A DNA stretch of 64,000 nucleotides from Phycisphaerae bacterium (GTDB taxonomy: Bacteria > Planctomycetota > Phycisphaerae > UBA1845): NCBI GenBank assembly GCA_963666835.2, contig CAXXGO010000003.1:160001-224000 (forward strand). The letters are read 5' to 3'. Positions 1 to 64,000 of this stretch are shown here, piece after piece (within the stretch, counting starts at the first letter, position 1; each line of letters starts with the position of its first letter). The notes beneath the pieces are model-generated. The model saw only the letters and a list, made by a program, of their open reading frames with translations, had not been told where the DNA came from and did no database searches. The position numbers and the translations under genes are program-made.

Positions 1-2621
1 GCTTCTCCCCGCTCTCCGAGCATCCGTGGTTTGGTCAGCTCGATATACCAATCGCAGACGGAGTCCCAGAAGAACTCGCGCAGCTCCCTGATCGACGCAG
101 AGAACTGATAGGTCTGGACGTTACGGTGATAGACGCGGATTGTCTGGGAAAGTCCCGCGAGGATCCAGCGGTCCTCCGGCGCCAGTGCGGCCGGATCGAG
201 CCTGTCGCACGGGGCGCCGTCCAAGTTGGTCAAAGCGAAGCGGGCGGCGTTCCACAGTTTGTTGCAGAAGTTGCGACCCATGTCGAACTTGTCGGACGTC
301 TCCCGGGCGACGGTCAGTTCCTTCTTCAGCTCCGCGCCGGCCCATTGGGTGGCGAATTCCGTGCTACAATGTGGGCACTTGACCCGAAGGCAGTCGGCGG
401 GCTGCAGCTTACGCACGAGCTTCTGCCCGCGAGACTTGCGGTCTTGTTCTTCGGCTTTCAGCGCAAGAGCCTGGTCGACGAGCTTAGTGCAGTGCGGACA
501 AACGTATTCCACCGGCATGCGGATGTCCTGCGTTTCCGTGGTCATGTCGGCCATCGTGTAGCGCAAAGCATCGGCGCCGTGAGTGTGGAGGATGTCAACC
601 GGGTCCACGCCGTTACCCTTCGATTTGCTCATGGTCTCGCCGCGCCCGTCGAGGATCTTCGGGTGAACGTACACGTGGTCGAAGGGCACGTCCCCGATGG
701 CATAAAGCCCGAACATCACCATGCGGGCGACCCAATTCGTGATGATGTCGCGCGAAGTCACCAACACGGTGCCCGGGTAATATTGCTTCAGGCTTTCCGT
801 CTCGTCCGGCCAACCTTGGGTGCTGAACGGCCACAACGCCGAGCTGAACCAGGTGTCGAGGACATCGTCGTCGCGGCTGAAGCCGTGACGTTCGAGTCCT
901 TCCGCGGTCACTGGTTTGCTGTCGTCGCTTTCCAGGCAGACGTAGAGGTCGTACTCCCCGGCGGATTCCTGAACGGCCGCCCGCAATGCGCCGGGCTCTA
1001 CCGGCTCACCGTTGTCAGCCCGGCAGATTACCAAAGCGGCGTCCTCTGCCCGGCCTTCGATAATCGCACCGAGCCCGGCCGGACCGCTGAGGTGTTTCTC
1101 GTAGTTGGCCCCATCCAGAGTGACGCGCCGGTGCCAGATCGGTATACGGTGTCCCCACCACAATTGCCGGCCGATACACCAGTCGCGCTTCTCACCCAGC
1201 CAGTCCAGGTAGCTTTTAGTGTACCTTTCCGGGAAGATCCCGACCCGCCCGTCGTCAATGGTGTCTATCGCCGCCTGAGCCAGTCCGAGTGCCTCCGTGC
1301 CGTCACCAAGCGACACATGCCGGTCTCCGGTCAGGACGAACCACTGGTCGGATAGATAGGGTTCGATCGCGGTCTTACTGCGGTCGCTGTGCCCGATCTC
1401 GACGTCGTGATCCTCTATCTCGTGCAGCAAGCCCCGAGCTTCCAGATCGGCGACCACCTTATCCCGACCCTCCGTGGAGAACTCCAGCCCCTCGTAGAGT
1501 TCGCTCTGCGGGTTCGGCGATCCGTCCGGCTCTACGATTGCAGCGATTCTCCCGGTGGCAGTCAGCACGTTTATCATGGGCAGAGCGTGGCGCAGCCCGA
1601 CTTCATAATCGTTGGGATCGTGAGCCGGGGTGATCTTGACGCATCCGCTGCCCAGCATAGGTTTAGCCCAGTCGTCCGCGATAAGCGGGATTTCACGCTC
1701 GACTAACGGGAGCATCAGCTTCCGGCCGGCCCGAGCCATGTCCCGCAAAGTCACGAGCCGGGCAAGGTGGGACTCGCGGCGCGCGGCCAGCGCTTCGAGC
1801 TTGCTTTCGGCTTCGACCTTGTCCTTGCCGGTGCTTTCGGTGGCGGCTTCCCGCAGGCGCGCCTCCTCCTTCTCGAAGAACCCCTCCGGATCGGGGTGGA
1901 CGGCGACGGCCGTGTCGCCCAGCATCGTCTCCGGCCGCGTGGTTGCGATGATCACATGTTCGGGCTCGCCCGGCTGCGGGTCGATCACGGGGTACTTGAA
2001 GTGCCAGAAATGTCCATTGACGGTCTCGTAATAGACTTCGTCGTTGGACACAGCCGTTTGCAGTTCGGTATCCCAGTTCACCAGGCGCTTACCGCGGACG
2101 ATAAGACCGTCCTTGAACAGGTTGAAGAACTGCCGGCGTACGGCTCGGGCACACACGTCGTCCAGGGTGAACCGGGTCCGCTCCCAGTCGCACGATGAAC
2201 CCATCAACTGGAGTTGACCGAGGATTCGCTTCTCGTATTCGTCCTTCCAGGCCCAGATGCGTCTGACCAGTTCCTCCCGGCCCAAGTCGTGGCGGCTCTT
2301 GCCTTCGAGTTCGCGAATGCGCCGCTCTACGACTGCCTGGGTGGCGATCCCGGCATGGTCCGTTCCGGGCTGCCACAGCGTGTTAAAGCCGCGCATACGG
2401 TGATAGCGAGTCAGGATGTCTTGAAGCGTGCAGTTCAGGGCGTGGCCAAGGTGCAGAGCGCCGGTGACGTTGGGAAGCGGGATGACGATTACAAACGTCC
2501 GCTCGTGTGGGCTGCCGTCGGGCGTTGCCCGGAACGCGCCCGCCTGCTCCCAGGCAGCGTACACCTTTGGTTCGACATCAAGCGGGTCGTAGACGGAATC
2601 CAAAACGGGGTTCTCGGCCAT
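1..2621 (-). CDS. valS: Valyl-tRNA synthetase (3' end runs off the window)
   Basis: Manual translation from the ATG at 2621: MAENPVLDSVYDP...IVIPLPNVTGALHLGHAL (HIGH motif), WQPGTDHAGIATQ, RDWCIGRQLWWGHRIP, DVLDTWFSS, MSKSKGNGVDP (KMSKS motif). Absent from the ORF track because its stop lies outside the window. Confidence 0.97.
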   Translation of the reverse strand, partial: MAENPVLDSVYDPLDVEPKVYAAWEQAGAFRATPDGSPHERTFVIVIPLPNVTGALHLGHALNCTLQDILTRYHRMRGFNTLWQPGTDHAGIATQAVVERRIRELEGKSRHDLGREELVRRIWAWKDEYEKRILGQLQLMGSSCDWERTRFTLDDVCARAVRRQFFNLFKDGLIVRGKRLVNWDTELQTAVSNDEVYYETVNGHFWHFKYPVIDPQPGEPEHVIIATTRPETMLGDTAVAVHPDPEGFFEKEEARLREAATESTGKDKVEAESKLEALAARRESHLARLVTLRDMARAGRKLMLPLVEREIPLIADDWAKPMLGSGCVKITPAHDPNDYEVGLRHALPMINVLTATGRIAAIVEPDGSPNPQSELYEGLEFSTEGRDKVVADLEARGLLHEIEDHDVEIGHSDRSKTAIEPYLSDQWFVLTGDRHVSLGDGTEALGLAQAAIDTIDDGRVGIFPERYTKSYLDWLGEKRDWCIGRQLWWGHRIPIWHRRVTLDGANYEKHLSGPAGLGAIIEGRAEDAALVICRADNGEPVEPGALRAAVQESAGEYDLYVCLESDDSKPVTAEGLERHGFSRDDDVLDTWFSSALWPFSTQGWPDETESLKQYYPGTVLVTSRDIITNWVARMVMFGLYAIGDVPFDHVYVHPKILDGRGETMSKSKGNGVDPVDILHTHGADALRYTMADMTTETQDIRMPVEYVCPHCTKLVDQALALKAEEQDRKSRGQKLVRKLQPADCLRVKCPHCSTEFATQWAGAELKKELTVARETSDKFDMGRNFCNKLWNAARFALTNLDGAPCDRLDPAALAPEDRWILAGLSQTIRVYHRNVQTYQFSASIRELREFFWDSVCDWYIELTKPRMLGERGE

Positions 2622-2665
2622 CTTGTCAGTTCTCGAATCCAGGGTTTCTCCGAAAGATGAATCGG

Positions 2666-2693
2666 AAGGTAGAGTAATGACCTGAAAAGTCAA
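2666..2693 (-). promoter_or_regulatory. Possible sigma70-type promoter for valS
   Basis: TTGACT-N16-TACCTT on the minus strand, about 45 bp upstream of the valS ATG. Confidence 0.3.
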
Positions 2694-2889
2694 ACAGAGA
2701 GGGTGCTTAAAGGCTGCGGGCGGCGTGGACCTGGGTGTTCTACCCGTCCGCCGCAAAGTGAGCAGAAGGGGATAGCGGACCGGGGAAGATAAGGCCGCTC
2801 CACCGCGGGCGGTGAGACATCCACTCCGGCATCACAACGAGCTGCACCGTCGCGTCATCCTGAAAGAACCCGCGCTTCTCCGCGGGCTG

Positions 2890-3768
2890 CTAGGAAGCGA
2901 CGCTCTCCAGGTTTACGCCGAGCTGGCTCGCGGCGGCATCGGCCGTGTGGTCGATCAGAGTGGCGATGGTCATGGGGCCGACTCCTCCCGGGACCGGAGT
3001 TATCAGAGACGCCGGCTCGATCGCGCCCTCGAAATCCACATCGCCGATGATGCCCTCGTTGTAGCCGGCGTCGATGATGACCGCTCCGAGCTTGACCCAG
3101 CCGCCTTTCACGAAGCGCGGTTTACCCACGGCGGCGATCACGATATCCGCATGCCGGACCAGATTCGGCAGCGAGCGGGTTCGGGAGTGGCACAGGGTTA
3201 CCGTGGCGTGGGCGTTAATGAGCATGGAGGCCATCGGCCGCCCGAGGATCGGGCTTCGCCCGATAACAACTGCGTGGGCCCCGTCTATTTCGACCTTGTA
3301 TTCGTTGAGCAGGTGCATGATACCCGCCGGCGTGCAAGGGACGAACGCCGGCATGCCCAGTATAACCCGCCCCAGCGTGGCCGAGCTGACCCCGTCGACG
3401 TCCTTCTCCGGCATTATCGCCTCGAACGCGGCCCGTTTGTCGATTGGTTTCGGCACCGGGTGCTGCAGGAGGATTCCGTGAATGGCTTTGTCCGCTCCGA
3501 GTCGACGAAGTTCGGCGGTTAGCTCCTCCGTCGTCGTACCCTCGGGCATCTCGATGCGCACCGGACGCATGCCCGCATCTTCGCACCGCTTCCGCTTCAT
3601 CCGGGTGTACGTGACGGACGCCGGGTCCGTGCCGACCAGCACCGTAGCCAGAGCGGGTACTACCCCGGAAGCCTCGCGAATCTGCTCTACCTTTGCCGCG
3701 GCACGCTCAAGCACCCGCTTGGCCAGGGGCCGACCATCCATTAGCTTCGCGTTGTTTATTCTGTCCAT
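2890..3768 (-). CDS. folD: Bifunctional methylenetetrahydrofolate dehydrogenase/cyclohydrolase
   Basis: Motifs LATVLVGTDPAS, HGILLQHP, KDVDG, PCTPAG, VIGRSPILGRP, TPVPGGVGPMT. Start reset to MDRINNAK (3768); the longer ORF overlaps the upstream gene. Confidence 0.96.
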   Translation of the reverse strand: MDRINNAKLMDGRPLAKRVLERAAAKVEQIREASGVVPALATVLVGTDPASVTYTRMKRKRCEDAGMRPVRIEMPEGTTTEELTAELRRLGADKAIHGILLQHPVPKPIDKRAAFEAIMPEKDVDGVSSATLGRVILGMPAFVPCTPAGIMHLLNEYKVEIDGAHAVVIGRSPILGRPMASMLINAHATVTLCHSRTRSLPNLVRHADIVIAAVGKPRFVKGGWVKLGAVIIDAGYNEGIIGDVDFEGAIEPASLITPVPGGVGPMTIATLIDHTADAAASQLGVNLESVAS

Positions 3769-3902
3769 CGACGGAGTATACCAGGGAACCGGCGGCAAGT
3801 CAGGCGAGCGGGCGGAACCCGGAGGATCGGGGCACTCGACCCCTACGCCGCTTCTTGCGCCGGTGGCGTGCTCTGTCGCGGGCGGATTGGAAGGTCGGCA
3901 GC

Positions 3903-4814
3903 TCATTCCGTAAAAGCCGCTTCGGCCCACTCCTCGAGCTGTTCCAGGTCGGTCGTGATCGTGCGACCGTTCTCGATGCTGATGGTGATCTCTCCGGTGG
4001 TAGGGGAGGTCTCGCTGAACGTGATCGTCATGGCGCGGATAGCCGGGCCGTCTACGACGACAACGCCGCTGAAGGGTACCAGGCAGTAATACTCTTCGAG
4101 GGAGATCTGCACGTTCTCCATCGTGAGGGACCATTCGTCCTGTTGCTCGGAGACGGTTCCGGTGTATTCCTCGATGGTCGTAATATCGCAACACCCTGTC
4201 AGAACGGGCATGTATGTGCCCCGGCCTTCGCCGGCAGTGGAGACCGTGTCTCCGTCGGAGTTCCAGGTCAGGTCCCAATCACCTTCTACCGACACGCCCG
4301 GGACTAACAACCCGAGAGCAAGGTTGGCCGAGCCGGACAGGGACTCGTCGTTGCACGTGATGTCGTTGAACTCGAGTCCCACCGCCAGGCCGGTAGCACT
4401 CACCGTGCCGCTGGCGCTGCCTGAGCAAACGAGGGTGAACTCCTCGTCTGCGGTAAAGGCCGTGCAGGGCTCATCGCCAAAGTCGATCGTTATCGTCAGG
4501 TCATCTTCGAGTATCGATCCCGTCTTGGTCACCTCGGGGCACGTTCCGAAAGTGATGTCCGGGAGGTCAAGCTGGCGCGACCCTCTGGTTTTGGCCTCAG
4601 TGTCAATATCGCCGGTGGAGGTTTGAGTTACGTCGGTCGACTGAGCCAGCGCGCTGGTGGCGGCGACCGCCGCCTTCATGGCACGAGCCTCACTTCCGGT
4701 TATGTCCTCGGGGTTTGTGTCATCATCCGGAGTGCGTACTACGCAGCCTGCCATGGTCCCCAAGGCCAGCAACGCCACCGCGATCATGCCTAGGCCGAAT
4801 CGCCAGTTTCTCAT
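3903..4814 (-). CDS. Acidic, Thr-rich lipoprotein of unknown function
   Basis: Signal peptide with lipobox (LALGTMAG-C), upstream AGGAG RBS, beta-strand-like composition. Confidence 0.75.
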   Translation of the reverse strand: MRNWRFGLGMIAVALLALGTMAGCVVRTPDDDTNPEDITGSEARAMKAAVAATSALAQSTDVTQTSTGDIDTEAKTRGSRQLDLPDITFGTCPEVTKTGSILEDDLTITIDFGDEPCTAFTADEEFTLVCSGSASGTVSATGLAVGLEFNDITCNDESLSGSANLALGLLVPGVSVEGDWDLTWNSDGDTVSTAGEGRGTYMPVLTGCCDITTIEEYTGTVSEQQDEWSLTMENVQISLEEYYCLVPFSGVVVVDGPAIRAMTITFSETSPTTGEITISIENGRTITTDLEQLEEWAEAAFTE

Positions 4815-5362
4815 TATCTTGCTCCTGCGGGATACCCGTTATCCGGTTCAAGTTCATCAAATGTTCTCGGACGACCGCTCGGATGGGCTCCGAGCCGGCG
4901 CGCCGTTGCGTATCTCGGCTGACAGCCCTTTGGGCTTTCTCGGGCAGGCTGGAAGCCTGCGTTACGTCCTTTCGGCTGACGACCCCGACGACCTTGAGCC
5001 GAACGAGGGGATCTGGGAAAGCCGGCAACTCGGCCCGGCCGGTGGGGGATATGACGGACATTCCCTGGTAGTCTGCCCTCGTTGCTCTATGCATTCTCGC
5101 CGGGCAAGCCGAGCGGGTCTGTCCGATTCGGTGCGGGTCTACGAAGGCGGCGTCGCGAGGCATACTCGCCGGGGCCCGGTTCTGCCGAACGTAGCGTAGA
5201 CCACGGCTGGCCTCGACAAGACGCCCGGAATGCCGTCGACCAAGTGGGGCGGAGACGCAATAACACCTCTGCCCGTGGTCCGTCATAGGTCGTAGTCGCA
5301 AAGGTATGGGTGGTCGGGGCATCCTGTTGGAAGCCGAAACTCGTTTGCTGGAGTGTGGAGTC

Positions 5363-6769
5363 ATGATTGTGCGGTTCTTGTGCGTGGCAGGAGTGCTGTC
5401 GGCGATGTCGGCTACGGTCGCCGCAGATGATCCCGAGACCATTCGGTTGCGCGAAGCAGAGTACGAAGTCTGGCCGCTCGACGATTTGATTGAACGTGGG
5501 TTCGATTTGCAGCCGGTCCCCCGTGCGGAGAACGCGGCGTGGATATACATCGATGCCATTAACGCATACGTTGAGCTTCCTCCGGAATTGGAGGCCGCAC
5601 TGGATTACGCCAGCACCACGGCATGGCCCGTCGGTCACGCCGGATTCGCCGAGTATATGGCCGCTCCCGGTAACCGCACGGCCTTGATGAAGGTGCGGGA
5701 GGCGTCGCGTTTGGATCGCTGTCAGATTCCGTACTTCGGCGATTCAAGCGGCAGTATCATGTCGGTGTTGTTGCCCAGTCTGTCCGGGTTTCGATCCCTG
5801 GGAAAACTAGAAGCTTGCGAAGGACGCCGGCTGGAAAGCAACCTCGAATATGTTCAGGCGCTGGAGTGTTACATAACGGCGATGCGTACGGGGGAGCATG
5901 TTGGGCAGGGGATGACCCTGATTGAAGGGTTGGTGGGGATTGCTATCTGGACAATGGCGGAGCGAGCGTCAATGGACTTGGTCCTTCGTCGCCCTTTGTC
6001 GCTCGAACAGCTTAGAGGTTTGCAGCGCGAACTGGCGAAAAGAGCGTTGCGGGTGCCGACGGCCAAGAGAGGGCTGGAGGGAGAGCGTACGTTCGGCCCG
6101 GCGTTGATCGATGAGCTTTGCGCGCATCCTCTGCGCATTCCGGCTAATATCGCCGGGGAGTTCGCCGCGGAGCCTGGAGATTGGCTGGGTACTCCCGACG
6201 CCTGTTCCAACCCTCACGAGGGATGGGGTAAGCTCGAACTTTGCGTCGGCCAACTCATCTTCCCGGATCGGACCATTAAGAAGCACATGCTCGGTTTCTA
6301 CGATCTGGTATGCCGGCGGGCCGAGAATGGCCCGAGTATGGATCCAAAGCTCGAGTTTGATGAAGCCGAGTACGTCCGCCGCAGTATCCCTGTGTGGGAT
6401 GTGTTCTCACGTAGCCTGCTTCCCTCGTTATCCCGGGCGACTCTGCTCGGGGAACGGGCGCAGGCAGAGATGGCGCTGCTACGAACCGCGGTTGCCCTGC
6501 GAATACGCATGTTGGAGAACGACGGGGCAATTCCGTCGTCGTTGGCCGAGCTTGACGGGAAGCTGCCTCGCGAGGTGATGGTCGACCCGTTTGGCGGCGC
6601 GCAGCTCGTCTACCGCGTGACGGAAAACGGATGGCGGTTGTACAGCCTGGGACCGAACCTGATTGATGACGGGGGCCAGCGCGCGGAACGCTGGGATAGC
6701 CTGGACCTGGCGTATCAGTATCCGCCGTTGCCCGTTGAACCGTTCCTGCTGCCGGAAAGGGAGGAGTAG
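5363..6769 (+). CDS. Secreted hypothetical protein with GspG/pseudopilin-like C-terminal motif
   Basis: Signal peptide (MIVRFLCVAG...ATVAA); C-terminal PSSLAEL...DPFGG...YSLGPNLIDDGG pattern. Confidence 0.7.
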   Translation: MIVRFLCVAGVLSAMSATVAADDPETIRLREAEYEVWPLDDLIERGFDLQPVPRAENAAWIYIDAINAYVELPPELEAALDYASTTAWPVGHAGFAEYMAAPGNRTALMKVREASRLDRCQIPYFGDSSGSIMSVLLPSLSGFRSLGKLEACEGRRLESNLEYVQALECYITAMRTGEHVGQGMTLIEGLVGIAIWTMAERASMDLVLRRPLSLEQLRGLQRELAKRALRVPTAKRGLEGERTFGPALIDELCAHPLRIPANIAGEFAAEPGDWLGTPDACSNPHEGWGKLELCVGQLIFPDRTIKKHMLGFYDLVCRRAENGPSMDPKLEFDEAEYVRRSIPVWDVFSRSLLPSLSRATLLGERAQAEMALLRTAVALRIRMLENDGAIPSSLAELDGKLPREVMVDPFGGAQLVYRVTENGWRLYSLGPNLIDDGGQRAERWDSLDLAYQYPPLPVEPFLLPEREE

Positions 6770-6773
6770 ACGG

Positions 6774-8888
6774 ATGGACTTGCACCGAACCTATTTCGGT
6801 TTCCTATCGATACCACGGATGAAGGTCGAACGAATGAAAACGACAACACGCGATTTCACACGAACGAAGGCCGTGTTTCTTTCCCTCCTGTTCGCGGTTT
6901 CGGGAGAGGCGTTTGCGGAGAATGCGCCGACTACGGCGGATGCCACGAACGTCGAGTTGCCGGCGGAAGAAGAGAAATTGCCCGATGATGTTCTGACACT
7001 TGTGCCGGCGGATGCCGTTATGGTGGCATACACCGAGCAGATCGAGCGATACTCGCAGTCTCGCGGGTTAGCGGCGTTGGCAGATTCGTTGACGCCGCTT
7101 CTACAGGTTGTTGACGAGGCCGTGGACGGTTCCGTTATGCTGGCTATAAGCGGGAGCCTGGTGAATCCGGCGTCCTGGCGGGTCACTGCGGCGGCGCGGA
7201 CGAAGCAGGAGGCCGACGAGTTCTTCCGTTATCTGGCGGACGACCTCGTCCCGGTCTGGAACGAGACGGCGCAGACGAGGCGAGCCGGACAGTTGCGGTT
7301 CTTGCCGGTGGGCGGGACCGGCCGATTGATGTTGGTCGGTCCGACTCCCGTCTTCATGACCGTGGCGGTACGGGACGGCCTGGTGTTCGGTTCGACCCGC
7401 TCGCGGGAGGCGGAGGACTGGCTCACGGGAAACGAGCTGGGCGAGTCGTTTGTCGACGGACGGGAATTCGCGCGGCTAAACGACGGGCGATCGGCGGCGG
7501 TGGGGGACTTAGCCTATGTGGATCTCCGCGAGCTTGTGCCGTTTGCCGTAACACAGCTCGATCAGACCTTCCCGGGTCTGGCCGAAGCTCTGCAGATAGA
7601 GAACTTCGAGAGTGTGGCGTTGATTGGAGGAAGTCGGCAGCGCCCCGCGGGGACCTCTACGCGGGATCTGCCGCGAAGTGCCTCGGGGCTGCGTTTGGCC
7701 ATTGGGGTTGAGTCGACCGAACGCGGGTTCGTTCGCCTGCTGGCGTCGCCGCCGGCACGCCCGTTGTTGGCACGCGTCTTCCCCCAAGAGACTCGGATTC
7801 TGCTGCACGGTTCGATGGAGCGAACTTCCACCGTTGTTGATAACCTGAACGTCGCGTTATCCGCCATCGACGAGGATATCGTGGCCGAGTATCGCCAGGA
7901 AGTCGCGGAGTTCAAGGAGAACGCGGGGTTCGACCCTCATTCAGAATTCCTGGCGTGCTTTGCGGGGGAGTGGGCGTTCGGGATGCTGGGGCCGGACCTT
8001 AAGAGTTCGCTTTTTGCCCTTCGGGTGGCCGATTCCGACGCCGTTAAGTCTATGATCCACCGACTGCAGGTGTTCTACGACCTCAAGATTGTCCGGGAAA
8101 GTTACCGCCGTTTGATGGTGGCGCACGCTCTGCGACGGGCGGGCGTCTTCTCCTACGCCGTAGTTGATAATGTGCTCCTGGCTTCCCCCGATAGAGAGAC
8201 GGTCCGTGCGGCGATCGACGCGGTTCTGGACAAGAAGGGGTTATCTCAAGTGCCGGAGTTTGCGACCATTCTGCGACATGTCGATGTCCCTACGTCTAAA
8301 CTGCTGTTCTGGGACGTAGACAAGCATCTTGCCGGTCTGGAGGGTGTTAGGGAGGGTGCCGGAATTGCGGCACTGGCAGAGTTGGGCGAGGTATGCTCTT
8401 GCCTGGGTTTGGCTCTGGTGCCGCATGAACAGATGATCTCTGTGGAGTTGATGCTGGGTGATGCGGACGGTATTGCGGTTACGGAGGTGGCGGCACGAGT
8501 GTTGGCGTCATCGGCGAAGAGGGTGAGACACGAGTCTCTGAGAACGGTGTCCATGACAAATGTCAAGAACACCCTCACCTACTGCATGATGTACGCGAAG
8601 CGGCATGAAGGGCAGTGGCCCCGGTCCATGGAAGATCTGGTGGCCGGCGGTATGGATGCCGCCGCTCTGTTTGTCGATCCCTACGCGCCTGCTGAAGATC
8701 TCGGCGAGCCTTATTATCTTTACCGTTACGTTCCGGATCTCGGAGAAGACTCGGCGGCGACCGAGTTGGTATTGAGCGAGCCGACCGTTCAGTATGGCGG
8801 AGCGGTATTCGGGTTCTCCGATGGCCACGCGGAATGGATCGAGTCTCCGCGGGCGGAAGAACTTCTGGAGATCATGCGCCGCAATTGA
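6774..8888 (+). CDS. Large exported protein (DUF3352-like) with C-terminal pilin-like/H-X9-DG-type module
   Basis: GGAGGAG RBS, signal-like segment ending EAFA, C-terminal ...YAKRHEGQWP...GGAVFGFSDGHAEW. Start could be 6774 or 6834. Confidence 0.7.
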   Translation: MDLHRTYFGFLSIPRMKVERMKTTTRDFTRTKAVFLSLLFAVSGEAFAENAPTTADATNVELPAEEEKLPDDVLTLVPADAVMVAYTEQIERYSQSRGLAALADSLTPLLQVVDEAVDGSVMLAISGSLVNPASWRVTAAARTKQEADEFFRYLADDLVPVWNETAQTRRAGQLRFLPVGGTGRLMLVGPTPVFMTVAVRDGLVFGSTRSREAEDWLTGNELGESFVDGREFARLNDGRSAAVGDLAYVDLRELVPFAVTQLDQTFPGLAEALQIENFESVALIGGSRQRPAGTSTRDLPRSASGLRLAIGVESTERGFVRLLASPPARPLLARVFPQETRILLHGSMERTSTVVDNLNVALSAIDEDIVAEYRQEVAEFKENAGFDPHSEFLACFAGEWAFGMLGPDLKSSLFALRVADSDAVKSMIHRLQVFYDLKIVRESYRRLMVAHALRRAGVFSYAVVDNVLLASPDRETVRAAIDAVLDKKGLSQVPEFATILRHVDVPTSKLLFWDVDKHLAGLEGVREGAGIAALAELGEVCSCLGLALVPHEQMISVELMLGDADGIAVTEVAARVLASSAKRVRHESLRTVSMTNVKNTLTYCMMYAKRHEGQWPRSMEDLVAGGMDAAALFVDPYAPAEDLGEPYYLYRYVPDLGEDSAATELVLSEPTVQYGGAVFGFSDGHAEWIESPRAEELLEIMRRN

Positions 8889-8901
8889 CACCCGGCACTG
8901 C

Positions 8902-9606
8902 TTACTCCGCGCCGTATTCGCGGAGTAGCTCGACGAACTCGTCCAAAACTGCGGCGCGGGCTAAGTGGAGTGCCGTCCGTCCGTCAGCGTCTTTGGCGTG
9001 GACGTCAGCGCCATGTTCGAGCAGGGTCCGGGCCACTCCGACATGGTCCCGCAAGATGGAGCTGTGTAACGGAGTCGTCCCGCGGGTAAGACGCGTATTG
9101 AGGTTCGCCCCTTTCTCGGCCAGAAGGGCGACGGTGCTCTGGCGGCGGCTGGTCACCGCGAGGTGTACGGCCGTGTAACCTCTGACGTCGGGTTGGTCGA
9201 TCGCTGCCCCTTCTGCAAGCAGAAGCTCAACGACGTTGTCGTGTCCATAGGCGGCGGCCAGCACCAGAGGGGTCCGCTTCGTTGAGTCTATGGCGTCAAC
9301 CGCCGCGCCGGAGTCAAGGAGGATGCGGGCCACGTCGACATGTCCTGCGCGAGCCGCAATGTGCAGGGGAGTCTGTCCGTCCTTAGACGGCGCGTTCACG
9401 ATAGCGGGGTGGTCTTCAATAAGCCTCGCGACCATTGCACTGTCGCCGGTTTTCGCGGCTTCGCATAGATTGGAAGATGCCTGGTCAGCGCCTCGCCGAC
9501 ATCCGGAGATGACTGCCAGAACGACCAGGGTCAATGCCCAGCACAGGTTCCGGCGGTATCGCATCGCCACTTTTCTCGGTCCCGGTGCCTTCTCCGGAGA
9601 GGTCAT
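8902..9606 (-). CDS. Ankyrin-repeat lipoprotein
   Basis: Repeated GxTPLHxAA...LL..GA units; lipobox VISG-C (alternative start 9564). Confidence 0.9.
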   Translation of the reverse strand: MTSPEKAPGPRKVAMRYRRNLCWALTLVVLAVISGCRRGADQASSNLCEAAKTGDSAMVARLIEDHPAIVNAPSKDGQTPLHIAARAGHVDVARILLDSGAAVDAIDSTKRTPLVLAAAYGHDNVVELLLAEGAAIDQPDVRGYTAVHLAVTSRRQSTVALLAEKGANLNTRLTRGTTPLHSSILRDHVGVARTLLEHGADVHAKDADGRTALHLARAAVLDEFVELLREYGAE

Positions 9607-9733
9607 CGCGGTTCCTCTCTTGCTCCTTGACGAGGATGGGCTGGCGGAGGCTCTTCAGCGCCGCAACGGACCTCGGCCTGTACACCGCCTTGGCATAGAG
9701 GGAAGACCCTGCCCGGTCTTTCCGGAGACGGCG

Positions 9734-10921
9734 CTAGAACGTACCTATCCCGGTAATCTCGCGTCCGACAATCAACTGGTGGATCGTCTCCGTTCCTTCA
9801 TATGTAATCACGCTCTCGAGGTTCAACGCATGCCTGATTGCGTCGCACTCGATGCTGATGCCGCCGGCGCCCAGAAGATCGCGCGTATCGCGGGCCACAT
9901 CCAGAGCCATTCGAACGTTATTCCACTTCGCCAGGGACACCTGCGTGTGGTGCATCTTGCCGGCGTCCTTGAGTCTTCCAAGCTGCAGGACGAGCAGTTG
10001 GGCCGTTGTGATGCGGCGAAGCATGTTTGCCAGGCGGATTTGAACGGTCTGCTTGCCGGCCAGACAGCTTCCGAAAAGCTCGCGCTCCCGCGCGAAGCTC
10101 AGCGCCTCGCGGTAGCAGGCAATCGCCGCTCCGACTGCCCCCCACGCTATACCGTATCGCGCTTGAGTCAGGCAGCTCAATGGGGCCGATAGCCCCTGCG
10201 CGCCCGGGAGCTGGTTAGCCGCCGGCACTCGACAGTTGTCGAAGAACTGCTCACTGGTAATCGAAGCCCGAAGCGAGAACTTGTGCGGGATGTTGCGGGC
10301 CGTATACCCCGGCGTGTCTTTCTCGACGAGGAACCCGCGAATGCCGTCCTCAGTATTCGCCCAGACCACGGCCACGTCGCCGATAGTGCCGTTAGTGATC
10401 CACATCTTGGCTCCGTTTATGACCCAATCGTCACCAATTCGTACGGCGCGGGTCTTCATGGCTCCGGGGTCGCTGCCTCCGTCCGGTTCCGTCAGTCCGA
10501 AACAGCCGACAGCTTCGGCTCGAGCCAACGCGGGCAGCCAACGGTTCTTTTGTTCTTCGGTTCCCCAACGGTGGATCGGGTACATGACCAATCCGCTCTG
10601 TACGGAAGCGAAGCTGCGGACGCCGCTATCGCCGCGCTCGAGTTCCTGCATGATCAGCCCGTACGCGACGTTGCTTAGTCCGGCACACCCGTATTCGGAC
10701 AAGGTTGGCCCGAATAGTCCCAACGCGGCCATCTCCGGGACCAACTCCATCGGGAACCGCGCTTCCTCGAAGCACTCCCCCGCACTAGGAAGCACCCGAT
10801 CATCCACGAACCGCGAAACCGCATCGCGAACTTGACGCTCGTCCTCGGTGAGCAGTGATTCGATGTCGAAAAAGTCCGGTAGTTGGGTATCAGCCACAAT
10901 GGGGCTCCGATTCAAAGTCAA
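9734..10921 (-). CDS. Acyl-CoA dehydrogenase, glutaryl-CoA dehydrogenase-like
   Basis: Motifs ELERGDSGVRSFASVQSGLVM, GCFGLTEPDGGSD, GAKMWITNG, NLESVITYEGT. Confidence 0.9.
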   Translation of the reverse strand: MTLNRSPIVADTQLPDFFDIESLLTEDERQVRDAVSRFVDDRVLPSAGECFEEARFPMELVPEMAALGLFGPTLSEYGCAGLSNVAYGLIMQELERGDSGVRSFASVQSGLVMYPIHRWGTEEQKNRWLPALARAEAVGCFGLTEPDGGSDPGAMKTRAVRIGDDWVINGAKMWITNGTIGDVAVVWANTEDGIRGFLVEKDTPGYTARNIPHKFSLRASITSEQFFDNCRVPAANQLPGAQGLSAPLSCLTQARYGIAWGAVGAAIACYREALSFARERELFGSCLAGKQTVQIRLANMLRRITTAQLLVLQLGRLKDAGKMHHTQVSLAKWNNVRMALDVARDTRDLLGAGGISIECDAIRHALNLESVITYEGTETIHQLIVGREITGIGTF

Positions 10922-11064
10922 GACGCCAACCTTGCCAATTGTCCCAACATCGGACCGCAGGTCAATCGGTCTCTGTGCCCGGCCGAATCTACGGCTTACG
11001 GGAGACGATCAATGATCTCATGATTGTCGCGGGGGACTCCGGTAACCTGCCCGACCGGTGGCAG

Positions 11065-11733
11065 TCAGGGCTCGCCGTCTTTGTCCTGATGACGGACGAT
11101 CTCGCCGGTGCAGAGAAAAACGACATCCTCGGCGATGTTGGTAGCGTGGTCGGCGATTCGTTCGAGGTTCTTGGCAACTGACAGAACATCCAGGAACGCG
11201 GCCATGTCCTCCGGCGATTCGGATGCCTCCCGTACGATGCCGCGGACAATCTGCCCGTAGAGGGCATCCACGGCTTCTTCCTGCTGGAAGACTTTGCGGG
11301 CGTCCGTGGCGTCTTGAGAGTTGTAGGCGCGGACGGCTTGGTGAAGAACGCTGCGGACCAACGGGTCCATCCGGCGAATCTCCACGCGTTGGGCATCCAG
11401 CTTGGTGATGTCCAGGTGGCACGCCCGCTCCGCGATATTCACGGCGCAGTCGGCCACACGCTCCAAATCGTTGTTTACCTTAAGAACCGTACAGAGCAGC
11501 CGCAGGTCGGAGCCCACCGGCTGATACAGAGCCATCAGCCGGATCACCTCCGTCTCGACTTCGACTTCTTCGCGGTCCACTTCGTGATCGCGCGTGCAGA
11601 CCCGTGCGGCGAGCGACTCGCTCCGCCGCATCACGGCCGAGCAGGCCTCGTCGACGATGTCTTCGACCAGAGCGGCCATTCGAAGGGAGCGGCGGCGGAT
11701 TCCGTCCAACAGTTCGACAAAATGTGCGGTCAT
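11065..11733 (-). CDS. phoU: Phosphate signalling protein PhoU
   Basis: QPVGSDLR, DLERVADCAVNIAE and NLERIADHATNIAE repeats; directly follows pstB. Confidence 0.95.
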   Translation of the reverse strand: MTAHFVELLDGIRRRSLRMAALVEDIVDEACSAVMRRSESLAARVCTRDHEVDREEVEVETEVIRLMALYQPVGSDLRLLCTVLKVNNDLERVADCAVNIAERACHLDITKLDAQRVEIRRMDPLVRSVLHQAVRAYNSQDATDARKVFQQEEAVDALYGQIVRGIVREASESPEDMAAFLDVLSVAKNLERIADHATNIAEDVVFLCTGEIVRHQDKDGEP

Positions 11734-11737
11734 TGTG

Positions 11738-12556
11738 CTATCCGAATCGTCCGGTGATGTAGTCTTGGGTACGTTTATCGCCGGGCTTGGTGAAGATCGT
11801 TCGGGTTTCGTTGACTTCGACAAGTTCACCAAGATACATGAAAGCCGTCAGGTCGGAGACCCGCCCGGCTTGTTGCATGTTGTGGGTTACGATGACGACG
11901 GTGTATTGCGTCTTCAGTTCGTGAATCAACTCTTCGATACGAGCCGTGGCCACCGGGTCGAGTGCGGAACACGGCTCATCCATGAGAAGCACGTCCGGTT
12001 GAAGAGCGACTGCCCGGGCGATACAGAGCCGCTGCTGTTGTCCTCCGGAGAGAGCAAAGGCGCTCTTATCGAGCTTGTCTTTGACCTCATCCCAAAGGGC
12101 CGCCTGCCGCAGCGAACGCTCGACCAACTCGTCAAGATCGCCGCGATATCCGTTGATCTTCGGCGCCCACGCAATGTTGCGATAGATTGACTTGGGAAAC
12201 GGGTTGGGTTTCTGAAAGACCATGCCGACCCGGCGGCGCAGCTCCACGGGGTCACACGCGGGTCCGTAGATGTTCTGGTCGCAGTAGAACAGCTTTCCCG
12301 TTACCCGTGTTCGGGGAATCAGGTCATTCATGCGGTTCATCGCCCGCAGCAAAGTGCTCTTGCCGCAGCCGGATGGGCCGATGATGGCGGTTACCTTACC
12401 CGGAGGGATCGACAGGGTAACGCTCCGAACGGCCTCATGGTCCCCATAGAACACCGAGAACCCGTCCGCGGAAATATGGGCCGACCGCTCGGTGCAGTCG
12501 CACACTTCGTTTGCCGCCGGCTCAGAGGCAGATGGAACCATGGTGTCAGTCCGCAT
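11738..12556 (-). CDS. pstB: Phosphate ABC transporter ATPase
   Basis: [48 protein letters not shown]. Start uncertain (12556 chosen). Confidence 0.95.
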
Positions 12557-12710
12557 TATGCTGTTGCCATTCTTAGAAGGGTGATTGTGCCTCTTCCGCC
12601 CCTCCTTGCCAAGGAGGGTTTGAAGGACGTTCTTCTCCCGCCGTACGGATGCCCCTCTGTCCCCCATTGTCAACGGGGCGGGGTCCTGAGCGACTTCTCG
12701 GGAAGCGGCA

Positions 12711-14060
12711 CTAGTTTCTGAGTTTCTTGCCAATTCGGGCTCGCAGAAAGATGGCCACACCGTTCAACAACAGCACCAGCATAACCAGGGTGAATACCAT
12801 TCCGAACTGGACGTGCCGGATCTCGTCGACCGCTTCATGCTCGGAACACAGATTGTAGATGTTCCAGGGCAACGCCGGGGTCGGCTGGGACGCCGTGTCC
12901 CACAGGGACAGCGGCCGGCCCACGCTGACGGCGGCGGTGAAGATGATGGGGGCGGTCTCTCCGGCGGCGCGCCCCATACTGATCACAATTCCCGTTAGAA
13001 TCCCCGGAAGCGCCGCGGGCAGAATGACAGCCACGATTGCTCGCCAACGAGTGGCTCCCAGGGCGAGAGCGGCCTCTCGGAAGGTCTGGGGCACGCTGCG
13101 GATCGCCTCCTCGGACGAGCGGATTACCAGCGGAAGAACCAGTATTCCCAGAGTGAGTGAACCGGCCAGAACACTCTTAGACGGGGACACGTGCAGGGTG
13201 TTGATGAAGAACGCCAGCCCGAACAGGCCAAAGACGATACTCGGCACTCCGGCAAGCGTGCTGATGCACGAACGAATCACCGTGACCAGTCGGCTATCAG
13301 CCCGCGCGTACTCGACGAGGTAGATCGCCGAGATGACTCCCAGGGGTACCGCGAACAGGATCGCTCCAATCGTTAAGTACAGAGTTCCGAGCAGCTCGGG
13401 CCAGATTCCTCCGAAGAAGTGCGCGTCGAGCGACCCGTTGGTCAGGAACCGCCAATAGAAGGTCCAGCGTGGACGGAGCATCTCGTCAACGTGCTCTTCG
13501 ACATACGGGAACAACTGGGCCAGAGAGGTTCCGGCAAAACCTTCACTCCGTGGAGTCAGGACCTTTTGGCCCATTTCGTTCGGGTTGGAGTAGTCGTAGC
13601 TCTCAACGGTCAGCAGGTCTCGGAGCTTGACCTCGGCGCGGTCCCAGCGCACCTGCCCGTATTGGTCACGCAGGAGGATTGGCCGCGGATCACCTGGGGC
13701 AGGGCCGAACAAATCCCGGAGTCGGTCCTCAAGCTCCGCCACCCGATCAGCATACTTTCGCCGCAACGCGAACCCGCCGCTTTCCAGTTCGTTCTTGAAG
13801 GTGTCGACCATGTCGTACACCGGGCGGCGGGCGGCGAGCGCCTCGGACACCTCGAATTCGACGGATTCAGGATCACCGTGGGCGAACTGCTCCAGTTGAA
13901 GCCGGCGATGTTCGACCGTGCCGCGAAAGACGAACGCGCCGATGCCGCGTCCGATGATCGGGAACAGAAGGACGATCAGGGCGGTGCCCATCAGGGCGAT
14001 CGAAGCGAACCCCGCCGCGGTGAATGACCGATCCAGCAATCTGCGTGAGCTGATCTGCAT
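12711..14060 (-). CDS. pstA: Phosphate ABC transporter permease PstA, with a large N-terminal soluble insertion
   Basis: [34 protein letters not shown] motifs. Confidence 0.93.
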
Positions 14061-14061
14061 A

Positions 14062-15210
14062 TCAGGTCTTGCCTTTGTCCGAGCGTCGAACGATGACTTC
14101 GCTGATCAGATTGAAGAAGTACGAGATCGTCAGCAGGCATAAGGCCATTCCAAACAGCACGTGATACCTTGCCGAGCCGGTGACGTGGTCTGCCTCGCCC
14201 ATCTCCCCGGCGATGGTCGCGGTGAGAGTCCGCACCGGTTCGAGAAGATTGAACCAAGGGTGGGGAATCTGTGCGGCGTTGCCGGAGGCCATCCACACGA
14301 CCATGGTTTCTCCGATGGCCCGCATGATTCCGAGGATTATTGCCGCACAGATGCCGCTCCGGCCGGCCGGAAGGACCACTCTCAGAAGGGTCTCCGCTCG
14401 CGTAGCCCCGAGCGCGTAAGCTCCCTCGCGAAGCTCACGACCCACAGACTGCAAAGCGTCCTCCGAGACACTGACGACCGTCGGTAAGGCCATGATTCCG
14501 AGGATGACGCAGACATTCAATGCGTTTGCTCCGCTGACGATCTCAATAGCCCCCACCCGACCTGACAGATGCGAGAGAGCCGCAAAGGTGAGTCCACCCA
14601 ACACCAGCGGAATGATCCAACGTCCAGCCCGGTGGCTCCACCCGCTAAGACGGCTCGTGATCGAATTGGCGGCGATAAGAACCGTTAACCCGAGGATCGG
14701 GACTCCGATCAGCCAGACCGCCACAGACAGGATCAACCCGCCTCGCTCCTGAAGCTGCGGCGCCAGGACGACGAGGGCGAAGAAGCCGAACGCCACCGAG
14801 GGGATGGCGGCCAGGACCTCGATCACCGGCTTGACGAGTTGACGGACCCGGAATGGCAGAATGTCGCTCAGGCATATTGCGGCAGAGACCCCAACGGGTA
14901 CCGCGACGAAGATCGCTCCGAGGGTTACCAGCCCGGTGCCCACGAATATGGACAGAGCTCCGAAACTCGCGTTCTCGGCCGAAGGATACCACGCGGTACT
15001 CGTGAAGAACTCCGTTACTCCGCGGAGCTGAAAGAACGGCAACGCGTCCCTGATAATGAAGTAGAAGATGAACAGGACCGTAACGGCGGAACTCGAAGTC
15101 AGCCCCAGAAGTACGGCATGGCCGGCGAACGCCATCAGGCGTTTGCGCCGGCCGGCCGCTCTGCTGATCAGCAGGTTCCTGCGGGGCATCGATGTTGCGC
15201 CGATTGGCAT
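14062..15210 (-). CDS. pstC: Phosphate ABC transporter permease PstC
   Basis: EVLAAIPSVAFG, REGAYALGAT, RAIGETM, TLTATIAGEMGEA motifs. Confidence 0.93.
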   Translation of the reverse strand: MPIGATSMPRRNLLISRAAGRRKRLMAFAGHAVLLGLTSSSAVTVLFIFYFIIRDALPFFQLRGVTEFFTSTAWYPSAENASFGALSIFVGTGLVTLGAIFVAVPVGVSAAICLSDILPFRVRQLVKPVIEVLAAIPSVAFGFFALVVLAPQLQERGGLILSVAVWLIGVPILGLTVLIAANSITSRLSGWSHRAGRWIIPLVLGGLTFAALSHLSGRVGAIEIVSGANALNVCVILGIMALPTVVSVSEDALQSVGRELREGAYALGATRAETLLRVVLPAGRSGICAAIILGIMRAIGETMVVWMASGNAAQIPHPWFNLLEPVRTLTATIAGEMGEADHVTGSARYHVLFGMALCLLTISYFFNLISEVIVRRSDKGKT

Positions 15211-15237
15211 GAGTTTACCGTCTATTCGAGCCGGTCA

Positions 15238-16068
15238 CTAATCGTGGTACTGGGTCACCGGGATGAACCCGATGCTCTCGACAATCTCCTGGCCTTCGCG
15301 CGTAAGGTGCATCGTTACAAAGGCGTGCAGCGGCGAACCCATGGCCGGATATCCGTTAGTGAACATGTACAACGGCCGGGCGATTGGGTATCGCCCCGAA
15401 GCGATGGTCGCATTGTCCGGGAGGATGTTGTTCATCCGCAGGGGTTTGACGCTTCGGTCGACAAAGCCCAGGCCCACATACCCGATAGCGGCCGGGGTGG
15501 ATTGCACTCGGGCTCGGACGGCCCCGTTGCTGCCGACGTGTTCCGCTCCCGAAGATACTTCTTCCTTGTTCATTACGAGGTTCTCGAAGGTCTCGAACGT
15601 GCCGCTGTTCGTGTCGCGACTTATTGTAATGATCTGCTTGTCGGGGCCACCCACCTGCTTCCAGTTAGTAACCCGTCCGGCATAGATGTCACGGACCTGC
15701 GACACGGTAAGGCCGCTGATCGGGTTCGCCGGATGAACGATCATGGCGATGCCATCAACCGCAACGACGTGGGCCACCGGGGTTATGCCCTTGGCGACGG
15801 CAGCCTCGAACTCCTTGGTCTTCATGAAACGCGACATGTCGGCGATGTCGCACGCGCCGTTGATCAGGCTCTTGGCCCCGTTTCCACTACCCGACTCGCT
15901 GACCGTAATGTTGACCTCGGGATGCTGCCGCATGTAGTGTTCGGCGAACGCCTTGGCGATCGGGCCGACCGTAGTTGACCCATCGATGACGATCGTGTCA
16001 TTGCCCGCCCGAACCGGGCTGACCAGCATCAACACCGTTGCCGCTAGGATGACTGTCGTGCATTTCAT
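15238..16068 (-). CDS. pstS: Phosphate-binding protein PstS
   Basis: Signal peptide; GSTTV, SGSGNG, RDTNSGTFETF, GRYPIARPL motifs; GGAG RBS. Confidence 0.93.
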   Translation of the reverse strand: MKCTTVILAATVLMLVSPVRAGNDTIVIDGSTTVGPIAKAFAEHYMRQHPEVNITVSESGSGNGAKSLINGACDIADMSRFMKTKEFEAAVAKGITPVAHVVAVDGIAMIVHPANPISGLTVSQVRDIYAGRVTNWKQVGGPDKQIITISRDTNSGTFETFENLVMNKEEVSSGAEHVGSNGAVRARVQSTPAAIGYVGLGFVDRSVKPLRMNNILPDNATIASGRYPIARPLYMFTNGYPAMGSPLHAFVTMHLTREGQEIVESIGFIPVTQYHD

Positions 16069-16279
16069 TCTCTGTTTCTCCAATAGTCGTTTGAGGTTCG
16101 GTCGGACCCTCCGCCGGGACAATAAGCACGTTACTGTCTCGGCGAAGGACCGACGTTACCTATAGCCTCCATCCCCCGACCGCGCGGTACCTTTCACGGG
16201 GCACCCCGCGTTCTCCATTTCACACAAAAGTCGCCGGCTAACCCGGGACGTTGCTTGCCTTCCCCAAGGCTGTTGCCGT

Positions 16280-16483
16280 CTATTCGGCATCGTCGTTCGT
16301 GGCGAACAGGTCTTCCGCCGCCGGGAACAACGCCTCCAGAAGGTCCGTAGTGTAGCCCTTAACGAAGGACTGCGTGCCGGCCACGAGGTTGTAACGAAGG
16401 TCCACGGCGGAACAGGCCGAGCTGTAGACCATGCCGGCGGTCAGGACACCCAAGACCGCAGTTTTTACCTTGTTGATTCGCAT
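16280..16483 (-). CDS. Small (67 aa) putative lipoprotein within the pst operon
   Basis: AGGAG RBS; basic N-terminus, hydrophobic stretch and SSA-C; lies between the porin and pstS. Confidence 0.65.
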   Translation of the reverse strand: MRINKVKTAVLGVLTAGMVYSSACSAVDLRYNLVAGTQSFVKGYTTDLLEALFPAAEDLFATNDDAE

Positions 16484-16510
16484 TCAGATGCTCCTGTTAG
16501 TGGTGAATCC

Positions 16511-17869
16511 CTAGAGACTCATCTTGAAACGCAGCCCTCCCACGAGGGCATTACGGTCGTCTTTATCCCCACCCGCATTGGCGATGAACTGAAGATCGGG
16601 GCTGATGGTCAGCCATGGTGTCACGTATATGGCGTAGTAGAGTTCGTACACGGTTTCTCGATCGGCACGTTCGTGGACGCGTCTATACTCGTCCGAGAGG
16701 ATTCCCTGGGCAACACCGAGACCCAACCGGTCCTTATCCCGTGTCGGGAACAACCCTTGATAGTGGGCCGCCGCCGCCCAGAAGTGTTCGACCTTGTTCA
16801 CTTCCCCGTGGGCATACCCGTATCTGCCTGCGATGCTGAGACCCTGCTTGTCCTTGGGGTCGTCGTTTTCCTTCCAGACCAGTTGGTCGAATCCGACGAA
16901 GAAGCCCCATTGACCGCTCTGGTAGCGCGGAGCGCGCAGCCCACCGAGCGTGTCCCAGTACCGCTCCTTCGTAGTCGGATCAAACCAGGTGCCGACTCGG
17001 TAGTGCCCGCCGAGCTTGCCGTTGGCGGAATCGAACTTCGGCTTGATACCCAGCTCACCGAAGAACCTGTATTCGTCCTCGTTGTGGAACGCCGTGTCGA
17101 AGTTCGTCCGCCGGTCTTTCGAGTGAGCGTCCAAAGCGGCGACCCGGGCGTAGACTTGGTCAGTGACGTTCCAGTTCACGAACAGGCCCAATCCCTTATT
17201 CGACGGAATCGTAGCGTTACGAACCAACGTCCGGTTCAGAAAGAGCGAGTCCTCGTCGCCCATTACGATGCTGCAATCGAACAGGTCCTTCACCGGCTCC
17301 ATCCGGCCGATCCGGAACTCGAGGCGACCATCGAGGAGTTTCTGCTTCCAATGCCATTTGTCGATGAAGAGTGGCTCTTCGCTGCCGGCATCCTGGTTGG
17401 TTTTGAAGATTCCCCCTATCTTCTCCTTGTCGAAATCGCTGTCGTCACCACCCCACGTACCCTTTGCTCTGAAGAAGAACTCGGCACCGTCGACGAGGTG
17501 CATCTTCTCCAGGTCCAGGTACGTGCTGAATTCGTAACTGCCGGCGGTGTCGTGCCCGTTCCGGGTCTCTTTGCCGCCGTACATGTTGACCATCAACTGG
17601 TTCATCAGTTTGATCTTGAACTTGACGCCGACTTCCTCCAGGTCCGTGCGGACGCCGCCCCAGTCTCCGGTGAGACGCGGGGCCGTACGGAGGTCGAAGG
17701 GGCGTGCCATGTCGGCAGCCACGTCTCGCTCGGTCGGCGGCGGCGAGCGATCCGAACTTGGTTCGTTTGCTTGGTTGCTTTGCCCGGTTGCGGGGTCGAC
17801 TGCAAGGCAGCCAATCCATGCTATCGACGCTATCATGGCGACTGCAGACGTCCTTGAGGTGTGGTTCAT
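16511..17869 (-). CDS. OprB-family (carbohydrate-selective type) outer-membrane porin
   Basis: LTGDWGGVRTDL N-terminal motif; C-terminal ETVYELYY..YVTPWLTISPDLQFIANAGG...GLRF; AGGAG RBS. Confidence 0.85.
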   Translation of the reverse strand: MNHTSRTSAVAMIASIAWIGCLAVDPATGQSNQANEPSSDRSPPPTERDVAADMARPFDLRTAPRLTGDWGGVRTDLEEVGVKFKIKLMNQLMVNMYGGKETRNGHDTAGSYEFSTYLDLEKMHLVDGAEFFFRAKGTWGGDDSDFDKEKIGGIFKTNQDAGSEEPLFIDKWHWKQKLLDGRLEFRIGRMEPVKDLFDCSIVMGDEDSLFLNRTLVRNATIPSNKGLGLFVNWNVTDQVYARVAALDAHSKDRRTNFDTAFHNEDEYRFFGELGIKPKFDSANGKLGGHYRVGTWFDPTTKERYWDTLGGLRAPRYQSGQWGFFVGFDQLVWKENDDPKDKQGLSIAGRYGYAHGEVNKVEHFWAAAAHYQGLFPTRDKDRLGLGVAQGILSDEYRRVHERADRETVYELYYAIYVTPWLTISPDLQFIANAGGDKDDRNALVGGLRFKMSL

Positions 17870-17967
17870 TCCAGCTCCTTCCTGGGTCGCGTGGACACAC
17901 TGTCACGACAAGGTGCCCGGCAACCCTGAGAAGCCTGTCGCCGGACCATCCTATTCACGTCCGGCGG

Positions 17968-18022
17968 ATTCTCACGGTCCTTCATTAACGTTGTATTCAG
18001 GAATTGTTAAGATTGCGCTAAG
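17968..18022 (-). promoter_or_regulatory. Pho-box-like array upstream of the porin-pst operon
   Basis: Minus strand reads CTTAGC-N5-CTTAAC-N5-CTGAAT-N5-GTTAAT (exact 11-bp period), then 10 nt, then GAGAAT (possible -10). Confidence 0.7.
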
Positions 18023-18131
18023 CTTGGAGGTGGCATCGAAACCTGCGATGCGAAACCCCGTACGGTGATGCGGGTTTACCCGTAAGGACCGCGACTCAGT
18101 GACCCGGCAGACCTTGGGGCCTGCCGCGATT

Positions 18132-20054
18132 CTACTGCCCTACGGGCAACGTTACGGTGACGCAAGTGCCCTTGCCCGGCGCGCTGGCGAGACGCACGGT
18201 GCCTTGCATGGCTGCTGCGGCGTGCCGGACGATGGCTAAGCCGAGTCCCGTGCCGCGGCGCTCGGCGGATTCACTGCCGGTGCCGGAACGCGACCTTTCC
18301 ACCTGAAAGAACCGCTCGAAAACCCGCTCCTGGTCTGCCGCGGGGATGCCGCATCCCGTATCAGCCACCTCGATTGCTACGGCCTGACCATCCCGCTTGC
18401 TGGAAACCGCGACCCGGCCGCCCGGTTCAGTGAACTTGATGGCGTTGTCGACGAGGTTGTCGAGGATGAGGCTTAGGAGTTGGTCATTGCCGGTGACCGC
18501 CGCAGCGTCATCCGCAATGTCGCTCTGCCATGACAAGTTCTTGGCGGTCAGCGACTCCGCCCGGCGAGATCGGACCCCGGCGATAACCGAGGAAAGCTGA
18601 ACGCTCCGAAGACTAAATGTGCCCGGAGCCGTTTCGACACGGGATAGATCGAGAAGGTCAGCCACCATCTCCTCCAGGTGGGCGCTGTGCCGGTCGACCA
18701 TTCGCACGAACCGATCAGCCGCTTGGTGCTCCTCGGCTAGGTTCATAGTCAGCAGGGTCTCTACCGAGGCGCGGATTGCCGATAAAGGCGTCCGCAGCTC
18801 GTGCGACGCGTTGGCCACGAAGTCGCTCTTCATCTGAATCGTCTTGGCGAGCTCGGTGATATCGGTCAGAACCAGCAGACGTCCGAAAGATCGGCCTGTT
18901 CGCCGACTAGATGATTCGAATGACGGCAATGCGATGTCCCAGGCGCGGGCAAGAACGGAGATGACATCACCGTTACGCCGTAACTCCAGCCGTGATTCCT
19001 GTGGCGGGCGTTCCGTTTCGGGAACCGTGGAGGGATCTTCATTCCCACGCTTCGCCGGGTCCGTGGACATTGGGCTTCCTGATTCCGGAAGGAGCATCAT
19101 CTGGATCTCATGTTGGGTGATGCATCCCTCCACGGTCGCCCCGGAAGCCAATGGGTTGGTGTTTGAATCGTGTGACGCGACGTTCAGCAGTCTCGCGGCC
19201 GCGGGGTTCAGCAAGACAATGCGGGCGTCAGGTCCGACTACGACCACTCCTTCGTGAAGCTGCGTCAACAGCGCTTCCAGAGTGCGTTTCTGCCGGTCGA
19301 TAGTGTCGAGTTGGGTGCTGAGGTGCTCGCGCATGTCGTTGAGCGACTTTGCCAGGATCGCCACCTCGTCCGAGCCGGTGACCGGAGCGCGGGCGGAAAG
19401 GTCTCCGCGTGAAAGCCGGTGTGCGATTGTGGTGATTCGCCGGATCGGGTTCGACCACAATCGGGCCAAGCCCAGAGCCAAGAGGATCGCCGCCACCAGG
19501 ATGACCAGCGCTACCGTCCACACCAGCCTCTCGACCGAATCGGCCCGCGCCCCGATTGTCCGGACGGCCATTGCCACGCGTACGACACCTTGCGGGTCAT
19601 CCACCGACCCGATTCGCACGGCGACATAGCGCAGTTCTCTTGATACGGTCTGTGACCATCGCGTTTTCTGCCCCCATCCCTCCGCCAGGGCCTGCTGGAT
19701 CTCCTGGCGATCGTCGTGCGATTCCATTATTGCCGGATCCGCTTCCGAGTCTCCCAGGACGAGCCCGTCAACGCTTATCAGGGTGACACGCACACCGTCG
19801 GCTTCCGACCCGCCCAGCTCCTTAGCCAGCCGGTCCAGTTCGGGGGCGTTAGAGGGGGTGAGCTTGTCACGGATGAACGGGATTACGGCGGCAGCTTGAG
19901 CTCGGAGATTCTCGGTCAGCTCCCGGTTGTGAAGCTGCTCGAATTCCCGAAGGAGCAGCCACCCGCAGGCTCCGAGCACCAAGCCGAGAAGGGTTGCGTT
20001 TCCAAGGAAAACCTTCCAGAAGAACCGTCCCGGTTTTGTGGGTGCCTCCGGCAT
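18132..20054 (-). CDS. phoR: Sensor histidine kinase PhoR
   Basis: Two TM helices, HAMP and PAS-like segments, DFVANASHELRTPL H-box, NLVDNAIKF, GTGLGLAIV; coupled to phoB. Confidence 0.9.
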   Translation of the reverse strand: MPEAPTKPGRFFWKVFLGNATLLGLVLGACGWLLLREFEQLHNRELTENLRAQAAAVIPFIRDKLTPSNAPELDRLAKELGGSEADGVRVTLISVDGLVLGDSEADPAIMESHDDRQEIQQALAEGWGQKTRWSQTVSRELRYVAVRIGSVDDPQGVVRVAMAVRTIGARADSVERLVWTVALVILVAAILLALGLARLWSNPIRRITTIAHRLSRGDLSARAPVTGSDEVAILAKSLNDMREHLSTQLDTIDRQKRTLEALLTQLHEGVVVVGPDARIVLLNPAAARLLNVASHDSNTNPLASGATVEGCITQHEIQMMLLPESGSPMSTDPAKRGNEDPSTVPETERPPQESRLELRRNGDVISVLARAWDIALPSFESSSRRTGRSFGRLLVLTDITELAKTIQMKSDFVANASHELRTPLSAIRASVETLLTMNLAEEHQAADRFVRMVDRHSAHLEEMVADLLDLSRVETAPGTFSLRSVQLSSVIAGVRSRRAESLTAKNLSWQSDIADDAAAVTGNDQLLSLILDNLVDNAIKFTEPGGRVAVSSKRDGQAVAIEVADTGCGIPAADQERVFERFFQVERSRSGTGSESAERRGTGLGLAIVRHAAAAMQGTVRLASAPGKGTCVTVTLPVGQ

Positions 20055-20756
20055 CTACTCGTCACTCTCCGGTGTTCGAAACGTGTACCCAACGCCGCGA
20101 ACTGTCCTAATCCAGCCTGCGGCATCCTTGAGCTTACGGCGCAAGGCCGCGATATGAACATCGATGGTCCGGTCGGTTACCGCGACGGTGGGCCCTAATA
20201 CGCTGGTGATCAACTGTTCGCGATCCAGGACGCGTCCGCCGGCCTGCATGAGCGCTTTGAGGATGCGAAATTCCATGGCCGTCAGCGACAGAGGGGCCCC
20301 GTCCACCGAAGCCTCGTGCCGGTTCTCGTCTACGGTGATAGGCCCGATCGAAATGGCACTTCGCCCGTCGGGCTTCGCCTCCCTTCGACGGAGTACGGCG
20401 CCCACGCGTGCCAGCAACAGCTTCATCGAAAACGGCTTCGTTATGTAGTCATCCGCTCCCAGGGCGAACCCGACTAACTCGTCAGCCTCTTCGGCCTTGG
20501 CGGTCAACATGATAATCGGAATGTTCGCCGTGCGTGGATCACGCTTGAGCTGCCTTGCGACCTCGTCGCCGGAGCGCGCGGGTAACATGCGGTCGAGGAT
20601 AATCAGGTTGGGCGGATGCTGGCGGACTTCCGTGATCGCAGCGTCACCATCCAGGGCATGCCGACACGCATATCCCTCCTTGTCCAAGTTGAATCGGATC
20701 AACTCGGCCAGATCCGCTTCGTCCTCGACGACCAGGATCGACTTCTCCGATCTCAT
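20055..20756 (-). CDS. phoB: OmpR/PhoB-family response regulator
   Basis: ILVVEDE, LDRMLP, MLTAK, DDYITKPFS, DRTIDVHIAALRRKL; adjacent to phoR and pst. Confidence 0.9.
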   Translation of the reverse strand: MRSEKSILVVEDEADLAELIRFNLDKEGYACRHALDGDAAITEVRQHPPNLIILDRMLPARSGDEVARQLKRDPRTANIPIIMLTAKAEEADELVGFALGADDYITKPFSMKLLLARVGAVLRRREAKPDGRSAISIGPITVDENRHEASVDGAPLSLTAMEFRILKALMQAGGRVLDREQLITSVLGPTVAVTDRTIDVHIAALRRKLKDAAGWIRTVRGVGYTFRTPESDE

Positions 20757-20963
20757 GCGCGGCAGGCTACCTTGGAGGCTTGAGTCCGGCAAGTGCAGGG
20801 GGCAGCATATCGGAACTTGGTTCGGCGGGAGGGCCAGAGAACTCGGCAACAGGGCGAAAACGAACTCGTTATCCGGCAGCGGGACTAACGTTTGCTCTGA
20901 CAACATGTCGAAGAAGCGGTGGGAAAGAGGCTTTCGAGTGACGTGTAATACGGAGATCAACCT

Positions 20964-21467
20964 ATGAAGCGCCTTCTCAGGACTGTGCCGGCAGGGCTGC
21001 TGCTGATGTTGCCCGGTTTAGGCTGTGCTCACGGGAGCCTTTCGGTAGGCTACTATGACGAAGAGCCCGTCCGCCACAGACACGCCCGCACCTACGTTCG
21101 GACGCACGGTTGCCCGGATTGCTATTACGACGGTGATCGCATCGTGGTGATACGAGGGCATCGTCACGGACCGGGGTGCGGCCACCGCTGGGATGGCCGC
21201 CACTGGGTAGTCGACCGACCCAACAGAGTCCATCCGAAAGTCGTCCCCGCACCCGTCATTCGAAAGGCGAGTCCGGCTCCGCAGGAGCCGCGCGTTCACA
21301 AGGCAAGGCGATCGGACTCCGAACCGCGCGCGCACCGCTCATCCGGTTCCAAAGACGCTCCTCGCGTTCAGAAATCGAAAGCGGCATCCAGCGGGCAAAA
21401 GAAGAGAAAAACAAAGAGCGATGCCGATCCCGACCGCACCCGAAAGTCGAAAAGCAAGAACAGGTAG
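20964..21467 (+). CDS. His/Cys-rich putative lipoprotein with Lys/Arg/Ser-rich tail
   Basis: GGAG RBS, lipobox PGLG-C, motifs HGCPDCYYDG and HRHGPGCGHRWDGRHW. Confidence 0.6.
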   Translation: MKRLLRTVPAGLLLMLPGLGCAHGSLSVGYYDEEPVRHRHARTYVRTHGCPDCYYDGDRIVVIRGHRHGPGCGHRWDGRHWVVDRPNRVHPKVVPAPVIRKASPAPQEPRVHKARRSDSEPRAHRSSGSKDAPRVQKSKAASSGQKKRKTKSDADPDRTRKSKSKNR

Positions 21468-21772
21468 ACGCGCTTCGAAATCGGCCATTGACCCGTTACG
21501 CTCCTGATGCGGAGGTTGCGGAAGCTCAGGGGGTTCCCGGCTGGCAGGACTTCTCGGTTTCAGCGCCTATCCGCGTTTCTGTGCTGACGTGCGGGCACCG
21601 GCGCAGTTGGGTGAAAGTCATCATTCCTGATCGTTCGGTCATGATCCGCCTCGACGTTTCCGATTGACTCATCGGGTTGGGAAGACCTGTTGGCGGCTGA
21701 TATCGCGAGAAGTACAATCGAGCGGTTCATCATTCTCCGTTTTGATTGGCTGCCACATTGAAGGGAACAGAG

Positions 21773-22717
21773 ATGAAGCGGGCGAAAATAACTGTTATCG
21801 GAGCAGGGAACGTCGGAGCGAGCTGCGCTGTCTGGGCGGCTGAGAAGGAACTCGGGGATGTTGTTCTGCTCGACATTCCGGACTTCGCGGACAAGACTGC
21901 GGGAAAGGCCCTCGATCTTGCGCAGTGCGGGCCGGTGGACCGTTTCGATTGTCGTGTTGTCGGAACCTCCGATTACGGTCCGGCGGCCGGCAGCGATGTG
22001 GTGATTCTCACGGCGGGCATTCCGCGCAAGCCCGGCATGAGCAGGGACGACCTGGTTCAGACCAACGTCAAGATTGTCGGAACCTGTGCGGAGAAGATCG
22101 GCGAGGTGGCTCCGAATGCGGTTCTCATCGTAGTGTCCAACCCGCTTGATGCGATGGTGTACACTGCCTGGAGGAAGAGCGGATTTCCCACCGAACGGGT
22201 CGTTGGTCAGGCTGGCTGCCTGGACATCGCGCGTTATAGGACGTTCATTGCCTCGGAGTTGGATTGCAGTGTCGAGGATATCACCGCTTTGCTGATGGGC
22301 GGGCATGGTGACGATATGGTCCCGCTTCCCCGGTACACATCGGTGGCAGGCATTCCGGTTACGCAACTGATCCCGAAAGCGCGGCTCGATGAAATTATCC
22401 AGCGCGCCCGCATGGGCGGGGGGGAGATTGTCAAGCTGATGGGGACCAGCGCCTACTACGCTCCGGCCGCAGGTTCGGTGCAGATGGCCGAGGCGATCAT
22501 CAAGGACAAAAGACGCATTCTGCCCTGTGCGGCCTTCTGCAAGGAGGAATACGGGGTAGGGGGGTATTTCGTCGGCGTACCTTGCATGCTGGGGGCGAAC
22601 GGGGTCGAGAAAGTGATCGAGGTCGAGCTTGACGCCGGTGAGCGGGACCTGTTCCAGTCAAGCGTTGCCCACGTGAAAGATCTGGTGGACTTGGCGGACC
22701 GCTTTTTGACAAGCTGA
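21773..22717 (+). CDS. mdh: Malate dehydrogenase (LDH-like type)
   Basis: GAGNVG, GKALDL, TAGIPRKPGMSRDDL, MGGHGDDMVP, GTSAYYAP. Confidence 0.96.
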   Translation: MKRAKITVIGAGNVGASCAVWAAEKELGDVVLLDIPDFADKTAGKALDLAQCGPVDRFDCRVVGTSDYGPAAGSDVVILTAGIPRKPGMSRDDLVQTNVKIVGTCAEKIGEVAPNAVLIVVSNPLDAMVYTAWRKSGFPTERVVGQAGCLDIARYRTFIASELDCSVEDITALLMGGHGDDMVPLPRYTSVAGIPVTQLIPKARLDEIIQRARMGGGEIVKLMGTSAYYAPAAGSVQMAEAIIKDKRRILPCAAFCKEEYGVGGYFVGVPCMLGANGVEKVIEVELDAGERDLFQSSVAHVKDLVDLADRFLTS

Positions 22718-22945
22718 GTTGGCACCGGACGGTTCGCCACGATGTCGGCACGGACGCTACCTGTCGGTCTTGTGCCTATAATCAATAGGAATCCGGCGGA
22801 CCGCGTCACCATGGACCGCCTCTGTTGCCGCCGCGCAGCATGCGTTGTTCTCGGAGGACCACCTGTATCAGAGGTGGAGACTTCCTCGGCGCGCAGCTTG
22901 GGTCCGGGCGCGTTCTTGGTCGATATTCCCAGGGAGGTGAGTATC

Positions 22946-23374
22946 GTGTCGGATGTCGAGCTGTCATCAGAGCGCCCGAGGTTTCTGTCTCTGCCGGCAA
23001 TGCGCTATCAGAACGCGTACGTCTGGTTGGTTCTGGTCTCGGCCTTGGATATTTTGTTGACGGCCATGGTTCTGCACACCTGGTCGGGGAACGAGGTCAA
23101 TCCGGTCGTTGAAGCGATCATCCACAAGAAGGGATTCGCCTGGATCGTACCCTTCAAGCTTGCGATGTGTATTCTCGTGATCATTATCTGCGAGGTCGTC
23201 GGTCGACATCGCAACCAGTTGGGGCATCGGCTGGCTGTTACGGCTGTTATTATAAGTGCCTTTCCCGTGGCATTCACCTTCTTGCTGCTTCGTGCCGCAG
23301 GGCCGGCGCCGGTTGTTGAAGACATCTCAGCGCAGATCAGCATGATCTGCAGGCTCCCGATATTCGTAGCCTGA
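22946..23374 (+). CDS. DUF5658-like membrane protein
   Basis: YVWLVLVSALDILLT..VL...G.EVNP pattern and several TM segments. Start uncertain. Confidence 0.65.
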   Translation: MSDVELSSERPRFLSLPAMRYQNAYVWLVLVSALDILLTAMVLHTWSGNEVNPVVEAIIHKKGFAWIVPFKLAMCILVIIICEVVGRHRNQLGHRLAVTAVIISAFPVAFTFLLLRAAGPAPVVEDISAQISMICRLPIFVA

Positions 23375-23592
23375 AGCAGCCGTTGAACCTCCCAGGAACA
23401 CCGGGTGTCCTTATTCTCGTTGCCGGTTCCCGTACGCCGGTCGCCAAGGCTCGTTTCGGCAGATGATCAGTAATCCCCGGAGTCGGTGCTTCTCGAATAC
23501 CGGGCTTGATCGGGTCAGTTTCCGCCGGAAGATCGTGATTGGTTTGACGGTCGTTTGCAGGAGAGCTGCGATCCTGGTAGAAGACCGAAGTT

Positions 23593-24369
23593 ATGATTCG
23601 ATTGGCCATAGCCGGAGCGACGGGACGTACGGGGCGAGCCGCTTTGGATCTCGCGCTGCGCGATGCCGGTTTTGAAGTTGCCGCGGCTTTGACGCTCGGT
23701 GATGATCCGGCCTGTGGGTCGTCTCTGCAGGCGGCAGGTCGCACTGTGCGGCCGGTGAGCGAGCTGGAAACCGAATGTGATGTTCTGGTGGATTTCACGG
23801 TGGCGGCGGGTACCGTATCCTGGCTTTCGGTCTGCGAGCGGCGGGGGATTCCAATGGTGATCGGGGCTACCGGGCACGACGACGATCAGCTTTTGCAGAT
23901 CGAGCGCGCCGCGGCGGTCATCCCGATAGTGAAGGCGAGCAACTTCAGTATCGGCATCAATGTAATCCTGAGCTTGGTGAAGCGTTTGGCCGAAGGCCTG
24001 GGTGGCAAGTACGACATCGAGATTGTTGAGGCCCACCATCGTCACAAGGTCGATGCGCCCAGCGGGACCGCCCTGGCGCTTCTGAAGGAGCTTCGGACCA
24101 CGGTCGGCGCCTGCGCCGGTGGCGAGACCATTTACGGCCGCGAAGGTCATACCGGGGAGCGTCCTTATGGCCAGATCGGCGTTCATGCTCTGCGGATGGG
24201 GGAACTGGTCGGTCGCCACGAGATCCATTTCTCCGGTCCCGGGGAGACGGTTACCCTGCAGCACACCGCCCACTCCCGCGAGACGTTTGCGGCTGGTGCT
24301 CTGCGTGCGGCGGAGTGGATCGTAAGTCGCCGGCCGGGGTTGTATTCAATGCAGGATGTCATGGCGTAG
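23593..24369 (+). CDS. dapB: 4-hydroxy-tetrahydrodipicolinate reductase
   Basis: GATGRTG, DFT, ASNFSIGIN, EAHHRHKVDAPSGTA, TFAAGALRAA. Confidence 0.96.
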   Translation: MIRLAIAGATGRTGRAALDLALRDAGFEVAAALTLGDDPACGSSLQAAGRTVRPVSELETECDVLVDFTVAAGTVSWLSVCERRGIPMVIGATGHDDDQLLQIERAAAVIPIVKASNFSIGINVILSLVKRLAEGLGGKYDIEIVEAHHRHKVDAPSGTALALLKELRTTVGACAGGETIYGREGHTGERPYGQIGVHALRMGELVGRHEIHFSGPGETVTLQHTAHSRETFAAGALRAAEWIVSRRPGLYSMQDVMA

Positions 24370-24384
24370 ATTGTAGCCTTCCGT

Positions 24385-25143
24385 ATGCCCGAGCGTGTTA
24401 CAATGCCCCCGGTGAGTGACGTCCGTGAGACCTTCGGGAGCATGTCGGTAGTCATTCCTGCGTACAACGCCCAGGATGTCGTCTGCCGCACGTTGGATTC
24501 CGTGCAGGACTACCTGGACGGCGTCGGATTGGAGCATGAGATCATCGTCGTAGACGACGGGAGCAGTGACGGCACTGCGGAGTGCGTTGCACGGCGAGGG
24601 CGGGGGGTGAGGCTTCTAGTCAACGATGTCAACCGCGGTAAGGGGTATACCGTTCGTCGCGGACTGCGTGAATCTCGTCTGGCGTGGGCGATGTTCATGG
24701 ACGTCGATAACGCGACGTCGATTGATCATCTCGAGCGCTTCGCGGAACACGCGGCAGGGGCTGAAGTGCTGATCGCATCACGAAGGGTGGCCGGGGCTTG
24801 GGTCCGCCCGCAACCCCGGACTCGCCAGTTCCTGGGCCGCGCGTTTCCGTACCTGGTGAGAGCGTTGGCCCTCCGCGGTATCTTCGATAGCCAATGTGGG
24901 TTTAAGGTCTTTCGACGCGAGGTCTTAGAGGATCTCCTGGTACGCCAACGGAGCACCGGCTTCTGTTTCGATGTGGAGATCTTGTTGACGGCCGTTCGTC
25001 TGGGGTATCGGGTAGCGGAAATCCCGGTTGTCTGGAAGAACCCGCCCGGCCGGTCGACTCTGCGCATCGGCAGCGACCCGCTCAAGATGTTTGTAGACCT
25101 CCTGCGGATCACTTGGCGCCACCGCGTTTCGCGTTATCGCTGA
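24385..25143 (+). CDS. GT2 glycosyltransferase (dolichyl-phosphate glucosyltransferase-like)
   Basis: VVIPAYN, VVDDGSSDGT, NRGKG, FMDVD, DSQCGFK, FDVEIL. Confidence 0.9.
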   Translation: MPERVTMPPVSDVRETFGSMSVVIPAYNAQDVVCRTLDSVQDYLDGVGLEHEIIVVDDGSSDGTAECVARRGRGVRLLVNDVNRGKGYTVRRGLRESRLAWAMFMDVDNATSIDHLERFAEHAAGAEVLIASRRVAGAWVRPQPRTRQFLGRAFPYLVRALALRGIFDSQCGFKVFRREVLEDLLVRQRSTGFCFDVEILLTAVRLGYRVAEIPVVWKNPPGRSTLRIGSDPLKMFVDLLRITWRHRVSRYR

Positions 25144-25190
25144 GCGAACTGTCGAGCTGATACCGGTGTGCGGCAGTGCCGAGGGCCGGG

Positions 25191-25898
25191 TCAATGCTTG
25201 TTCCTGGGCGGCGGCCTGAGAGTGTACCCGACGCCGCGCACGGTCTGCACCAGGGCGGAGGCCTTACCGAGCTTCTTGCGCAAGGCGGCGACGTGGACGT
25301 CGATCGTTCGGTCGGTTACGACGACACTGGTTCCCAGCACGCCGTCGATCAACTGCTCTCTGCTCAGGACCCGTCCGCGCGCTGCCATCAACTCCCAGAG
25401 GATTCCGAATTCGGTCGATGTTAGTGACACGGCTTTGTCGTCCACTTTGAGTTCGCGGCGACTTCGGTCCAGACTGACGGATTCGGCGGTGAGCACGTCG
25501 CACCCGGCGGCGGACCCACCTACGCGGCGCATCAGAGCGCCGACCCGGGCGAGCAGCAGACTTGTGGAGAATGGTTTGCTGACGTAGTCGTCGGCGCCGA
25601 GGGCGAATCCAACCAGCTCATCAGCCTCCTCAGCTTTGGCCGTGAGCATAAGAACTCTAAGATCGGCCGTGTTCGGGTCGCGCCGGAGCTTCGCGAGAAT
25701 CTCGTCTCCCGCCATCCCCGGGAGCATTCGGTCCAGAATAAGCAGATCCGGCCGCGCGCGACGAACTTCGAGCAACCCGTTCGTTCCATCCGTGACACAT
25801 CGACAGGTGTACCCCTCGCGTTCCAGGTTGAAACGAACGACCTCGGCGAGGTCGGGCTCGTCCTCGACAATCAGAATGGTCCTGCTTGTGCTCATCAC
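25191..25898 (-). CDS. Orphan OmpR/PhoB-family response regulator (PhoB paralog 2)
   Basis: Intact receiver (VEDE, LDRMLP, MLTAK, SKPFS) and DRTIDVHVAALRKKL helix; very similar to 20055..20756. Confidence 0.9.
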   Translation of the reverse strand: MMSTSRTILIVEDEPDLAEVVRFNLEREGYTCRCVTDGTNGLLEVRRARPDLLILDRMLPGMAGDEILAKLRRDPNTADLRVLMLTAKAEEADELVGFALGADDYVSKPFSTSLLLARVGALMRRVGGSAAGCDVLTAESVSLDRSRRELKVDDKAVSLTSTEFGILWELMAARGRVLSREQLIDGVLGTSVVVTDRTIDVHVAALRKKLGKASALVQTVRGVGYTLRPPPRNKH

Positions 25899-25955
25899 TT
25901 CTCCGCATCCAACGCAAGCCGGCAGAGTGCAGACTCCTGCGCGGGAACCAGCCTG

Positions 25956-27329
25956 CTACTCAGCCAGACTCCTCACCGCCTTGTACTTCTCTCGGAATAC
26001 TCCGGCCCAGGTCCGAAGTAACTGCCGCGCCTCCCGGCCTCCGCCTTCCAGAGTCTTGGCAAGCATCAGGCTTTCGCTTTCAGTAAACGGTACTTTCTGC
26101 CATTCTTCGAGGGCCGCGGGCTTCATTCCGCCGTCGATGATAGCCTTCCAAGCGGCTTTGAGATCGCGATGTTGGTCGACCAACGCTGCTCCCATCAGCT
26201 CAGAGAGAACCAACAGGCGTGCTTTTTGCATTTCGGCGTCCAATTGGAAGAAGGCTCCCGACTCCGCCTGCTCATACGGACTCGTTCCGAGGATCTTGCT
26301 GGCGTGCGTAGTGTAAACGTCCGGACGGATCGGCAGGCGGTGCAGGGCATGCTCCCGCGGCCCGCCGATCTCTCCGGGCGGCAGTACCCAGAGAAGCTGT
26401 CCCTCCCGGCTCAGGACAAAGTTGATGAACTGCTCCGCCAAGCGTCGATGAGGCGGTTTTCGCAGCATCGATATGGGGTCCGGGGTAATCGCCGTGCCGC
26501 CGGTGGGGCATACGTACTGCAGGACGTCTTTGCCGGCCTGGGCAACGCGGGCAAACGCGTAGAAGTCTATGCACGGGCCGGCAAGGGCGTTGCCGGAAGC
26601 GATCTCGTTCGGTACGGCACTGCTACTGTCGGCGATTACTCGAGAGTTGGCGGCCAACTGCATGAGGATCGGCCAGCCCTTCTCCCATCCATGCTGCTGC
26701 AAGACGGCCTCGTAGCACACTTGGACGCTGGCGGACCTGCGTGGATCGGCGATAACCACCCAACTGAACATGCGTGGCTCCGCCAGATCCTCCCATGATT
26801 GGATTGACGGGAGTTTCTGGTTGTCGAGCCCGCGGCGGTTTGTTAGGATTCCGAAGGATGATATAGCGGCGCTGAACCAGAGCCGCCTTTCATCGTGGTT
26901 CGGCACGCCGGCTACTTGACCGGGGATCGCGGCGAGGAGCTCGCTTGATATCTCCGGAGATTGCAGGAATCCACGTCCGGCCGCCAGATCATGATCCGGC
27001 ACGCCACCGCCGAAGAACACGTCAATATCGAATGACTCCCCGGGAGTTGCCCGGTTCTTCGCCTCGAGAAGCTGAGCAAGTTGGCTCGTCCCCTGCTTGA
27101 TCCACCGAATCTTGACGGGACGCCCGACGTGATCGGCAAACCCCCATTCGAACTCCTGCTGAATGTGCATGTTATGCGGTGTTATAATTACCAGATCGTG
27201 ATCGTCCGCACGCGCTGGAAGGTGTATGATTGTCAGACAGGCCAGCAACACGGTCATGAGGGTCTTCGACGTCGACCACATCAGTTGTTCTCCCGGTATT
27301 CGTGTACGGTGCATATTCAAGTTACTCAT
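25956..27329 (-). CDS. ABC transporter substrate-binding protein, AfuA/FbpA-like
   Basis: Signal peptide (PARA|DD), DVFFGGG, SWEDLA, ADPRRSAS, ITPDPISML, FINFVLSREGQ. Confidence 0.85.
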   Translation of the reverse strand: MSNLNMHRTRIPGEQLMWSTSKTLMTVLLACLTIIHLPARADDHDLVIITPHNMHIQQEFEWGFADHVGRPVKIRWIKQGTSQLAQLLEAKNRATPGESFDIDVFFGGGVPDHDLAAGRGFLQSPEISSELLAAIPGQVAGVPNHDERRLWFSAAISSFGILTNRRGLDNQKLPSIQSWEDLAEPRMFSWVVIADPRRSASVQVCYEAVLQQHGWEKGWPILMQLAANSRVIADSSSAVPNEIASGNALAGPCIDFYAFARVAQAGKDVLQYVCPTGGTAITPDPISMLRKPPHRRLAEQFINFVLSREGQLLWVLPPGEIGGPREHALHRLPIRPDVYTTHASKILGTSPYEQAESGAFFQLDAEMQKARLLVLSELMGAALVDQHRDLKAAWKAIIDGGMKPAALEEWQKVPFTESESLMLAKTLEGGGREARQLLRTWAGVFREKYKAVRSLAE

Positions 27330-27441
27330 CTATAACGATGATATCCCGTGGGTTTATCCTGCATTCAACTACGCTTCCCGGATTCGGCACCCTGCTTCCC
27401 GCTCGTTCCAGGACTGCGCTCCTCAATGTGCCATTGTGAAT
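27322..27441 (-). pseudogene. Orphaned 3' end of the ABC ATPase gene, separated by IS1595
   Basis: Removing the IS and one TSD restores the frame: ...MQLILA+IHNGTLRSAVLERAGSRVPNPGSVVECRINPRDIIVIDE*. The stop overlaps the start region of the binding-protein gene (ATGAGTAA). Confidence 0.85.
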
Positions 27442-27448
27442 CGCGAGA

Positions 27449-28490
27449 CCTGATTCTCTACTTGACTCCGGCGGCTAAGTACGGTATTTGTTAGGGCTTA
27501 CGATTTCATGGTTCATGGAGGAGGTCGGCCATGTCTGACGAGATTCGCCCGAAGCATCCCGTGCCCAAGATCTTGGATGTAGCGTCGTTTATGCGTCGCT
27601 TCGGAGATGATGCGGCCTGTGCCGCGTATCTGCGAAAGGCTCGCTGGGGACCGAACCTGGAACGGTTCGTCTGCCCGGACTGTGGGCATAACCGCGGATG
27701 GTGGCTCCCGACCCGAGGGCTCGTCGAGTGCCGGGAGTGTCACCATCAGACCTCACCGACGGCCGGCACGGTGTTTCACGGTGCCCGCGTGCCGCTCTGG
27801 AAGTGGTTCTGGGCTATGTATCAAGAGGCTCACTCGAAGAAAGGCCTCGCGGCCACGGCGTTGGCCAAGCAGATCCAGGTCTGCTACCAGACTGCCTGGA
27901 TGATGCTGCAGAAGCTCCGCGAGGCCATGCGTCAACGATGCCAACGTTATGTCCTGCAGGGACTTGTGGAGGTCGACGAGACATACGTTGGCGGCCGGGA
28001 ACCGGGTCGGCCGGGGCGTGGAGTGGAGAAGAAGGTCCCAGTGGGAGTGGCCGTCGAGCTTGACGAGAACGACCGGCCTAAGCGAATCGCCATTCAGGGA
28101 CTGAAAAGCGTCGACGCTCGAAGCCTGAGGGGTTTCACGACGAGACACGTAGCGAAGGGCTCATGTCTCCGGACGGACGGATGGGGAAGTTACGTTTCAG
28201 TGGCCAAGGCCGGGTACGAGCACGAGGCAATCGTGACGGGCGGTGGGAAGAATGCGGTTCAAATTTTCCCCTGGGTTCACACCTTCATCGGCAACCTGAA
28301 GCGGATGATTGTGGGCACATATCACAGCGTTTCGCCCAAACACCTCGACCGTTACCTGGCCGCGTTCACCTATCGGGCCAACCGTCGCTGGATGGAAGCA
28401 AAACTCTTCGATCGCCTTGTTATCGCGGCCGTAGCTGCCAAACCACTGACATTAAAGGAGTTAACCACCGGAGCGAGGTAGAGAATCAGG
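27449..28490 (+). mobile_element. IS1595-family insertion sequence, 1042 bp
   Basis: Terminal inverted repeats CCTGATTCTCTAC(TTGA/CTCG)CTCCGG(C/T)GG(C/T)TAA; 8-bp target duplication TCGCGAGA at 27441-27448 and 28491-28498. Confidence 0.95.
27531..28481 (+). CDS. IS1595-family transposase
   Basis: Zn ribbon CPDC...CREC, TAGTVF, VEVDETYVGG, RTDGWGSY, GTYHSVSPKHLDRYL. Confidence 0.95.
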   Translation: MSDEIRPKHPVPKILDVASFMRRFGDDAACAAYLRKARWGPNLERFVCPDCGHNRGWWLPTRGLVECRECHHQTSPTAGTVFHGARVPLWKWFWAMYQEAHSKKGLAATALAKQIQVCYQTAWMMLQKLREAMRQRCQRYVLQGLVEVDETYVGGREPGRPGRGVEKKVPVGVAVELDENDRPKRIAIQGLKSVDARSLRGFTTRHVAKGSCLRTDGWGSYVSVAKAGYEHEAIVTGGGKNAVQIFPWVHTFIGNLKRMIVGTYHSVSPKHLDRYLAAFTYRANRRWMEAKLFDRLVIAAVAAKPLTLKELTTGAR

Positions 28491-29451
28491 TCGCGAGAAT
28501 GAGCTGCATGGTATCCCCCAAGTAGATTCGATCCCGCACGGTTGCTAACAGAAGGTTGTCGGTATCGCCATTGGATTCAGGGGTTGCAGATAGCAGGTCG
28601 ACGGTTTCCGGCCGAATCGACAGCAGGCACGGTCCTGATGTACGCCCGCCTTCCGGAGCCGAAGCGCAGAGTGTGCCCAGATCCGTATCCAAGATGCGAA
28701 GACCATTACGGGACGATCGGATAGTGGCCTTCAGGATGTTTGTCTCACCCAGAAAGTCGGCGACTTGGGCACTGCGCGGGCGTTGATACAATTCAGTTGG
28801 TGGACCCAATTGGGTAATGCGACCGGATTGCATTACCGCAATGCGATCGGCCATCGACAGGGCCTCCTTCTGGTCGTGCGTGACGTATACAGTGGTCAGC
28901 CCGAACTCCTTGCATAACGTACGAATCTCTGCGCGCATGTCCAAGCGAAGTTTGGCGTCCAGATTGCTCAACGGTTCGTCGAGCAGAAGGCAATGAGGGC
29001 GGATCACAAGGGCGCGAGCCAAGGCTACGCGCTGTTGCTGTCCACCGGACAACTGGTTGGGTTTCCGGCCCTCATAGCCGCCCATCTTCACCATCTCCAG
29101 GGCTTCGGTGACGCGCCGGGCGCGGAGCGCCCCGCGCACCTTGCGAACTGATAGACCGAACCCCACATTGTCCGCCACGGTGAGATGCGGCCAGAGGGCA
29201 TAGTTCTGAAAGACCATGCCCGTGTTTCGACGGCGTGGTGGCAGAAAGGTGACGTCATCTCCCCCGAAAAAGACCCGGCCGTAATCCGGAGAACAGAAGC
29301 CTGCGATAGTGCGCAGCAGGGTGGTCTTGCCGCAACCGGAGGGCCCGAGCAGGAAAAATAGCTCACCGGCGTCGATCGAGACACTTACGTCTTGCAGGGC
29401 GTGGGTATTCCCGAAACACTTGGTGACACTCTTGATGTCGATTGACCGCAC
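28486..29451 (-). pseudogene. ABC transporter ATPase (AfuC/FbpC/PotA-like), C-terminally truncated by IS1595
   Basis: [42 protein letters not shown]; the current stop lies inside the IS end. Confidence 0.88.
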
Positions 29452-29602
29452 GGGTTCCTCCTGTCAGGGTGCAAGAACGCAGGTTTCGTGGCTGCGTTGA
29501 GTAACAGGCGGGGAAGATCATCTGCCCAGCGGTCTCTTGCGAAAAAGCCGATTCCGCAGGGGGGTGCCAAGATGCCGTCCCCAGCTTCTTCCCCAGGATC
29601 CT

Positions 29603-31324
29603 CTACACTCTGAACAACGCTCCTAGTCGTTTTCCCAAGGCGAGCGACGCTATCACGATGGTAGTAATCAAGACGAGCATACCGATCACCCCGAGAGCCG
29701 ACGCGGTCTCCGTCCCGGATTCCGGAATATCCGCTAGAGACCAGATGGCTTTCGTCATTGGGTAGTACTCGCGGTCGAACGCTAGAATCAAACTGTCGGA
29801 TACTTCCAACATGGAACGGCTGAAAACCAGCAGGCCGCCGGCGATTAGATTCGGTGCCAACAGGGGGGCAGTAATCCGCCCAAGGGTCCGTATGGGGCCG
29901 GCACCTAGGTTCATCGCGGCTTCTTCCAACGCCACGGAAGTCTGCTCCAAGCCGGCCGCGCAGGCTCTTACGACAAAAGGAATCCGGCGCACGCAATAAG
30001 CGATGACCAACAGCGGCATCGGGCTCCGGGTGAGCGGGTTAAGGAACCCGACCGGGGAGTCGCCTTGGGTTAGCGCGAAGTAACCAAAGGCCATGACTAA
30101 ACCGGGAACCGCCAAGGGCAGCATGGCCAAGCCATCCAGAATGGCAGTGAGAGGCGTACGTCGTCGGACGGCCAGGTATGCAATGGCGAATCCGAAGAAC
30201 ATGGCCCCGACCGTTGCGATGATCGAGTAGGTGACGCTGTTGACTATGCTCCGGGCGGCTACCCCCTTGCTGGGGTCGCCGAAACTCAGAATGTCGCTGA
30301 TTATGCCGACGTAGTGGCGCGAAGTCAGGTGTCCGGGAGCGAGTTCGAGCATACCGGTGGAAGTTATGCTACCCAGGATAACGCCCAGGTGCGGGACTAC
30401 GGCCGCGAGGAAGACGACACCGAAGGGCGCGGCCAACAGAAGGCTGCCTGCTGACCCCAAGCGCCGGAGCGGCGTGGATACGGTCGCTTTGGGGGCCATC
30501 GCCCCGGAAGGGCGTCCCAGGACCCACTTGCCCAGCGCGAAAATCAATACGCTTATCGTGAGCAGCACGACTACCAGAGCATACGCATCGCCCTGTGGGT
30601 TGGTTGTCTGAAGCTGGTCGAAGACCTGAACTGCGGTCACCGCGCGAAACCCTACGATCAAAGGTGTGCCCAGCTCGGTGAATGCCCAGATAAACACTAT
30701 TGTGGATCCGGCAAACACACCCGGCCGAGCCAGCGGAAGCGTCACCCGCCAAAGACGCCGGAAGAAACCGGCACCGAGGTTCTGAGCGGCTTCTTCCAGC
30801 GATGGATCGAGATTGGCGAGGGTCGCTTGGATGTTGAGGAATGTAATCGGGTAGAGATACAGCGTTTCCAGCACAATGCACGAAATGAAGGGCGAAGCCA
30901 GCCAGTCGATGGGATTCGCAGGGTCGATGAGGCCCAACGCCGCCAGCAGGCTGTTGAGGCCGCCGTTACGCGAGAGCATCCCCTTCAAACCCAACGCCCC
31001 GACAAACGGCGGCAGAATCAGCGGCACCTGAATGAGGGCCAGCCACCAGCGCTTTCCGGCGAAATCGAAATTCTCCGAAATCAACGCCAGCGGAAACGAG
31101 ATCAGTAGACACAAGATCGTAGTGCAAGACGCCAGGACCACGGAGTTGACCAGCCCCTCGCGGTAGAGCGGGTCCTCGAAGACCATCGAAAGCCAGAACA
31201 TGCTGAAACGGCCGTCTTCGTCGAAGCCGGCGCGTACGACTGCGAATATCGGAGCTAGCAGGACCAGACCCAAGGCAAGAATGAGGAGAAGAGTCAGCAG
31301 GGAACTCAGTTGCCACCGCTGCAT
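29603..31324 (-). CDS. ABC transporter double-domain permease (AfuB/FbpB-like)
   Basis: Two EAA loops (LEEAAQNLGA, LEEAAMNLGA) and multiple TM segments. Confidence 0.9.
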   Translation of the reverse strand: MQRWQLSSLLTLLLILALGLVLLAPIFAVVRAGFDEDGRFSMFWLSMVFEDPLYREGLVNSVVLASCTTILCLLISFPLALISENFDFAGKRWWLALIQVPLILPPFVGALGLKGMLSRNGGLNSLLAALGLIDPANPIDWLASPFISCIVLETLYLYPITFLNIQATLANLDPSLEEAAQNLGAGFFRRLWRVTLPLARPGVFAGSTIVFIWAFTELGTPLIVGFRAVTAVQVFDQLQTTNPQGDAYALVVVLLTISVLIFALGKWVLGRPSGAMAPKATVSTPLRRLGSAGSLLLAAPFGVVFLAAVVPHLGVILGSITSTGMLELAPGHLTSRHYVGIISDILSFGDPSKGVAARSIVNSVTYSIIATVGAMFFGFAIAYLAVRRRTPLTAILDGLAMLPLAVPGLVMAFGYFALTQGDSPVGFLNPLTRSPMPLLVIAYCVRRIPFVVRACAAGLEQTSVALEEAAMNLGAGPIRTLGRITAPLLAPNLIAGGLLVFSRSMLEVSDSLILAFDREYYPMTKAIWSLADIPESGTETASALGVIGMLVLITTIVIASLALGKRLGALFRV

Positions 31325-31383
31325 ACTTTTCTACCTTGCAGTGCCGCGAATCGCGCAACGACGCCTATGGTGAGCCCGGCGAA

Positions 31384-34300
31384 TCACGGTTGAAGTCTCA
31401 GGCGGAATCGCGCCGCGACCGGGTTGTGATCCGATCCCAGGCTGTCGACGCTTCCGGTGCGGATGGCGTACGACCCGGGAACGTACTGCTTAGCCAGGGC
31501 GGGCGAAGATAGAATGAAGTCGATCATAGATCGATACGGCTCGCGATTGTAGGTGATACGATCTGCCTTCGGTATCTCCTCGGCAAAGCACCGAAGCGCG
31601 CGCGGACCGTTTCCCACGAGGGTCTGCAAAGTGTTACTATCCCAGGTGTCGTTGAAGTCGCCACAGAGCGCAATAGCGGCGTCCGGATCCCGCTGCAGGC
31701 GGTCATCAAGAATCTCGCGGATCTTCTTCGCCTCTGCTACGCGGATGGGCTCGGCGTACGCGCGGCCGTCATAGTTGCTCTTCAGGTGTACCACCCAGAC
31801 CTCGAACGGAGCTGCTCTCTCCGGCTCCAGGCGAACACCCAGCAGATCCCGGCCGAAGCGGCGCAGTGATCCGCTCGCATCCGGAAACTCCAGGTGCCGG
31901 TACGACGTTACCGGCCCGACGGGCACGCGCGATACAAGAGCCGCGTCGATTCCTCGGGCGTCGTTGCTCTCGAAGTGGACGACATGACTGTAACCCATAT
32001 CCGACAGGAAGACCTCCAGGAAACGTTCCAGGTACCCCCGGCTTTCCACTTCCTGGAGAGCCAGTACGTCGGCGTTAATGTCCCGGATCGCCTGGGCGAC
32101 TCGCTCGAGCTCACGGCGCGGTTTGGTCGGAGTGGAGTCGTCGTTGCGGTACGGATCATCGACGTCATCGAAGAGATTCAGGATGTTGAAGGTCGCCACC
32201 GTGATGGTATCGCCCAACTGGACCTCGTGATCCGCAAGCGGAGGCACCGACGGCAAATCCTGGAGAAACTCGATCTGGTCGGGCGTCGTCACGTAAATTT
32301 GCGGCCGGCCCCCGTAGGTGCTAACCCCGCCGCGAACGCGGACCAACTTGCCCTGGTACATCTCGCGAAGCGGCATTGGGAAATTGGCTGCGAACTGTTG
32401 GAAGACCACCACGGAGAACCCTTCGGGCCCTGAGCTGGGGCCGAAGTTCAGCAAGGTCACGCGCCCTTTGGTCAGAACCTCGCGGATCTGGCCATGTACG
32501 AAGGCCGTACGCCCGATGATTTTGCCGGCGTCCTGCCAGCTTACGTGCGGTCGTCCCTCGTCCGGACCGATCGCGGGCTGGTCCGCGAAGGCCCCGGCCG
32601 TAAGGAGGGTCCAGGCCAGGAACGTCCCCGTAAGGACCCGAACGCTTTGCGTCCTCTGTCCTGCCTTTGGGCGAACGAACGCATGCGACCGGCCGTTACG
32701 AATAATAATCACGGTGCACGTCGCGACCATACCCAGAAGCATGACGACAAGGCCCCATGTGGAGACCGTGGGCACGGTGGGGGCGCACTCGTCGGGAATC
32801 CCGTCTCCATTGGTATCCAACGACGTTCCGGATTCGATATCGCACTCGTCGGGGATCCCGTTAGTGTTGCAGTCTTCGCTTGTTGAGGCGTCCAGGTCGC
32901 AGAGATCCTCAATACCGTTACCGTTGCAGTCGTCAGTCAAAACCTGCGTGCAAGTACCCTCGGGGGTGCAGTACGGGCTGCCATTGCACCAGTCGCCGTC
33001 TTCGCAGTGGCTGTTCTGCAGGCAATCCACGCATCGATCGTCGCTCTCTCGGCAGTAGGGTGTCAGGCACGGCGATTCTCCGGCTTGGCAATCCAACTCC
33101 GGGTCGCACGTCTCCAATCCGTCGCAGAACAACCCATTATCGCAAAGATCATCATCCGGAGTATTCTCGCAAACGGGTGCTACGCAGGTGTCTACGGTGC
33201 AGGCGACGAAGTCATCGCAGTCTTCGTCGTTTTCGCATCCGGCAGTACTGAGAATGAAATCGGCGATGACGGGACGATGATCGGAGGCCATCTGGCTTGC
33301 CCCGCTGGGCCAGAAGTACCCGTCGAGTTCGGACGGGAGCGAATCGGCGGGGGTGCTGCCGCCGGTGTAGAAAACGAAGGCTTGCCGCAGGACAGCGATA
33401 CTGTCCTGCCAAGCGATGTAATCCAGTTTGTTGGTGCTTCCGCTACCGGAGCCCTGGGTACGGCGATAACCGTTGAAGTAGTCTACTGCCGTGTCATAGG
33501 TCATGTCCGAGCGGTCGCGATCGGTCCCGTCGGGAGCCCCGGTGATCTCCGCCATGGTCAACCAATCGGCCGGCCCTTTTCGTCCGTTAGTCTGCTCATC
33601 CTCGTTCCAATCACCGCCGATGATCACGGCTGTCTCGGCTCCTAGAATCTGTTGGGCCGCGGGACTGTCCCAGATCTTGCCGTGCGGGTCCGGGATTCCC
33701 TCACCTGCCCCGTTGTACCAGTAGTCAATCACGTATGCGACTCGCTGAGCAGCTTCCAGACGCTGGGCCAAGTCGTCGGACGATCCCCCGGACTTAAGAT
33801 GAGCGTTGCCGACCACGACATCGCCGACATAGGTTTCATCCGGAAGGTCGATCTCGGCGAACTGGAATCCCCGGATACCGCCGTCACCAGGCTCGGTCAC
33901 ATACTCATCAGCAAAAACGGTAGGGATGTCGGCAAGAGTGTCTTTCGTATCCCCGTTCAGGTCGGCAAAGGGATACCGGCTGAGGATTGCATTGCGGTTG
34001 TATCCGTCCGATTCGCTGGGCACGAAGATATATGGTAAATCGTAATCCGGCGCGAATAACTGTACCCACGATTCCACAGTTGGATTGCCCGTTATGAACG
34101 GGTCCTCCCCGCCGTAGAGGAACAGCTCCAGCACCGTGGTAAGCTCCGCAACGGAGTCAAGGCAGCCGCTGCAGTCGTTGTCCCCCGCCTCCTGAATGAT
34201 GAGCACATCCGGACGCATTCCCGCCACGATCCGGACCAGAGCATCCCAGGTAGAATTCGCGGTCTTGCTGATCTCGGTGCGAATGTCGTCCTCTACGTTC

Positions 34301-34428
34301 CAGGTCATTACCCGCAAGTCAGTAGTCTCGGACTTCGACCAGTCCCCGTTGGGTGGGTCCCAGGCGTTTACGTCAAGTGCGATAGTGCCGAACGCGATAA
34401 GCGCGACAACCGTTATGACCTTGTTCAT
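31384..34428 (-). CDS. Secreted protein with two endonuclease/exonuclease/phosphatase (EEP) domains, an internal IPTL-CTERM-like segment, a second signal peptide and an OB-fold-like domain
   Basis: EEP1: MTWNV, IQE, HLKS, GDWN, LDY, SDHRPV. Then Cys/Asp-rich repeats and VPTVSTWG+TM+R. EEP2: TFNILN, LQEVE, HLKS, GDFND, IDF, SDHNPV. Confidence 0.85.
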
Positions 34429-34653
34429 GGCCGTTGATTCCTCAATTGCGCTTGATCCGCAGCTTGCGGTGGCTTATTCGCCCGACACGATCGGACTTTA
34501 GGCTCGAAACCAGCGAGGTCCCTGACGGCCCCGACGGCCTGACAAGACGTTCCGGGGTGGAGCAAGCATGTGCGGCAGATTCTACTCACACAAGGCTCCA
34601 TCCCGGTACTCGTCTCGACAGACCGCGGGGTCCAAATCCGTCCTCCGAAGTAC

Positions 34654-36741
34654 CTAGATCAACTGCCGTTTGCGGCCACGCATGACCACTGTTCCAACCG
34701 CCATCACGAGGAGAGTCATGACGATCATTCCCCACTCGGATACGGCGGGCACGTTGCCCGATCCGCCCGGAGCTACGGACCCGATATACAACAGCACGTT
34801 GTAGTCTTGGTCCTGTTCGCCCGTTGCTCCGGTGCAAGGCTGCTCGAAGTCACCGTCCTGGTCCGCGTCATAGACGATCTCTGCGGCCAACACGATTCCA
34901 CCAAGGGTGCGCGGATCCGCCGGTTCGATAGTCGCCGGATCAAGGCCCAGGTGGGCGCTCTCGCTGATATTCTGTGACCACATCGTTTCGGACGCGACCG
35001 AGTTGGAGTCCGCGATACCCACGAACGTCACCATGTAGTCGCGGTCGGAGTTCTGTCCATGGAAGACATCGCCGAGTTTGAAGACCAGTTCCAGCTCGTA
35101 CCCGAAGGTAGCAGGATCATAGACGGCTCGTAACAGGCCGGTGGTTAAGTCGCTGGGGTCACCGAAGAGCTCGATGGCCGAGAAGAACCAGACATTGCCG
35201 GCTGAGTCGATCATGGGCGCCGAAACGCTCGGGCCGAACGGCGTGCTCTCCGTAGTCACCTTATCCAGGCCGACCATCCGCCCGATTATGCTTCCGCCCG
35301 GACCGTCCAAGATTGGCTTGCCGCCTCCCGACGTTCCCTCGGTGCCATCGGAGTAGCCGGCCATAGTCCAAGACTGCGTTCCGGTAGTGCAATCCACCCG
35401 AGCTACCGCGATGTAGTTAACCGGCCAGTCAGTCCCACCGTCCGCGGGGTGGTCGACTTGGGCGGCTGCGAGCAGGTTTCCAGCCGGATCGACCCCGAGA
35501 GCAATCTGACCGTTACCACCCCGGTAAGCCACCTGGCTATGGTAGTGATCAAACTCGTTTGTCCCGGCGATGTTGGTTGCCCCGGTGGTCGGGTCGGTGA
35601 TTACTGCTGGAAGCCGCAGCGCGAGTGTTCCAGTGACGTTCCCAGACGCCCCCAGACCCCAGAGGTTCATGAAGATACCCAAGGCGCTGGGATCATCAGT
35701 CGCGGCGTCGCGCCCAATAATCGCGGCGATGCCGTGCGTACTGCTCAGTTGGCTGCAATTGGCGCTTGTGTAGCTGATATTGCCGCGGGTCGAAAGCACG
35801 CCTGTGCCCCAGTGAGTCTGATCGCAGGTAACCGCACCGAAGTCGGTTCCCCGGCAGTACTGTCCATCGAAGTTGACGCCGATGTAGAGCGGAGCGCCAC
35901 CGACGATCGGACCGGGGATCATTCCGGGGGTGCTGTGCACCGTGGCGGAGTTTCGGACGACCCAGTCGGTCACCGCCGAGTCGAACTGGCCACCGGGATA
36001 GTCGTTGCTGATGACATTCAACGATGTCGTATTGCGGTTCGCGGCATCGACCCGGAACACGTTATCAGCGGTTAGGGCGGTCAGCCCACAACCGGCGGAA
36101 GTGCCGTACGCGTCGGCGCGAAGGTGGAGTACTCCCGCAGGATCGATTGACCCGGTTCCGAACCCGGACAGGTTTGATGTGTTATCGCACGAGTTCGTCG
36201 CGGCAACGATTCGTGATACGTACAACCGCGTCGGCGCCGAAGGTTCATACTGCACCAATCCGGCGATCGTGCCGTTGTAGTTGGCCTCATTATCCGTGGT
36301 GGAGTACTCGGCGAAATCCACCGCGAACTTGTTCCCGAGACGCCCGGTCAGATCGATCTGCGTAGTGGGGGCGTCGTTCTGGACGGTATTGACCCCGTAG
36401 CCCGGGGCGTTCCAATAGTCAAACGACCCATCGAGAGTCTGTCCGAACAGTTGAACTCGACTTATAGCTTGAGCACTCATCAAGCTGCCGAAGTAATCGG
36501 AGCTGGTCTTGCTGGACTTGACCAGCGGGGCGATTCCAAACGCGGTACCCCACGACGTATTGAAAGCCGTCAGATCCACGACATAGTCATTCCGCTGTTC
36601 CGTGGTGTCCCAGGGATCTAATGCATCGCCCGGCAGGCAGGCGGTGTTCGAAACACTGTCCGTGGCGAACGCCGGGGATGCCAGAATCAGAATCAGTGCT
36701 AACCCTCTCAAACGACTGCCCATGTCTCCGTACCCAATCAT
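34654..36741 (-). CDS. Secreted IPTL-CTERM surface protein of unknown function
   Basis: AAAGGAG RBS, signal peptide (SPAFA|T), C-terminus VPAVSEWGMIVMTLLVMAVGTVVMRGRKR. Confidence 0.85.
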   Translation of the reverse strand: MIGYGDMGSRLRGLALILILASPAFATDSVSNTACLPGDALDPWDTTEQRNDYVVDLTAFNTSWGTAFGIAPLVKSSKTSSDYFGSLMSAQAISRVQLFGQTLDGSFDYWNAPGYGVNTVQNDAPTTQIDLTGRLGNKFAVDFAEYSTTDNEANYNGTIAGLVQYEPSAPTRLYVSRIVAATNSCDNTSNLSGFGTGSIDPAGVLHLRADAYGTSAGCGLTALTADNVFRVDAANRNTTSLNVISNDYPGGQFDSAVTDWVVRNSATVHSTPGMIPGPIVGGAPLYIGVNFDGQYCRGTDFGAVTCDQTHWGTGVLSTRGNISYTSANCSQLSSTHGIAAIIGRDAATDDPSALGIFMNLWGLGASGNVTGTLALRLPAVITDPTTGATNIAGTNEFDHYHSQVAYRGGNGQIALGVDPAGNLLAAAQVDHPADGGTDWPVNYIAVARVDCTTGTQSWTMAGYSDGTEGTSGGGKPILDGPGGSIIGRMVGLDKVTTESTPFGPSVSAPMIDSAGNVWFFSAIELFGDPSDLTTGLLRAVYDPATFGYELELVFKLGDVFHGQNSDRDYMVTFVGIADSNSVASETMWSQNISESAHLGLDPATIEPADPRTLGGIVLAAEIVYDADQDGDFEQPCTGATGEQDQDYNVLLYIGSVAPGGSGNVPAVSEWGMIVMTLLVMAVGTVVMRGRKRQLI

Positions 36742-36898
36742 GCCTGATGCTCCTTTCCGTTGTCCATGGTTTTGTTCAAAGACGGCCGGCCTCTCGAATC
36801 GAGAAGTCCGCCGCCAGACCCGTTCGATAAACTCCATACCCGTTAGGCGTCTATGCTCTGCGTCACCGGGCTGTATACCTGCCTCGCTCGCCCGCGGC

Positions 36899-37984
36899 CT
36901 ACGGTATTTCCCACTCCTGCTCAACTGCGGTCATGCCTTCGAGCGCGTTCTCGACCACCGCGCCCCGCGGATACCAATACTCGATCTTCCGCGAATCGCG
37001 ATCGTTCAGCAGCTCGACGTGGCCGTCGAAAAACAAGATGTTCATCAAGCCGGCGTTGTCTTTGGCGTGTCCAGTACCACTACTGTGAACACTATGCCGG
37101 TACGACAGTGCCAGATTCTTGCCGTTACTGGGGGAACCACCCGCACCTGAGCCGGCCCCGTCCCAATTCAACGAGTCCTTGTGTACGCCGTAAGCAGTGG
37201 ATCCTCGCCACCACGCTCCGGATGACGTAAACGACCCGAAGTAGTTCGGGAACGGGCTAACGTCATGATCCAGTAAGAGGTTGTCCGGGAGATAGCGGGT
37301 CCCGTCAGCCAGAAAGACCTTCCTTCCCGGAGTCCCGATGCGATTGAGGCGAGAGACATAGTCGGTAACGCGGACATTATCCCAATCATCCGGTGCCGCC
37401 TTGGCGACGACCTTCATTTGCGGAAAGAACTCCAAGGGGCTGAGCTCTCTGCCCGCCTGGCGCTCGCCCCAATACTGAAAATAGGCGGGCATGAGGTAAC
37501 TGACGGCCGCCCACGAGCCGACCTTCTCGAACTCGGATTTCTCGGATCCGCTGCCGTTGTAATAGGCGGCCGAGTTATACGTCTTTGCGCAGGGGCAGGC
37601 ATAGTAGTTCATCAAGTGGGCGAACCGGTCTGCGCGCCTGACCGGGAGGTTCGGCTCATCCAGAATCGGCGACAGCCAATCGAAGGACTGCACCGGTAGG
37701 AAAGACTCCTGCAAGGCCTCCCCGTCCATTCCCTTACGCGCCCGCAGCGCTACTCCCGACGTATTCAAACCGGGCAGCCAGTCGTTATTGACGTAGGTAT
37801 AGTCCGCAAGACCCGTCGCGAAGCCGTGAAGATGGGCTCCGCACACCACTTCCTTGGCGTGGTCCCGGGCCTTTCGCAGGCTAGGCAGCAGGATCGCCAT
37901 CAGGGCAGCGATGATCGCAATGACGACCAGTAATTCGATAATTGTGAACGCGCTCGAGACGTTTCTTGATCGGCGCGCAAACAA
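36899..37984 (-). CDS. Prepilin-type N-terminal cleavage/methylation protein with H-X9-DG-type C-terminus
   Basis: AFTIIELLVVIAIIAALMAILLPSLRKAR..AK...C; C-terminal YRH...NILFFDGHV. Start uncertain (TTG at 37984; the ORF track extends to 38101). Confidence 0.88.
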   Translation of the reverse strand: MFARRSRNVSSAFTIIELLVVIAIIAALMAILLPSLRKARDHAKEVVCGAHLHGFATGLADYTYVNNDWLPGLNTSGVALRARKGMDGEALQESFLPVQSFDWLSPILDEPNLPVRRADRFAHLMNYYACPCAKTYNSAAYYNGSGSEKSEFEKVGSWAAVSYLMPAYFQYWGERQAGRELSPLEFFPQMKVVAKAAPDDWDNVRVTDYVSRLNRIGTPGRKVFLADGTRYLPDNLLLDHDVSPFPNYFGSFTSSGAWWRGSTAYGVHKDSLNWDGAGSGAGGSPSNGKNLALSYRHSVHSSGTGHAKDNAGLMNILFFDGHVELLNDRDSRKIEYWYPRGAVVENALEGMTAVEQEWEIP

Positions 37985-37991
37985 CTGGATG

Positions 37992-38342
37992 CTAACGGCT
38001 GTTTCTGATCGCGAGGGTCCCGAGGTCAACATACTGGTTCTTATCCTTGAGATCTTGGACGGTAGTACGATAGCGATCCGGAACGTACCGAGCGCCATCA
38101 CGGGTTTCGAAGGGGATCAACGTGCGTTCGCCCGTTTCGGGGTTCTCCATTGGGAGCATGTTCACGCGTTCACGCGGGATGTTAAAAGTCTCCCCGGTAG
38201 CAGCGCAGACTAATGGCATCCTGTTGGGTAGCTCGAGCGGCGACGAATGAACGAAGGACCAACCGATCACCACGGCAATACCGACTACCGCGATCGCCAG
38301 CAGCAGGTTACGTTGAGTTTGGATGAAGTCGAACAATAACAA
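37992..38342 (-). CDS. Small single-TM hypothetical protein
   Basis: AAAGGA RBS, N-terminal hydrophobic helix, motifs LVCAATGETF and ENPETGERTL. Confidence 0.65.
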   Translation of the reverse strand: MLLFDFIQTQRNLLLAIAVVGIAVVIGWSFVHSSPLELPNRMPLVCAATGETFNIPRERVNMLPMENPETGERTLIPFETRDGARYVPDRYRTTVQDLKDKNQYVDLGTLAIRNSR

Positions 38343-38363
38343 CGCCAGGGTCCTTTCTTTGTT

Positions 38364-39907
38364 GCCTCCTCAGCAGAATTTGTGGTGGATTTTCGGTTCG
38401 GGTAGTTTGCCAAGTGCGTGATATAGGGCGACTTCCGCGGCCTTTAGCTCTCGAAAGCCGTAGGCTCTTCTGATGGTCAGTTTGACCTTGTTGTTGAGTC
38501 CCTCCACGATCCCGGACGAATACTGCTTTCTCGCCGCAAACCAATTCAAGATCAGGTTCTCATGAGCACGCAGACTGCGCGCGACTTTCTTAATCGGTTC
38601 AAGCCGGCTGCGCATGGCCCGTTGAATCCACCCCTTCAGAAATCGTCCTGCCCAGTGGTATGACTCGTAATCCCAGAGCGCCTGGAAGCTGTCCTTGAGC
38701 AGGTAGGCCCGGATGCTCTTGAGGTTGTATCGCATCAGTTCGCTGAGCTTGGCTCCCTGTTTGTTCGTCAGGTTCGCGGGACGCTTCAGCAGGCACCACC
38801 GGCTGTGCTTCAGCACCGGGTCGAAACCTTCGCGTGCCAGTTCCTTCGCCTCGGCCGCCCGGACCTCGTCAACCGCCTTGTTCAGCCTGGCCACGATGTG
38901 GAACCGATCCAGAATGTGAATCGCGTCGGGGATCTTCTTCCGGATCACGCGCAGGTAGGGCTGCCACATATCGCTGCAGACGTAACGGATTCCGGCTGAT
39001 CGCGGCTTGCCCATCATGCGAAAGAAACGCAGGAAGCTCTTGGCGGTGCGATCCTGCCCGATCCACAGCAGACGCCGGCACGAGTTCTCAATCTGGTAGA
39101 CCAACGTCAGATACCGATGTCCTTTTTGGAACTGAATCTCATCGACGCCGATGGCGGCGACGTTGTCCAAATCCCGGTGTTTCAGGCCGTATTCGACGAC
39201 CCAGGCAACCGAGCGGTAGACCGTGTCCCAGCTGGTCTTGAACACCGTGGCCACCTCTTTCCAACTCAGGCGGCGCGCCCACCGAGCGAGGAACAGCGCG
39301 TGAGCGTTGGTGATTCGCTTCTTACCGTCCGCCCAAGGCAACAGTTCGACCTTCACGCCGCAATCCTCGCACTTGACGCGGCGGGGTGCGTAGAGCATCA
39401 CAACCGGCAAGGCCCACAGCGGAATGAACGAGAACGATCGTCTCGGCATTCGGTCGTAGGCCTTGCCTCGGCGGCCGCAACCCGAGCAGAACGGACGGCT
39501 GCCGCGTCGCGGCCGGATTTCGACTTCCAGCGTCATGGGATCCGAATCACGGAATCGAACGTCTCCGTAGACGAAGCCCTTGACTTTGTGGACGCGATTG
39601 AGGATGGTCTTCACTTGCATCGTTCGTTTTCTCCGGGTTGATGTCTTCGCAAACACCAATTTACCGGATTCTCGAACGATGCACTTCTTTTGTCCCGGAC
39701 ACAAGCCGGCCTCTGCCCGTTCCGTCACGTAAACCAAACGCTGCCTCCAGGCCCCTGTAGCTCCGTCACCCTCGGCGTCGGTCTCACCCGACTAGGGCCG
39801 ACGCCGAGGGGGACGGTGCGGAAGGGGCCGCCCCGGACAGCTCCCGAGCCGGAGGCCGAGGATCACCTCAACCTATGAAATCCTTCCACAGATTCGGCGG
39901 AAGAACC
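38364..39907 (-). mobile_element. ISL3-family insertion sequence, 1544 bp
   Basis: Imperfect terminal IRs (GCCTCCTCAGCAGAATTTGTGG versus the reverse complement of CCACAGATTCGGCGGAAGAACC); 8-bp target duplication TCTTTGTT at 38356-38363 and 39908-39915. Confidence 0.92.
38370..39620 (-). CDS. ISL3-family transposase
   Basis: Zn finger CSGC...CEDC, IGVDE, VCSDMWQPY, LDRFHI, VEGLNNKVK...RRAYGFR. Confidence 0.95.
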   Translation of the reverse strand: MQVKTILNRVHKVKGFVYGDVRFRDSDPMTLEVEIRPRRGSRPFCSGCGRRGKAYDRMPRRSFSFIPLWALPVVMLYAPRRVKCEDCGVKVELLPWADGKKRITNAHALFLARWARRLSWKEVATVFKTSWDTVYRSVAWVVEYGLKHRDLDNVAAIGVDEIQFQKGHRYLTLVYQIENSCRRLLWIGQDRTAKSFLRFFRMMGKPRSAGIRYVCSDMWQPYLRVIRKKIPDAIHILDRFHIVARLNKAVDEVRAAEAKELAREGFDPVLKHSRWCLLKRPANLTNKQGAKLSELMRYNLKSIRAYLLKDSFQALWDYESYHWAGRFLKGWIQRAMRSRLEPIKKVARSLRAHENLILNWFAARKQYSSGIVEGLNNKVKLTIRRAYGFRELKAAEVALYHALGKLPEPKIHHKFC

Positions 39908-39913
39908 TCTTTG

Positions 39914-41035
39914 TTAGACGGCGGCGCGGGCAGCGCCGTCCTTTGCCTGCCGCGCGTCGTCAAGAAACGCCAGCACTTGAGTGGTCGTGCGGAATAGTCT
40001 GGAGGCCGTCTCCGTGATAAACGGACTGGGAGGGCGTTCGGGCTTCCACACCACATACACCTGACGGCCGTGCTCGTACGCGTGGTGCAGTTCCCGCTCC
40101 ACTCCGCTCGATATCGCCGGGGTGCCGTCGGGAAGCTCAGGAACCAAGCTGATGATCATGTCCGACTGGTCGATCAACTGAAAATCACGCGCGTAGATCT
40201 GCCCGTCAATGTCGCCGGCAAGCTCGAGTAGTTGCTTGGCGGACACTTGATAATTCTGGGTTGCCCCGTCCGGCCCGGACATTTGGCTTTCAACGAAGTC
40301 GCGGCCCTCCTTGGTAGCGGCGATCGCAGCGTCCACCAGGTGCTTCTCATCAACGTCCACCGGATCGAACACAATAAGCCGGTCAGCTAGTTCAAGCCGA
40401 AACGCATCGATTTCCGCGATGACCTCGGGCATCCCGACCACGTGGGTCATGGGGTACGAAACATAAGCCTTGGGGAGGTGCGGTTGAGTAATGAGGCGAA
40501 AGCACGTTCGCATGGTTCCGCCGGTTTTCCCGCGAGGCAGAACATAGCAGGAATTGGCACAACCCAGAGCCAAGGCCAGCAGCTCTGTCGCGAGTATCTC
40601 CTCCTCCCGCCAGACCAAAGTGTCCTTGAGCGTGGCGTCCACCTTGTGTTTGCACATCAGCCGGTGGTGTACCGCATCAACCGAGTCCACCAGACAGATG
40701 AACATGTCAGGGCGGAGTCGCTCAATCTGGTCGAAGTCAAAGGCGCGAAAGAGGCTGTGACGCCACCGGAATGTGGCATGCGTATTGACGATGATGTTAG
40801 GACGCCCCTCTGCCTCCCTGAGAATATCCTTGAATACGGAACGGCGAAGGGTGTGCAAACGACTCAACGGTAAATCGAGGATTCGGCCCGGCGGTACGTC
40901 CGGAGCATCCGCATACATGCGATCGCCGACGTGAAAAGCAGCTAATCCGCTCCGAGAATCCCGGGTGATGCGCTCGACGCCACGCAGATACTCCTGCTTG
41001 TCGAGTCCTACCTGGCCGGTCAAAACTGCTCGCAT
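39914..41035 (-). CDS. Fusion of an archaeal-type adenylate-kinase-like P-loop domain and a nucleoside 2-deoxyribosyltransferase-like domain
   Basis: N-terminal VLTGQVGLDK, VGDRM, IIVNTH, LRPDMFICLVD; C-terminal YVSYPMT, ARDFQLIDQSD, SSGVERELHHAYEHGRQVYVV. Confidence 0.65.
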   Translation of the reverse strand: MRAVLTGQVGLDKQEYLRGVERITRDSRSGLAAFHVGDRMYADAPDVPPGRILDLPLSRLHTLRRSVFKDILREAEGRPNIIVNTHATFRWRHSLFRAFDFDQIERLRPDMFICLVDSVDAVHHRLMCKHKVDATLKDTLVWREEEILATELLALALGCANSCYVLPRGKTGGTMRTCFRLITQPHLPKAYVSYPMTHVVGMPEVIAEIDAFRLELADRLIVFDPVDVDEKHLVDAAIAATKEGRDFVESQMSGPDGATQNYQVSAKQLLELAGDIDGQIYARDFQLIDQSDMIISLVPELPDGTPAISSGVERELHHAYEHGRQVYVVWKPERPPSPFITETASRLFRTTTQVLAFLDDARQAKDGAARAAV

Positions 41036-41128
41036 TGGGTTGAAGCCTTCTTTTTATTCGAGCGCCAACGCTGCGGCCCGGGGGTGGACGCTCATCAACG
41101 TCCGAGTCAGCCGCAGCAAACGCCCGAG

Positions 41129-41194
41129 AGTATAACGATCGCGATTACCGGCATGATGAAGTCCGCATGAATCTACTATGAAGATTCCGTAAAG
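41129..41194 (-). promoter_or_regulatory. Pho-box-like array and -10 element upstream of the kinase-NDT gene
   Basis: Minus strand reads CTTTAC-N5-CTTCAT-N5-ATTCAT-N5-CTTCAT (11-bp period, 41156-41194); TATACT at 41129-41134. Confidence 0.65.
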
Positions 41195-41211
41195 GTCGGG
41201 GCGTGGCGCAT

Positions 41212-41251
41212 CTTAACGAGAAGTTAACATTGCTCTTATCTGATCCTCACA
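41212..41251 (+). promoter_or_regulatory. Pho-box-like array upstream of the pseudo-receiver regulator
   Basis: CTTAAC (41212), GTTAAC (41223), CTTATC (41235), CTCACA (41246); spacing 11, 12, 11. Confidence 0.6.
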
Positions 41252-41261
41252 ATTCTGTGTT

Positions 41262-42038
41262 ATGAGCATGTCTGAGGAGGTGAGGCAAGTGAGGCACAAC
41301 GGGGTACGGATGATACGAACGGAACTGGAAACGCCGCGTCAGAGGGCGAATCGGGCGCGGCTTGTCATCGTGGCCGAGAAGGAAGCGGAATCCCCGTTGG
41401 ATCTGAACCGGCACCTTGAGGAGGCGGGCTACTCTTGTTGTCAGGTGGTCGATGAAGACCGTCTGGTTCTGTCGGTGAGACGACGGGTCCCCGATCTGGT
41501 CATTCTAAACCGCACCCAGGCGGTGAACGAGGGTCGGAATCTCATCGCGGAACTCAGGCAGGATCCCCTTACCGCGGATATCCCGATCGTCGTGGTGATT
41601 CCCCGCGGCGGCACAACCGAGACCCTGATTGCGTTCGCTCTGGGGGCGGATGAGTGTCTTAGCCGCCCATTTTCCGCGCGGCTTTTCGTGGCCCGCGTAA
41701 CCGCCCTGTTGCGGCGCGCTCAGCCCGTTAGGGCTATCAGTGACGAAACGCACATCGGTCCTATATACGTGGATCCGGCGGCATGCACGGTCGAAGTTGA
41801 AGGCGAGCCCGTGCGGCTCACTCCGACGGAATTCAATCTGCTCTGGGCGGTGACGTCCAACGGTGATCGGGTGACCCGAAGGGGCGACCTGCTTAGAACC
41901 GTCTTTGCGACGACGGATCCTACCGATCGGCGGATCGATGTTCACATGGCCAGCCTGCGCAAGAAGCTGGGAGATGCCGGTGAGTGGCTCCAGACTATAC
42001 GCGGCGCCGGCTATGCATACCGCGCCCCGCAGGAGTGA
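41262..42038 (+). CDS. Atypical OmpR/PhoB-family regulator with a degenerate receiver domain
   Basis: Winged helix LTPTEF...DRRIDVHMASLRKKL...TIRGAGY. Receiver has ILNRT in place of ILDRM and SRPFS in place of TKPFS. Start may be the GTG at 41289 after GAGGAGG. Confidence 0.85.
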   Translation: MSMSEEVRQVRHNGVRMIRTELETPRQRANRARLVIVAEKEAESPLDLNRHLEEAGYSCCQVVDEDRLVLSVRRRVPDLVILNRTQAVNEGRNLIAELRQDPLTADIPIVVVIPRGGTTETLIAFALGADECLSRPFSARLFVARVTALLRRAQPVRAISDETHIGPIYVDPAACTVEVEGEPVRLTPTEFNLLWAVTSNGDRVTRRGDLLRTVFATTDPTDRRIDVHMASLRKKLGDAGEWLQTIRGAGYAYRAPQE

Positions 42039-42141
42039 ATGGTCTTTCATTAGTCCCCGGTATCGGGCCGTGCAGGCCCGTTGTCACCAACGATTCAGGA
42101 AACGGCGGTTTTGCCTGCGAACGAGTTCTGGTTTGCGCATT

Positions 42142-42180
42142 CTTAATCCGGTTTTAACTGCGCCTTAGTTGTATCTTTAC
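42142..42180 (+). promoter_or_regulatory. Pho-box-like array upstream of the lamin-tail protein
   Basis: CTTAAT-N5-TTTAAC-N5-CTTAGT-N5-CTTTAC, exact 11-bp period. Confidence 0.7.
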
Positions 42181-42300
42181 GGCCCGCGATCGAAGATCTT
42201 GCGCGTTGCGAAAAAAGCGGCCTGGTGGCGGCTTGAGCGTAGTATCCAGGAGCGGAGCGGACAAATGGCTGAAGAACAGAGGAAAGGAGCACGGGGAATC

Positions 42301-45285
42301 ATGAGCGTTAATCGCGGAATTCGCGGGCTTTCGGGGAGGATCCTGCTAAGTGTGATCCTGGCCGGGGCATTGCTGGCACCGGCCTACGCGCAGGTGGCAA
42401 TCAACGAGGTCCGGATCGATCAGACGAGCACGGATAACGATGAGTATATGGAGCTTGCAGGCGGGAGCGGCACGGCGCTCGATGGGCTGACCTACTTGGT
42501 AATCGGCGATGGCAGCGGCGGAAGCGGCGTTATTGAGGCCGTGGTCGACCTCACCGGATTCGCCATCCCGACTGGTGGGTTCTTCGTTGCCGCGGAATCG
42601 ACCTTCACGGCGGGTACCGCCGACATGGTGACCAGTCTCAATTTCGAAAACAGCGACAACGTCACGCACATGGTCGTAAGCGGGTTTAGCGGAGCCGATG
42701 GCGACGACCTGGACACGGACGATGACGGCGTGCTCGACGTTACCCCTTGGACTGCGATCGTCGATTGTGTTGCCTTGATCGAGACGGTCGGCTCGGGCGA
42801 TTTGGTGTACTGCAGCGAGACCGTCGGACCGGACGGCTCCTATGTGCCCGGACACGCGTATCGGTGTCCGGATCAGAGCGGCAGTTGGGTGATTGGTTCC
42901 TTCGATCTGGGTGTTGACGATACGCCCGGGGCTGCGAATGCCTGTGTAGTCCCGACCGGAGCCTGCTGTGATGAGACCAGCGGCGATTGCACTGAGGATG
43001 TGACCGAGGCAAGCTGCACCGGAGCCGGCAACCGCTACGGTGGTGACGACTCGACTTGTGCTACTATCGACCCGCCGTGTGTGGGGATTGCCACGGGGGC
43101 CTGTTGCGTGGCCCACGCATGTATCGACGACCTTACCGAGGCCGATTGCACTCCTCAGGGCGGCGTGTTCCAGGGCGGCGGAAGCACTTGCGCTTCCACA
43201 ACCTGCCCGACCCCGCCGTCGGTCATCATCAGTGAGATCATGTACAACCCCAACAGTAACGAAGGCAGCAGCCCGGATTACATCAATCTCGTCGAATGGG
43301 TCGAAATCTACAACAATGGAGACACAACTGTCGACATCACCGGTTGGGGATTGATGGATGAGGACCCCAGCGGCGATTGGCTGGCAGCGGGCCCCATTCC
43401 GGCGGCTACGATTGCTGCAGGTGAGGCCGTTGTGCTTATCCCCGGCCCGGATACTCAGGGAGGGGCATCGCCTGGTCTGAGCGTTGCCGATTTCCAGGCC
43501 GCGTGGGGTGCGGGCTATCAGGTGGTCCCCATCGATAACTGGGGCGACAACCTCTACAGCTTGTCCAACAGTCCCGACCTGACCAGTGAGATCGTGACTC
43601 TGACGGACGCATCGGGTGTGGCCGTCGACGTCGCCAACTACGACGACTCCTACCCCACGGACAACGGCTGGCCCAATCCCTTCCCCGGGGGCCCGAGCAT
43701 CTACGTTAAGTGTTTCGCCCTCGATGGTGCTCAGAACGACCTGGGCACCAGTTGGGATCTGTCGACGGACGGCGTCGACGGGGCCTTCATCGTAACGCCC
43801 ACCGCCGTCTTTGACGGAGTGGACGTCGGTTCGCCTGGGTTCGTCTTCGAGTGTTCCGGGTTGGTCGGGGCATGTTGCGACTGGGCCACCTACACTTGTA
43901 CTGACGACGTGGCAGCCGTCGATTGCCAGGGAGACGATCAGGAATGGACTGCAAGCACGCTATGCTCGGAACTCGATCCGCCGTGCCTGCCGCCGGTGTA
44001 CACCGGAGCGTGCTGCTTCGCGGGTTTCTGTGCCGATGATCTCGAGCAGGCCGATTGCGAGGCCGGCGGCGGTGTATACCAGGGCGATGACAGTCTCTGC
44101 AGCGGCGTCACCTGTCCGGCAGGTCCCGCGGTTGTGATCAACGAGGTCCGGATCGATCAGTCCTCGGCGGATGACGACGAGTACTTCGAGCTGGCCGGCG
44201 ATGCCGGGGCGTCCTTGGATGGGCTCACCTATCTCGTCATCGGTGACGGCGACGGGGATGGCGGGACGGTCGAGGCGGTGATTCCGCTGACTGGTTCGGC
44301 AATCCCGGGTAGCGGCTTCTTCGTGGCGGCCGAGAGCACTTTCACGCTGGGTACCGCGGACTTGGTCACGAATATCAACTTCGAAAACAGCGACAACGTG
44401 ACTCACCTGCTGGTTGCCGGGTTCAGCGGCGCGGACGGTGATGATCTCGATACCGATGACGATTGTGTGTTGGACGTCATGCCGTGGGCCGGGGAGTATG
44501 ATCGGGTTGCGTTGGTTGAGACGGACAACCCGCCCGTGGACACTGAATGCCACTATGGTCCGGCGCAAGTCGGTCCGGACGGCACCTATGTGCCGGGGCA
44601 CGCCTACCGCTGTGCGGATCTTTCCGGTACCTGGCGCCTTGGCGGCTTCACCCTGGGTGAAGATGATACGCCCGGCGCCGCGAACGCTTGTGGCGCTTGC
44701 TGTGCGGACGGGGCTTGCAGCGAAGGCTCCTGCGGCGAGTGCGCCGGTGCCTTCCAGGGCACGGGGTCGGTTTGCACCACCGAGCAGGCCTGCTGTCTGC
44801 CCGATGGCACCTGCACGATGGCGGATGTTCTCTGTTGCGAAAACGAGCTCGGCGGTACTCCGCAGGGTGACGGTTCCGAGTGCGGCGGGATGGAAGCGTG
44901 CTGCCTGGGCGACGGCACTTGCACGATGGCCGACGCTCTGTGCTGCGTCAACGAGCTTGGCGGCACCCCGCAAGGTCCGAGCAGCATCTGCGAAGGTGAT
45001 ACCGATTCCGACGGCCTTGACGGAGCCTGTGGCGACGAATGCCCGCTTGACGCCGACAAGTACGTGCCCGGCCTGTGTGGATGCGGGACTCCCGACGTCG
45101 ACACCGACGGCGACGGAGTGCCGGACTGCAACGACTTGTGCCCGGGTGTGGATGACGACGCTTTTGGTCCTGGATGTGCCGATGCGATTCCGACGGTTTC
45201 GCAGTGGGGTCTCGTAGTCCTGGCCCTTTTGCTGCTGACCGTGAGTAAGGTCCGTTTTGCCGGTCGTTCTACAACGGCTGCGTAG
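42301..45285 (+). CDS. Secreted lamin-tail-domain-like, Cys-rich IPTL-CTERM protein
   Basis: AAAGGAG RBS, signal peptide (PAYA|Q), three INE/ISE...E.VE/EL...(T/S)PG modules, GACC repeats, C-terminus IPTVSQWGLVVLALLLLTVSKVRF. Confidence 0.85.
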   Translation: MSVNRGIRGLSGRILLSVILAGALLAPAYAQVAINEVRIDQTSTDNDEYMELAGGSGTALDGLTYLVIGDGSGGSGVIEAVVDLTGFAIPTGGFFVAAESTFTAGTADMVTSLNFENSDNVTHMVVSGFSGADGDDLDTDDDGVLDVTPWTAIVDCVALIETVGSGDLVYCSETVGPDGSYVPGHAYRCPDQSGSWVIGSFDLGVDDTPGAANACVVPTGACCDETSGDCTEDVTEASCTGAGNRYGGDDSTCATIDPPCVGIATGACCVAHACIDDLTEADCTPQGGVFQGGGSTCASTTCPTPPSVIISEIMYNPNSNEGSSPDYINLVEWVEIYNNGDTTVDITGWGLMDEDPSGDWLAAGPIPAATIAAGEAVVLIPGPDTQGGASPGLSVADFQAAWGAGYQVVPIDNWGDNLYSLSNSPDLTSEIVTLTDASGVAVDVANYDDSYPTDNGWPNPFPGGPSIYVKCFALDGAQNDLGTSWDLSTDGVDGAFIVTPTAVFDGVDVGSPGFVFECSGLVGACCDWATYTCTDDVAAVDCQGDDQEWTASTLCSELDPPCLPPVYTGACCFAGFCADDLEQADCEAGGGVYQGDDSLCSGVTCPAGPAVVINEVRIDQSSADDDEYFELAGDAGASLDGLTYLVIGDGDGDGGTVEAVIPLTGSAIPGSGFFVAAESTFTLGTADLVTNINFENSDNVTHLLVAGFSGADGDDLDTDDDCVLDVMPWAGEYDRVALVETDNPPVDTECHYGPAQVGPDGTYVPGHAYRCADLSGTWRLGGFTLGEDDTPGAANACGACCADGACSEGSCGECAGAFQGTGSVCTTEQACCLPDGTCTMADVLCCENELGGTPQGDGSECGGMEACCLGDGTCTMADALCCVNELGGTPQGPSSICEGDTDSDGLDGACGDECPLDADKYVPGLCGCGTPDVDTDGDGVPDCNDLCPGVDDDAFGPGCADAIPTVSQWGLVVLALLLLTVSKVRFAGRSTTAA

Positions 45286-45310
45286 AAACTCGCGGACGAT
45301 AACCTGACTG

Positions 45311-45343
45311 GCGGCCGGGGGCTTCGCTCGCTCCCGGCCGCTA
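45311..45343. terminator. GC-rich hairpin between convergent genes
   Basis: GCGGCCGGG...CCCGGCCGC stem just downstream of the 45285 stop. Confidence 0.5.
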
Positions 45344-45511
45344 TTGTATAGGTGCAGGCGATGACGCCGCGGGTGCATAGTCTGTTAAGGCTGCGATCGA
45401 CGCGGGAAACGCCGGGAATGTGATGACCATGGCACCCGGCGCATACCTTACCGCCGTCACTTACTCAGGCGGGGACAACGCTCGATGATCCGAGTATCCA
45501 ACCGTTTTCGG

Positions 45512-46798
45512 TTAGCCGCGGCTCCTTTTCCGTACCAGGCGAGCGTAGGACCGGTCGAGCATCCGCTCATACTGTTTGGACCCTGCCAAGTCGTAGTACT
45601 TTGGCCCACGACATTGCGCCGTCGATCCCTGACTCGGTCCGCTGCCGCTCCGCTCCGTAACGTTCACGATGCAGCGAAGAGCCCCGCCTCTGGTGTATAC
45701 GCGGGATACATCGATAGTCTCTACGTCAAACCCTAAGCCGAGGTAGATAGCCGCGGCAGCACGATCCAAATCCGGAATGTCATAGGTCGGCATATACAAA
45801 GTTCTTCTGCCGCCTCGGTGGTCCATCAGAACGTTGTTGTACGTGATCATCCAGCCTTCGCTCGAGTTCACCAGTGCGGGCAGGCGGATCACCTTGTATC
45901 CGCGGTTCAGGGCAAGCGAAGCTATATCATCCAGCCGATCCTGTGTCGTATCGGATTCGCAGGCGTTGAATCCTGCAACAACATCGTCTGAATCGTCATC
46001 CGAATACCGCGTCAGGATCAGCTCGGCCATTCGCGGATTCGCAATAAGAACGGTGTCATCGGAAACTGGTGTCAAATACATGTCGACGTGGCACCAAGGT
46101 ACGTCGCCGTCCTTGCCGGCCACAGGGATGTACGTGCGCCCGAACACGGTGCTCAGCTCATTAGCGACAGCCGACCTTCCGATAGCGATATTCTCATTCA
46201 GGACATTCGCGCCCACAAAGACATGCCTTAGGTTGGAGACAACATTGCCGCCCTCCAGGTGAAGGTGCGTATCCAACGTGCGGGGCAGCAGTTGTGCCTC
46301 GGTCAGTAGCTCCAAGGCCAGAAGGTCGTTCCGTTTCTCGGGCTCGTAGGAGTCGTTACCGGCCGGAACGAAGCTGGAGACTTCCTGCGAGGACTGCTCC
46401 TGCTGCCGCGCGATGTATCGATCGCGAGCCCAGATGGATATCGGGAAGCCGACGTTTACGACGTCTACCGCCCAATGCTCGGTTGCCGTTCCCCACGTGT
46501 CGGAAAAGTCTTCGGCGGCCGAGGCGGAGGGGCAGATTACGGTCACCTGGACGCCCGTTGGCAAAACCCGGAAGAGATCCTCGTAAACCGGGGCCAGCTC
46601 ACTACTCAGCCCCGGATCGTAGTGCAGGAGAATAGCGGCGATGGCTCCCTCTGAGTCCGCCAGTACATTTGCCCCGGCCTCAGCGGGTACCTGCAAGGTC
46701 TGCCCGTTAACCTCCCCGGTGGTTGCCAAGAGGGCGACGAACAGTACGGCAGTCGTGAAGACGTACCACTGCCTGAACCCCGATAACCTAACCTTCAC
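45512..46798 (-). CDS. Secreted agmatine/peptidylarginine deiminase-like (pentein) protein
   Basis: N-terminal signal or anchor; IWARD, LEGGN, HVDMY, TYNN, GGALRC (catalytic Cys position). Confidence 0.75.
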   Translation of the reverse strand: MKVRLSGFRQWYVFTTAVLFVALLATTGEVNGQTLQVPAEAGANVLADSEGAIAAILLHYDPGLSSELAPVYEDLFRVLPTGVQVTVICPSASAAEDFSDTWGTATEHWAVDVVNVGFPISIWARDRYIARQQEQSSQEVSSFVPAGNDSYEPEKRNDLLALELLTEAQLLPRTLDTHLHLEGGNVVSNLRHVFVGANVLNENIAIGRSAVANELSTVFGRTYIPVAGKDGDVPWCHVDMYLTPVSDDTVLIANPRMAELILTRYSDDDSDDVVAGFNACESDTTQDRLDDIASLALNRGYKVIRLPALVNSSEGWMITYNNVLMDHRGGRRTLYMPTYDIPDLDRAAAAIYLGLGFDVETIDVSRVYTRGGALRCIVNVTERSGSGPSQGSTAQCRGPKYYDLAGSKQYERMLDRSYARLVRKRSRG

Positions 46799-47112
46799 GC
46801 TTGTTCTCCGCGACGAACGCAGTACGCGGCCTGCCGTGCCCGGCTTCCGGTCGCAAGACGATTCCCCGGTGGGATCGCACCTTGCGCCCGGGGGCGGTGA
46901 TTACCCGCGCGCTCTATCTTGAGATTGTCGGCCGCCACTCTGAGCGCAGGATGAACCCGGCATTAAAACGCCTTAATCTTCGCAACGTAGACCTCAATCC
47001 ACTGTTGCCGGACGAAATAAGCGTCGGATAATGGCGTTCTGGATGTGCCGGTTCCGTGGTCTAGTTGCGTTGCCTTTGGGGGCGACATCAGAACAACCAT
47101 CGAGGGACGGGG

Positions 47113-47814
47113 ATGCGAGTCTTGGTGATCGAAGACAATCCGAAGATGGCCGGGCTGCTCCGGCAGGGGTTGACCGAGAACGGATACGCCGTTGATGTCG
47201 TTACCTCCGGTCGCGAAGGCGAGGAGCTGGCGGCGGGCCACCCCTATGACGCCGTCGTCCTTGACGTCATGCTGCCCGACCTTGACGGGCTTCAGATATG
47301 CGCCAACCTGCGGCGGCAACGTGTGGCCACCCCCATTCTGATGCTCACCGCTCTTTCCACGACGGGTGACAAGGTCAAAGGCCTCGATGCCGGTGCCGAC
47401 GACTATCTGACCAAGCCTTTTGAGCTCGAGGAACTACTCGCTCGTCTCCGGGCTCTGCTGCGCCGCGGCAAGGGGCAGGGGGCCACAAGGCTGAAGTTTG
47501 CGGATCTCAAACTCGACCTGCTGACGCGAAGGGTCACGCGGAGCGGCATGCAGATCAAGCTCTCGTCACGGGAGTTTGCCCTGCTGGAGTATTTCATGCG
47601 AAATCCCGATCGCGTGCTGAGTCGAACGGCGATTGCCGAGCACGTCTGGGACATGAATTTCGATAGCGACAGCAACGTCATTGACGTCTACGTCAGCATG
47701 TTGAGACGAAAGATGGATCGCGGTTTCGAGCAACGACTGATCCATACAATCATCGGCTCCGGATATGTTCTTCGAGCAGAGAACGATGCCGGCCGTTCAG
47801 GGCCGAGTGAGTAG
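47113..47814 (+). CDS. OmpR-family response regulator (CusR/CzcR-like)
   Basis: MRVLVIED, LDVMLP, GLDAGADDYLTKPF, EHVWDMNFDSDSNVIDVYV. Confidence 0.92.
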   Translation: MRVLVIEDNPKMAGLLRQGLTENGYAVDVVTSGREGEELAAGHPYDAVVLDVMLPDLDGLQICANLRRQRVATPILMLTALSTTGDKVKGLDAGADDYLTKPFELEELLARLRALLRRGKGQGATRLKFADLKLDLLTRRVTRSGMQIKLSSREFALLEYFMRNPDRVLSRTAIAEHVWDMNFDSDSNVIDVYVSMLRRKMDRGFEQRLIHTIIGSGYVLRAENDAGRSGPSE

Positions 47815-47820
47815 CGCAAC

Positions 47821-49332
47821 ATGATTCGCAAGCTTCAGACATTACGCGCCAGGCTTGCGGTTCTTCTGCTGATTGTGTTCGGTGTGATCCTGAGCGGATT
47901 GAGCGCTTCGGTACTCAAACTGAGAGAACGCTATCTGCGGGAGGATTTCGACGACCGGCTGAATGATCGCGCTGAGGCCGTCATCGATACCGTTTCCGCA
48001 ACGACTGGTGACGCAGCAATGTCAGAATGGAGCGAGCCGCTCCGGAATCGCCTCAGTCGTTATCGGTTTCCAGGATACTTCATTCAAGTCCGATTGCCGG
48101 ATCACACCGTTGTCGCCCGGTCGCCGCGGCTTGAGGACAATGATCTGGTGTTGAGTTCCCAGGCAAGCACCGCCGGAGAGTCACCGCCCGTAACATACGA
48201 GACGGTTACCGGTCAGGTAGCGGGCGACCTGCTCGGTCCCGGCGGACAACTCCGTGTTCTGACACGTTACCACCGCGAACCGGGTGAGCCGGAGTTCTGC
48301 GTCCAAGTCGCTGCGGACCTCAGTCGGGTCAATCAATCTCTGAGCAACCTCCGGCGTGTGTTTCTCTTTGTTATTGCGATCGGTCTGGTCTTAACCGGCG
48401 TGGCCTCGTGGCTGATCGCGAAACGCTCCCTTGCGCCGCTGAACGCGATCACGACGATAGCGGATAAGCTGAGCGCAGACGATCTCTCGCATAGGCTCCA
48501 GCAACCCAAAGGACGGGATGAAGTTGCTGTTATGGTTGCGACGATCAACCGGATGCTCGATCGGCTCGGCAGCGCCTTCGGAGCGCAGGAGAAGTTCATT
48601 GCTGACGTGGCCCACGAGTTGAAGACGCCGCTGGCCATCCTGCTTGGCGAAGCTCAGGTGCTTTCGCAGCAGGAGCGCTCCGAGCAACAGTATGGGCGTT
48701 TCATTGCAAGCGTTCAGGACGAAGTCCGAACCTTGGCCCAGACGGTTGACAGCCTCTTGACCCTTGCGCGCGCGGAGGCGGGGCTTCCGATGGCTGGGGC
48801 CGACGACGTTTCCATTAACGAATCCGTTACCGATGCGGTTGAACGCTGCAATACGTTGGCTGAGCAGCGATCTGTCCGGGTGATACCAGTCCTTGCGGTG
48901 GCAACGGCAACTGAAGCGGAGCCGACCGTGACGGGAGACGGACCATTGTTGCGGCTTATGTTCTCGAATCTGCTGAGGAATGCGATTCGGCACTCTCCCT
49001 CGGGCGAAACGGTCAATGTTACCGTTACGCAGAACGAAGACATCAAGGTGAGTGTTCGTGACCGGGGTCCCGGGATCCCCGACGAATACCTTGACAAAGT
49101 CTTTGATCGGTTCTTCCGGGTGCCGGACCGTGCGACTACATTCCAAAGCACCGGGCTGGGCCTGACGTTGGTTCGCGGTATCGCTCGCCTGCACGGTGGG
49201 GGGGTGTCCGTGTCGAATCGCGCCGACGGGGGCTGTGAGTTCGTGGTCCGGTTGCCACCGGCCGAGCAAGAGATGACCCGGCAAGATCGAGCAGCCGTTA
49301 ACGGGAATGACACGGCGAGAACGGCGGATTAG
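47821..49332 (+). CDS. Sensor histidine kinase (CusS/CzcS-like)
   Basis: Two TM helices, HAMP, FIADVAHELKTPL, NLLRNAIRHS, DRGPGIP, GLGL. Confidence 0.92.
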   Translation: MIRKLQTLRARLAVLLLIVFGVILSGLSASVLKLRERYLREDFDDRLNDRAEAVIDTVSATTGDAAMSEWSEPLRNRLSRYRFPGYFIQVRLPDHTVVARSPRLEDNDLVLSSQASTAGESPPVTYETVTGQVAGDLLGPGGQLRVLTRYHREPGEPEFCVQVAADLSRVNQSLSNLRRVFLFVIAIGLVLTGVASWLIAKRSLAPLNAITTIADKLSADDLSHRLQQPKGRDEVAVMVATINRMLDRLGSAFGAQEKFIADVAHELKTPLAILLGEAQVLSQQERSEQQYGRFIASVQDEVRTLAQTVDSLLTLARAEAGLPMAGADDVSINESVTDAVERCNTLAEQRSVRVIPVLAVATATEAEPTVTGDGPLLRLMFSNLLRNAIRHSPSGETVNVTVTQNEDIKVSVRDRGPGIPDEYLDKVFDRFFRVPDRATTFQSTGLGLTLVRGIARLHGGGVSVSNRADGGCEFVVRLPPAEQEMTRQDRAAVNGNDTARTAD

Positions 49333-49344
49333 CGTCTGAGAGCA

Positions 49345-49383
49345 GTGATTGTCGGCAACCGCGAGAGCCGAAGAGCAATCACT
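49345..49383. terminator. Hairpin downstream of the kinase
   Basis: AGTGATTG-TCGGC...GCCGA-(AGAG)-CAATCACT. Confidence 0.4.
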
Positions 49384-49776
49384 CACTTCGGCACTCCGAA
49401 TCGCGAGAGGATCGGTCTGACGACGCTTCCGCGGATGGCGAATCCCCACACACCGTTGTCTCGCAAGACGCCGCAAGTAGCGAACGCACCGTCCGCCCGA
49501 TGCGGCTTCATGTCCACAGAAACCAGCCTGCGCGGGCAGAAAACCAGGCCATGACGCTTCTGAGTGGGTCGTCGAGTCCAGCAGTACTTTATGGGGTTGC
49601 ATTTACGAAGCGCGTCCGGTATTATGACAGCATAGTCAATACGCGAATTGGGAGGCGGCATCGCCTCTATGGTCGCGTAAGCCTGATCTTCCGGAGGACA
49701 GAGCCATGTCACGAATCGGATTCGGTCTGGCGTTGGGGTTGGTTGCGCTTTGCACGCCGACCGCGCAGGCGGAGCT

Positions 49777-50392
49777 GGGTGGCCCATGGCTTTAGCCGTG
49801 CGGGACAGACAGTCTGTTGCCGGGTGGCCCATGGCTTTAGCCGTGGGGGACAGATGATCTGCTGGGCCGTGGAGTGTCATTGTATGGGCACTGGCGTCGC
49901 GAAGTTCGGATCATCGGGTCCCCCACCTCTAAAGGGGCGGGCCACCCCCTGGGAATGTAGGCGGGTCTACGCGCGAAAGTCGCCGATGCGGCAGGAGTCT
50001 GGGCAACGGTCGCCATTGCGGCAGGTCTCGTGCCTCGACCTGCCCTACGAAGGGTGTCGCGTGGGTGTCATGGGCCAACTTGTTGGCCCGTGGCGTCGCG
50101 TGATGCCGATATGCAGGCGGGGCCGGCGATGCGCGGCCTGGTAGTCTGGCAGCGTCGGGTAGCAAGACGAGGTTGCGGCAGGTCTCGTGCCTCGACCTGC
50201 CCTACGAAGGGTGTCGCGTGGGTGTCATGGGCCAACTTGTTGGCCCGTGGCGTCGCGTGATGCCGGCCCGGTGGCCCATGGCTTCAGCGGATTGCGGTAT
50301 TAGCCCGTCAGGGCGGAAGATCTTCAAAGCCCGTGGCGTGAGCCACGGGAATGCGGGTGTTGGACGAAGGAAGCCCCGCCAGGGGCGGCACT
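49777..50392. repeat. REP/REPIN-like palindromic repeat cluster (left)
   Basis: GGGTGGCCCATGGCTTTAGCCGTG at 49777 and 49822 (partial copy near 50270), an inverted variant at 49920-49947, and an exact 93-bp direct repeat at 50016-50108 and 50173-50265. Confidence 0.8.
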
Positions 50393-50447
50393 TAGTCGGG
50401 ATGGCGTTGAGTTTCGAAGGACCACATGCCGGATGGAGGTAGTGAAG

Positions 50448-52238
50448 ATGAACACGAGCTCTCGAAGACTATGGATGTTGGTGGTCGCGGCGGCGCTGGT
50501 TGTTTCGGGTCACTCTTGGGAGGTTTGCGGTCAGGAATTGCGGTACCAGCCGGTCAGCACGACGGGGGCCGGTACGATCATCGACAATTCGGCAACGGAG
50601 GGCGTGCCGTCGGAGATCATCCTAGAGGCCCCAGGTTGCCAGGTGACTTTCGAACTGAAGGTCCGTGGCTGGGGCTTGGCGCCGGGTAGCCCGCTTCTGG
50701 GGGCGTATCAGGCCACGTCGGACAACCCGGCCTCGTACGAGAACGGGATTGGTGAGCCGCTGAGTACGTGGGATTGGCCCGCGATTGACGGTTGCTTCAT
50801 CGATTATACCCGCCCGGACTACGTGTACGCCGGGTTAACGCCCCTGACGGGGCCGTGGGATGATTGTGAGCTAGGCAGCACCTGTATGGGCGCTTTCCCG
50901 ACGGATCCCGGCACGACTTTGTACGGCGGTACGTACATCGTGGATGTGCCGATCGGGGCGAAGGGCACGTACGAAATCCAGATGATGGCGGACACGGCCA
51001 GGACGTTCATGAACGACGACATTGCGCAGCTCATCCCGGGCCTGGTCCGCACCTCGGCCTTGTTGACTGTCGTTACAGGCCGGTGCTGCTACGACACCGG
51101 CAGCGGGGGCGGTTGTGCCGACGGCGTCATAGAGACGGAGTGTGCCGCGCTGGCAGAGGGCGGCATGTATGCATTCTATACCGATGGAACCACCTGCGCG
51201 ACGCATTCGTGCGAGCCCTGCACGACCTGCAACGACTGGAACGCCTGCACGGACGACTGGTGCAACCCGGAGACGGGTTGGTGTCACTTCGATCCAACTT
51301 ACGAGGTCGGTACGGAGTGCTGCGATCCGGATAACGGCACGGTGACTCTAATAGATGACGGTATCGAGTGTACGGACGATGTCTGCGATCCGTTGACCGG
51401 AGTTGTTACGCATAACGCGCGCATGTTGGGGGCGTATTGCGATGACGGCAACCCGTGCACCGTTGACGACGAGTGCGACGGTACGGCCACGGGCGGGGCG
51501 TGCGCGGGCGGGCTCCCGGCGGACGAAATGATCGCCTGCCCCGGAGGCGACGTCGATTGCCCGGACGATTGGATATGCGAGTTGGACCCGGCGGAGATGA
51601 TGTACGGGTATTGCGTGTGCTCCTTTGAGGTCGAGGCCCCGGTGGCGGCCGGGGCGCCGGACGACGTGCCCACCAATCGCTATGTGTCTTTCGTTCCCCA
51701 GAACGCCGGTACGCCGGTGGCCTTCGAGGTTGTGCTGACTTCCAGCGAGCTGTTCCCTGATTCGGTCGGCGCGGTCGGCTGGGCCGGTGCGCCGGTAGAG
51801 ACGGAGTCCGGGGACTTCGCGTCTTCGGTAGTGAGTTATCCGGTAGTGCGGCTCTGGCCGGAGGGCGTGATCCAGCTTCGCGGCTGTATGATCGTGCCGG
51901 GCTCCGCTTACGACGTTCGGGCAACGCTCGCAGGTGCGGGGACGAGCGATTCCATTGAACTGACGTCGACGGCGATACCGGCACCGAAGTACTGGTGTGA
52001 CGTTGTGGGCTCGTTTACCGGCGGGTCGTGGTCGGCTCCGAACGGGATCGTGAGCATGGACGACGTCATGGCGGCCGTACAGGTCTTCCAGCGAAACCCG
52101 AGTGCCCCACGTTGGAGCTGGTCGGACGTCGACCCCGAGGTTCCCAACGCGGTGGTCAACATGACGGACATCATGCGAATCGGTCAAGGCTTCCGGGGGC
52201 TGGCGTATCCGTTCAGCGCCCCGGCGGATTGCCCGTAG
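50448..52238 (+). CDS. Secreted Cys-rich protein with dockerin/EF-hand-like C-terminus
   Basis: GGAGGT RBS, signal peptide, CNDWNACTDDWC / DDGIECTDDVC / CDDGNPCTVDDEC repeats, PNGIVSMDD and PNAVVNMTDI. Confidence 0.85.
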   Translation: MNTSSRRLWMLVVAAALVVSGHSWEVCGQELRYQPVSTTGAGTIIDNSATEGVPSEIILEAPGCQVTFELKVRGWGLAPGSPLLGAYQATSDNPASYENGIGEPLSTWDWPAIDGCFIDYTRPDYVYAGLTPLTGPWDDCELGSTCMGAFPTDPGTTLYGGTYIVDVPIGAKGTYEIQMMADTARTFMNDDIAQLIPGLVRTSALLTVVTGRCCYDTGSGGGCADGVIETECAALAEGGMYAFYTDGTTCATHSCEPCTTCNDWNACTDDWCNPETGWCHFDPTYEVGTECCDPDNGTVTLIDDGIECTDDVCDPLTGVVTHNARMLGAYCDDGNPCTVDDECDGTATGGACAGGLPADEMIACPGGDVDCPDDWICELDPAEMMYGYCVCSFEVEAPVAAGAPDDVPTNRYVSFVPQNAGTPVAFEVVLTSSELFPDSVGAVGWAGAPVETESGDFASSVVSYPVVRLWPEGVIQLRGCMIVPGSAYDVRATLAGAGTSDSIELTSTAIPAPKYWCDVVGSFTGGSWSAPNGIVSMDDVMAAVQVFQRNPSAPRWSWSDVDPEVPNAVVNMTDIMRIGQGFRGLAYPFSAPADCP

Positions 52239-52245
52239 GGGCAAG

Positions 52246-52495
52246 CCGGGTGGCCCATGGCTTCAGCCGTGGGGAAGAAGGACTCGACGGTGGGTGGCAT
52301 GGGCCAACTTGTTGGCCCGTGGAGTGTCATTGTATGGTCACTTGCGTCACGAAGTTCGGATCATCGGCCGGGTGGCCCATGGCTTTAGCCGTGGGGGACA
52401 GGCAATCTGTTGGTCGGTGGAGTGCCATTGTATGGACACTGACGTCTTGGAGTCCGGATCATCGGGTCCCCCACCTCTAAAGAGGCGGGCCACCC
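52246..52495. repeat. REP/REPIN-like palindromic repeat cluster (right)
   Basis: Same units at 52248 and 52370; 52368-52495 matches 49820-49947 over 128 bp (14 mismatches by eye). Confidence 0.8.
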
Positions 52496-52809
52496 GAATG
52501 GCACTGCCGTCCGGAAGGTCCGCTCTGGCTGGCACTTAGGTTTTTCGCTCCGTTGCGCGTAGGTTGTTTCTTGGTTCATGCAAGTATGGGTAGCGGTCCT
52601 TGCATCGTTTGATGGCTCTCGGCTCGGTCCTTCCGGGACGGGTTGTTTCTGACGTTCGCACAAATGCGCATAACCTACTGTAGCGCCACCCCTTGTGGGT
52701 GACGCCATTGAAGACCTGCGTGCTTACACGCCACGGACAAGCCCTGGTGCTACATTGGTCTACGGCCATATCTTCGTTTACGTGAACAATCCGGGATCGT
52801 TGGATTGGC

Positions 52810-53355
52810 TCAACGCACGAATTTGGCGATCAGTTTGCCCAACGGGGCGATACCGCGTCGGCCGGCCTTGGCTACCGAGTTAAAAAGCGTGTTCATCACG
52901 TCGCAGAACTCATAGATGTCGCGGAAACGCTTGCGATACGTGGCCACTTCCTCTGGTGCAGGGGCATCGCTGGTGGCTCGGGCATCGTCCAGCATCTCTA
53001 AGCAGCGCTCGAGCGTCTCCATAATAGGGAGGACCTCACGTCGGCGCCGTTCACGAGTTATGGTCTCGAACATCTGCCAGACGTCCGTTTCCGCTTCGAA
53101 ATACTCCTTCCGATCACCGCGTTGATGCACCCGTTGGATTAGGCCCCAGTTGACCAGCTCGCGGAGGTTCATGCTGGCGCTGCCGCGCGAGACGGCCAAG
53201 TGATCCATGATATCGTCTGTGCATAACGGTTTAGTGGCCAGGTAGAGCAGGGCGTGGATCTCCGCCATCGTCCGACTGATGCCCCAAGTTGCCCCCATCT
53301 CTCCCCAACGACGAATGAACAGGCTCCGGGCCTGCTCGATCGGCATCGGCTCCAT
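52810..53355 (-). CDS. GbsR/MarR-family transcriptional regulator
   Basis: FIRRWGEMGATWGISRTMAEIHALL, SRGSASMNLRELVNWG, GDRKEYF. Confidence 0.9.
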   Translation of the reverse strand: MEPMPIEQARSLFIRRWGEMGATWGISRTMAEIHALLYLATKPLCTDDIMDHLAVSRGSASMNLRELVNWGLIQRVHQRGDRKEYFEAETDVWQMFETITRERRRREVLPIMETLERCLEMLDDARATSDAPAPEEVATYRKRFRDIYEFCDVMNTLFNSVAKAGRRGIAPLGKLIAKFVR

Positions 53356-54474
53356 ACCGGATCTCCTTCAATGCTTTCTGAAAACAATCGTACTCTGGAG
53401 TGCGGCCACTGGCAAACGGGATAGGTGGGGCTTGGGTGTTGCAGGCTGAACGATAGGTCCATAATCATCGCCGTCGACGAGATGCCCCGTAAAGGGCTCC
53501 CGTCGACGGCGACGTCAGGAGGATGGAAGCGAGGTTCATATCTTCGCGAGCGCCGGCAGCTCAGGTTCGGTCGAGTCCGCTTGCCCCCATTCGCCAAGCG
53601 GCTACGCCAATTGCCCGGCTTGCCTGTGCCGGAACTCGCGCTGTTTTCTCCAAGAAGGCCCTGTTGTTTGTCCGGTATCGCGACAATCGCCACCGGGCCA
53701 CAACGGCCATAGTCTCAAAACGAGAGACGAGTGAGCACCACCCAACACGCAAACACTGCAGGAACGCGGCTAACGCCAAAAACCCCCAAGGCCGAAGCCA
53801 ACCGTTGTCTCCATCAACGCGGGCCAGTTGCAGTTGGTACCCTTGCCAGTGGACCCATGGTCGGTTCGCTAGTACTCCCCTACAGGATGACGCTCACTCG
53901 ACTCACCGGGGCAAAGCTGCGTCCTCAGCAATAACCCCAGCGCGCCACGCTCCTAGTTCTTCAACAAACCACATCAGCGTCAGGATCGCCCAACACTGCA
54001 TAACGCGATTCCCGCGAGAACTACCGCCGAAAACTGGGCAGAACACCGCGCAAAACGGCCTACAGCGGGAAAGCAAGTGTGAGTAGAACTGCGCAGCGGA
54101 GAAAAAACACGCAAAGCACAAAACCGAGCGCAAAAACGACTACACACCGCGGGTATGCGGAAAACAGGAGGCTTTGATGCCGGAGGCGATTGTTATGAGC
54201 AGAAGGATTGCAGAACTAGCTTAAGTATATACTCGGGTATAATTATAAGTCGAGTGTATGTATGCTATAGTATTCCGCTCACCAAAAACGCCCTGCTAAC
54301 GCTTACCTTCCCTACAAACCAACTGAAGTCTACAGGCGTTAGCCGATAAAGTCAACCATATTTCTGAGTTTTTTTCGGCCGGAGAAAACCGGATTGCACG
54401 GGGGTGAGCTGAGAGCCCCTGCGCAAGGACTACCGACCTAACGTGGCTGCGGAACCTGCGAATATCGGACAGGA

Positions 54475-54909
54475 CTACCGGCGACCACCGCTGGAGCTAG
54501 TGGAATCGTCCGTTGAACTTGAGTCGTCCGAATCGGATTGAGTGTTCGATGAATCGCTCGAATCGTCGCCCAACTGGGCCAGCCAGAGATCTTCGAAGAG
54601 CACCAGAGTCTGATTGAGCGCCTGGAACACGATCTCCAACGAATCGGCGATAGCCTGGGCGCGGATGGATGTCGGCTGAGAGGTCTCGGTAATCTGGACT
54701 CCGGCGTTGGCTGCATCAGAAAACGCTACGGCCCGGGCGACGCCCGCGGTGACGAGGTCCCCAGGGACGCGAGCCCGCACAGAGCTGCCGCTCGCATTAT
54801 CCAAGGCCGTCTGGCTGTAATCCGGGATCTGCGCGCCGGCTTGGCTTTGCCACCCAAGACCAGCTATGAGCCCCAGCAAGATGATTCGAGTTGCGTGCGT
54901 CTTCACCAT
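54475..54909 (-). CDS. Small secreted hypothetical protein with Asp/Ser-rich tail
   Basis: AGGGG RBS, signal peptide (QAGA|Q). Confidence 0.65.
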   Translation of the reverse strand: MVKTHATRIILLGLIAGLGWQSQAGAQIPDYSQTALDNASGSSVRARVPGDLVTAGVARAVAFSDAANAGVQITETSQPTSIRAQAIADSLEIVFQALNQTLVLFEDLWLAQLGDDSSDSSNTQSDSDDSSSTDDSTSSSGGRR

Positions 54910-55141
54910 GATAACACCCCTACAAATCGAGGAAGCTGCCTCTGACCCGACCGGATCCGGTACGCCGCCTCCCCAGGCGACCTTTCAATCCTTGTATATG
55001 CCTATTCTTCGGCAAATGATGCAGCACGGCAAGCGGAAAACCCGTTTAGTGCCCGGCCTTTTCGGGCGTTGAGGCGATATGCCGGTCGGCCTTGCCCAAC
55101 GAAGCTCCCCAGTGGGTATCATCTTCGACCGTCTGGTGCCG

Positions 55142-57745
55142 CTAATCGACATCGTCCGATGTGCCGTCCGGCGGCGTGTCGGAATCGGACACTGGCGGCG
55201 GCTGGACGGTGTTTACCTCGCTGTCTTGGCTCTCCTCACGGGCGACTTTGGCGACGGCGACAACCTTGTCGTTTTCGCTGAGCCGGATCAATCGAACACC
55301 TTGCGTGGCCCGCCCAATCTCGCGAACCGCCGTCAGATCGGTGCGCAGCGACATTCCGTCGGCGGTAATCAGCATCAACTCGTCGTTGGCGGTCACGGCT
55401 TGGATAGCTACTACGTCACCGTTACGTTCGGTGGTTTTGATGTTGATCACCCCTTTGGCACCGCGGCGCGTCTTGCGGTATTCCTCGATTCCGGTTCGCT
55501 TGCCGTAGCCGTTCTCGCACACGGTCAGCAATGAGGCATCCGGATCCAAGGCGACCATCGAGACCACCTCGTCGTCCCCGGTGAGCATCATGCCACGGAC
55601 TCCGCGCGCGCTACGCCCCATCGCTCGGGCATCGCTTTCGTGGAACCGGATCGCCATGCCCTTACGGGTCCCCATGACGATCTCGTTCAGGCCGGTAGTA
55701 CGTTCCACATTGATCAGCTCGTCGTCGGCATCGAGAGTAATCGCAATGATCCCGTTTGCCCGTGGCCGGCTGAACGCCGCGATAGGGGTCTTCTTGACCG
55801 TGCCCCGCGCCGTTGCGAATAGCAGATAAGACTCCTCGAACTCCTTAACCGGCAGTACCACCCGGAAGGACTCGCCGGGCTGCATCTGCAGAAGATTAGC
55901 AATCGACCGCCCCCGCGCGGTGCGGCTCTGTGCCGGAACATCGTAGACTCGTACCCAATAGACCCGGCCGCGATTGGTGAAAACCAGCAGATGGTCGTGA
56001 GTCGATACCGCGAACAGCCATTCCAGGAAGTCGCCCTCTTTCGTGGTTCCGCCCCGTACTCCTTTTCCACCGCGGCCCTGTTTGCGGTAGGAATCGACGT
56101 CGGTTCGTTTGATATAGCCACCATGGGAAATGGTCACGATGACCTGTTCATCCGGGATGAGTTCCTCGATGCAAAATTCGCCGACCGCGGCAACGATTTC
56201 GGTCCGTCGCTTCTGCGTGAATCGGCCCTTCATTTCATGGAGGTCCTCTCGAATAATATCGATTAGGAGGCGCTCTTCGCGGAGGATCGCCTCGTATCCC
56301 TCGATTTCCTCAACGAGCTTGCTGTACTCGCCGGCCAGTTTCTCTATTTCAAGGCCGGTGAGACGCTGAAGCTGCATGGCTAGGATGGCGCCGGCTTGCA
56401 CCGCGGTCAGGTGATGATCGCGCGACGAAGACGACTCGACAAACCGCTCGGGGAGCAGGCCACGCAGGGTGGCGTGCTCCATCAGCCGCAATGGCCGCTC
56501 CATCAGCCACGTCTTGGCGGTAGCCGGATCCGGAGCCTTCTTAATCAGTTCAATAATGGCATCAATATCTCCGACGGCCAGAATCAGGCCTTCGAGAACG
56601 TGGGCGCGCTGTTTGGCCCGACGCAGCAGATACGAAGTCCGGCGACGAATGACATCCTTGCGATGGTCGATGTAGCAACCCAGCATCTGCTTGAGCGTCA
56701 GGGTGCGAGGCTGGCGATCAACCAGAGCAATATTGATAATGTGGTAGTTCGTTTGCAGAGGGGTGTACTTAAAGAGTTGATTGATAACAACATCCTCGTT
56801 CGCGTCCTTCCGCAGATCAACCTCGATACGAACGGCGTGCTTGCGGTCGGAGGCGTCGTTGACGCCGGCAACGTCCTTGATCAGTCCGGACTTAACGCCA
56901 TCGGCGATCTTCTCGGTTATGGTGCTCCGCAGCACCCCGTAGGGCAGCTCGTCGATTACGATGGTCTTTCTTCCGCCCCGCCCCTCTTCAACATGGCAGC
57001 GCCCGCGAAGGGTGATGCCACCCCGACCCGTGCTGTACGCATCGTGTATCCCGGTCCGGCCGCAGATCTGCCCGCCGGTGGGGAAGTCCGGCCCCGGCAT
57101 TACCTGCATGAGTTCCGCGAGAGAGACGTTCGGGTTATCCAGGCATGCCAACAAGGCATCGCATACCTCGCCGACGTTGTGCGGGGGGGAGTTCGTGGCC
57201 ATTCCGACCGCGATTCCCGTGGTGCCGTTTACCAACAGGTTCGGGAACTTCCCGGGGAGGACCGTCGGCTCTTCCCGGGAGTTGTCGTAGTTGGGCACGA
57301 AATCCACCGTGTCCAGGTCAATATCGCTCAACAGCTCGGTGGCGGCATGCGTCATTCGGGCTTCGGTGTATCGCATAGCCGCGGGGGGATCGCCGTCGAC
57401 GGAGCCGAAGTTGCCCTGACCGTCGACGAGCGGCTGGCTGAGGTTCCAGTCCTGTGCCATGCGCACCAACGTCGGGTAGATCACCGCGTCGCCGTGCGGG
57501 TGGTAGTTACCGCTGGTATCACCGCTGATCTTTGAGCATTTCTTGGTTTGGGCACGCGGGCCCAAGTTGAGGTCATTCATCGCCACCAGGATGCGACGCT
57601 GTGACGGTTTGAGCCCGTCACGAACGTCCGGGAGGGCGCGCGCCATTATTACGCTCATCGAATACGTGAGGTAAGAATCCTGCATCTCGTGGATGAGCGG
57701 ATGGTCGACGATCTTGTCAGACGACGTTGGAGCTGATTCAGACAT
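55142..57745 (-). CDS. gyrA: DNA gyrase subunit A
   Basis: [27 protein letters not shown] (catalytic Tyr), GyrA box QGRGGKG. Confidence 0.97.
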
Positions 57746-57986
57746 AAACCCTACTCTCTGGGAAAAAGTCCGGCAGGCCGGGGGAGCTAGTCACCACCTG
57801 CTATTGTACGCATCGTGCCGGACTCGACAACGGATCGCGGGTGCGGATCGAGCTTTGCTGCCCCTGGGCAACGGGGCTTCTGACGGTACGATGTATGTTC
57901 CGGGCTGGGCGATTCGACCGTCGCGGGTGGTACCAGACTGTTGAACGGCCGGCGGTCACTGTCGTAGTGTATCGGGAGCATCATCT

Positions 57987-59195
57987 TTGGGTCGTCGTCC
58001 ACCATCTCCGGAGCCTGTCCTCGTTGAGCGGCAAGAGCAGGTTGAGGCACTCTGTGCGCAGTGCCGCGCGGACGGGGCCTTCGCATTCGATACCGAGTTC
58101 GTCATGGAGGATCGGTACGAGTCGGATATCTGTTTGCTCCAGGTTGCCACGGCGGGGATGATCGCGGTGATCGATCCGTTTCTGGAGGTCGATTTGCGTC
58201 CGGTCTGGAACCTGGTCATCGATGAGGACGTCGAGACCGTCGTACATGCGGGGCAGGAGGATCTGGCTCTGGCGGTCCAGCACACCGGTACGGTGCCTCA
58301 TAACGTGTTCGATGTGCAGATTGCCGCGGGGTTGGTCGGCTGTGATTATCCGATGAGCTTACAGCGTCTCGTGCAGAGCACGATGCACATTCGTCTCCAC
58401 AAATCCAAGACTCTCACGGATTGGCGACGGCGACCCCTGACGCCCGCCCAGATCGACTACGGCGCCGAGGATGTGGTGTATCTGCTCCGAATACGCCGGA
58501 TGTTGGGGGAGAGATTGCAGAGCTTGTCACGGGTTGATTGGGCTCGCGAGGAGTTCCGGCGATTCGAGAACATAACCTTCTACCGTCGGGCCGAGGAAGA
58601 CAAGATTGCCCGCGTTAAGGGGGCGGGTTCCCTTAGCGGGCAACAATTGGCCGTGGCGTACGAACTGCTCCGCTGGCGGGAAGCGTTTGCGCAACGAGTC
58701 AATCGCCCGGCGCGCGTGGTCTTCAAAGACCATCTTCTGGTGGAGATTGCCAAGCATGCAATGGTGGATTTCTCCGAAATCCGTGCCCTTCGGGGCCTGA
58801 CGCTGCCCGATCGGGATGTTCGCGCCCTTTGCCGGATTGTGAAGAGTGCCCTGGAGATCCCCAGCGAACGCTGGCCCACCCCAAAGCCGCGCGAGCACGA
58901 GAGTCCCTCTGAAGTAGCAGTAGTGTCATTGGCATCCGCGGTGGCCCGGAGTTATTGCATGGAGAACGAGCTGGCGTACGGCCTGGTCGCAACGCAGAAG
59001 TCGATTCGCGATCTGGTCCGGCACCGCAGCGGGCAGATCTTGTCCGCTGACGCTGTGGAGCTTCTCAATGGATGGCGCGGCGCTTCTGTCGGGGCAGTAC
59101 TCGATGAAGTCCTCTCCGGCTCCCGGTCCGTCGGCGTAGCGCGCGTTGACGGTGAGATGGCCGTACGCGTCCACGGTCCGACAAACGCCGGTTGA
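57987..59195 (+). CDS. rnd: Ribonuclease D (3'-5' exonuclease with HRDC domain)
   Basis: FDTEF, VVHAGQED, FDVQIAAG, TDWRRRPL, YGAEDV, WRE..A...NRP. Confidence 0.9.
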   Translation: MGRRPPSPEPVLVERQEQVEALCAQCRADGAFAFDTEFVMEDRYESDICLLQVATAGMIAVIDPFLEVDLRPVWNLVIDEDVETVVHAGQEDLALAVQHTGTVPHNVFDVQIAAGLVGCDYPMSLQRLVQSTMHIRLHKSKTLTDWRRRPLTPAQIDYGAEDVVYLLRIRRMLGERLQSLSRVDWAREEFRRFENITFYRRAEEDKIARVKGAGSLSGQQLAVAYELLRWREAFAQRVNRPARVVFKDHLLVEIAKHAMVDFSEIRALRGLTLPDRDVRALCRIVKSALEIPSERWPTPKPREHESPSEVAVVSLASAVARSYCMENELAYGLVATQKSIRDLVRHRSGQILSADAVELLNGWRGASVGAVLDEVLSGSRSVGVARVDGEMAVRVHGPTNAG

Positions 59196-59223
59196 ATGCG
59201 GGTCTGTGCGCGGTATTCCGACG

Positions 59224-61155
59224 TTACTTGGTGCCGTCTGCCGTTGCGGTTGCCGGCAACGCCTCGTCGGTAGGCGGTCCTTTGAAGGTGACAACTCGCT
59301 CGGTGCGAACCACGCTTCCTTTGATGGTCGTCGCGGTGGATTCGGAGCTGTAGAAGTCCAGCTTCCGCAACACCGGTCCGAGCTTCATCATGGAGGCCAC
59401 CAAACGCTGTACCACCGGCTTGATCTTGGCAGCTTCGGGCTTGTCGTCCGGCAGCCCGGCCGTGAACATCTGGGCGATCATCCCAGCCATTCCCAGCCCC
59501 TTGGCTAATTCCTGCCCAAAGTCTGAGGTGTCGGCAAAGGACAAGGCGTAGACCGGTCCCGCCGGAATGATACCCTCATTGCGAAACTGTGGGTTTTCCA
59601 TGATCGAAGGGGCTTTCCCCGCGGCCACCGCCAAGCACTTATTGATCGCTCCGCCGGTTGCTCCGACGATAAGCCACTCGTCTTTCACGCCGATTACGGG
59701 TCGGCTCGCCATAGCCAGCATCGGGTGGGTTATTTCGCGGAATCCCTCCGCGTCGACTTTGGCGGGCGTGAGCACGAGCATCTGTCCCTTGGCCTGCATC
59801 AGCAGTGAGACGAAATCGAGGGCGGCATTGACCTTACTTGCTGCGAGCGCGCTGTCTTTCACGCGGATCATAATCACGCCGGTGCCCCCGGCGTTCATTG
59901 GTGAAACCATCTCGGCGGGCAGCGTTACTTTGATGATCTCACCGCTCCACCAGGCAAACAGGTCTCGCTGAGGGTCAAAGCCGACGGAGGCCAGCCATGC
60001 CTTCCACTTGTCAGTCAGCTCCGGTCCGCTCGGAACATGGTCGCGAACCAAGTCGAGAACCGTATCGTATAGTTTCTCCAGGTCGACGAAGGTGCTGACG
60101 CTGAAGTCTGTGGCGTCCGCCGGGATGTACCGGTCAAAGCGATCGAAGGGTCGGCGGCTCACGAAGGACTGTACGATGGGGCTTTCGAGCTTGGGCTCTT
60201 GGATGCGTGCCACTGTGTGGATCAGCTCCCTACGTCCGTCCATCTCGGTAGACACGATCGTGTAGTCGAGGAAATCGGTGAGCCCTACAACCGCGTTAAG
60301 CAGCCGCCTGATCTTGGCTTCATCCTCCGGGTCGCCGCCCTTTACCTCGATGACTTTGTTCATCAGCACGCTCACATCCTTGAGCAAATGCTTGACGTCA
60401 AAGAACATCAGAGACGTTTCGGGCGCGTTTATCTCGGCAAGAGCTGCCTGGAACCGTGCGGAGGAGACGATCGACTTAGCCGTTCCTCGGCCGGACATAA
60501 GCCCAAGGACGTCTTTAGCAGTCCCATGGGTCCCCATAAGCACGCCAATGATGTCGTTCTTACGAAAGACTGAGACGCTGATCGGGTATTTTGAGTCTTC
60601 GTCGGACTCTGCGTCTGCCGAAGCAGACCAGACCTTGACTCCGTGAACGGTCCGGCTGGCGACCTCGATCTCGTCGCCCAGTTCGCCCAGCCCCTGGAGG
60701 ATCTCAACCAGATGCCTCATGTTGGACTCGGCGCTTCCGTCGGCCCCGCGGGCGAGGAAGATGTACTCATATCCGGGTAGCCCGTTCCCAATTCGCTCGG
60801 CGAAGACGTACTCCCGAGAGAACAGGTCCTGCCAGTCAACGCCGTTAACCAGCGAAGACAACTTGTCGAGAGATGCTTCAACCTCGGTCCTCTGTTCGTC
60901 GTCCTGGATCATGGACAACACGAGGGAGATCATGTCCCGATCGATACCGCTGGCCTTGAGCGCATCGAACACGTCGGCGGTTTGGGCGTCTACCCATTCC
61001 CGCTCAGGATTCTGGACGGTGTTGATAAACAGCCACGCATTGTCGGGGACGAATCGCCCGAGCGTAAACTGCTTAGGTAATTCTCCGGCTAGCGTCGTCG
61101 CGGAGATGAGCCCTCCGGCGATTACTGCCGTCAGTTTGGTGGTGAAACGCATCAC
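59224..61155 (-). CDS. Large exported hypothetical protein (DUF3352-like)
   Basis: Signal peptide (TTLA|G), long uninterrupted ORF, GGGAG RBS. Confidence 0.7.
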   Translation of the reverse strand: MMRFTTKLTAVIAGGLISATTLAGELPKQFTLGRFVPDNAWLFINTVQNPEREWVDAQTADVFDALKASGIDRDMISLVLSMIQDDEQRTEVEASLDKLSSLVNGVDWQDLFSREYVFAERIGNGLPGYEYIFLARGADGSAESNMRHLVEILQGLGELGDEIEVASRTVHGVKVWSASADAESDEDSKYPISVSVFRKNDIIGVLMGTHGTAKDVLGLMSGRGTAKSIVSSARFQAALAEINAPETSLMFFDVKHLLKDVSVLMNKVIEVKGGDPEDEAKIRRLLNAVVGLTDFLDYTIVSTEMDGRRELIHTVARIQEPKLESPIVQSFVSRRPFDRFDRYIPADATDFSVSTFVDLEKLYDTVLDLVRDHVPSGPELTDKWKAWLASVGFDPQRDLFAWWSGEIIKVTLPAEMVSPMNAGGTGVIMIRVKDSALAASKVNAALDFVSLLMQAKGQMLVLTPAKVDAEGFREITHPMLAMASRPVIGVKDEWLIVGATGGAINKCLAVAAGKAPSIMENPQFRNEGIIPAGPVYALSFADTSDFGQELAKGLGMAGMIAQMFTAGLPDDKPEAAKIKPVVQRLVASMMKLGPVLRKLDFYSSESTATTIKGSVVRTERVVTFKGPPTDEALPATATADGTK

Positions 61156-61418
61156 TTCGCTCCCTAGGGGTCACGGGCGCCGATCGCTCCGGGTGCCCAG
61201 CCCGGATCCACGCCGCCTCCGCTCCGGTGTGCCCGCACCGGAGTGCCTGATCTCGTGTCTATTACTTAAGCATACTTGTCTCGTCGTTATTAGACCAGCG
61301 CGAGTGTGTCTTTAGTTGTGCGAACAAGTCGCTGGCAGCGGTTATAGGCAGCACCAAAGGTGCGAATTAGTACGTGTTTGGCAGTTACAGGACCGTCTAC
61401 TATCATGACTTCACGGTG

Positions 61419-64000
61419 ATGGTGATCCACTCGATCGCCGACGATCCTCGTCTAAAAAGCCTGAGTGATCAACTGGACTCGCTGCGCGGCGGGGTGATCC
61501 ACGTTTCAGGCTTGTGGGGGTCCGCTGCGCCCATGGCGACCGCGCTGGTCGCGGCACGGTTGCCACGCACTTTCCTCTACATAACGGCACACCTTGAAGA
61601 GGCGGACAACGCTCGTGACGATCTCGAGCTGTTCCTGGGCCGGGCGTGCCCTTTGTTCGCCGCGTGGGAGGCCTTGCCGGGCGAAGGTGCGGCCGTGGGC
61701 GAGATCCAGGCGGAACGCCTTCGCCTGTGCGGTGGACTTGTTGGCCGCGGAGCCACGGGGCAGGGGGATGACTGTTCGACCGTAATCGTCGCCCCAATCC
61801 AGGCTCTGATGCAGGCCACTCCAACGCCGGAAGTTCTGGAAAGGAACACGATCAACCTGACGCGCGGGGAAGCCGGCGGAGTTAAGGGTGCGGAGTCACC
61901 GGAGGCGCTGGTGCAATGGGCCGTCGACCGAGGCTATACTCGTTTGGATCTCGTCGAATCACCTGGAGATGTCGCATGTCGCGGGGATATTGTGGATCTC
62001 TTCGCACCCGGAGAGGACAATCCCTTGCGCATTCAGTTCTTCGACGATGAGGTGGAGTCCATTCGTCGGATCGACGCCGGCAGCCAGCGGTCGATAGAGA
62101 CGCTGCAGTCCGCTTCAATCACGGCAGTACCGGCGCAGCGGTCGCCATCCAGTGAAGGTGTGACTGATTTTCTATCCTATCTGCCAAGCGATGCTATAGT
62201 CGTTCTCGACAACCCCACGGCGATTCAGGAGATGGGGGAGACGCTCCGATCTCGGCTGGGCCCGAGCGAACGGATGTTCGGAGTGTCGGACGTTCTTGCT
62301 AGTGCCGGGCGTTTTCCGCAAGCGCATCTTTCGTTGTTCGGGGGGGCGGCGGTCGCAGGCGAGACCGCGGTCGATTTCGCCGTCACTTCCTCCACCCGCT
62401 TCGAGGGCGGTTCGTCGGAGGCTGTTGCGGAGCTGTGTCGAATTGCCGCCGACCACGAAGTACACGTTGTGTGCGACAATGAGGGCGAACGTCAACGCCT
62501 AAGAGAGATGATCGCCGAGCATTCCCCGGAAGGTGGATCGTCCATAACGCTATCGATAGGGGTCATGCACCGCGGGTTCACCTGGACGGCGTCACGAACC
62601 GTGGTGATTCCCCACCATGAGATCTTCCACCGCCACCGGCAGCGCCGGCGCATCCGTCGCATGCACGCGGGACGCCCGCTCGATTCCTGGACTGACCTGA
62701 AGCCCGGCGATCTGGTCGTGCATGTTGTACACGGGATCGCGCTGTATCGCGGGCTGGTGACCATGCGAAAGGGCAAATCGCAACAGGAAGGGGAGTTCCT
62801 CAGTCTGGAGTTTGCCGGACAGGCCATGGTCCATGTGCCGACCTCGCAAGTCGATTTGGTTCAGCAGTACATCGGGGTCGGCGGGCGAAAACCGTCCCTA
62901 TCCAAGCTGGGCGGCAAACGGTGGGGGCGGGTGAAGCAACAGGTTGAGGACTCGTTGGCGGATCTGGCCGAGTCGCTCCTTCGAGTGCAGGCGATTCGCG
63001 AAGAGGCGGACGGGACGGCTTATCCTGTCGACACGGAGTGGCAGCGCGAATTCGAGGCGGCCTTCCCTTACGAAGAGACCGAAGACCAGATCACTGTAGC
63101 CGGTGAGATTCGGGAAGACCTGATGCGTACGCGTCCTTTGGACCGGCTGGTTTGCGGTGACGTCGGATACGGCAAGACGGAACTAGCCATGCGGGCGGCA
63201 TTCAAGGTCATGGAATACGGCCGCCAGGTTGCGGTTCTGGTGCCGACTACGGTGCTTGCCGAACAGCACTACCGGACCTTCACGGAGCGGTTTGCGGATT
63301 ACCCGTTTAACGTGGAATGTCTGTCGCGCTTCCGCGGGGCGGCATCACAAAAGAAGATCATCGGTCTCGTGAAGAAGGGGCAGGTCGATGTGGTTGTGGG
63401 TACGCATCGACTGCTGAGCAAGGACGTAGGCTTCGCGGATTTGGGGCTAGTGATCATTGACGAAGAACAGCGGTTTGGAGTTGAACACAAAGAACGCCTC
63501 AAAGCGATGCGTGAGACGGTCGATGTGCTTACGCTGACGGCTACTCCGATTCCGCGGACTTTGCACATGGCCGTGATGGGCATCCGCGATATCAGTTCGT
63601 TGCAGACTCCTCCGGTCGATCGGCGAGCAATTGCAACCGAGGTCCGACCGTTCGACGAGCGTCTCATTCGCGATGCGATCCTCCGGGAGATGAACCGCGA
63701 TGGGCAGGTTTACTTTGTTCATAATCTTGTGCAGTCGATTGCCGCCATGGCGGACCGGGTCCAACGGATTGTGCCCGAGGCTCGGGTGGTCTTCGGTCAT
63801 GGGCAGATGAAGGCCGGTGAATTAGAGAAGGTGATGCACAAGTTTGTGTCTCGCGAGGCGGATGTCCTGGTAGCCACGACCATTATCGAGAGCGGGATCG
63901 ACATTCCCTCGGTCAACACGATCTTCATCAACCGGGCGGAACGGTTTGGGCTGGCGGACCTGCACCAGTTGCGTGGTCGAGTGGGCAGGTCCAGTCATCG
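61419..64000 (+). CDS. mfd: Transcription-repair coupling factor (3' end runs off the window)
   Basis: Manual translation from the ATG at 61419: [85 protein letters not shown]. Confidence 0.97.

Follow-up and report, generated by a model that had tools for sequence, protein, structure and literature searches.

What would a row of genes for predicted surface-exported phosphodiesterases, an ABC importer, and a nucleotide-processing enzyme be doing ~4 kb from phoBR-porin-pstSCAB-phoU in a Phycisphaerae bacterium? Within the 64,000-nucleotide stretch analyzed (the window), an initial annotation had interpreted such a row as a candidate undescribed phosphate-starvation system for scavenging extracellular nucleic acid or organophosphate; its observation was confirmed, and its interpretation was partly supported. 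Gene content, folds, synteny, insertion history, and the repeat arrays held in common are directly observed. The explanation that we favor, at slightly better than even, is a two-module extracellular nucleic-acid feeding locus that, in this genome, is connected with the phosphate-starvation regulon; its substrates, imported ligand, regulation, and step order we infer.

Gene layout and insertion history

All nine minus-strand open reading frames (ORFs) previously listed were recovered in place (25191–41035), together with the TATACT hexamer on that strand and two insertion sequence (IS) elements interrupting the row (Table 1). The gaps between genes, which had been called short, range from 19 to 225 nt. 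Both IS elements are absent from a near-identical strain (two public runs from another study): contigs from both runs join the flanks of each site exactly, lacking 1050 and 1552 bp and showing no other indels. These contigs thus place the kinase-NDT stop 19 nt from the small transmembrane (TM)-protein start, as had been proposed for the state preceding ISL3 insertion. The ISL3 element is flanked by an 8-bp duplication (TCTTTGTT) and is found elsewhere in the genome as three full copies and one 129-bp fragment (98–100% identity); IS1595 occupies eight other genomic places at 98–100% identity, two of these being halves of one interrupted copy. IS1595 is not intergenic; it is a recent insertion inside the ATPase gene, severing the last ~39 codons. 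With the element removed, the ATPase ORF lengthens from 321 aa to 359–360 aa, ends at 27322, and overlaps the start of the binding-protein gene. Truncation of the ATPase in this strain counts against our favored explanation.

Table 1. Positions of the locus features and neighboring Pho genes within the window
Feature	Position	Strand	Basis or detail
Core Pho locus phoB-phoR-porin-pstSCAB-phoU	11065–20960	-	Pfam
Four-unit repeat array ahead of porin-pstSCAB-phoU	17984–18021	-	11-bp period
RR1, PhoB-like regulator	25191–25898	-	ORF, TIGR02154 match
Binding protein, periplasmic solute-binding, AfuA / P5PA / PhnS branch	25956–27329	-	ORF, profile, fold
ATPase 3' remainder (rest of TOBE domain), displaced by IS1595	27322–27447	-	Bridged in IS-free contigs
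IS1595-family element	27448–28491 (approx.)	+	Transposase 27531–28481
ABC ATPase, PhnT2 / PotA / UgpC type, 321 aa, IS-truncated	28486–29451	-	ORF
ABC permease, two fused domains, 573 aa	29603–31324	-	ORF
Double-EEP ORF, 1014 aa	31384–34428	-	ORF, domains
IPTL-CTERM surface protein, no known family	34654–36741; ORF open from 36924	-	ORF, homologs
Prepilin-type N-methylation protein, DUF1559-like planctomycete pseudopilin	36899–38032; ORF to 38101	-	
Small TM protein, 116 aa	37992–38342	-	One N-terminal TM helix
ISL3-family element	38364–39907	-	Target duplications 38356–38363, 39908–39915
Kinase-NDT	39914–41035	-	Fold, profile
TATACT, -10-like hexamer for minus-strand genes	41131–41136	-	
Array a	41157–41194	+	TGAAG / TGAAT / TGAAG / TAAAG, 11-bp period
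Array b	41213–41228	+	TTAAC N6 TTAAC
RR2, PhoB-family regulator with pseudo-receiver	41262–42038	+	ORF
Array c	42143–42169	+	TTAAT / TTAAC / TTAGT, 11-bp period, upstream of lamin-tail gene
Lamin-tail IPTL-CTERM protein, secreted	42301–45285	+	Pfam LTD

The surface module and its relatives

The N-terminal part of the double-EEP ORF contains a signal peptide, EEP1, a Cys-rich region, and an IPTL-like TM sorting signal (~residues 556–590), after which come a second signal-like hydrophobic stretch, an OB-like region, and EEP2. The single protein previously described is real as an ORF, but the EEP1 + OB-EEP2 fusion is peculiar to this genome (1 of 31 matches), with all relatives encoding two separate genes. 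An EEP domain match was obtained (PF03372, 88.7 bits), and SDH, GDxN, and QE motifs are readable in both halves. Alongside, the signal peptide of the IPTL-CTERM protein starts near codon 62 of its ORF, while the lamin-tail protein (probable start, ATG 42301) carries one Pfam LTD and two LTD-like repeats separated by Cys-rich linkers.

Of 60 relatives, 10 keep the surface module (small TM, pilin-like, IPTL, EEP1, OB-EEP2) in synteny; IPTL-protein (IPTL756) homologs were likewise found in 10, all of one family, and OB-EEP2 homologs in 29. The full order is retained in G004, G017, G024, and G035; in G016 and G031 the same order lacks a small-TM match, and in G011 it can be followed as far as EEP1. 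The small TM gene also precedes the pilin-like gene in relatives. ABC genes adjoin the module in 6 of the 10 syntenic relatives, among them G009, G024, G029, G031, and G035. Neighborhood conservation, a check proposed in the initial annotation, is seen for the surface/EEP module and often for the adjacent ABC genes, but not for the regulators or pst; kinase-NDT is near cluster parts in only 10 of its 80 loci.

Module A (small TM, prepilin-type, IPTL-CTERM, EEP1, OB-EEP2, and lamin-tail proteins) would be exported to the surface, anchoring two EEP phosphodiesterases via IPTL-type C-terminal signals so as to cut DNA or RNA. Nucleic acids are pointed to by an OB-fold match in the G017 ortholog, the LTD domains, and the neighboring genes for Endonuclease I (abutting the cluster in G004) and DHH/DHHA1 (in G009). 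EEP enzymes include lipid and inositol phosphatases too, and this breadth, together with the weak structural matches of EEP1, counts against our explanation. It would suit EEP targets that are non-nucleic organophosphates (i.e., phospholipid head groups, inositol/sugar phosphates, or teichoic-acid-like polymers), with the importer taking sugar phosphates or phosphonates and kinase-NDT being an unrelated neighbor. We judge this quite unlikely, given the nucleic-acid indications above and the nearest solved relatives from a PDB profile search, namely EEP proteins, RNA deadenylases, and TDP2, i.e., nucleic-acid phosphodiesterases, with no sphingomyelinases or inositol phosphatases among the matches. 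The importer and kinase-NDT bear on the same point.

The importer and the kinase-NDT protein

By profile and predicted fold, the binding protein groups with the sugar-phosphate/PLP binders AfuA, VcA0625, and P5PA, and not with ferric ones, in keeping with the AfuABC-type importer originally suggested. Its family profile retrieves P5PA (2.3e-25), AfuA (9.2e-25), and the G6P binder VcA0625 (2e-22), and the top eight Foldseek hits are five AfuA chains, VcA0625, P5PA, and the unlabelled Salmonella STM0429. As in AfuABC, the partners of the binding protein are a fused permease and a TOBE-type ATPase; it shares only 17–21% identity with these best matches, has an extra C-terminal helical extension of ~120 residues, and scores short of the equivalog models. 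That these ABC genes encode a standard importer of ferric iron that happens to sit next to a surface-protein operon is very improbable: homologs carry the source annotation "ABC-type Fe3+ transport system substrate-binding protein," and by fold the ferric binders score only slightly lower (E about 1e-16), which counts against our explanation, yet in profile searches they come out ~15 orders of magnitude weaker than P5PA and AfuA (ferric HitA, 1.6e-9), the conserved motif DPRKSxS aligns with DP(Q/R)SSGT of organophosphate binders, and six relatives have linked ABC genes and EEP module. Module B (permease, ATPase, and AfuA/P5PA-like binding protein) would import a phosphorylated product. The non-nucleic alternative gains from the nearest solved binding proteins taking G6P, F6P, and PLP, and from the NCBIfam matches, all below cut-off: a 2-aminoethylphosphonate-type model ranks first for the binding protein and is among the top two for the permease.

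The predicted kinase-NDT fusion was borne out by the fold of both domains. This 373-aa protein (AF2 model pLDDT 95.7) joins an archaeal-type adenylate-kinase domain (1–185; Z 21.5 by fold to archaeal adenylate kinase, profile E 5.6e-16) to a nucleoside 2-deoxyribosyltransferase-fold domain (185–363; Z 15.6 to NDT 7o62, 11.6 to MilB, and 11.3 to Rcl). The latter matches none of the Pfam NDT models, but shares its fold and an invariant Glu (Glu315 in 54 sequences, motif SxGxxxE) with NDT-superfamily hydrolases (DNPH1/Rcl, MilB, CMP N-glycosidase); those hydrolases and archaeal adenylate kinases differ from this protein in that both domains are fused here, and its P-loop reads GQxGxxK instead of GxxGxGK. 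Our literature search found no published activity test for the family. Where linked to the cluster, the enzyme may process cytoplasmic nucleoside monophosphates through N-glycosidic cleavage and/or phosphorylation. The gene is widespread in Phycisphaerae and mostly stand-alone, adjoining unrelated housekeeping genes outside the few loci near cluster parts; this scarcity counts against our explanation and favors the non-nucleic reading, against which kinase-NDT re-associates with the cluster in several differing arrangements: in both G024 and G029 it comes next after the gene for the binding protein, and in G037 (a different family) it comes before OB-EEP2.

Possible phosphate control and known systems

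The case for a phosphate link draws on the proximity of the cluster to the pst locus, arrays in common with the pst promoter, and two PhoB paralogs. In the nearby core locus, phoB (20055–20960; best match to the PhoB model in the genome) and phoR (18132–20054) form the best such pair, with an OprB-type porin (16511–17869), pstS (15238–16122), pstC, pstA, pstB, and phoU (11065–11832) following. The only PstS match of the genome is located here, and both PhoU-domain matches fall in this phoU. A -10-like GAGAAT lies 10 nt downstream of the pst-promoter array (TTAGC / TTAAC / TGAAT / TTAAT), which is the candidate Pho box of the organism.

Similar arrays lie in the cluster, as the initial annotation had it, but they point the same way as RR2 and LTD on the plus strand and not as the nine-gene row, which counts against our explanation. 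Array a reads CTTCA / ATTCA / CTTCA on the minus strand, and this site is the only one in the 6.0-Mb genome with three TTCAT units at 11-bp spacing; the last unit of array b doubles as the -35 element of a sigma-70-like site (TTAACA, 18 nt, CACAAT) that precedes RR2. The lamin-tail gene is divergent as described, but RR2 separates it from the shared intergenic region and it has an array of its own. Five 11-bp triple arrays exist in the genome, four within the window (an overlapping pair at the pst promoter and two in the cluster) and one preceding another pilin-like + LTD-like gene pair; against our explanation, relaxed matches genome-wide are not more frequent at the 11-bp period than at other periods. 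Among regions upstream of the cluster or of pst/phoB in relatives, 10 of 18 contained such 11-bp repeats versus 1 of 46 control non-coding regions, the pattern being partly derived from sites counted afterwards.

The row does include a PhoB paralog: RR1, an orphan 58% identical to PhoB (TIGR02154, 226 bits vs cut-off 296), has intact receiver residues and a recognition helix matching that of PhoB. RR2 has a similar helix, but its phospho-acceptor Asp is replaced by Asn and the conserved Thr and Lys are likewise lost. Neither the paralogs nor pst adjacency are conserved in relatives. As in the PhoB/PhoR regulon, there are OmpR-family regulators and 11-bp direct repeats overlapping or abutting the -35, with pstSCAB-phoU as target; unlike it, two extra PhoB paralogs are present, one without a phospho-acceptor. 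The repeat unit in this genome, TTA(A/G)C / TGAAT, is presumably nearer the cyanobacterial CTTAACCT than E. coli CTGTCAT. At a minimum, PhoB-type proteins on such repeats would control the plus-strand genes, and this control would probably extend to all of the locus.

Alternatively, the locus might be free of phosphate regulation and serve carbon or nitrogen supply or biofilm purposes by foraging nucleic acids or remodeling the surface matrix, its Pho neighbors and PhoB paralogs being local accidents. The misaligned arrays fit this, as do pst genes on other contigs than the cluster in G004, G016, G024, and G031, clusters without a regulator gene in relatives, and cluster upstream regions with no array (G024, G016) or one weak opposite-strand match (G029); ExeM and Xds, moreover, act in biofilm turnover too (PMC6085458). 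We nonetheless consider it unlikely, since repeats are common to pst promoters and clusters in several genomes, paralogs with PhoB-type recognition helices lie on either side of the cluster, and the importer is from the organophosphate branch. No UshA-type, PhoX, or PhoD genes were found in the genome (92% complete), in favor of our explanation; a PhoA-type phosphatase encoded elsewhere counts against the nucleic-acid feeding explanation.

The closest protein parallels are ExeM, Xds, and NucH (Shewanella oneidensis, Vibrio cholerae), for which PMC6085458 gives a signal peptide, lamin-tail, OB-like nucleic-acid-binding stretch, EEP, and C-terminal TM sorting signal. The same module types occur here, but spread over EEP1, OB-EEP2, and LTD proteins, with IPTL-CTERM in place of GlyGly-CTERM and 46.5 bits against the ExeM/NucH model cut-off of 300; the pilin-like protein, the 700-aa surface protein of no known family, and the ABC importer are extra. 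According to PMC4714964, V. cholerae needs PhoB to transcribe xds when phosphate is low, and with Xds and Dns acting together it can grow on DNA as phosphate source. Candidatus Izemoplasmatales, of another phylum and cell envelope, has loci for DNA degradation in which LTD nucleases and transporters occur with pst genes (PMC8289736); these encode 5'-nucleotidases and putative nucleoside/nucleobase transporters, whereas our locus has no nucleotidase, an organophosphate-type binding protein, and, unlike them, pilin-like and IPTL proteins. The label "undescribed" fits no more than this composition and this lineage, as secreted nucleases under PhoB control and pst-adjacent nuclease loci have been reported before. 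Most likely, the cluster serves to obtain phosphorus from nucleic acids outside the cell, a strategy already known and pursued here with unusual parts.

Gene order and insertion sequences

The initial annotation had described a row of nine minus-strand genes, and an open-reading-frame (ORF) listing together with family scans bears it out, at 25191-41035, with four corrections overall. Sites resembling terminator and promoter consensus sequences are no commoner across 24800-42300 than in shuffled sequence.

Features of the cluster, its insertion sequences and the pst locus
Feature	Position	Strand	Description and basis
RR1	25191-25898	minus	PhoB-like response regulator; ORF listing, family scan
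Solute-binding protein	25956-27329	minus	ORF listing, family scan
IS1595 element	~27448-28491		
ABC ATPase	28486-29451	minus	ORF listing, family scan
Permease	29603-31324	minus	fused, two-domain; ORF listing, family scan
Double-EEP ORF	31384-34428	minus	1014 aa, two EEP domains; ORF listing, family scan
IPTL-CTERM protein	34654-36924	minus	borderline IPTL-CTERM signal, no other family; signal peptide from ~codon 62
Prepilin-type protein	36899-38101	minus	family scan
Small TM protein	37992-38342	minus	116 aa, single TM segment
ISL3 element	38364-39907		8-bp flanking duplication TCTTTGTT
Kinase-NDT protein	39914-41035	minus	373 aa; weak AAA_17 match
Array a	41157-41194		TGAAG, TGAAT, TGAAG, TAAAG
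Array b	41213-41228		TTAAC, TTAAC
RR2	41262-42038		second PhoB paralog of the cluster
Array c	42143-42169		TTAAT, TTAAC, TTAGT
pst locus	11065-20960		phoB, phoR, OprB-type porin, pstSCAB, phoU
Porin-pst promoter array			four direct repeats, 11-bp period (TTAGC, TTAAC, TGAAT, TTAAT), ending 10 nt before GAGAAT

Both insertion sequences recur in the genome at 98-100% identity, IS1595 at eight other places (two of which are halves of one interrupted copy) and ISL3 as three full copies and one 129-bp fragment. When Logan contigs from four sequencing runs were aligned to 25100-45000, both insertion sites were crossed by contigs of two runs from another study, one of these contigs being 35 kb long. 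At 27441-28490 and 38356-39907, the IS-free contigs lack exactly 1050 and 1552 bp, respectively, the junctions being ambiguous by 8 bp, and otherwise differ by just a handful of substitutions and no further indels; since they span both sites in this way, the insertions are recent and strain specific. They also corroborate the predicted IS-free spacing of 19 nt between the kinase-NDT stop and the start of the small TM gene. IS1595 sits within the ATPase gene: the present ORF encodes 321 aa with its TOBE domain cut (profile positions 1-36 of 76), and removal of the element yields a frame of 359-360 aa that stops at 27322 and overlaps the start of the binding-protein gene. Importer function may be reduced in the IS-bearing strain, and this strain and its IS-free sister provide a natural pair for comparison.

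Importer, exported proteins and kinase-NDT enzyme

The binding protein matches PF13343 (SBP_bac_6; 61.2 bits, cut-off 24.6), and its nearest solved relatives by sequence are P5PA and AfuA (E ~1e-9), with ferric HitA at 1e-3. A profile built from 40 homologs and searched against solved proteins ranked the binders of pyridoxal phosphate (P5PA; E 2.3e-25), sugar phosphates (AfuA; 9.2e-25) and glucose 6-phosphate (VcA0625; 2e-22) ahead of the ferric-iron binder HitA (1.6e-9). In a Foldseek search with the AF2 model (pLDDT 92.8), the eight top matches were five AfuA chains (glucose 6-phosphate-bound, fructose 6-phosphate-bound and apo), VcA0625, P5PA and Salmonella STM0429 (listed without a ligand), the ferric binders coming close behind. 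The SBP_bac_6 match and the precedence of organophosphate over ferric binders thus place the protein in the AfuA/P5PA/PhnS-type branch, and we think that the "Fe3+ transport" names automatically given to its homologs are misleading. Models for the 2-aminoethylphosphonate importer PhnS2/T2/U2 all scored below their cut-offs (TIGR03261, 51.4 vs 392.75 bits; TIGR03265, 361.9 vs 457.7; TIGR03262, 135.5 vs 593.25), and the best-scoring models for the ATPase and permease, of 2-aminoethylphosphonate, polyamine and molybdate types, likewise remained under cut-off. Our best guess is that the imported ligand is an organophosphate.

The assignment of the double-EEP protein to the EEP superfamily stands: PF03372 covers two stretches of it (88.7 bits, cut-off 24.5), and QE, GDxN and SDH(R/N)P, which we take to be the catalytic motifs, are readable in both halves. 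From its N terminus, the ORF encodes a signal peptide, the first EEP domain (EEP1) and a Cys-rich stretch. Next come a hydrophobic segment with basic residues after it, similar to an IPTL-type sorting signal, a further hydrophobic segment that looks like a signal peptide and ends in AFA, an OB-like region and the second EEP domain (together OB-EEP2). In mid-ORF, the IPTL-like sorting signal thus directly adjoins a second signal peptide. All relatives examined carry EEP1 and OB-EEP2 as two genes; the second half has 30 other matches, each in an open frame of 281-508 aa, and only in the present genome does the frame reach 1029 aa. As a second strain has a frame of identical length, the fusion does not stem from an assembly error; a chain in which two TM segments separate two exported domains is topologically possible, and the product may be one protein or two. 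The ORF scored 46.5 bits against the ExeM/NucH extracellular endonuclease model NF033681 (cut-off 300), gave no lamin-tail domain (LTD) match in the family scan and matched no solved structure by sequence at E 0.01 or better. An LTD is fused behind EEP1 in three relatives (G004, G011 and G017), and LTD-like sequence adjoins EEP1 in a fourth (G031).

Among the other exported proteins, the prepilin-type protein carries the N-terminal methylation motif PF07963 (23.0 bits, cut-off 21.2), with DUF1559 (PF07596) reaching its cut-off only in the ortholog from G009 (24.5 vs 23.3). Sorting signals are borderline both in the IPTL-CTERM protein (TIGR04174, 20.8 vs cut-off 20.5; PF18203, 19.5 vs 20.8) and in the lamin-tail protein (PF18203, 20.8 vs 20.8; TIGR04174, 20.3 vs 20.5). 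An atlas search with the IPTL-CTERM protein offered, as a lead only, a best score of 0.87 to DUF7453/PEP-CTERM clusters. Elsewhere in the window (50433-52238), a 601-aa protein bears Cys-rich Dicty_CTDC-like repeats, reminiscent of the Cys-rich linkers of EEP1 and the lamin-tail protein.

An exhaustive search with the kinase-NDT protein (E 0.001 or better) returned 864 representative clusters, the majority of which share its two-domain length. Its AlphaFold model, built from 54 sequences (mean pLDDT 95.7), was aligned against 48,161 solved chains; in this predicted structure, residues 1-185 resemble archaeal adenylate kinases (6ln3; Z 21.5, rmsd 2.2, 183 residues) and residues 185-363 nucleoside 2-deoxyribosyltransferases (7o62; Z 15.6, rmsd 2.2, 130 residues), with MilB (Z 11.6) and Rcl (Z 11.3) as lower matches to the C-terminal domain. 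By sequence, a profile finds archaeal adenylate kinases at E 5.6e-16 and, weakly, NDT and CMP N-glycosidase at 0.04 and 0.045; the Pfam NDT model gave no match in the family scan. Across the 54 sequences, Glu315 and Gly311 of an SxGxxxE motif are invariant and Ser309 nearly so. We take this to be the position at which the NDT-superfamily catalytic Glu sits, a Ser at the first motif position presumably marking members that bind a 5'-phosphate, and we infer that Glu315 is the nucleophile. Fold and conserved Glu together uphold the NDT-superfamily half of the proposed kinase-NDT fusion. The N-terminal half, by profile and fold a candidate archaeal-type adenylate kinase, has the P-loop consensus GQSGxxK, in which the last Gly of GxxGxGK is not conserved.

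Among 60 relatives of the same order, the IPTL-CTERM protein occurs in 10, all of the window's family, and OB-EEP2 in 29.

Arrangement of cluster genes in relatives
Genome	Gene order
G024	one strand: permease, ATPase, binding protein, kinase-NDT, LTD-like gene; other strand: small TM, pilin, IPTL, EEP1, OB-EEP2
G029	permease, ATPase, binding protein, kinase-NDT, pilin, IPTL, contig end
G035	permease, small TM, pilin, IPTL, EEP1, OB-EEP2
G031	binding protein divergent from ATPase, pilin, IPTL, EEP1, LTD-like, OB-EEP2
G016	pilin, IPTL, EEP1, OB-EEP2
G011	small TM, pilin, IPTL, EEP1-LTD
G017, G004	kinase-NDT divergent from small TM, pilin, IPTL(-LTD-like), EEP1-LTD, OB-EEP2
G009	IPTL, pilin, permease, kinase-NDT, binding protein, DHH/DHHA1

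Scattering of the genes in relatives had been named as evidence against a common system; given these arrangements, the surface module and the importer are not scattered, and the kinase-NDT gene is so in part. A 564-aa Endonuclease I protein abuts the G004 cluster, against the EEP genes (L021:11435-13129), and the DHH/DHHA1 (NrnA-like) gene of G009 (L022:9142-10224) follows that of the binding protein. The kinase-NDT gene itself is present in 54 of 61 genomes and stands directly ahead of OB-EEP2 in G037, which belongs to a different family; cluster parts lie within 10-kb flanks of it in only 10 of 80 Phycisphaerae loci (permease in 5, pilin/IPTL/EEP module in 4, binding protein in 2, ATPase in 1). 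No other gene family that might hint at its function recurs beside it in more than 6 of the 80 loci, and the recurring ones are housekeeping genes. The present genome holds a second copy in an unrelated context. The link of the kinase-NDT gene to the cluster is real but facultative. Large DUF3352-type proteins are encoded at 5306-8888 and 59224-61155 of the window, and again near the G031 kinase-NDT gene (L019:13548-17202).

Proposed link to the phosphate regulon

The cluster begins 4.2 kb from the pst locus. To this locus belong the sole PstS match of the genome, the gene that scores best against the PhoB model, and phoU, which accounts for both PhoU-domain matches. An OprB-family porin gene (16511-17869), placed behind the four-unit array, separates phoR from pstS and probably encodes a phosphate-starvation porin. 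Arrays a, b and c of the cluster resemble this four-unit array.

When the unit is relaxed to T[TG]A[AG][CTG], five triple arrays at period 11 are present genome-wide, of which an overlapping pair is at the pst promoter, two belong to the cluster and the fifth is at C1:1847931. This last array (TTAGC/TTAAC/TTAAT), the only triple outside the window, is closely like that of the pst promoter; it precedes a gene for a 332-aa prepilin-type paralog and then one for a 758-aa secreted protein (1847931-1851400; L036:2432-5920). The latter has an LTD-like N terminus matching the LTD-like start of the lamin-tail protein (pair E 5e-5), a dockerin-like C terminus and no detectable relationship to the IPTL-CTERM protein, and the region may be a second member of the cluster's regulon. 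In relatives, a triple array precedes pstS in G016, and double repeats occur in 10 of 18 regions upstream of cluster or pst/phoB genes (14 matches in 12.3 kb) as compared with 1 of 46 control non-coding stretches of the same loci (2 matches in 12.0 kb, similar G+C), in a count for which the pattern was shaped partly on the counted sites and the kin are not independent.

The main rival explanation, that identical machinery operates without phosphate control, has to be set against these repeats, and we regard it as improbable. It would accommodate the observations that (i) the clusters of G024, G016 and G029 show no convincing array (none in G024 or G016, one weak opposite-strand match in G029) and (ii) the pst genes lie on other contigs than the cluster in G004, G016, G024 and G031. 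A caveat on the arrays themselves is that period-11 triples (5 sites) are no commoner genome-wide than those of periods 13 and 14 (4 and 5 sites). Exact TTCAT/TTAAC arrays were rejected as a genome-wide Pho-box probe, with 6 of 8 strict TTAA[CT]-N6-TTAA[CT] sites falling outside the window beside genes without a phosphate link (the dnaA region, a transposase and PAS proteins, among others).

The initial annotation had placed the nine genes behind a Pho-box-like array and TATACT. Read on the minus strand, array a (CTTCA/ATTCA/CTTCA) does overlap the -35 position of the putative TATACT promoter, and it may serve either strand; all arrays in the window are oriented along the plus strand, in the direction of RR2 and the lamin-tail gene, just as the pst array runs in the direction of the pst genes.

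PhoB, RR1 and RR2 share the recognition helix TDRxIDVHxAxLRKKL, from which the regulator at 47065 differs. In an alignment of six regulators, RR1, 58% identical to PhoB, retains the acidic pocket, acceptor Asp, Thr and Lys. In RR2, an Asn replaces the acceptor Asp and the Thr and Lys are lost, so that it is not phosphorylatable in the usual way. Judged by its sequence, RR2 is probably a phosphorylation-independent regulator, or a competitor, at the Pho-box-like sites. RR1 (226 bits), RR2 (137) and even the PhoB beside phoR (247.9) fall below the TIGR02154 equivalog cut-off (296.2), and no kinase gene lies beside RR1 or RR2. As the two paralogs were not found in the relatives' clusters and pst lies on other contigs in four of these genomes, the regulatory wiring is specific to this lineage. 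A PAD_porph (agmatine/peptidyl-arginine deiminase-like) gene and a further OmpR-type regulator, with its histidine kinase and a recognition helix unlike that of PhoB, adjoin the lamin-tail gene (45512-49332).

Precedents and proposed function

Nucleic-acid scavenging as such is already established through three precedents. In ExeM of Shewanella, an LTD, an OB-like stretch and an EEP domain are joined to a GlyGly-CTERM anchor at the C terminus (PMC6085458). V. cholerae can use DNA as its phosphate source by means of Xds, whose gene is PhoB dependent, and Dns, with UshA, CpdB and PhoX as periplasmic phosphatases; according to the authors, a nucleotide transporter is not known (PMC4714964). The "DNA-degradation loci" of Izemoplasmatales bring together nucleases, a nuclease with an LTD, transporters and an ABC transporter for phosphate (PMC8289736). 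The term "undescribed" hence applies to the locus and not to the general idea, literature searches on IPTL-CTERM, on Phycisphaerae and extracellular DNA and on kinase-NDT fusions having yielded no description of it. New elements are a protein set made up of a pseudopilin, IPTL proteins and split EEP modules, the replacement of nucleotidases by an organophosphate-type importer, a linked kinase-NDT enzyme and the PhoB paralogs. No UshA-type 5'-nucleotidase domain, PhoX or PhoD was found in the genome (92% complete), which encodes one PhoA-type protein elsewhere.

The proposed pipeline of surface capture, hydrolysis, import and cytoplasmic processing is thus partly supported overall, and we lean slightly towards a Pho-linked locus for nucleic-acid degradation and organophosphate import. 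A more far-reaching reading, which we consider decidedly unlikely, is that the AfuA/P5PA-like ABC system imports NMPs or very short oligonucleotides released at the surface by the EEP enzymes, that the kinase-NDT protein phosphorylates or splits them, and that RR2, as a non-phosphorylatable PhoB paralog, is a dedicated switch acting on the Pho-box-like repeats. Splitting would give base and (deoxy)ribose 5-phosphate, and phosphorylation would amount to salvage; if true, the cell would obtain the phosphorus of extracellular nucleic acids with no need of a periplasmic 5'-nucleotidase, and a free-living bacterium would have a route of nucleotide import.

Extracellular DNA is a large phosphorus pool in sediments and water, where Phycisphaerae planctomycetes are common. 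If the locus works as proposed, these bacteria would gain a defined and testable DNA-scavenging apparatus, among whose parts are the DUF1559-type pseudopilins, the IPTL-CTERM proteins and the widespread kinase-NDT enzyme, all without assigned function, and the question would arise of direct import of phosphorylated nucleotides by an AfuA-like ABC system.

Follow-up and report, generated by a model that had tools for sequence, protein, structure and literature searches.

Canonical IPTL-CTERM proteins (TIGR04174, PF18203) end in a signature motif followed by a membrane helix and a basic cluster. We take IPTLxxWG tails of this type to be linked to exosortase H (XrtH), in part because of NCBI protein names. 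The curated NCBIfam family NF033207 (midcut-by-XrtH, 175 positions) describes a small protein with an IPTL-type tripartite signal in mid-protein, and profile positions ~19-66 align with the tails of the genome studied here. An earlier note on this DNA had described IPTL-CTERM as a C-terminal sorting domain with no known processing enzyme. This background has to be corrected: NCBIfam holds both TIGR04177 (exosortase H) and NF033207, so curated models exist both for a candidate processing enzyme and for an exception in mid-protein. Our literature searches found no paper on the midcut-by-XrtH family and, among the papers listed, none in which the terms XrtH, IPTLxxWG or midcut have this meaning; IPTL-CTERM occurred in one paper, on an S-layer protein. 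For internal signal peptides in bacteria, the papers found were mostly on viral polyproteins.

Internal sorting signals have also been described in other groups. HVO_0405 of Haloferax volcanii is a fusion of two formerly independent genes with a central sorting signal, and ArtA-dependent cleavage there was shown experimentally (PMC7157517). MXAN_5598 of Myxococcus xanthus has an internal sorting motif that is ascribed to the fusion of two genes; its counterparts TraA and TraB are adjacent ORFs, and its N-terminal part is proposed to be processed (Guo, Haft and Wall, mBio 2025; PMC11980579). HVO_0405 is archaeal with a PGF-type signal, and MXAN_5598 has a MYXO-CTERM signal with a myxosortase (a CPBP protease), not an exosortase, its processing being a proposal. 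One bacterial ORF can also give two proteins by way of an internal signal peptide. The fbcH gene of Bradyrhizobium japonicum encodes a cytochrome b/c1 precursor that is cut at an internal signal sequence; a literature search for fbcH found no paper with this name. HVO_0405 itself is called a Tat substrate in the title of a 2017 paper by Abdul Halim et al. (cited in PMC11980579).

We found an ORF that joins two exported enzymes through an internal IPTL-type sorting signal and a second signal peptide. It lies in a 64,000-nucleotide stretch of Phycisphaerae DNA (the window; all coordinates are window positions). Like NF033207, it has an IPTL-type tripartite signal in mid-protein; however, its signal stands between two full enzymes, and after it comes a predicted Sec signal peptide kept from the second gene. 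Like HVO_0405, it is a two-gene fusion that places a signal of the archaeosortase/exosortase family centrally. Here, the exosortase candidates are XrtH-like and score below threshold, and we infer cleavage from the sequence. It shares with MXAN_5598 an internal C-terminal-type sorting motif ascribed to fusion of otherwise adjacent genes. Like fbcH, it would yield two proteins from one ORF through an internal signal peptide, although fbcH has no sorting tail and encodes subunits of a respiratory complex. The fused layout is real, but it is of an already catalogued kind.

The fused ORF (31384..34428, minus strand, as are all of its features below) consists of 1014 codons and a stop in a single uninterrupted frame. 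It encodes, in order, a signal peptide, a first endonuclease/exonuclease/phosphatase enzyme (EEP1), a Cys-rich stalk, the motif VPTVSTWG, a membrane helix, a basic loop, a second signal-peptide-like helix ending in AFA before D616, an OB-like barrel and a second enzyme (EEP2). The earlier note had given the same 1014-residue frame and the same order, and had placed V552 at nt 32775 and D616 at 32583. ORF calls bear out the frame, both positions are correct, and the order agrees with profile scans, hydropathy and AlphaFold (AF2) models.

The first half is an exported enzyme on a stalk. Its N-terminal signal peptide (residues 1-22, 34363..34428), predicted by eye, ends in VNA before W. EEP1 follows (residues 23-395, 33244..34362). 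When residues 1-551 were scanned alone, PF03372 matched over 41-384 with 38.5 bits (cut-off 24.5). The AF2 model of this half had a pLDDT of 85.5, and its top Foldseek matches were the EEP-fold PDB structures 4ruw, TDP2 and DNase1L3. None of the 57 invariant columns of alignment A2 is missing. The stalk (residues 396-551, 32776..33243) is recognized from its sequence by [15 protein letters not shown] repeats. Dozens of paralogous copies of this stalk occur in the same genome and in relatives.

The second half begins with an OB-like beta-barrel (approximately residues 616-725, 32254..32583). The barrel had no direct match in a Pfam scan of the fused protein; the label comes from how the strands are arranged in the AF2 model and from PF01336/PF13742 matches precomputed for the homologues P0124-P0126. 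The EEP2 catalytic domain (residues 741-1014, 31387..32208) was identified with PF03372, PF19580, Foldseek and a PDB profile match. Scanned alone, residues 585-1014 scored 60.6 bits with PF03372 (cut-off 24.5) and 81.9 bits with PF19580. The AF2 model of this half had a pLDDT of 90.6; Foldseek matched it to LINE-1 EN, nocturnin, TDP2 and DNase I, and a PDB profile search returned 9sf9 at 1.8e-11. Single-sequence PDB searches with the EEP1 half and with the EEP2 half gave no match. EEP2 has 29 of 29 invariant columns of alignment A1. By score above the cut-off and by fold, each half belongs to the EEP superfamily (PF03372), and both enzyme domains are intact by sequence. The ORF does not belong to the ExeM/NucH extracellular endonucleases (NF033681, 50.4 bits with 300 required). 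A predicted complex of EEP1 with EEP2 scored 0.01 against a mark of 0.32, which gives no support for binding and is not evidence either way.

The junction keeps both membrane signals. A hydropathy profile had two hydrophobic peaks, at residues 558-576 and 598-615. The first belongs to an IPTL-CTERM-like tripartite signal (residues 552-580, 32689..32775), identified by motif, hydropathy and sub-threshold profile matches and made up of VPTVSTWG, the membrane helix and the first basic residues. VPTVSTWG (residues 552-559) has the IPTLSxWG-type signature and fits the pattern common to 56 terminal tails of this genome, and as in the canonical family the helix is followed by basic residues. The signal departs from the canonical tail in location, with 463 residues after the motif, and in score, since the internal tail alone is below the curated cut-offs (12.7 versus 20.5 bits for TIGR04174; 12.3 versus 20.8 for PF18203). 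It is an XrtH-type signal in mid-protein, as in the midcut-by-XrtH proteins, but the junction segment is not a member of NF033207 (17.3 bits, cut-off 45; the best score in the genome is 27 bits). The basic loop (residues 581-597, 32638..32688) contains no start codon. Residues 577-597 include six Arg or Lys (R577, R580, R586, K588, R592 and R597) and no acidic residue.

The second peak is the core of a signal peptide that was apparently kept from a former EEP2 gene (residues 598-615, 32584..32637; AFA before D616), as judged by hydropathy and by alignment to split orthologues. By eye, the internal segment shows a basic n-region before a hydrophobic core, with small residues in positions -3 and -1, and it aligns with the signal peptides of those orthologues. 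The earlier note had read this segment as a signal peptide with an AxA site. We find it to be a true homologue of the free-standing EEP2 signal peptides, whose predicted cleavage sites align with AFA before D; the predicted site at 615/616 rests on the -3/-1 rule and this alignment. The out-in-out topology proposed in the same note fits the hydropathy and the positive loop. None of the start codons ATG, GTG and TTG occurs in frame from codon 577 to codon 603, in agreement with the earlier statement that no in-frame ATG separates the two helices; the first helix itself contains ATG 563, ATG 567 and GTG 573 in frame. A purine-rich remnant resembling a Shine-Dalgarno sequence precedes codon 596 (GTT), and this region is probably where the old EEP2 start was.

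The motif at the junction is not a chance match. We searched the whole genome in six frames with a regular expression and judged helices by eye. Of 61 matches, 56 had a hydrophobic tail and then a stop 29-64 residues on, 3 (the fused EEP ORF included) were internal with a helix, and 2 had no helix. Terminal tails of this type are also seen in the window, on the upstream neighbour (34654..36924, minus strand) and on a lamin-tail-domain protein (42169..45285, plus strand), both from ORF calls and profile scans. The motif is 32 residues before the stop in each, as expected from the earlier description of it as C-terminal in both neighbours. Their scores are at or just around the IPTL-CTERM cut-offs (19.5 and 20.8 bits for PF18203, cut-off 20.8; 20.8 and 20.3 for TIGR04174, cut-off 20.5).

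Two further ORFs of the genome have the same read-through junction. In one, an M14 carboxypeptidase runs on into an ankyrin-repeat protein; the orthologues of the two parts are encoded separately but next to each other, the ankyrin gene having its own signal peptide, and in the fusion the ankyrin part keeps its own ATG. In the other, a repeat protein is fused to an LVIVD propeller. A frame in G014 that appeared to be a second carboxypeptidase-ankyrin fusion was rejected, as the ankyrin gene there proved to be a distinct frame of 367 aa that carries a signal peptide of its own.

The genome also encodes candidates for the sorting enzyme. Three XrtH-like exosortase genes scored 78.9, 75.8 and 64.5 bits by hmmscan, with a best six-frame score of 81.1, below the TIGR04177 cut-off of 86. 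Each of the three scores above the cut-off for the exosortase/archaeosortase signature TIGR04178 (27.2-46.9 bits versus 23), and one is directly downstream of a gene with an IPTL tail.

In relatives, the two enzymes are usually encoded by separate genes. We found EEP1 and EEP2 adjacent and on the same strand in ten relatives (G009, G004, G017, G016, G024, G375, G329, G385, L035 and L070). The distance from the stop of gene 1 to the start of gene 2 was 35-73 nt in nine pairs and ~260 nt in the tenth (G016). In all ten, EEP2 begins with a basic-hydrophobic signal peptide and then a conserved mature start, mostly P-I-x(2-3)-E-G/A-x-P, which lines up with [15 protein letters not shown] of the fused protein. 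Several have a Shine-Dalgarno-like sequence before the EEP2 ATG. G385 looks like a pre-fusion state. Its gene 1 ends with VPTVSQWG, a helix, a basic tail and a stop, and the ATG and signal peptide of gene 2 follow ~40 nt on. It falls within the same four-row group of the concatenated tree (support 86/88).

A single further fused protein was found, P0003 (1038 aa, 99% coverage, same order). Its junction has a shorter basic loop and a site with VHA before E, and its enzyme domains are 62% identical to those of the window protein over 751 columns. In the concatenated tree P0003 is the best-tree sister of the window protein (support 77/72; 76% of 200 bootstrap trees). The EEP2-alone tree did not recover this relation and placed split G024 nearest, so the trees point weakly to a sister relation. 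There was no fused form among 71 further EEP2 loci (5 were too short to tell) or among 29 other genomes of the class with EEP2. Some longer proteins were examined as fusions and rejected. P0124-P0126, P0133 and P0135 have extra OB domains and no upstream enzyme; long frames in G323 (842 aa) and G152 (794 aa) have upstream parts unlike EEP1, with an in-frame Met and a signal peptide just before EEP2. With two fused proteins, ten split adjacent pairs and none fused elsewhere, the fused state therefore shows no sign of being favoured.

These comparisons bear on two statements in the earlier note. It had offered a recent accidental fusion of two genes as the alternative to a polyprotein. The comparison shows an origin from two genes, but the fusion need not be recent, given the identity of P0003 and its place in the best tree. 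It had also held that its reading would fail if all close homologues were two genes. With ten split pairs, no fused form among the 71 loci and one other fused protein, this is nearly the case, P0003 being the exception.

Our results are most consistent with a lineage-specific fusion of a conserved adjacent Phycisphaerae gene pair, in which a sorting tail and an old signal peptide are resolved by two cuts (probability approximately 0.6). At the level of sequence, the comparisons show the fusion itself and its origin from two genes. We infer that the chain is cut into two exported proteins. The product of gene 1 would have been an EEP enzyme anchored at the surface, with an IPTL-CTERM (XrtH-type) sorting tail at its end, and that of gene 2 a secreted, nuclease-like enzyme of OB and EEP domains with its own Sec signal peptide. 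Loss of the gene 1 stop codon and of the gene 2 start codon would have put the tail in frame with the old signal peptide. The N-terminal signal peptide would then export EEP1 and the stalk, the sorting helix would halt transfer with the basic loop remaining in the cytoplasm, and the old signal peptide would re-start translocation. Signal peptidase I would cleave after AFA and release EEP2, and an XrtH-like exosortase would cleave at the VPTVSTWG signal and anchor EEP1. The leftover would be only a small two-helix hairpin.

The fused ORF is real and not an assembly error. An artefact, with a stop or frameshift in the linker of the true genome, might be imagined because the genome is a 7-contig assembly in which one exosortase gene elsewhere appears frameshifted at its 5' end. 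We consider this very improbable. Logan contigs from two studies cross the junction, which the earlier note had singled out for a check of reads, with no gap, indel or stop. They agree without gaps across 32381-34143; one contig has 0 differences, and the same synonymous change (V675, GTC to GTG) is the only difference in each of the other two. One of the runs may itself be the source of the window. P0003, from a different assembly, is fused in the same way. We also considered and rejected a one-base error giving TAA just after the first helix; gene 2 would then have no ATG, GTG or TTG start, and the independent contigs agree with each other. A search of runs found no RNA run containing the stretch.

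Given an intact frame, the two enzymes might still be made separately, or the chain might stay in one piece. In the former case, EEP2 would start inside the first helix (at ATG 563, ATG 567 or GTG 573) with a long basic n-region before the old signal peptide, and the full-length chain would be a minor or unstable by-product. These in-frame codons precede the second hydrophobic core by 25-35 codons, the first helix of P0003 also has Met residues, and the second gene of the carboxypeptidase-ankyrin fusion retains its own ATG. However, no Shine-Dalgarno-like sequence precedes codons 563, 567 or 573, unlike the ATG of several split orthologues, and the codon at the most plausible old start is now GTT. 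Since the junction has no stop, ribosomes translating gene 1 would read across it regardless. We regard separate synthesis as unlikely. Somewhat less likely still is a chain that is uncut or cut at one site only, leaving a two-helix hairpin in the cytoplasmic membrane with both enzymes outside, or a fused form that is unstable and partly lost, which would make the fusion a mildly harmful accident. The rarity of the fused form among relatives and the low scores of the internal tail fit this account, and uncleaved HVO_0405 was reported to be unstable (PMC7157517). Against it, the second helix is only moderately hydrophobic (peak 1.42, versus 2.67 at residues 566-570 in the first) and ends in small-x-small like signal peptides. 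This small-x-small site is kept in both fused proteins, and the two enzyme domains of the window ORF retain every invariant residue.

If the fused chain is resolved by two cuts, as we favour, loss of the stop codon would cost little, since the cuts would give back the products of the two former genes. This low cost would explain the recurrence of such fusions. The read-through type accounts for 3 of the 59 helix-bearing IPTL-type tails in this genome, and the EEP fusion may have persisted through ~38% divergence of the enzyme domains. We suggest tentatively, at a little less than even odds, that a sorting tail with a signal peptide after it forms a self-resolving junction, cleaved by the sorting enzyme on one side and by signal peptidase on the other, that stop loss between adjacent exported genes is nearly neutral, and that secreted 'polyproteins' arise repeatedly in this way.

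The EEP locus provides a natural series of ten split pairs, one of them resembling the pre-fusion state, and two fused forms, and the second signal peptide can be aligned with its free-standing counterparts across the whole series. The prediction is that one chain gives a tailless EEP1 and an EEP2 that starts at D616. The locus bears on whether internal signals are also accepted by exosortase-type enzymes of bacteria, as they are by archaeosortase A of Haloferax. In annotation, ORFs of this kind should be neither labelled as single multi-domain enzymes nor set aside as assembly errors. If our proposal is correct, the self-resolving junction would be a general route by which one bacterial gene gives two exported proteins.

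The fused open reading frame (31384..34428, reverse strand) is a single frame of 1014 codons encoding two enzymes of the endonuclease/exonuclease/phosphatase (EEP) fold. By eye, residues 1-22 form a signal peptide. The first enzyme, EEP1, lies within residues 1-551 (PF03372, 38.5 bits on a separate scan of those residues) and is followed by a Cys-rich stalk and a VPTVSTWG motif starting at nt 32775 (reverse strand). A strongly hydrophobic first helix comes directly after the motif, then a loop that has six Arg/Lys and lacks acidic residues, then a second, moderately hydrophobic segment ending in AFA before D616 (nt 32583); the earlier note had placed both the motif and D616 correctly. Between D616 and the second enzyme, EEP2 (PF03372, 60.6 bits; PF19580, 81.9 bits), is a beta-rich domain of ~110 residues. 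We label this predicted barrel OB from the strand pattern of the model and because homologues have precomputed Pfam hits to OB families. In the EEP2 relatives P0124-P0126, P0133 and P0135, EEP is preceded by two or three OB-like domains in tandem.

AlphaFold models were confident for both halves (pLDDT 85.5 for EEP1, 90.6 for EEP2), and both matched enzymes of the EEP fold, among them TDP2, DNase I, nocturnin and LINE-1 endonuclease. These matches do not define a substrate. The best family-level hint for EEP2 is a sub-threshold match to the ExeM/NucH extracellular nucleases (50.4 bits vs a cut-off of 300). Every invariant alignment column is kept in both enzyme domains, which argues against decay. 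Directly downstream on the same strand (28486-31324) are genes for a double-permease ABC transporter and an ABC ATPase; a link to uptake of EEP1/EEP2 products is possible. Nearby, also on the reverse strand, a 455-aa ORF (38370-39737) is transposase-like by eye, being Cys-rich at the N-terminus and basic over a long region. A 400-aa ORF (36899-38101, reverse strand) has a prepilin-type N-terminal helix (FTIIELLVV...), a feature typical of DUF1559, a large family in planctomycetes.

We found that the uninterrupted frame, as claimed from the sequence earlier, also holds in assembled contigs. The stretch is present in five public runs from two studies, and contigs from four of the five were compared with the window; the window may derive from one of these runs, and rare variants may go unseen in contigs. 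A 2230-base contig from study P1 spans 31914-34143 with no differences. In study P2, a 35-kb contig spans the entire fused ORF and a 6.4-kb contig spans 32381-34500, both without a gap and with the same single, synonymous difference. Contigs of both studies thus cross the linker (32580-32780), where a stop or frameshift had been a concern, without a gap. Codons 577-603 contain no in-frame ATG, GTG or TTG. ATG 563, ATG 567 and GTG 573 sit within the first helix, leaving no in-frame ATG between the two hydrophobic helices, as had been noted. A one-base error hiding an in-frame TAA just after the first helix was rejected, as EEP2 would then have no start codon. We take the frame as real. About 8 nt upstream of codon 596, now GTT, is a purine-rich stretch; we infer that the two may be remnants of the ribosome-binding site and start of a formerly separate EEP2 gene.

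The host is a member of the Phycisphaerae, judged by the source names of homologues. EEP1 and EEP2 are encoded by adjacent, same-strand, separate genes (gene 1 and gene 2) in 10 relatives (G009, G004, G017, G016, G024, G375, G329, G385, L035 and L070). Gene 1 closes with anchoring modules of various kinds, and gene 2 starts 35-73 nt after its stop in nine of the ten (~260 nt in G016). Gene 2 opens with its own basic-hydrophobic signal peptide, and the conserved mature start after it aligns with the window's [15 protein letters not shown]; the second hydrophobic segment is therefore the old gene 2 signal peptide. G385 probably resembles the state before fusion: its gene 1 has a terminal VPTVSQWG-helix-basic tail followed by a stop, and the gene 2 ATG lies ~40 nt downstream. 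We conclude that two genes for exported enzymes have truly fused in this ORF.

The same genome contains other such junctions. A six-frame census of the tail motif, with helices judged by eye, found the motif 61 times, with 56 of the matches in terminal tails, 3 internal and the other 2 lacking a helix. One internal match is in a 985-aa ORF (contig C1:194642-197596, reverse strand, as assembled; L107 1140..4097) that begins with a signal peptide and an M14 carboxypeptidase and continues through a VPTVSEWG tail and a basic loop to ankyrin repeats; at its junction the second gene's in-frame ATG and signal peptide are retained. In relatives, the carboxypeptidase and ankyrin genes are adjacent but separate, the latter with its own signal peptide. 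By its sequence, this ORF is a second read-through fusion. In a 1554-aa ORF (C1:489882-494543, forward strand, as assembled; L106 1383..6047), for which few orthologues were found, a repeat protein leads into an LVIVD beta-propeller protein by way of an internal VPAVSTWG tail, the helix, a basic loop and a segment that resembles a signal peptide and ends in ASA|D; we read this as one more fusion of the kind, the third in the genome. Copies of the Cys-rich stalk module are present in dozens of large ORFs, both here and in relatives (e.g., C5:81074-81352 and C5:87681-87959 in this genome), and some of them are identical tandem duplicates. Tails and stalks here look like shuffled modules.

The fused EEP form is rare. 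Among 5.8 billion clustered proteins, the only other full-length fusion found was P0003 (1038 aa), in which the domains come in the same order, the loop is shorter and the site reads VHA|E; no other representative among 1.84 billion searched had EEP2 behind EEP1 in one chain. EEP2 was present (E <= 1e-60) in 30 of 401 genomes of the class, fused in the window's genome alone. None of 71 further EEP2 loci (32 metagenomic, 39 genomic) had the fused form, 5 being too short to tell. P0123 (734 aa), a database homologue, carries an ATP-grasp domain in the same frame ahead of its EEP2 signal peptide; either a further junction lacking a stop or a gene called too long could account for this.

When EEP2 was used by itself (54 rows), the tree put both fused proteins in a small group of poor resolution, with the split G024 as the row nearest to the window's protein. 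With EEP1 and EEP2 concatenated (10 rows, 762 columns), the two were sisters (support 77/72), and in that alignment they are reciprocal best matches (62% identity). The best tree favours one fairly old fusion common to both, a reading that is not secure. The alternative raised earlier, a recent accidental fusion of two genes, stands as to the two genes, and the event may not be recent.

We propose a processing route for the chain on the basis of homology to the split pairs and of the positive-inside and -3/-1 rules. The first signal peptide would export EEP1 and its stalk, the sorting helix would stop transfer, and the basic loop would remain on the inner side. The old gene 2 signal peptide would then re-open translocation, signal peptidase I would release EEP2 at D616, and an exosortase would sever EEP1 from its tail. 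Alternatively, EEP2 might have its own initiation at the start codons within the first helix, or the chain might be cut only in part or not at all.

Likely sorting enzymes for the tail are the genome's three small exosortase-family proteins (C6:2370426-2370806, reverse strand; C6:1047572-1048027 and C1:1743279-1743797, forward strand; L108-L111). Exosortase H (XrtH, TIGR04177) is the best or near-best match for each (64.5-78.9 bits, below the cut-off of 86), and the exosortase-family signature model accepts all three. One of them sits immediately 3' of an IPTL-tail gene. Behind each comes a gene for a membrane protein of 203-248 aa; these proteins are paralogous to one another and had no NCBIfam match. 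The C6:2370426-2370806 gene appears frameshifted near its 5' end.

A mid-protein sorting tail is not new in kind. Guo, Haft and Wall (PMC11980579) note an internal MYXO-CTERM in MXAN_5598 and state, citing two papers, that C-terminal tags function in mid-protein. The archaeal HVO_0405 of Haloferax volcanii, itself a product of the fusion of two once-independent genes, is reported to be cleaved at its central sorting signal in an ArtA-dependent manner (PMC7157517). The NCBIfam profile NF033207 ('midcut-by-XrtH') aligns with tails of the window's genome, but the fused protein falls below its cut-off. What this locus adds is an evolutionary series and the recurrence of such fusions within one genome. 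The EEP fusion was very probably tolerated because two existing proteases could resolve its junction.
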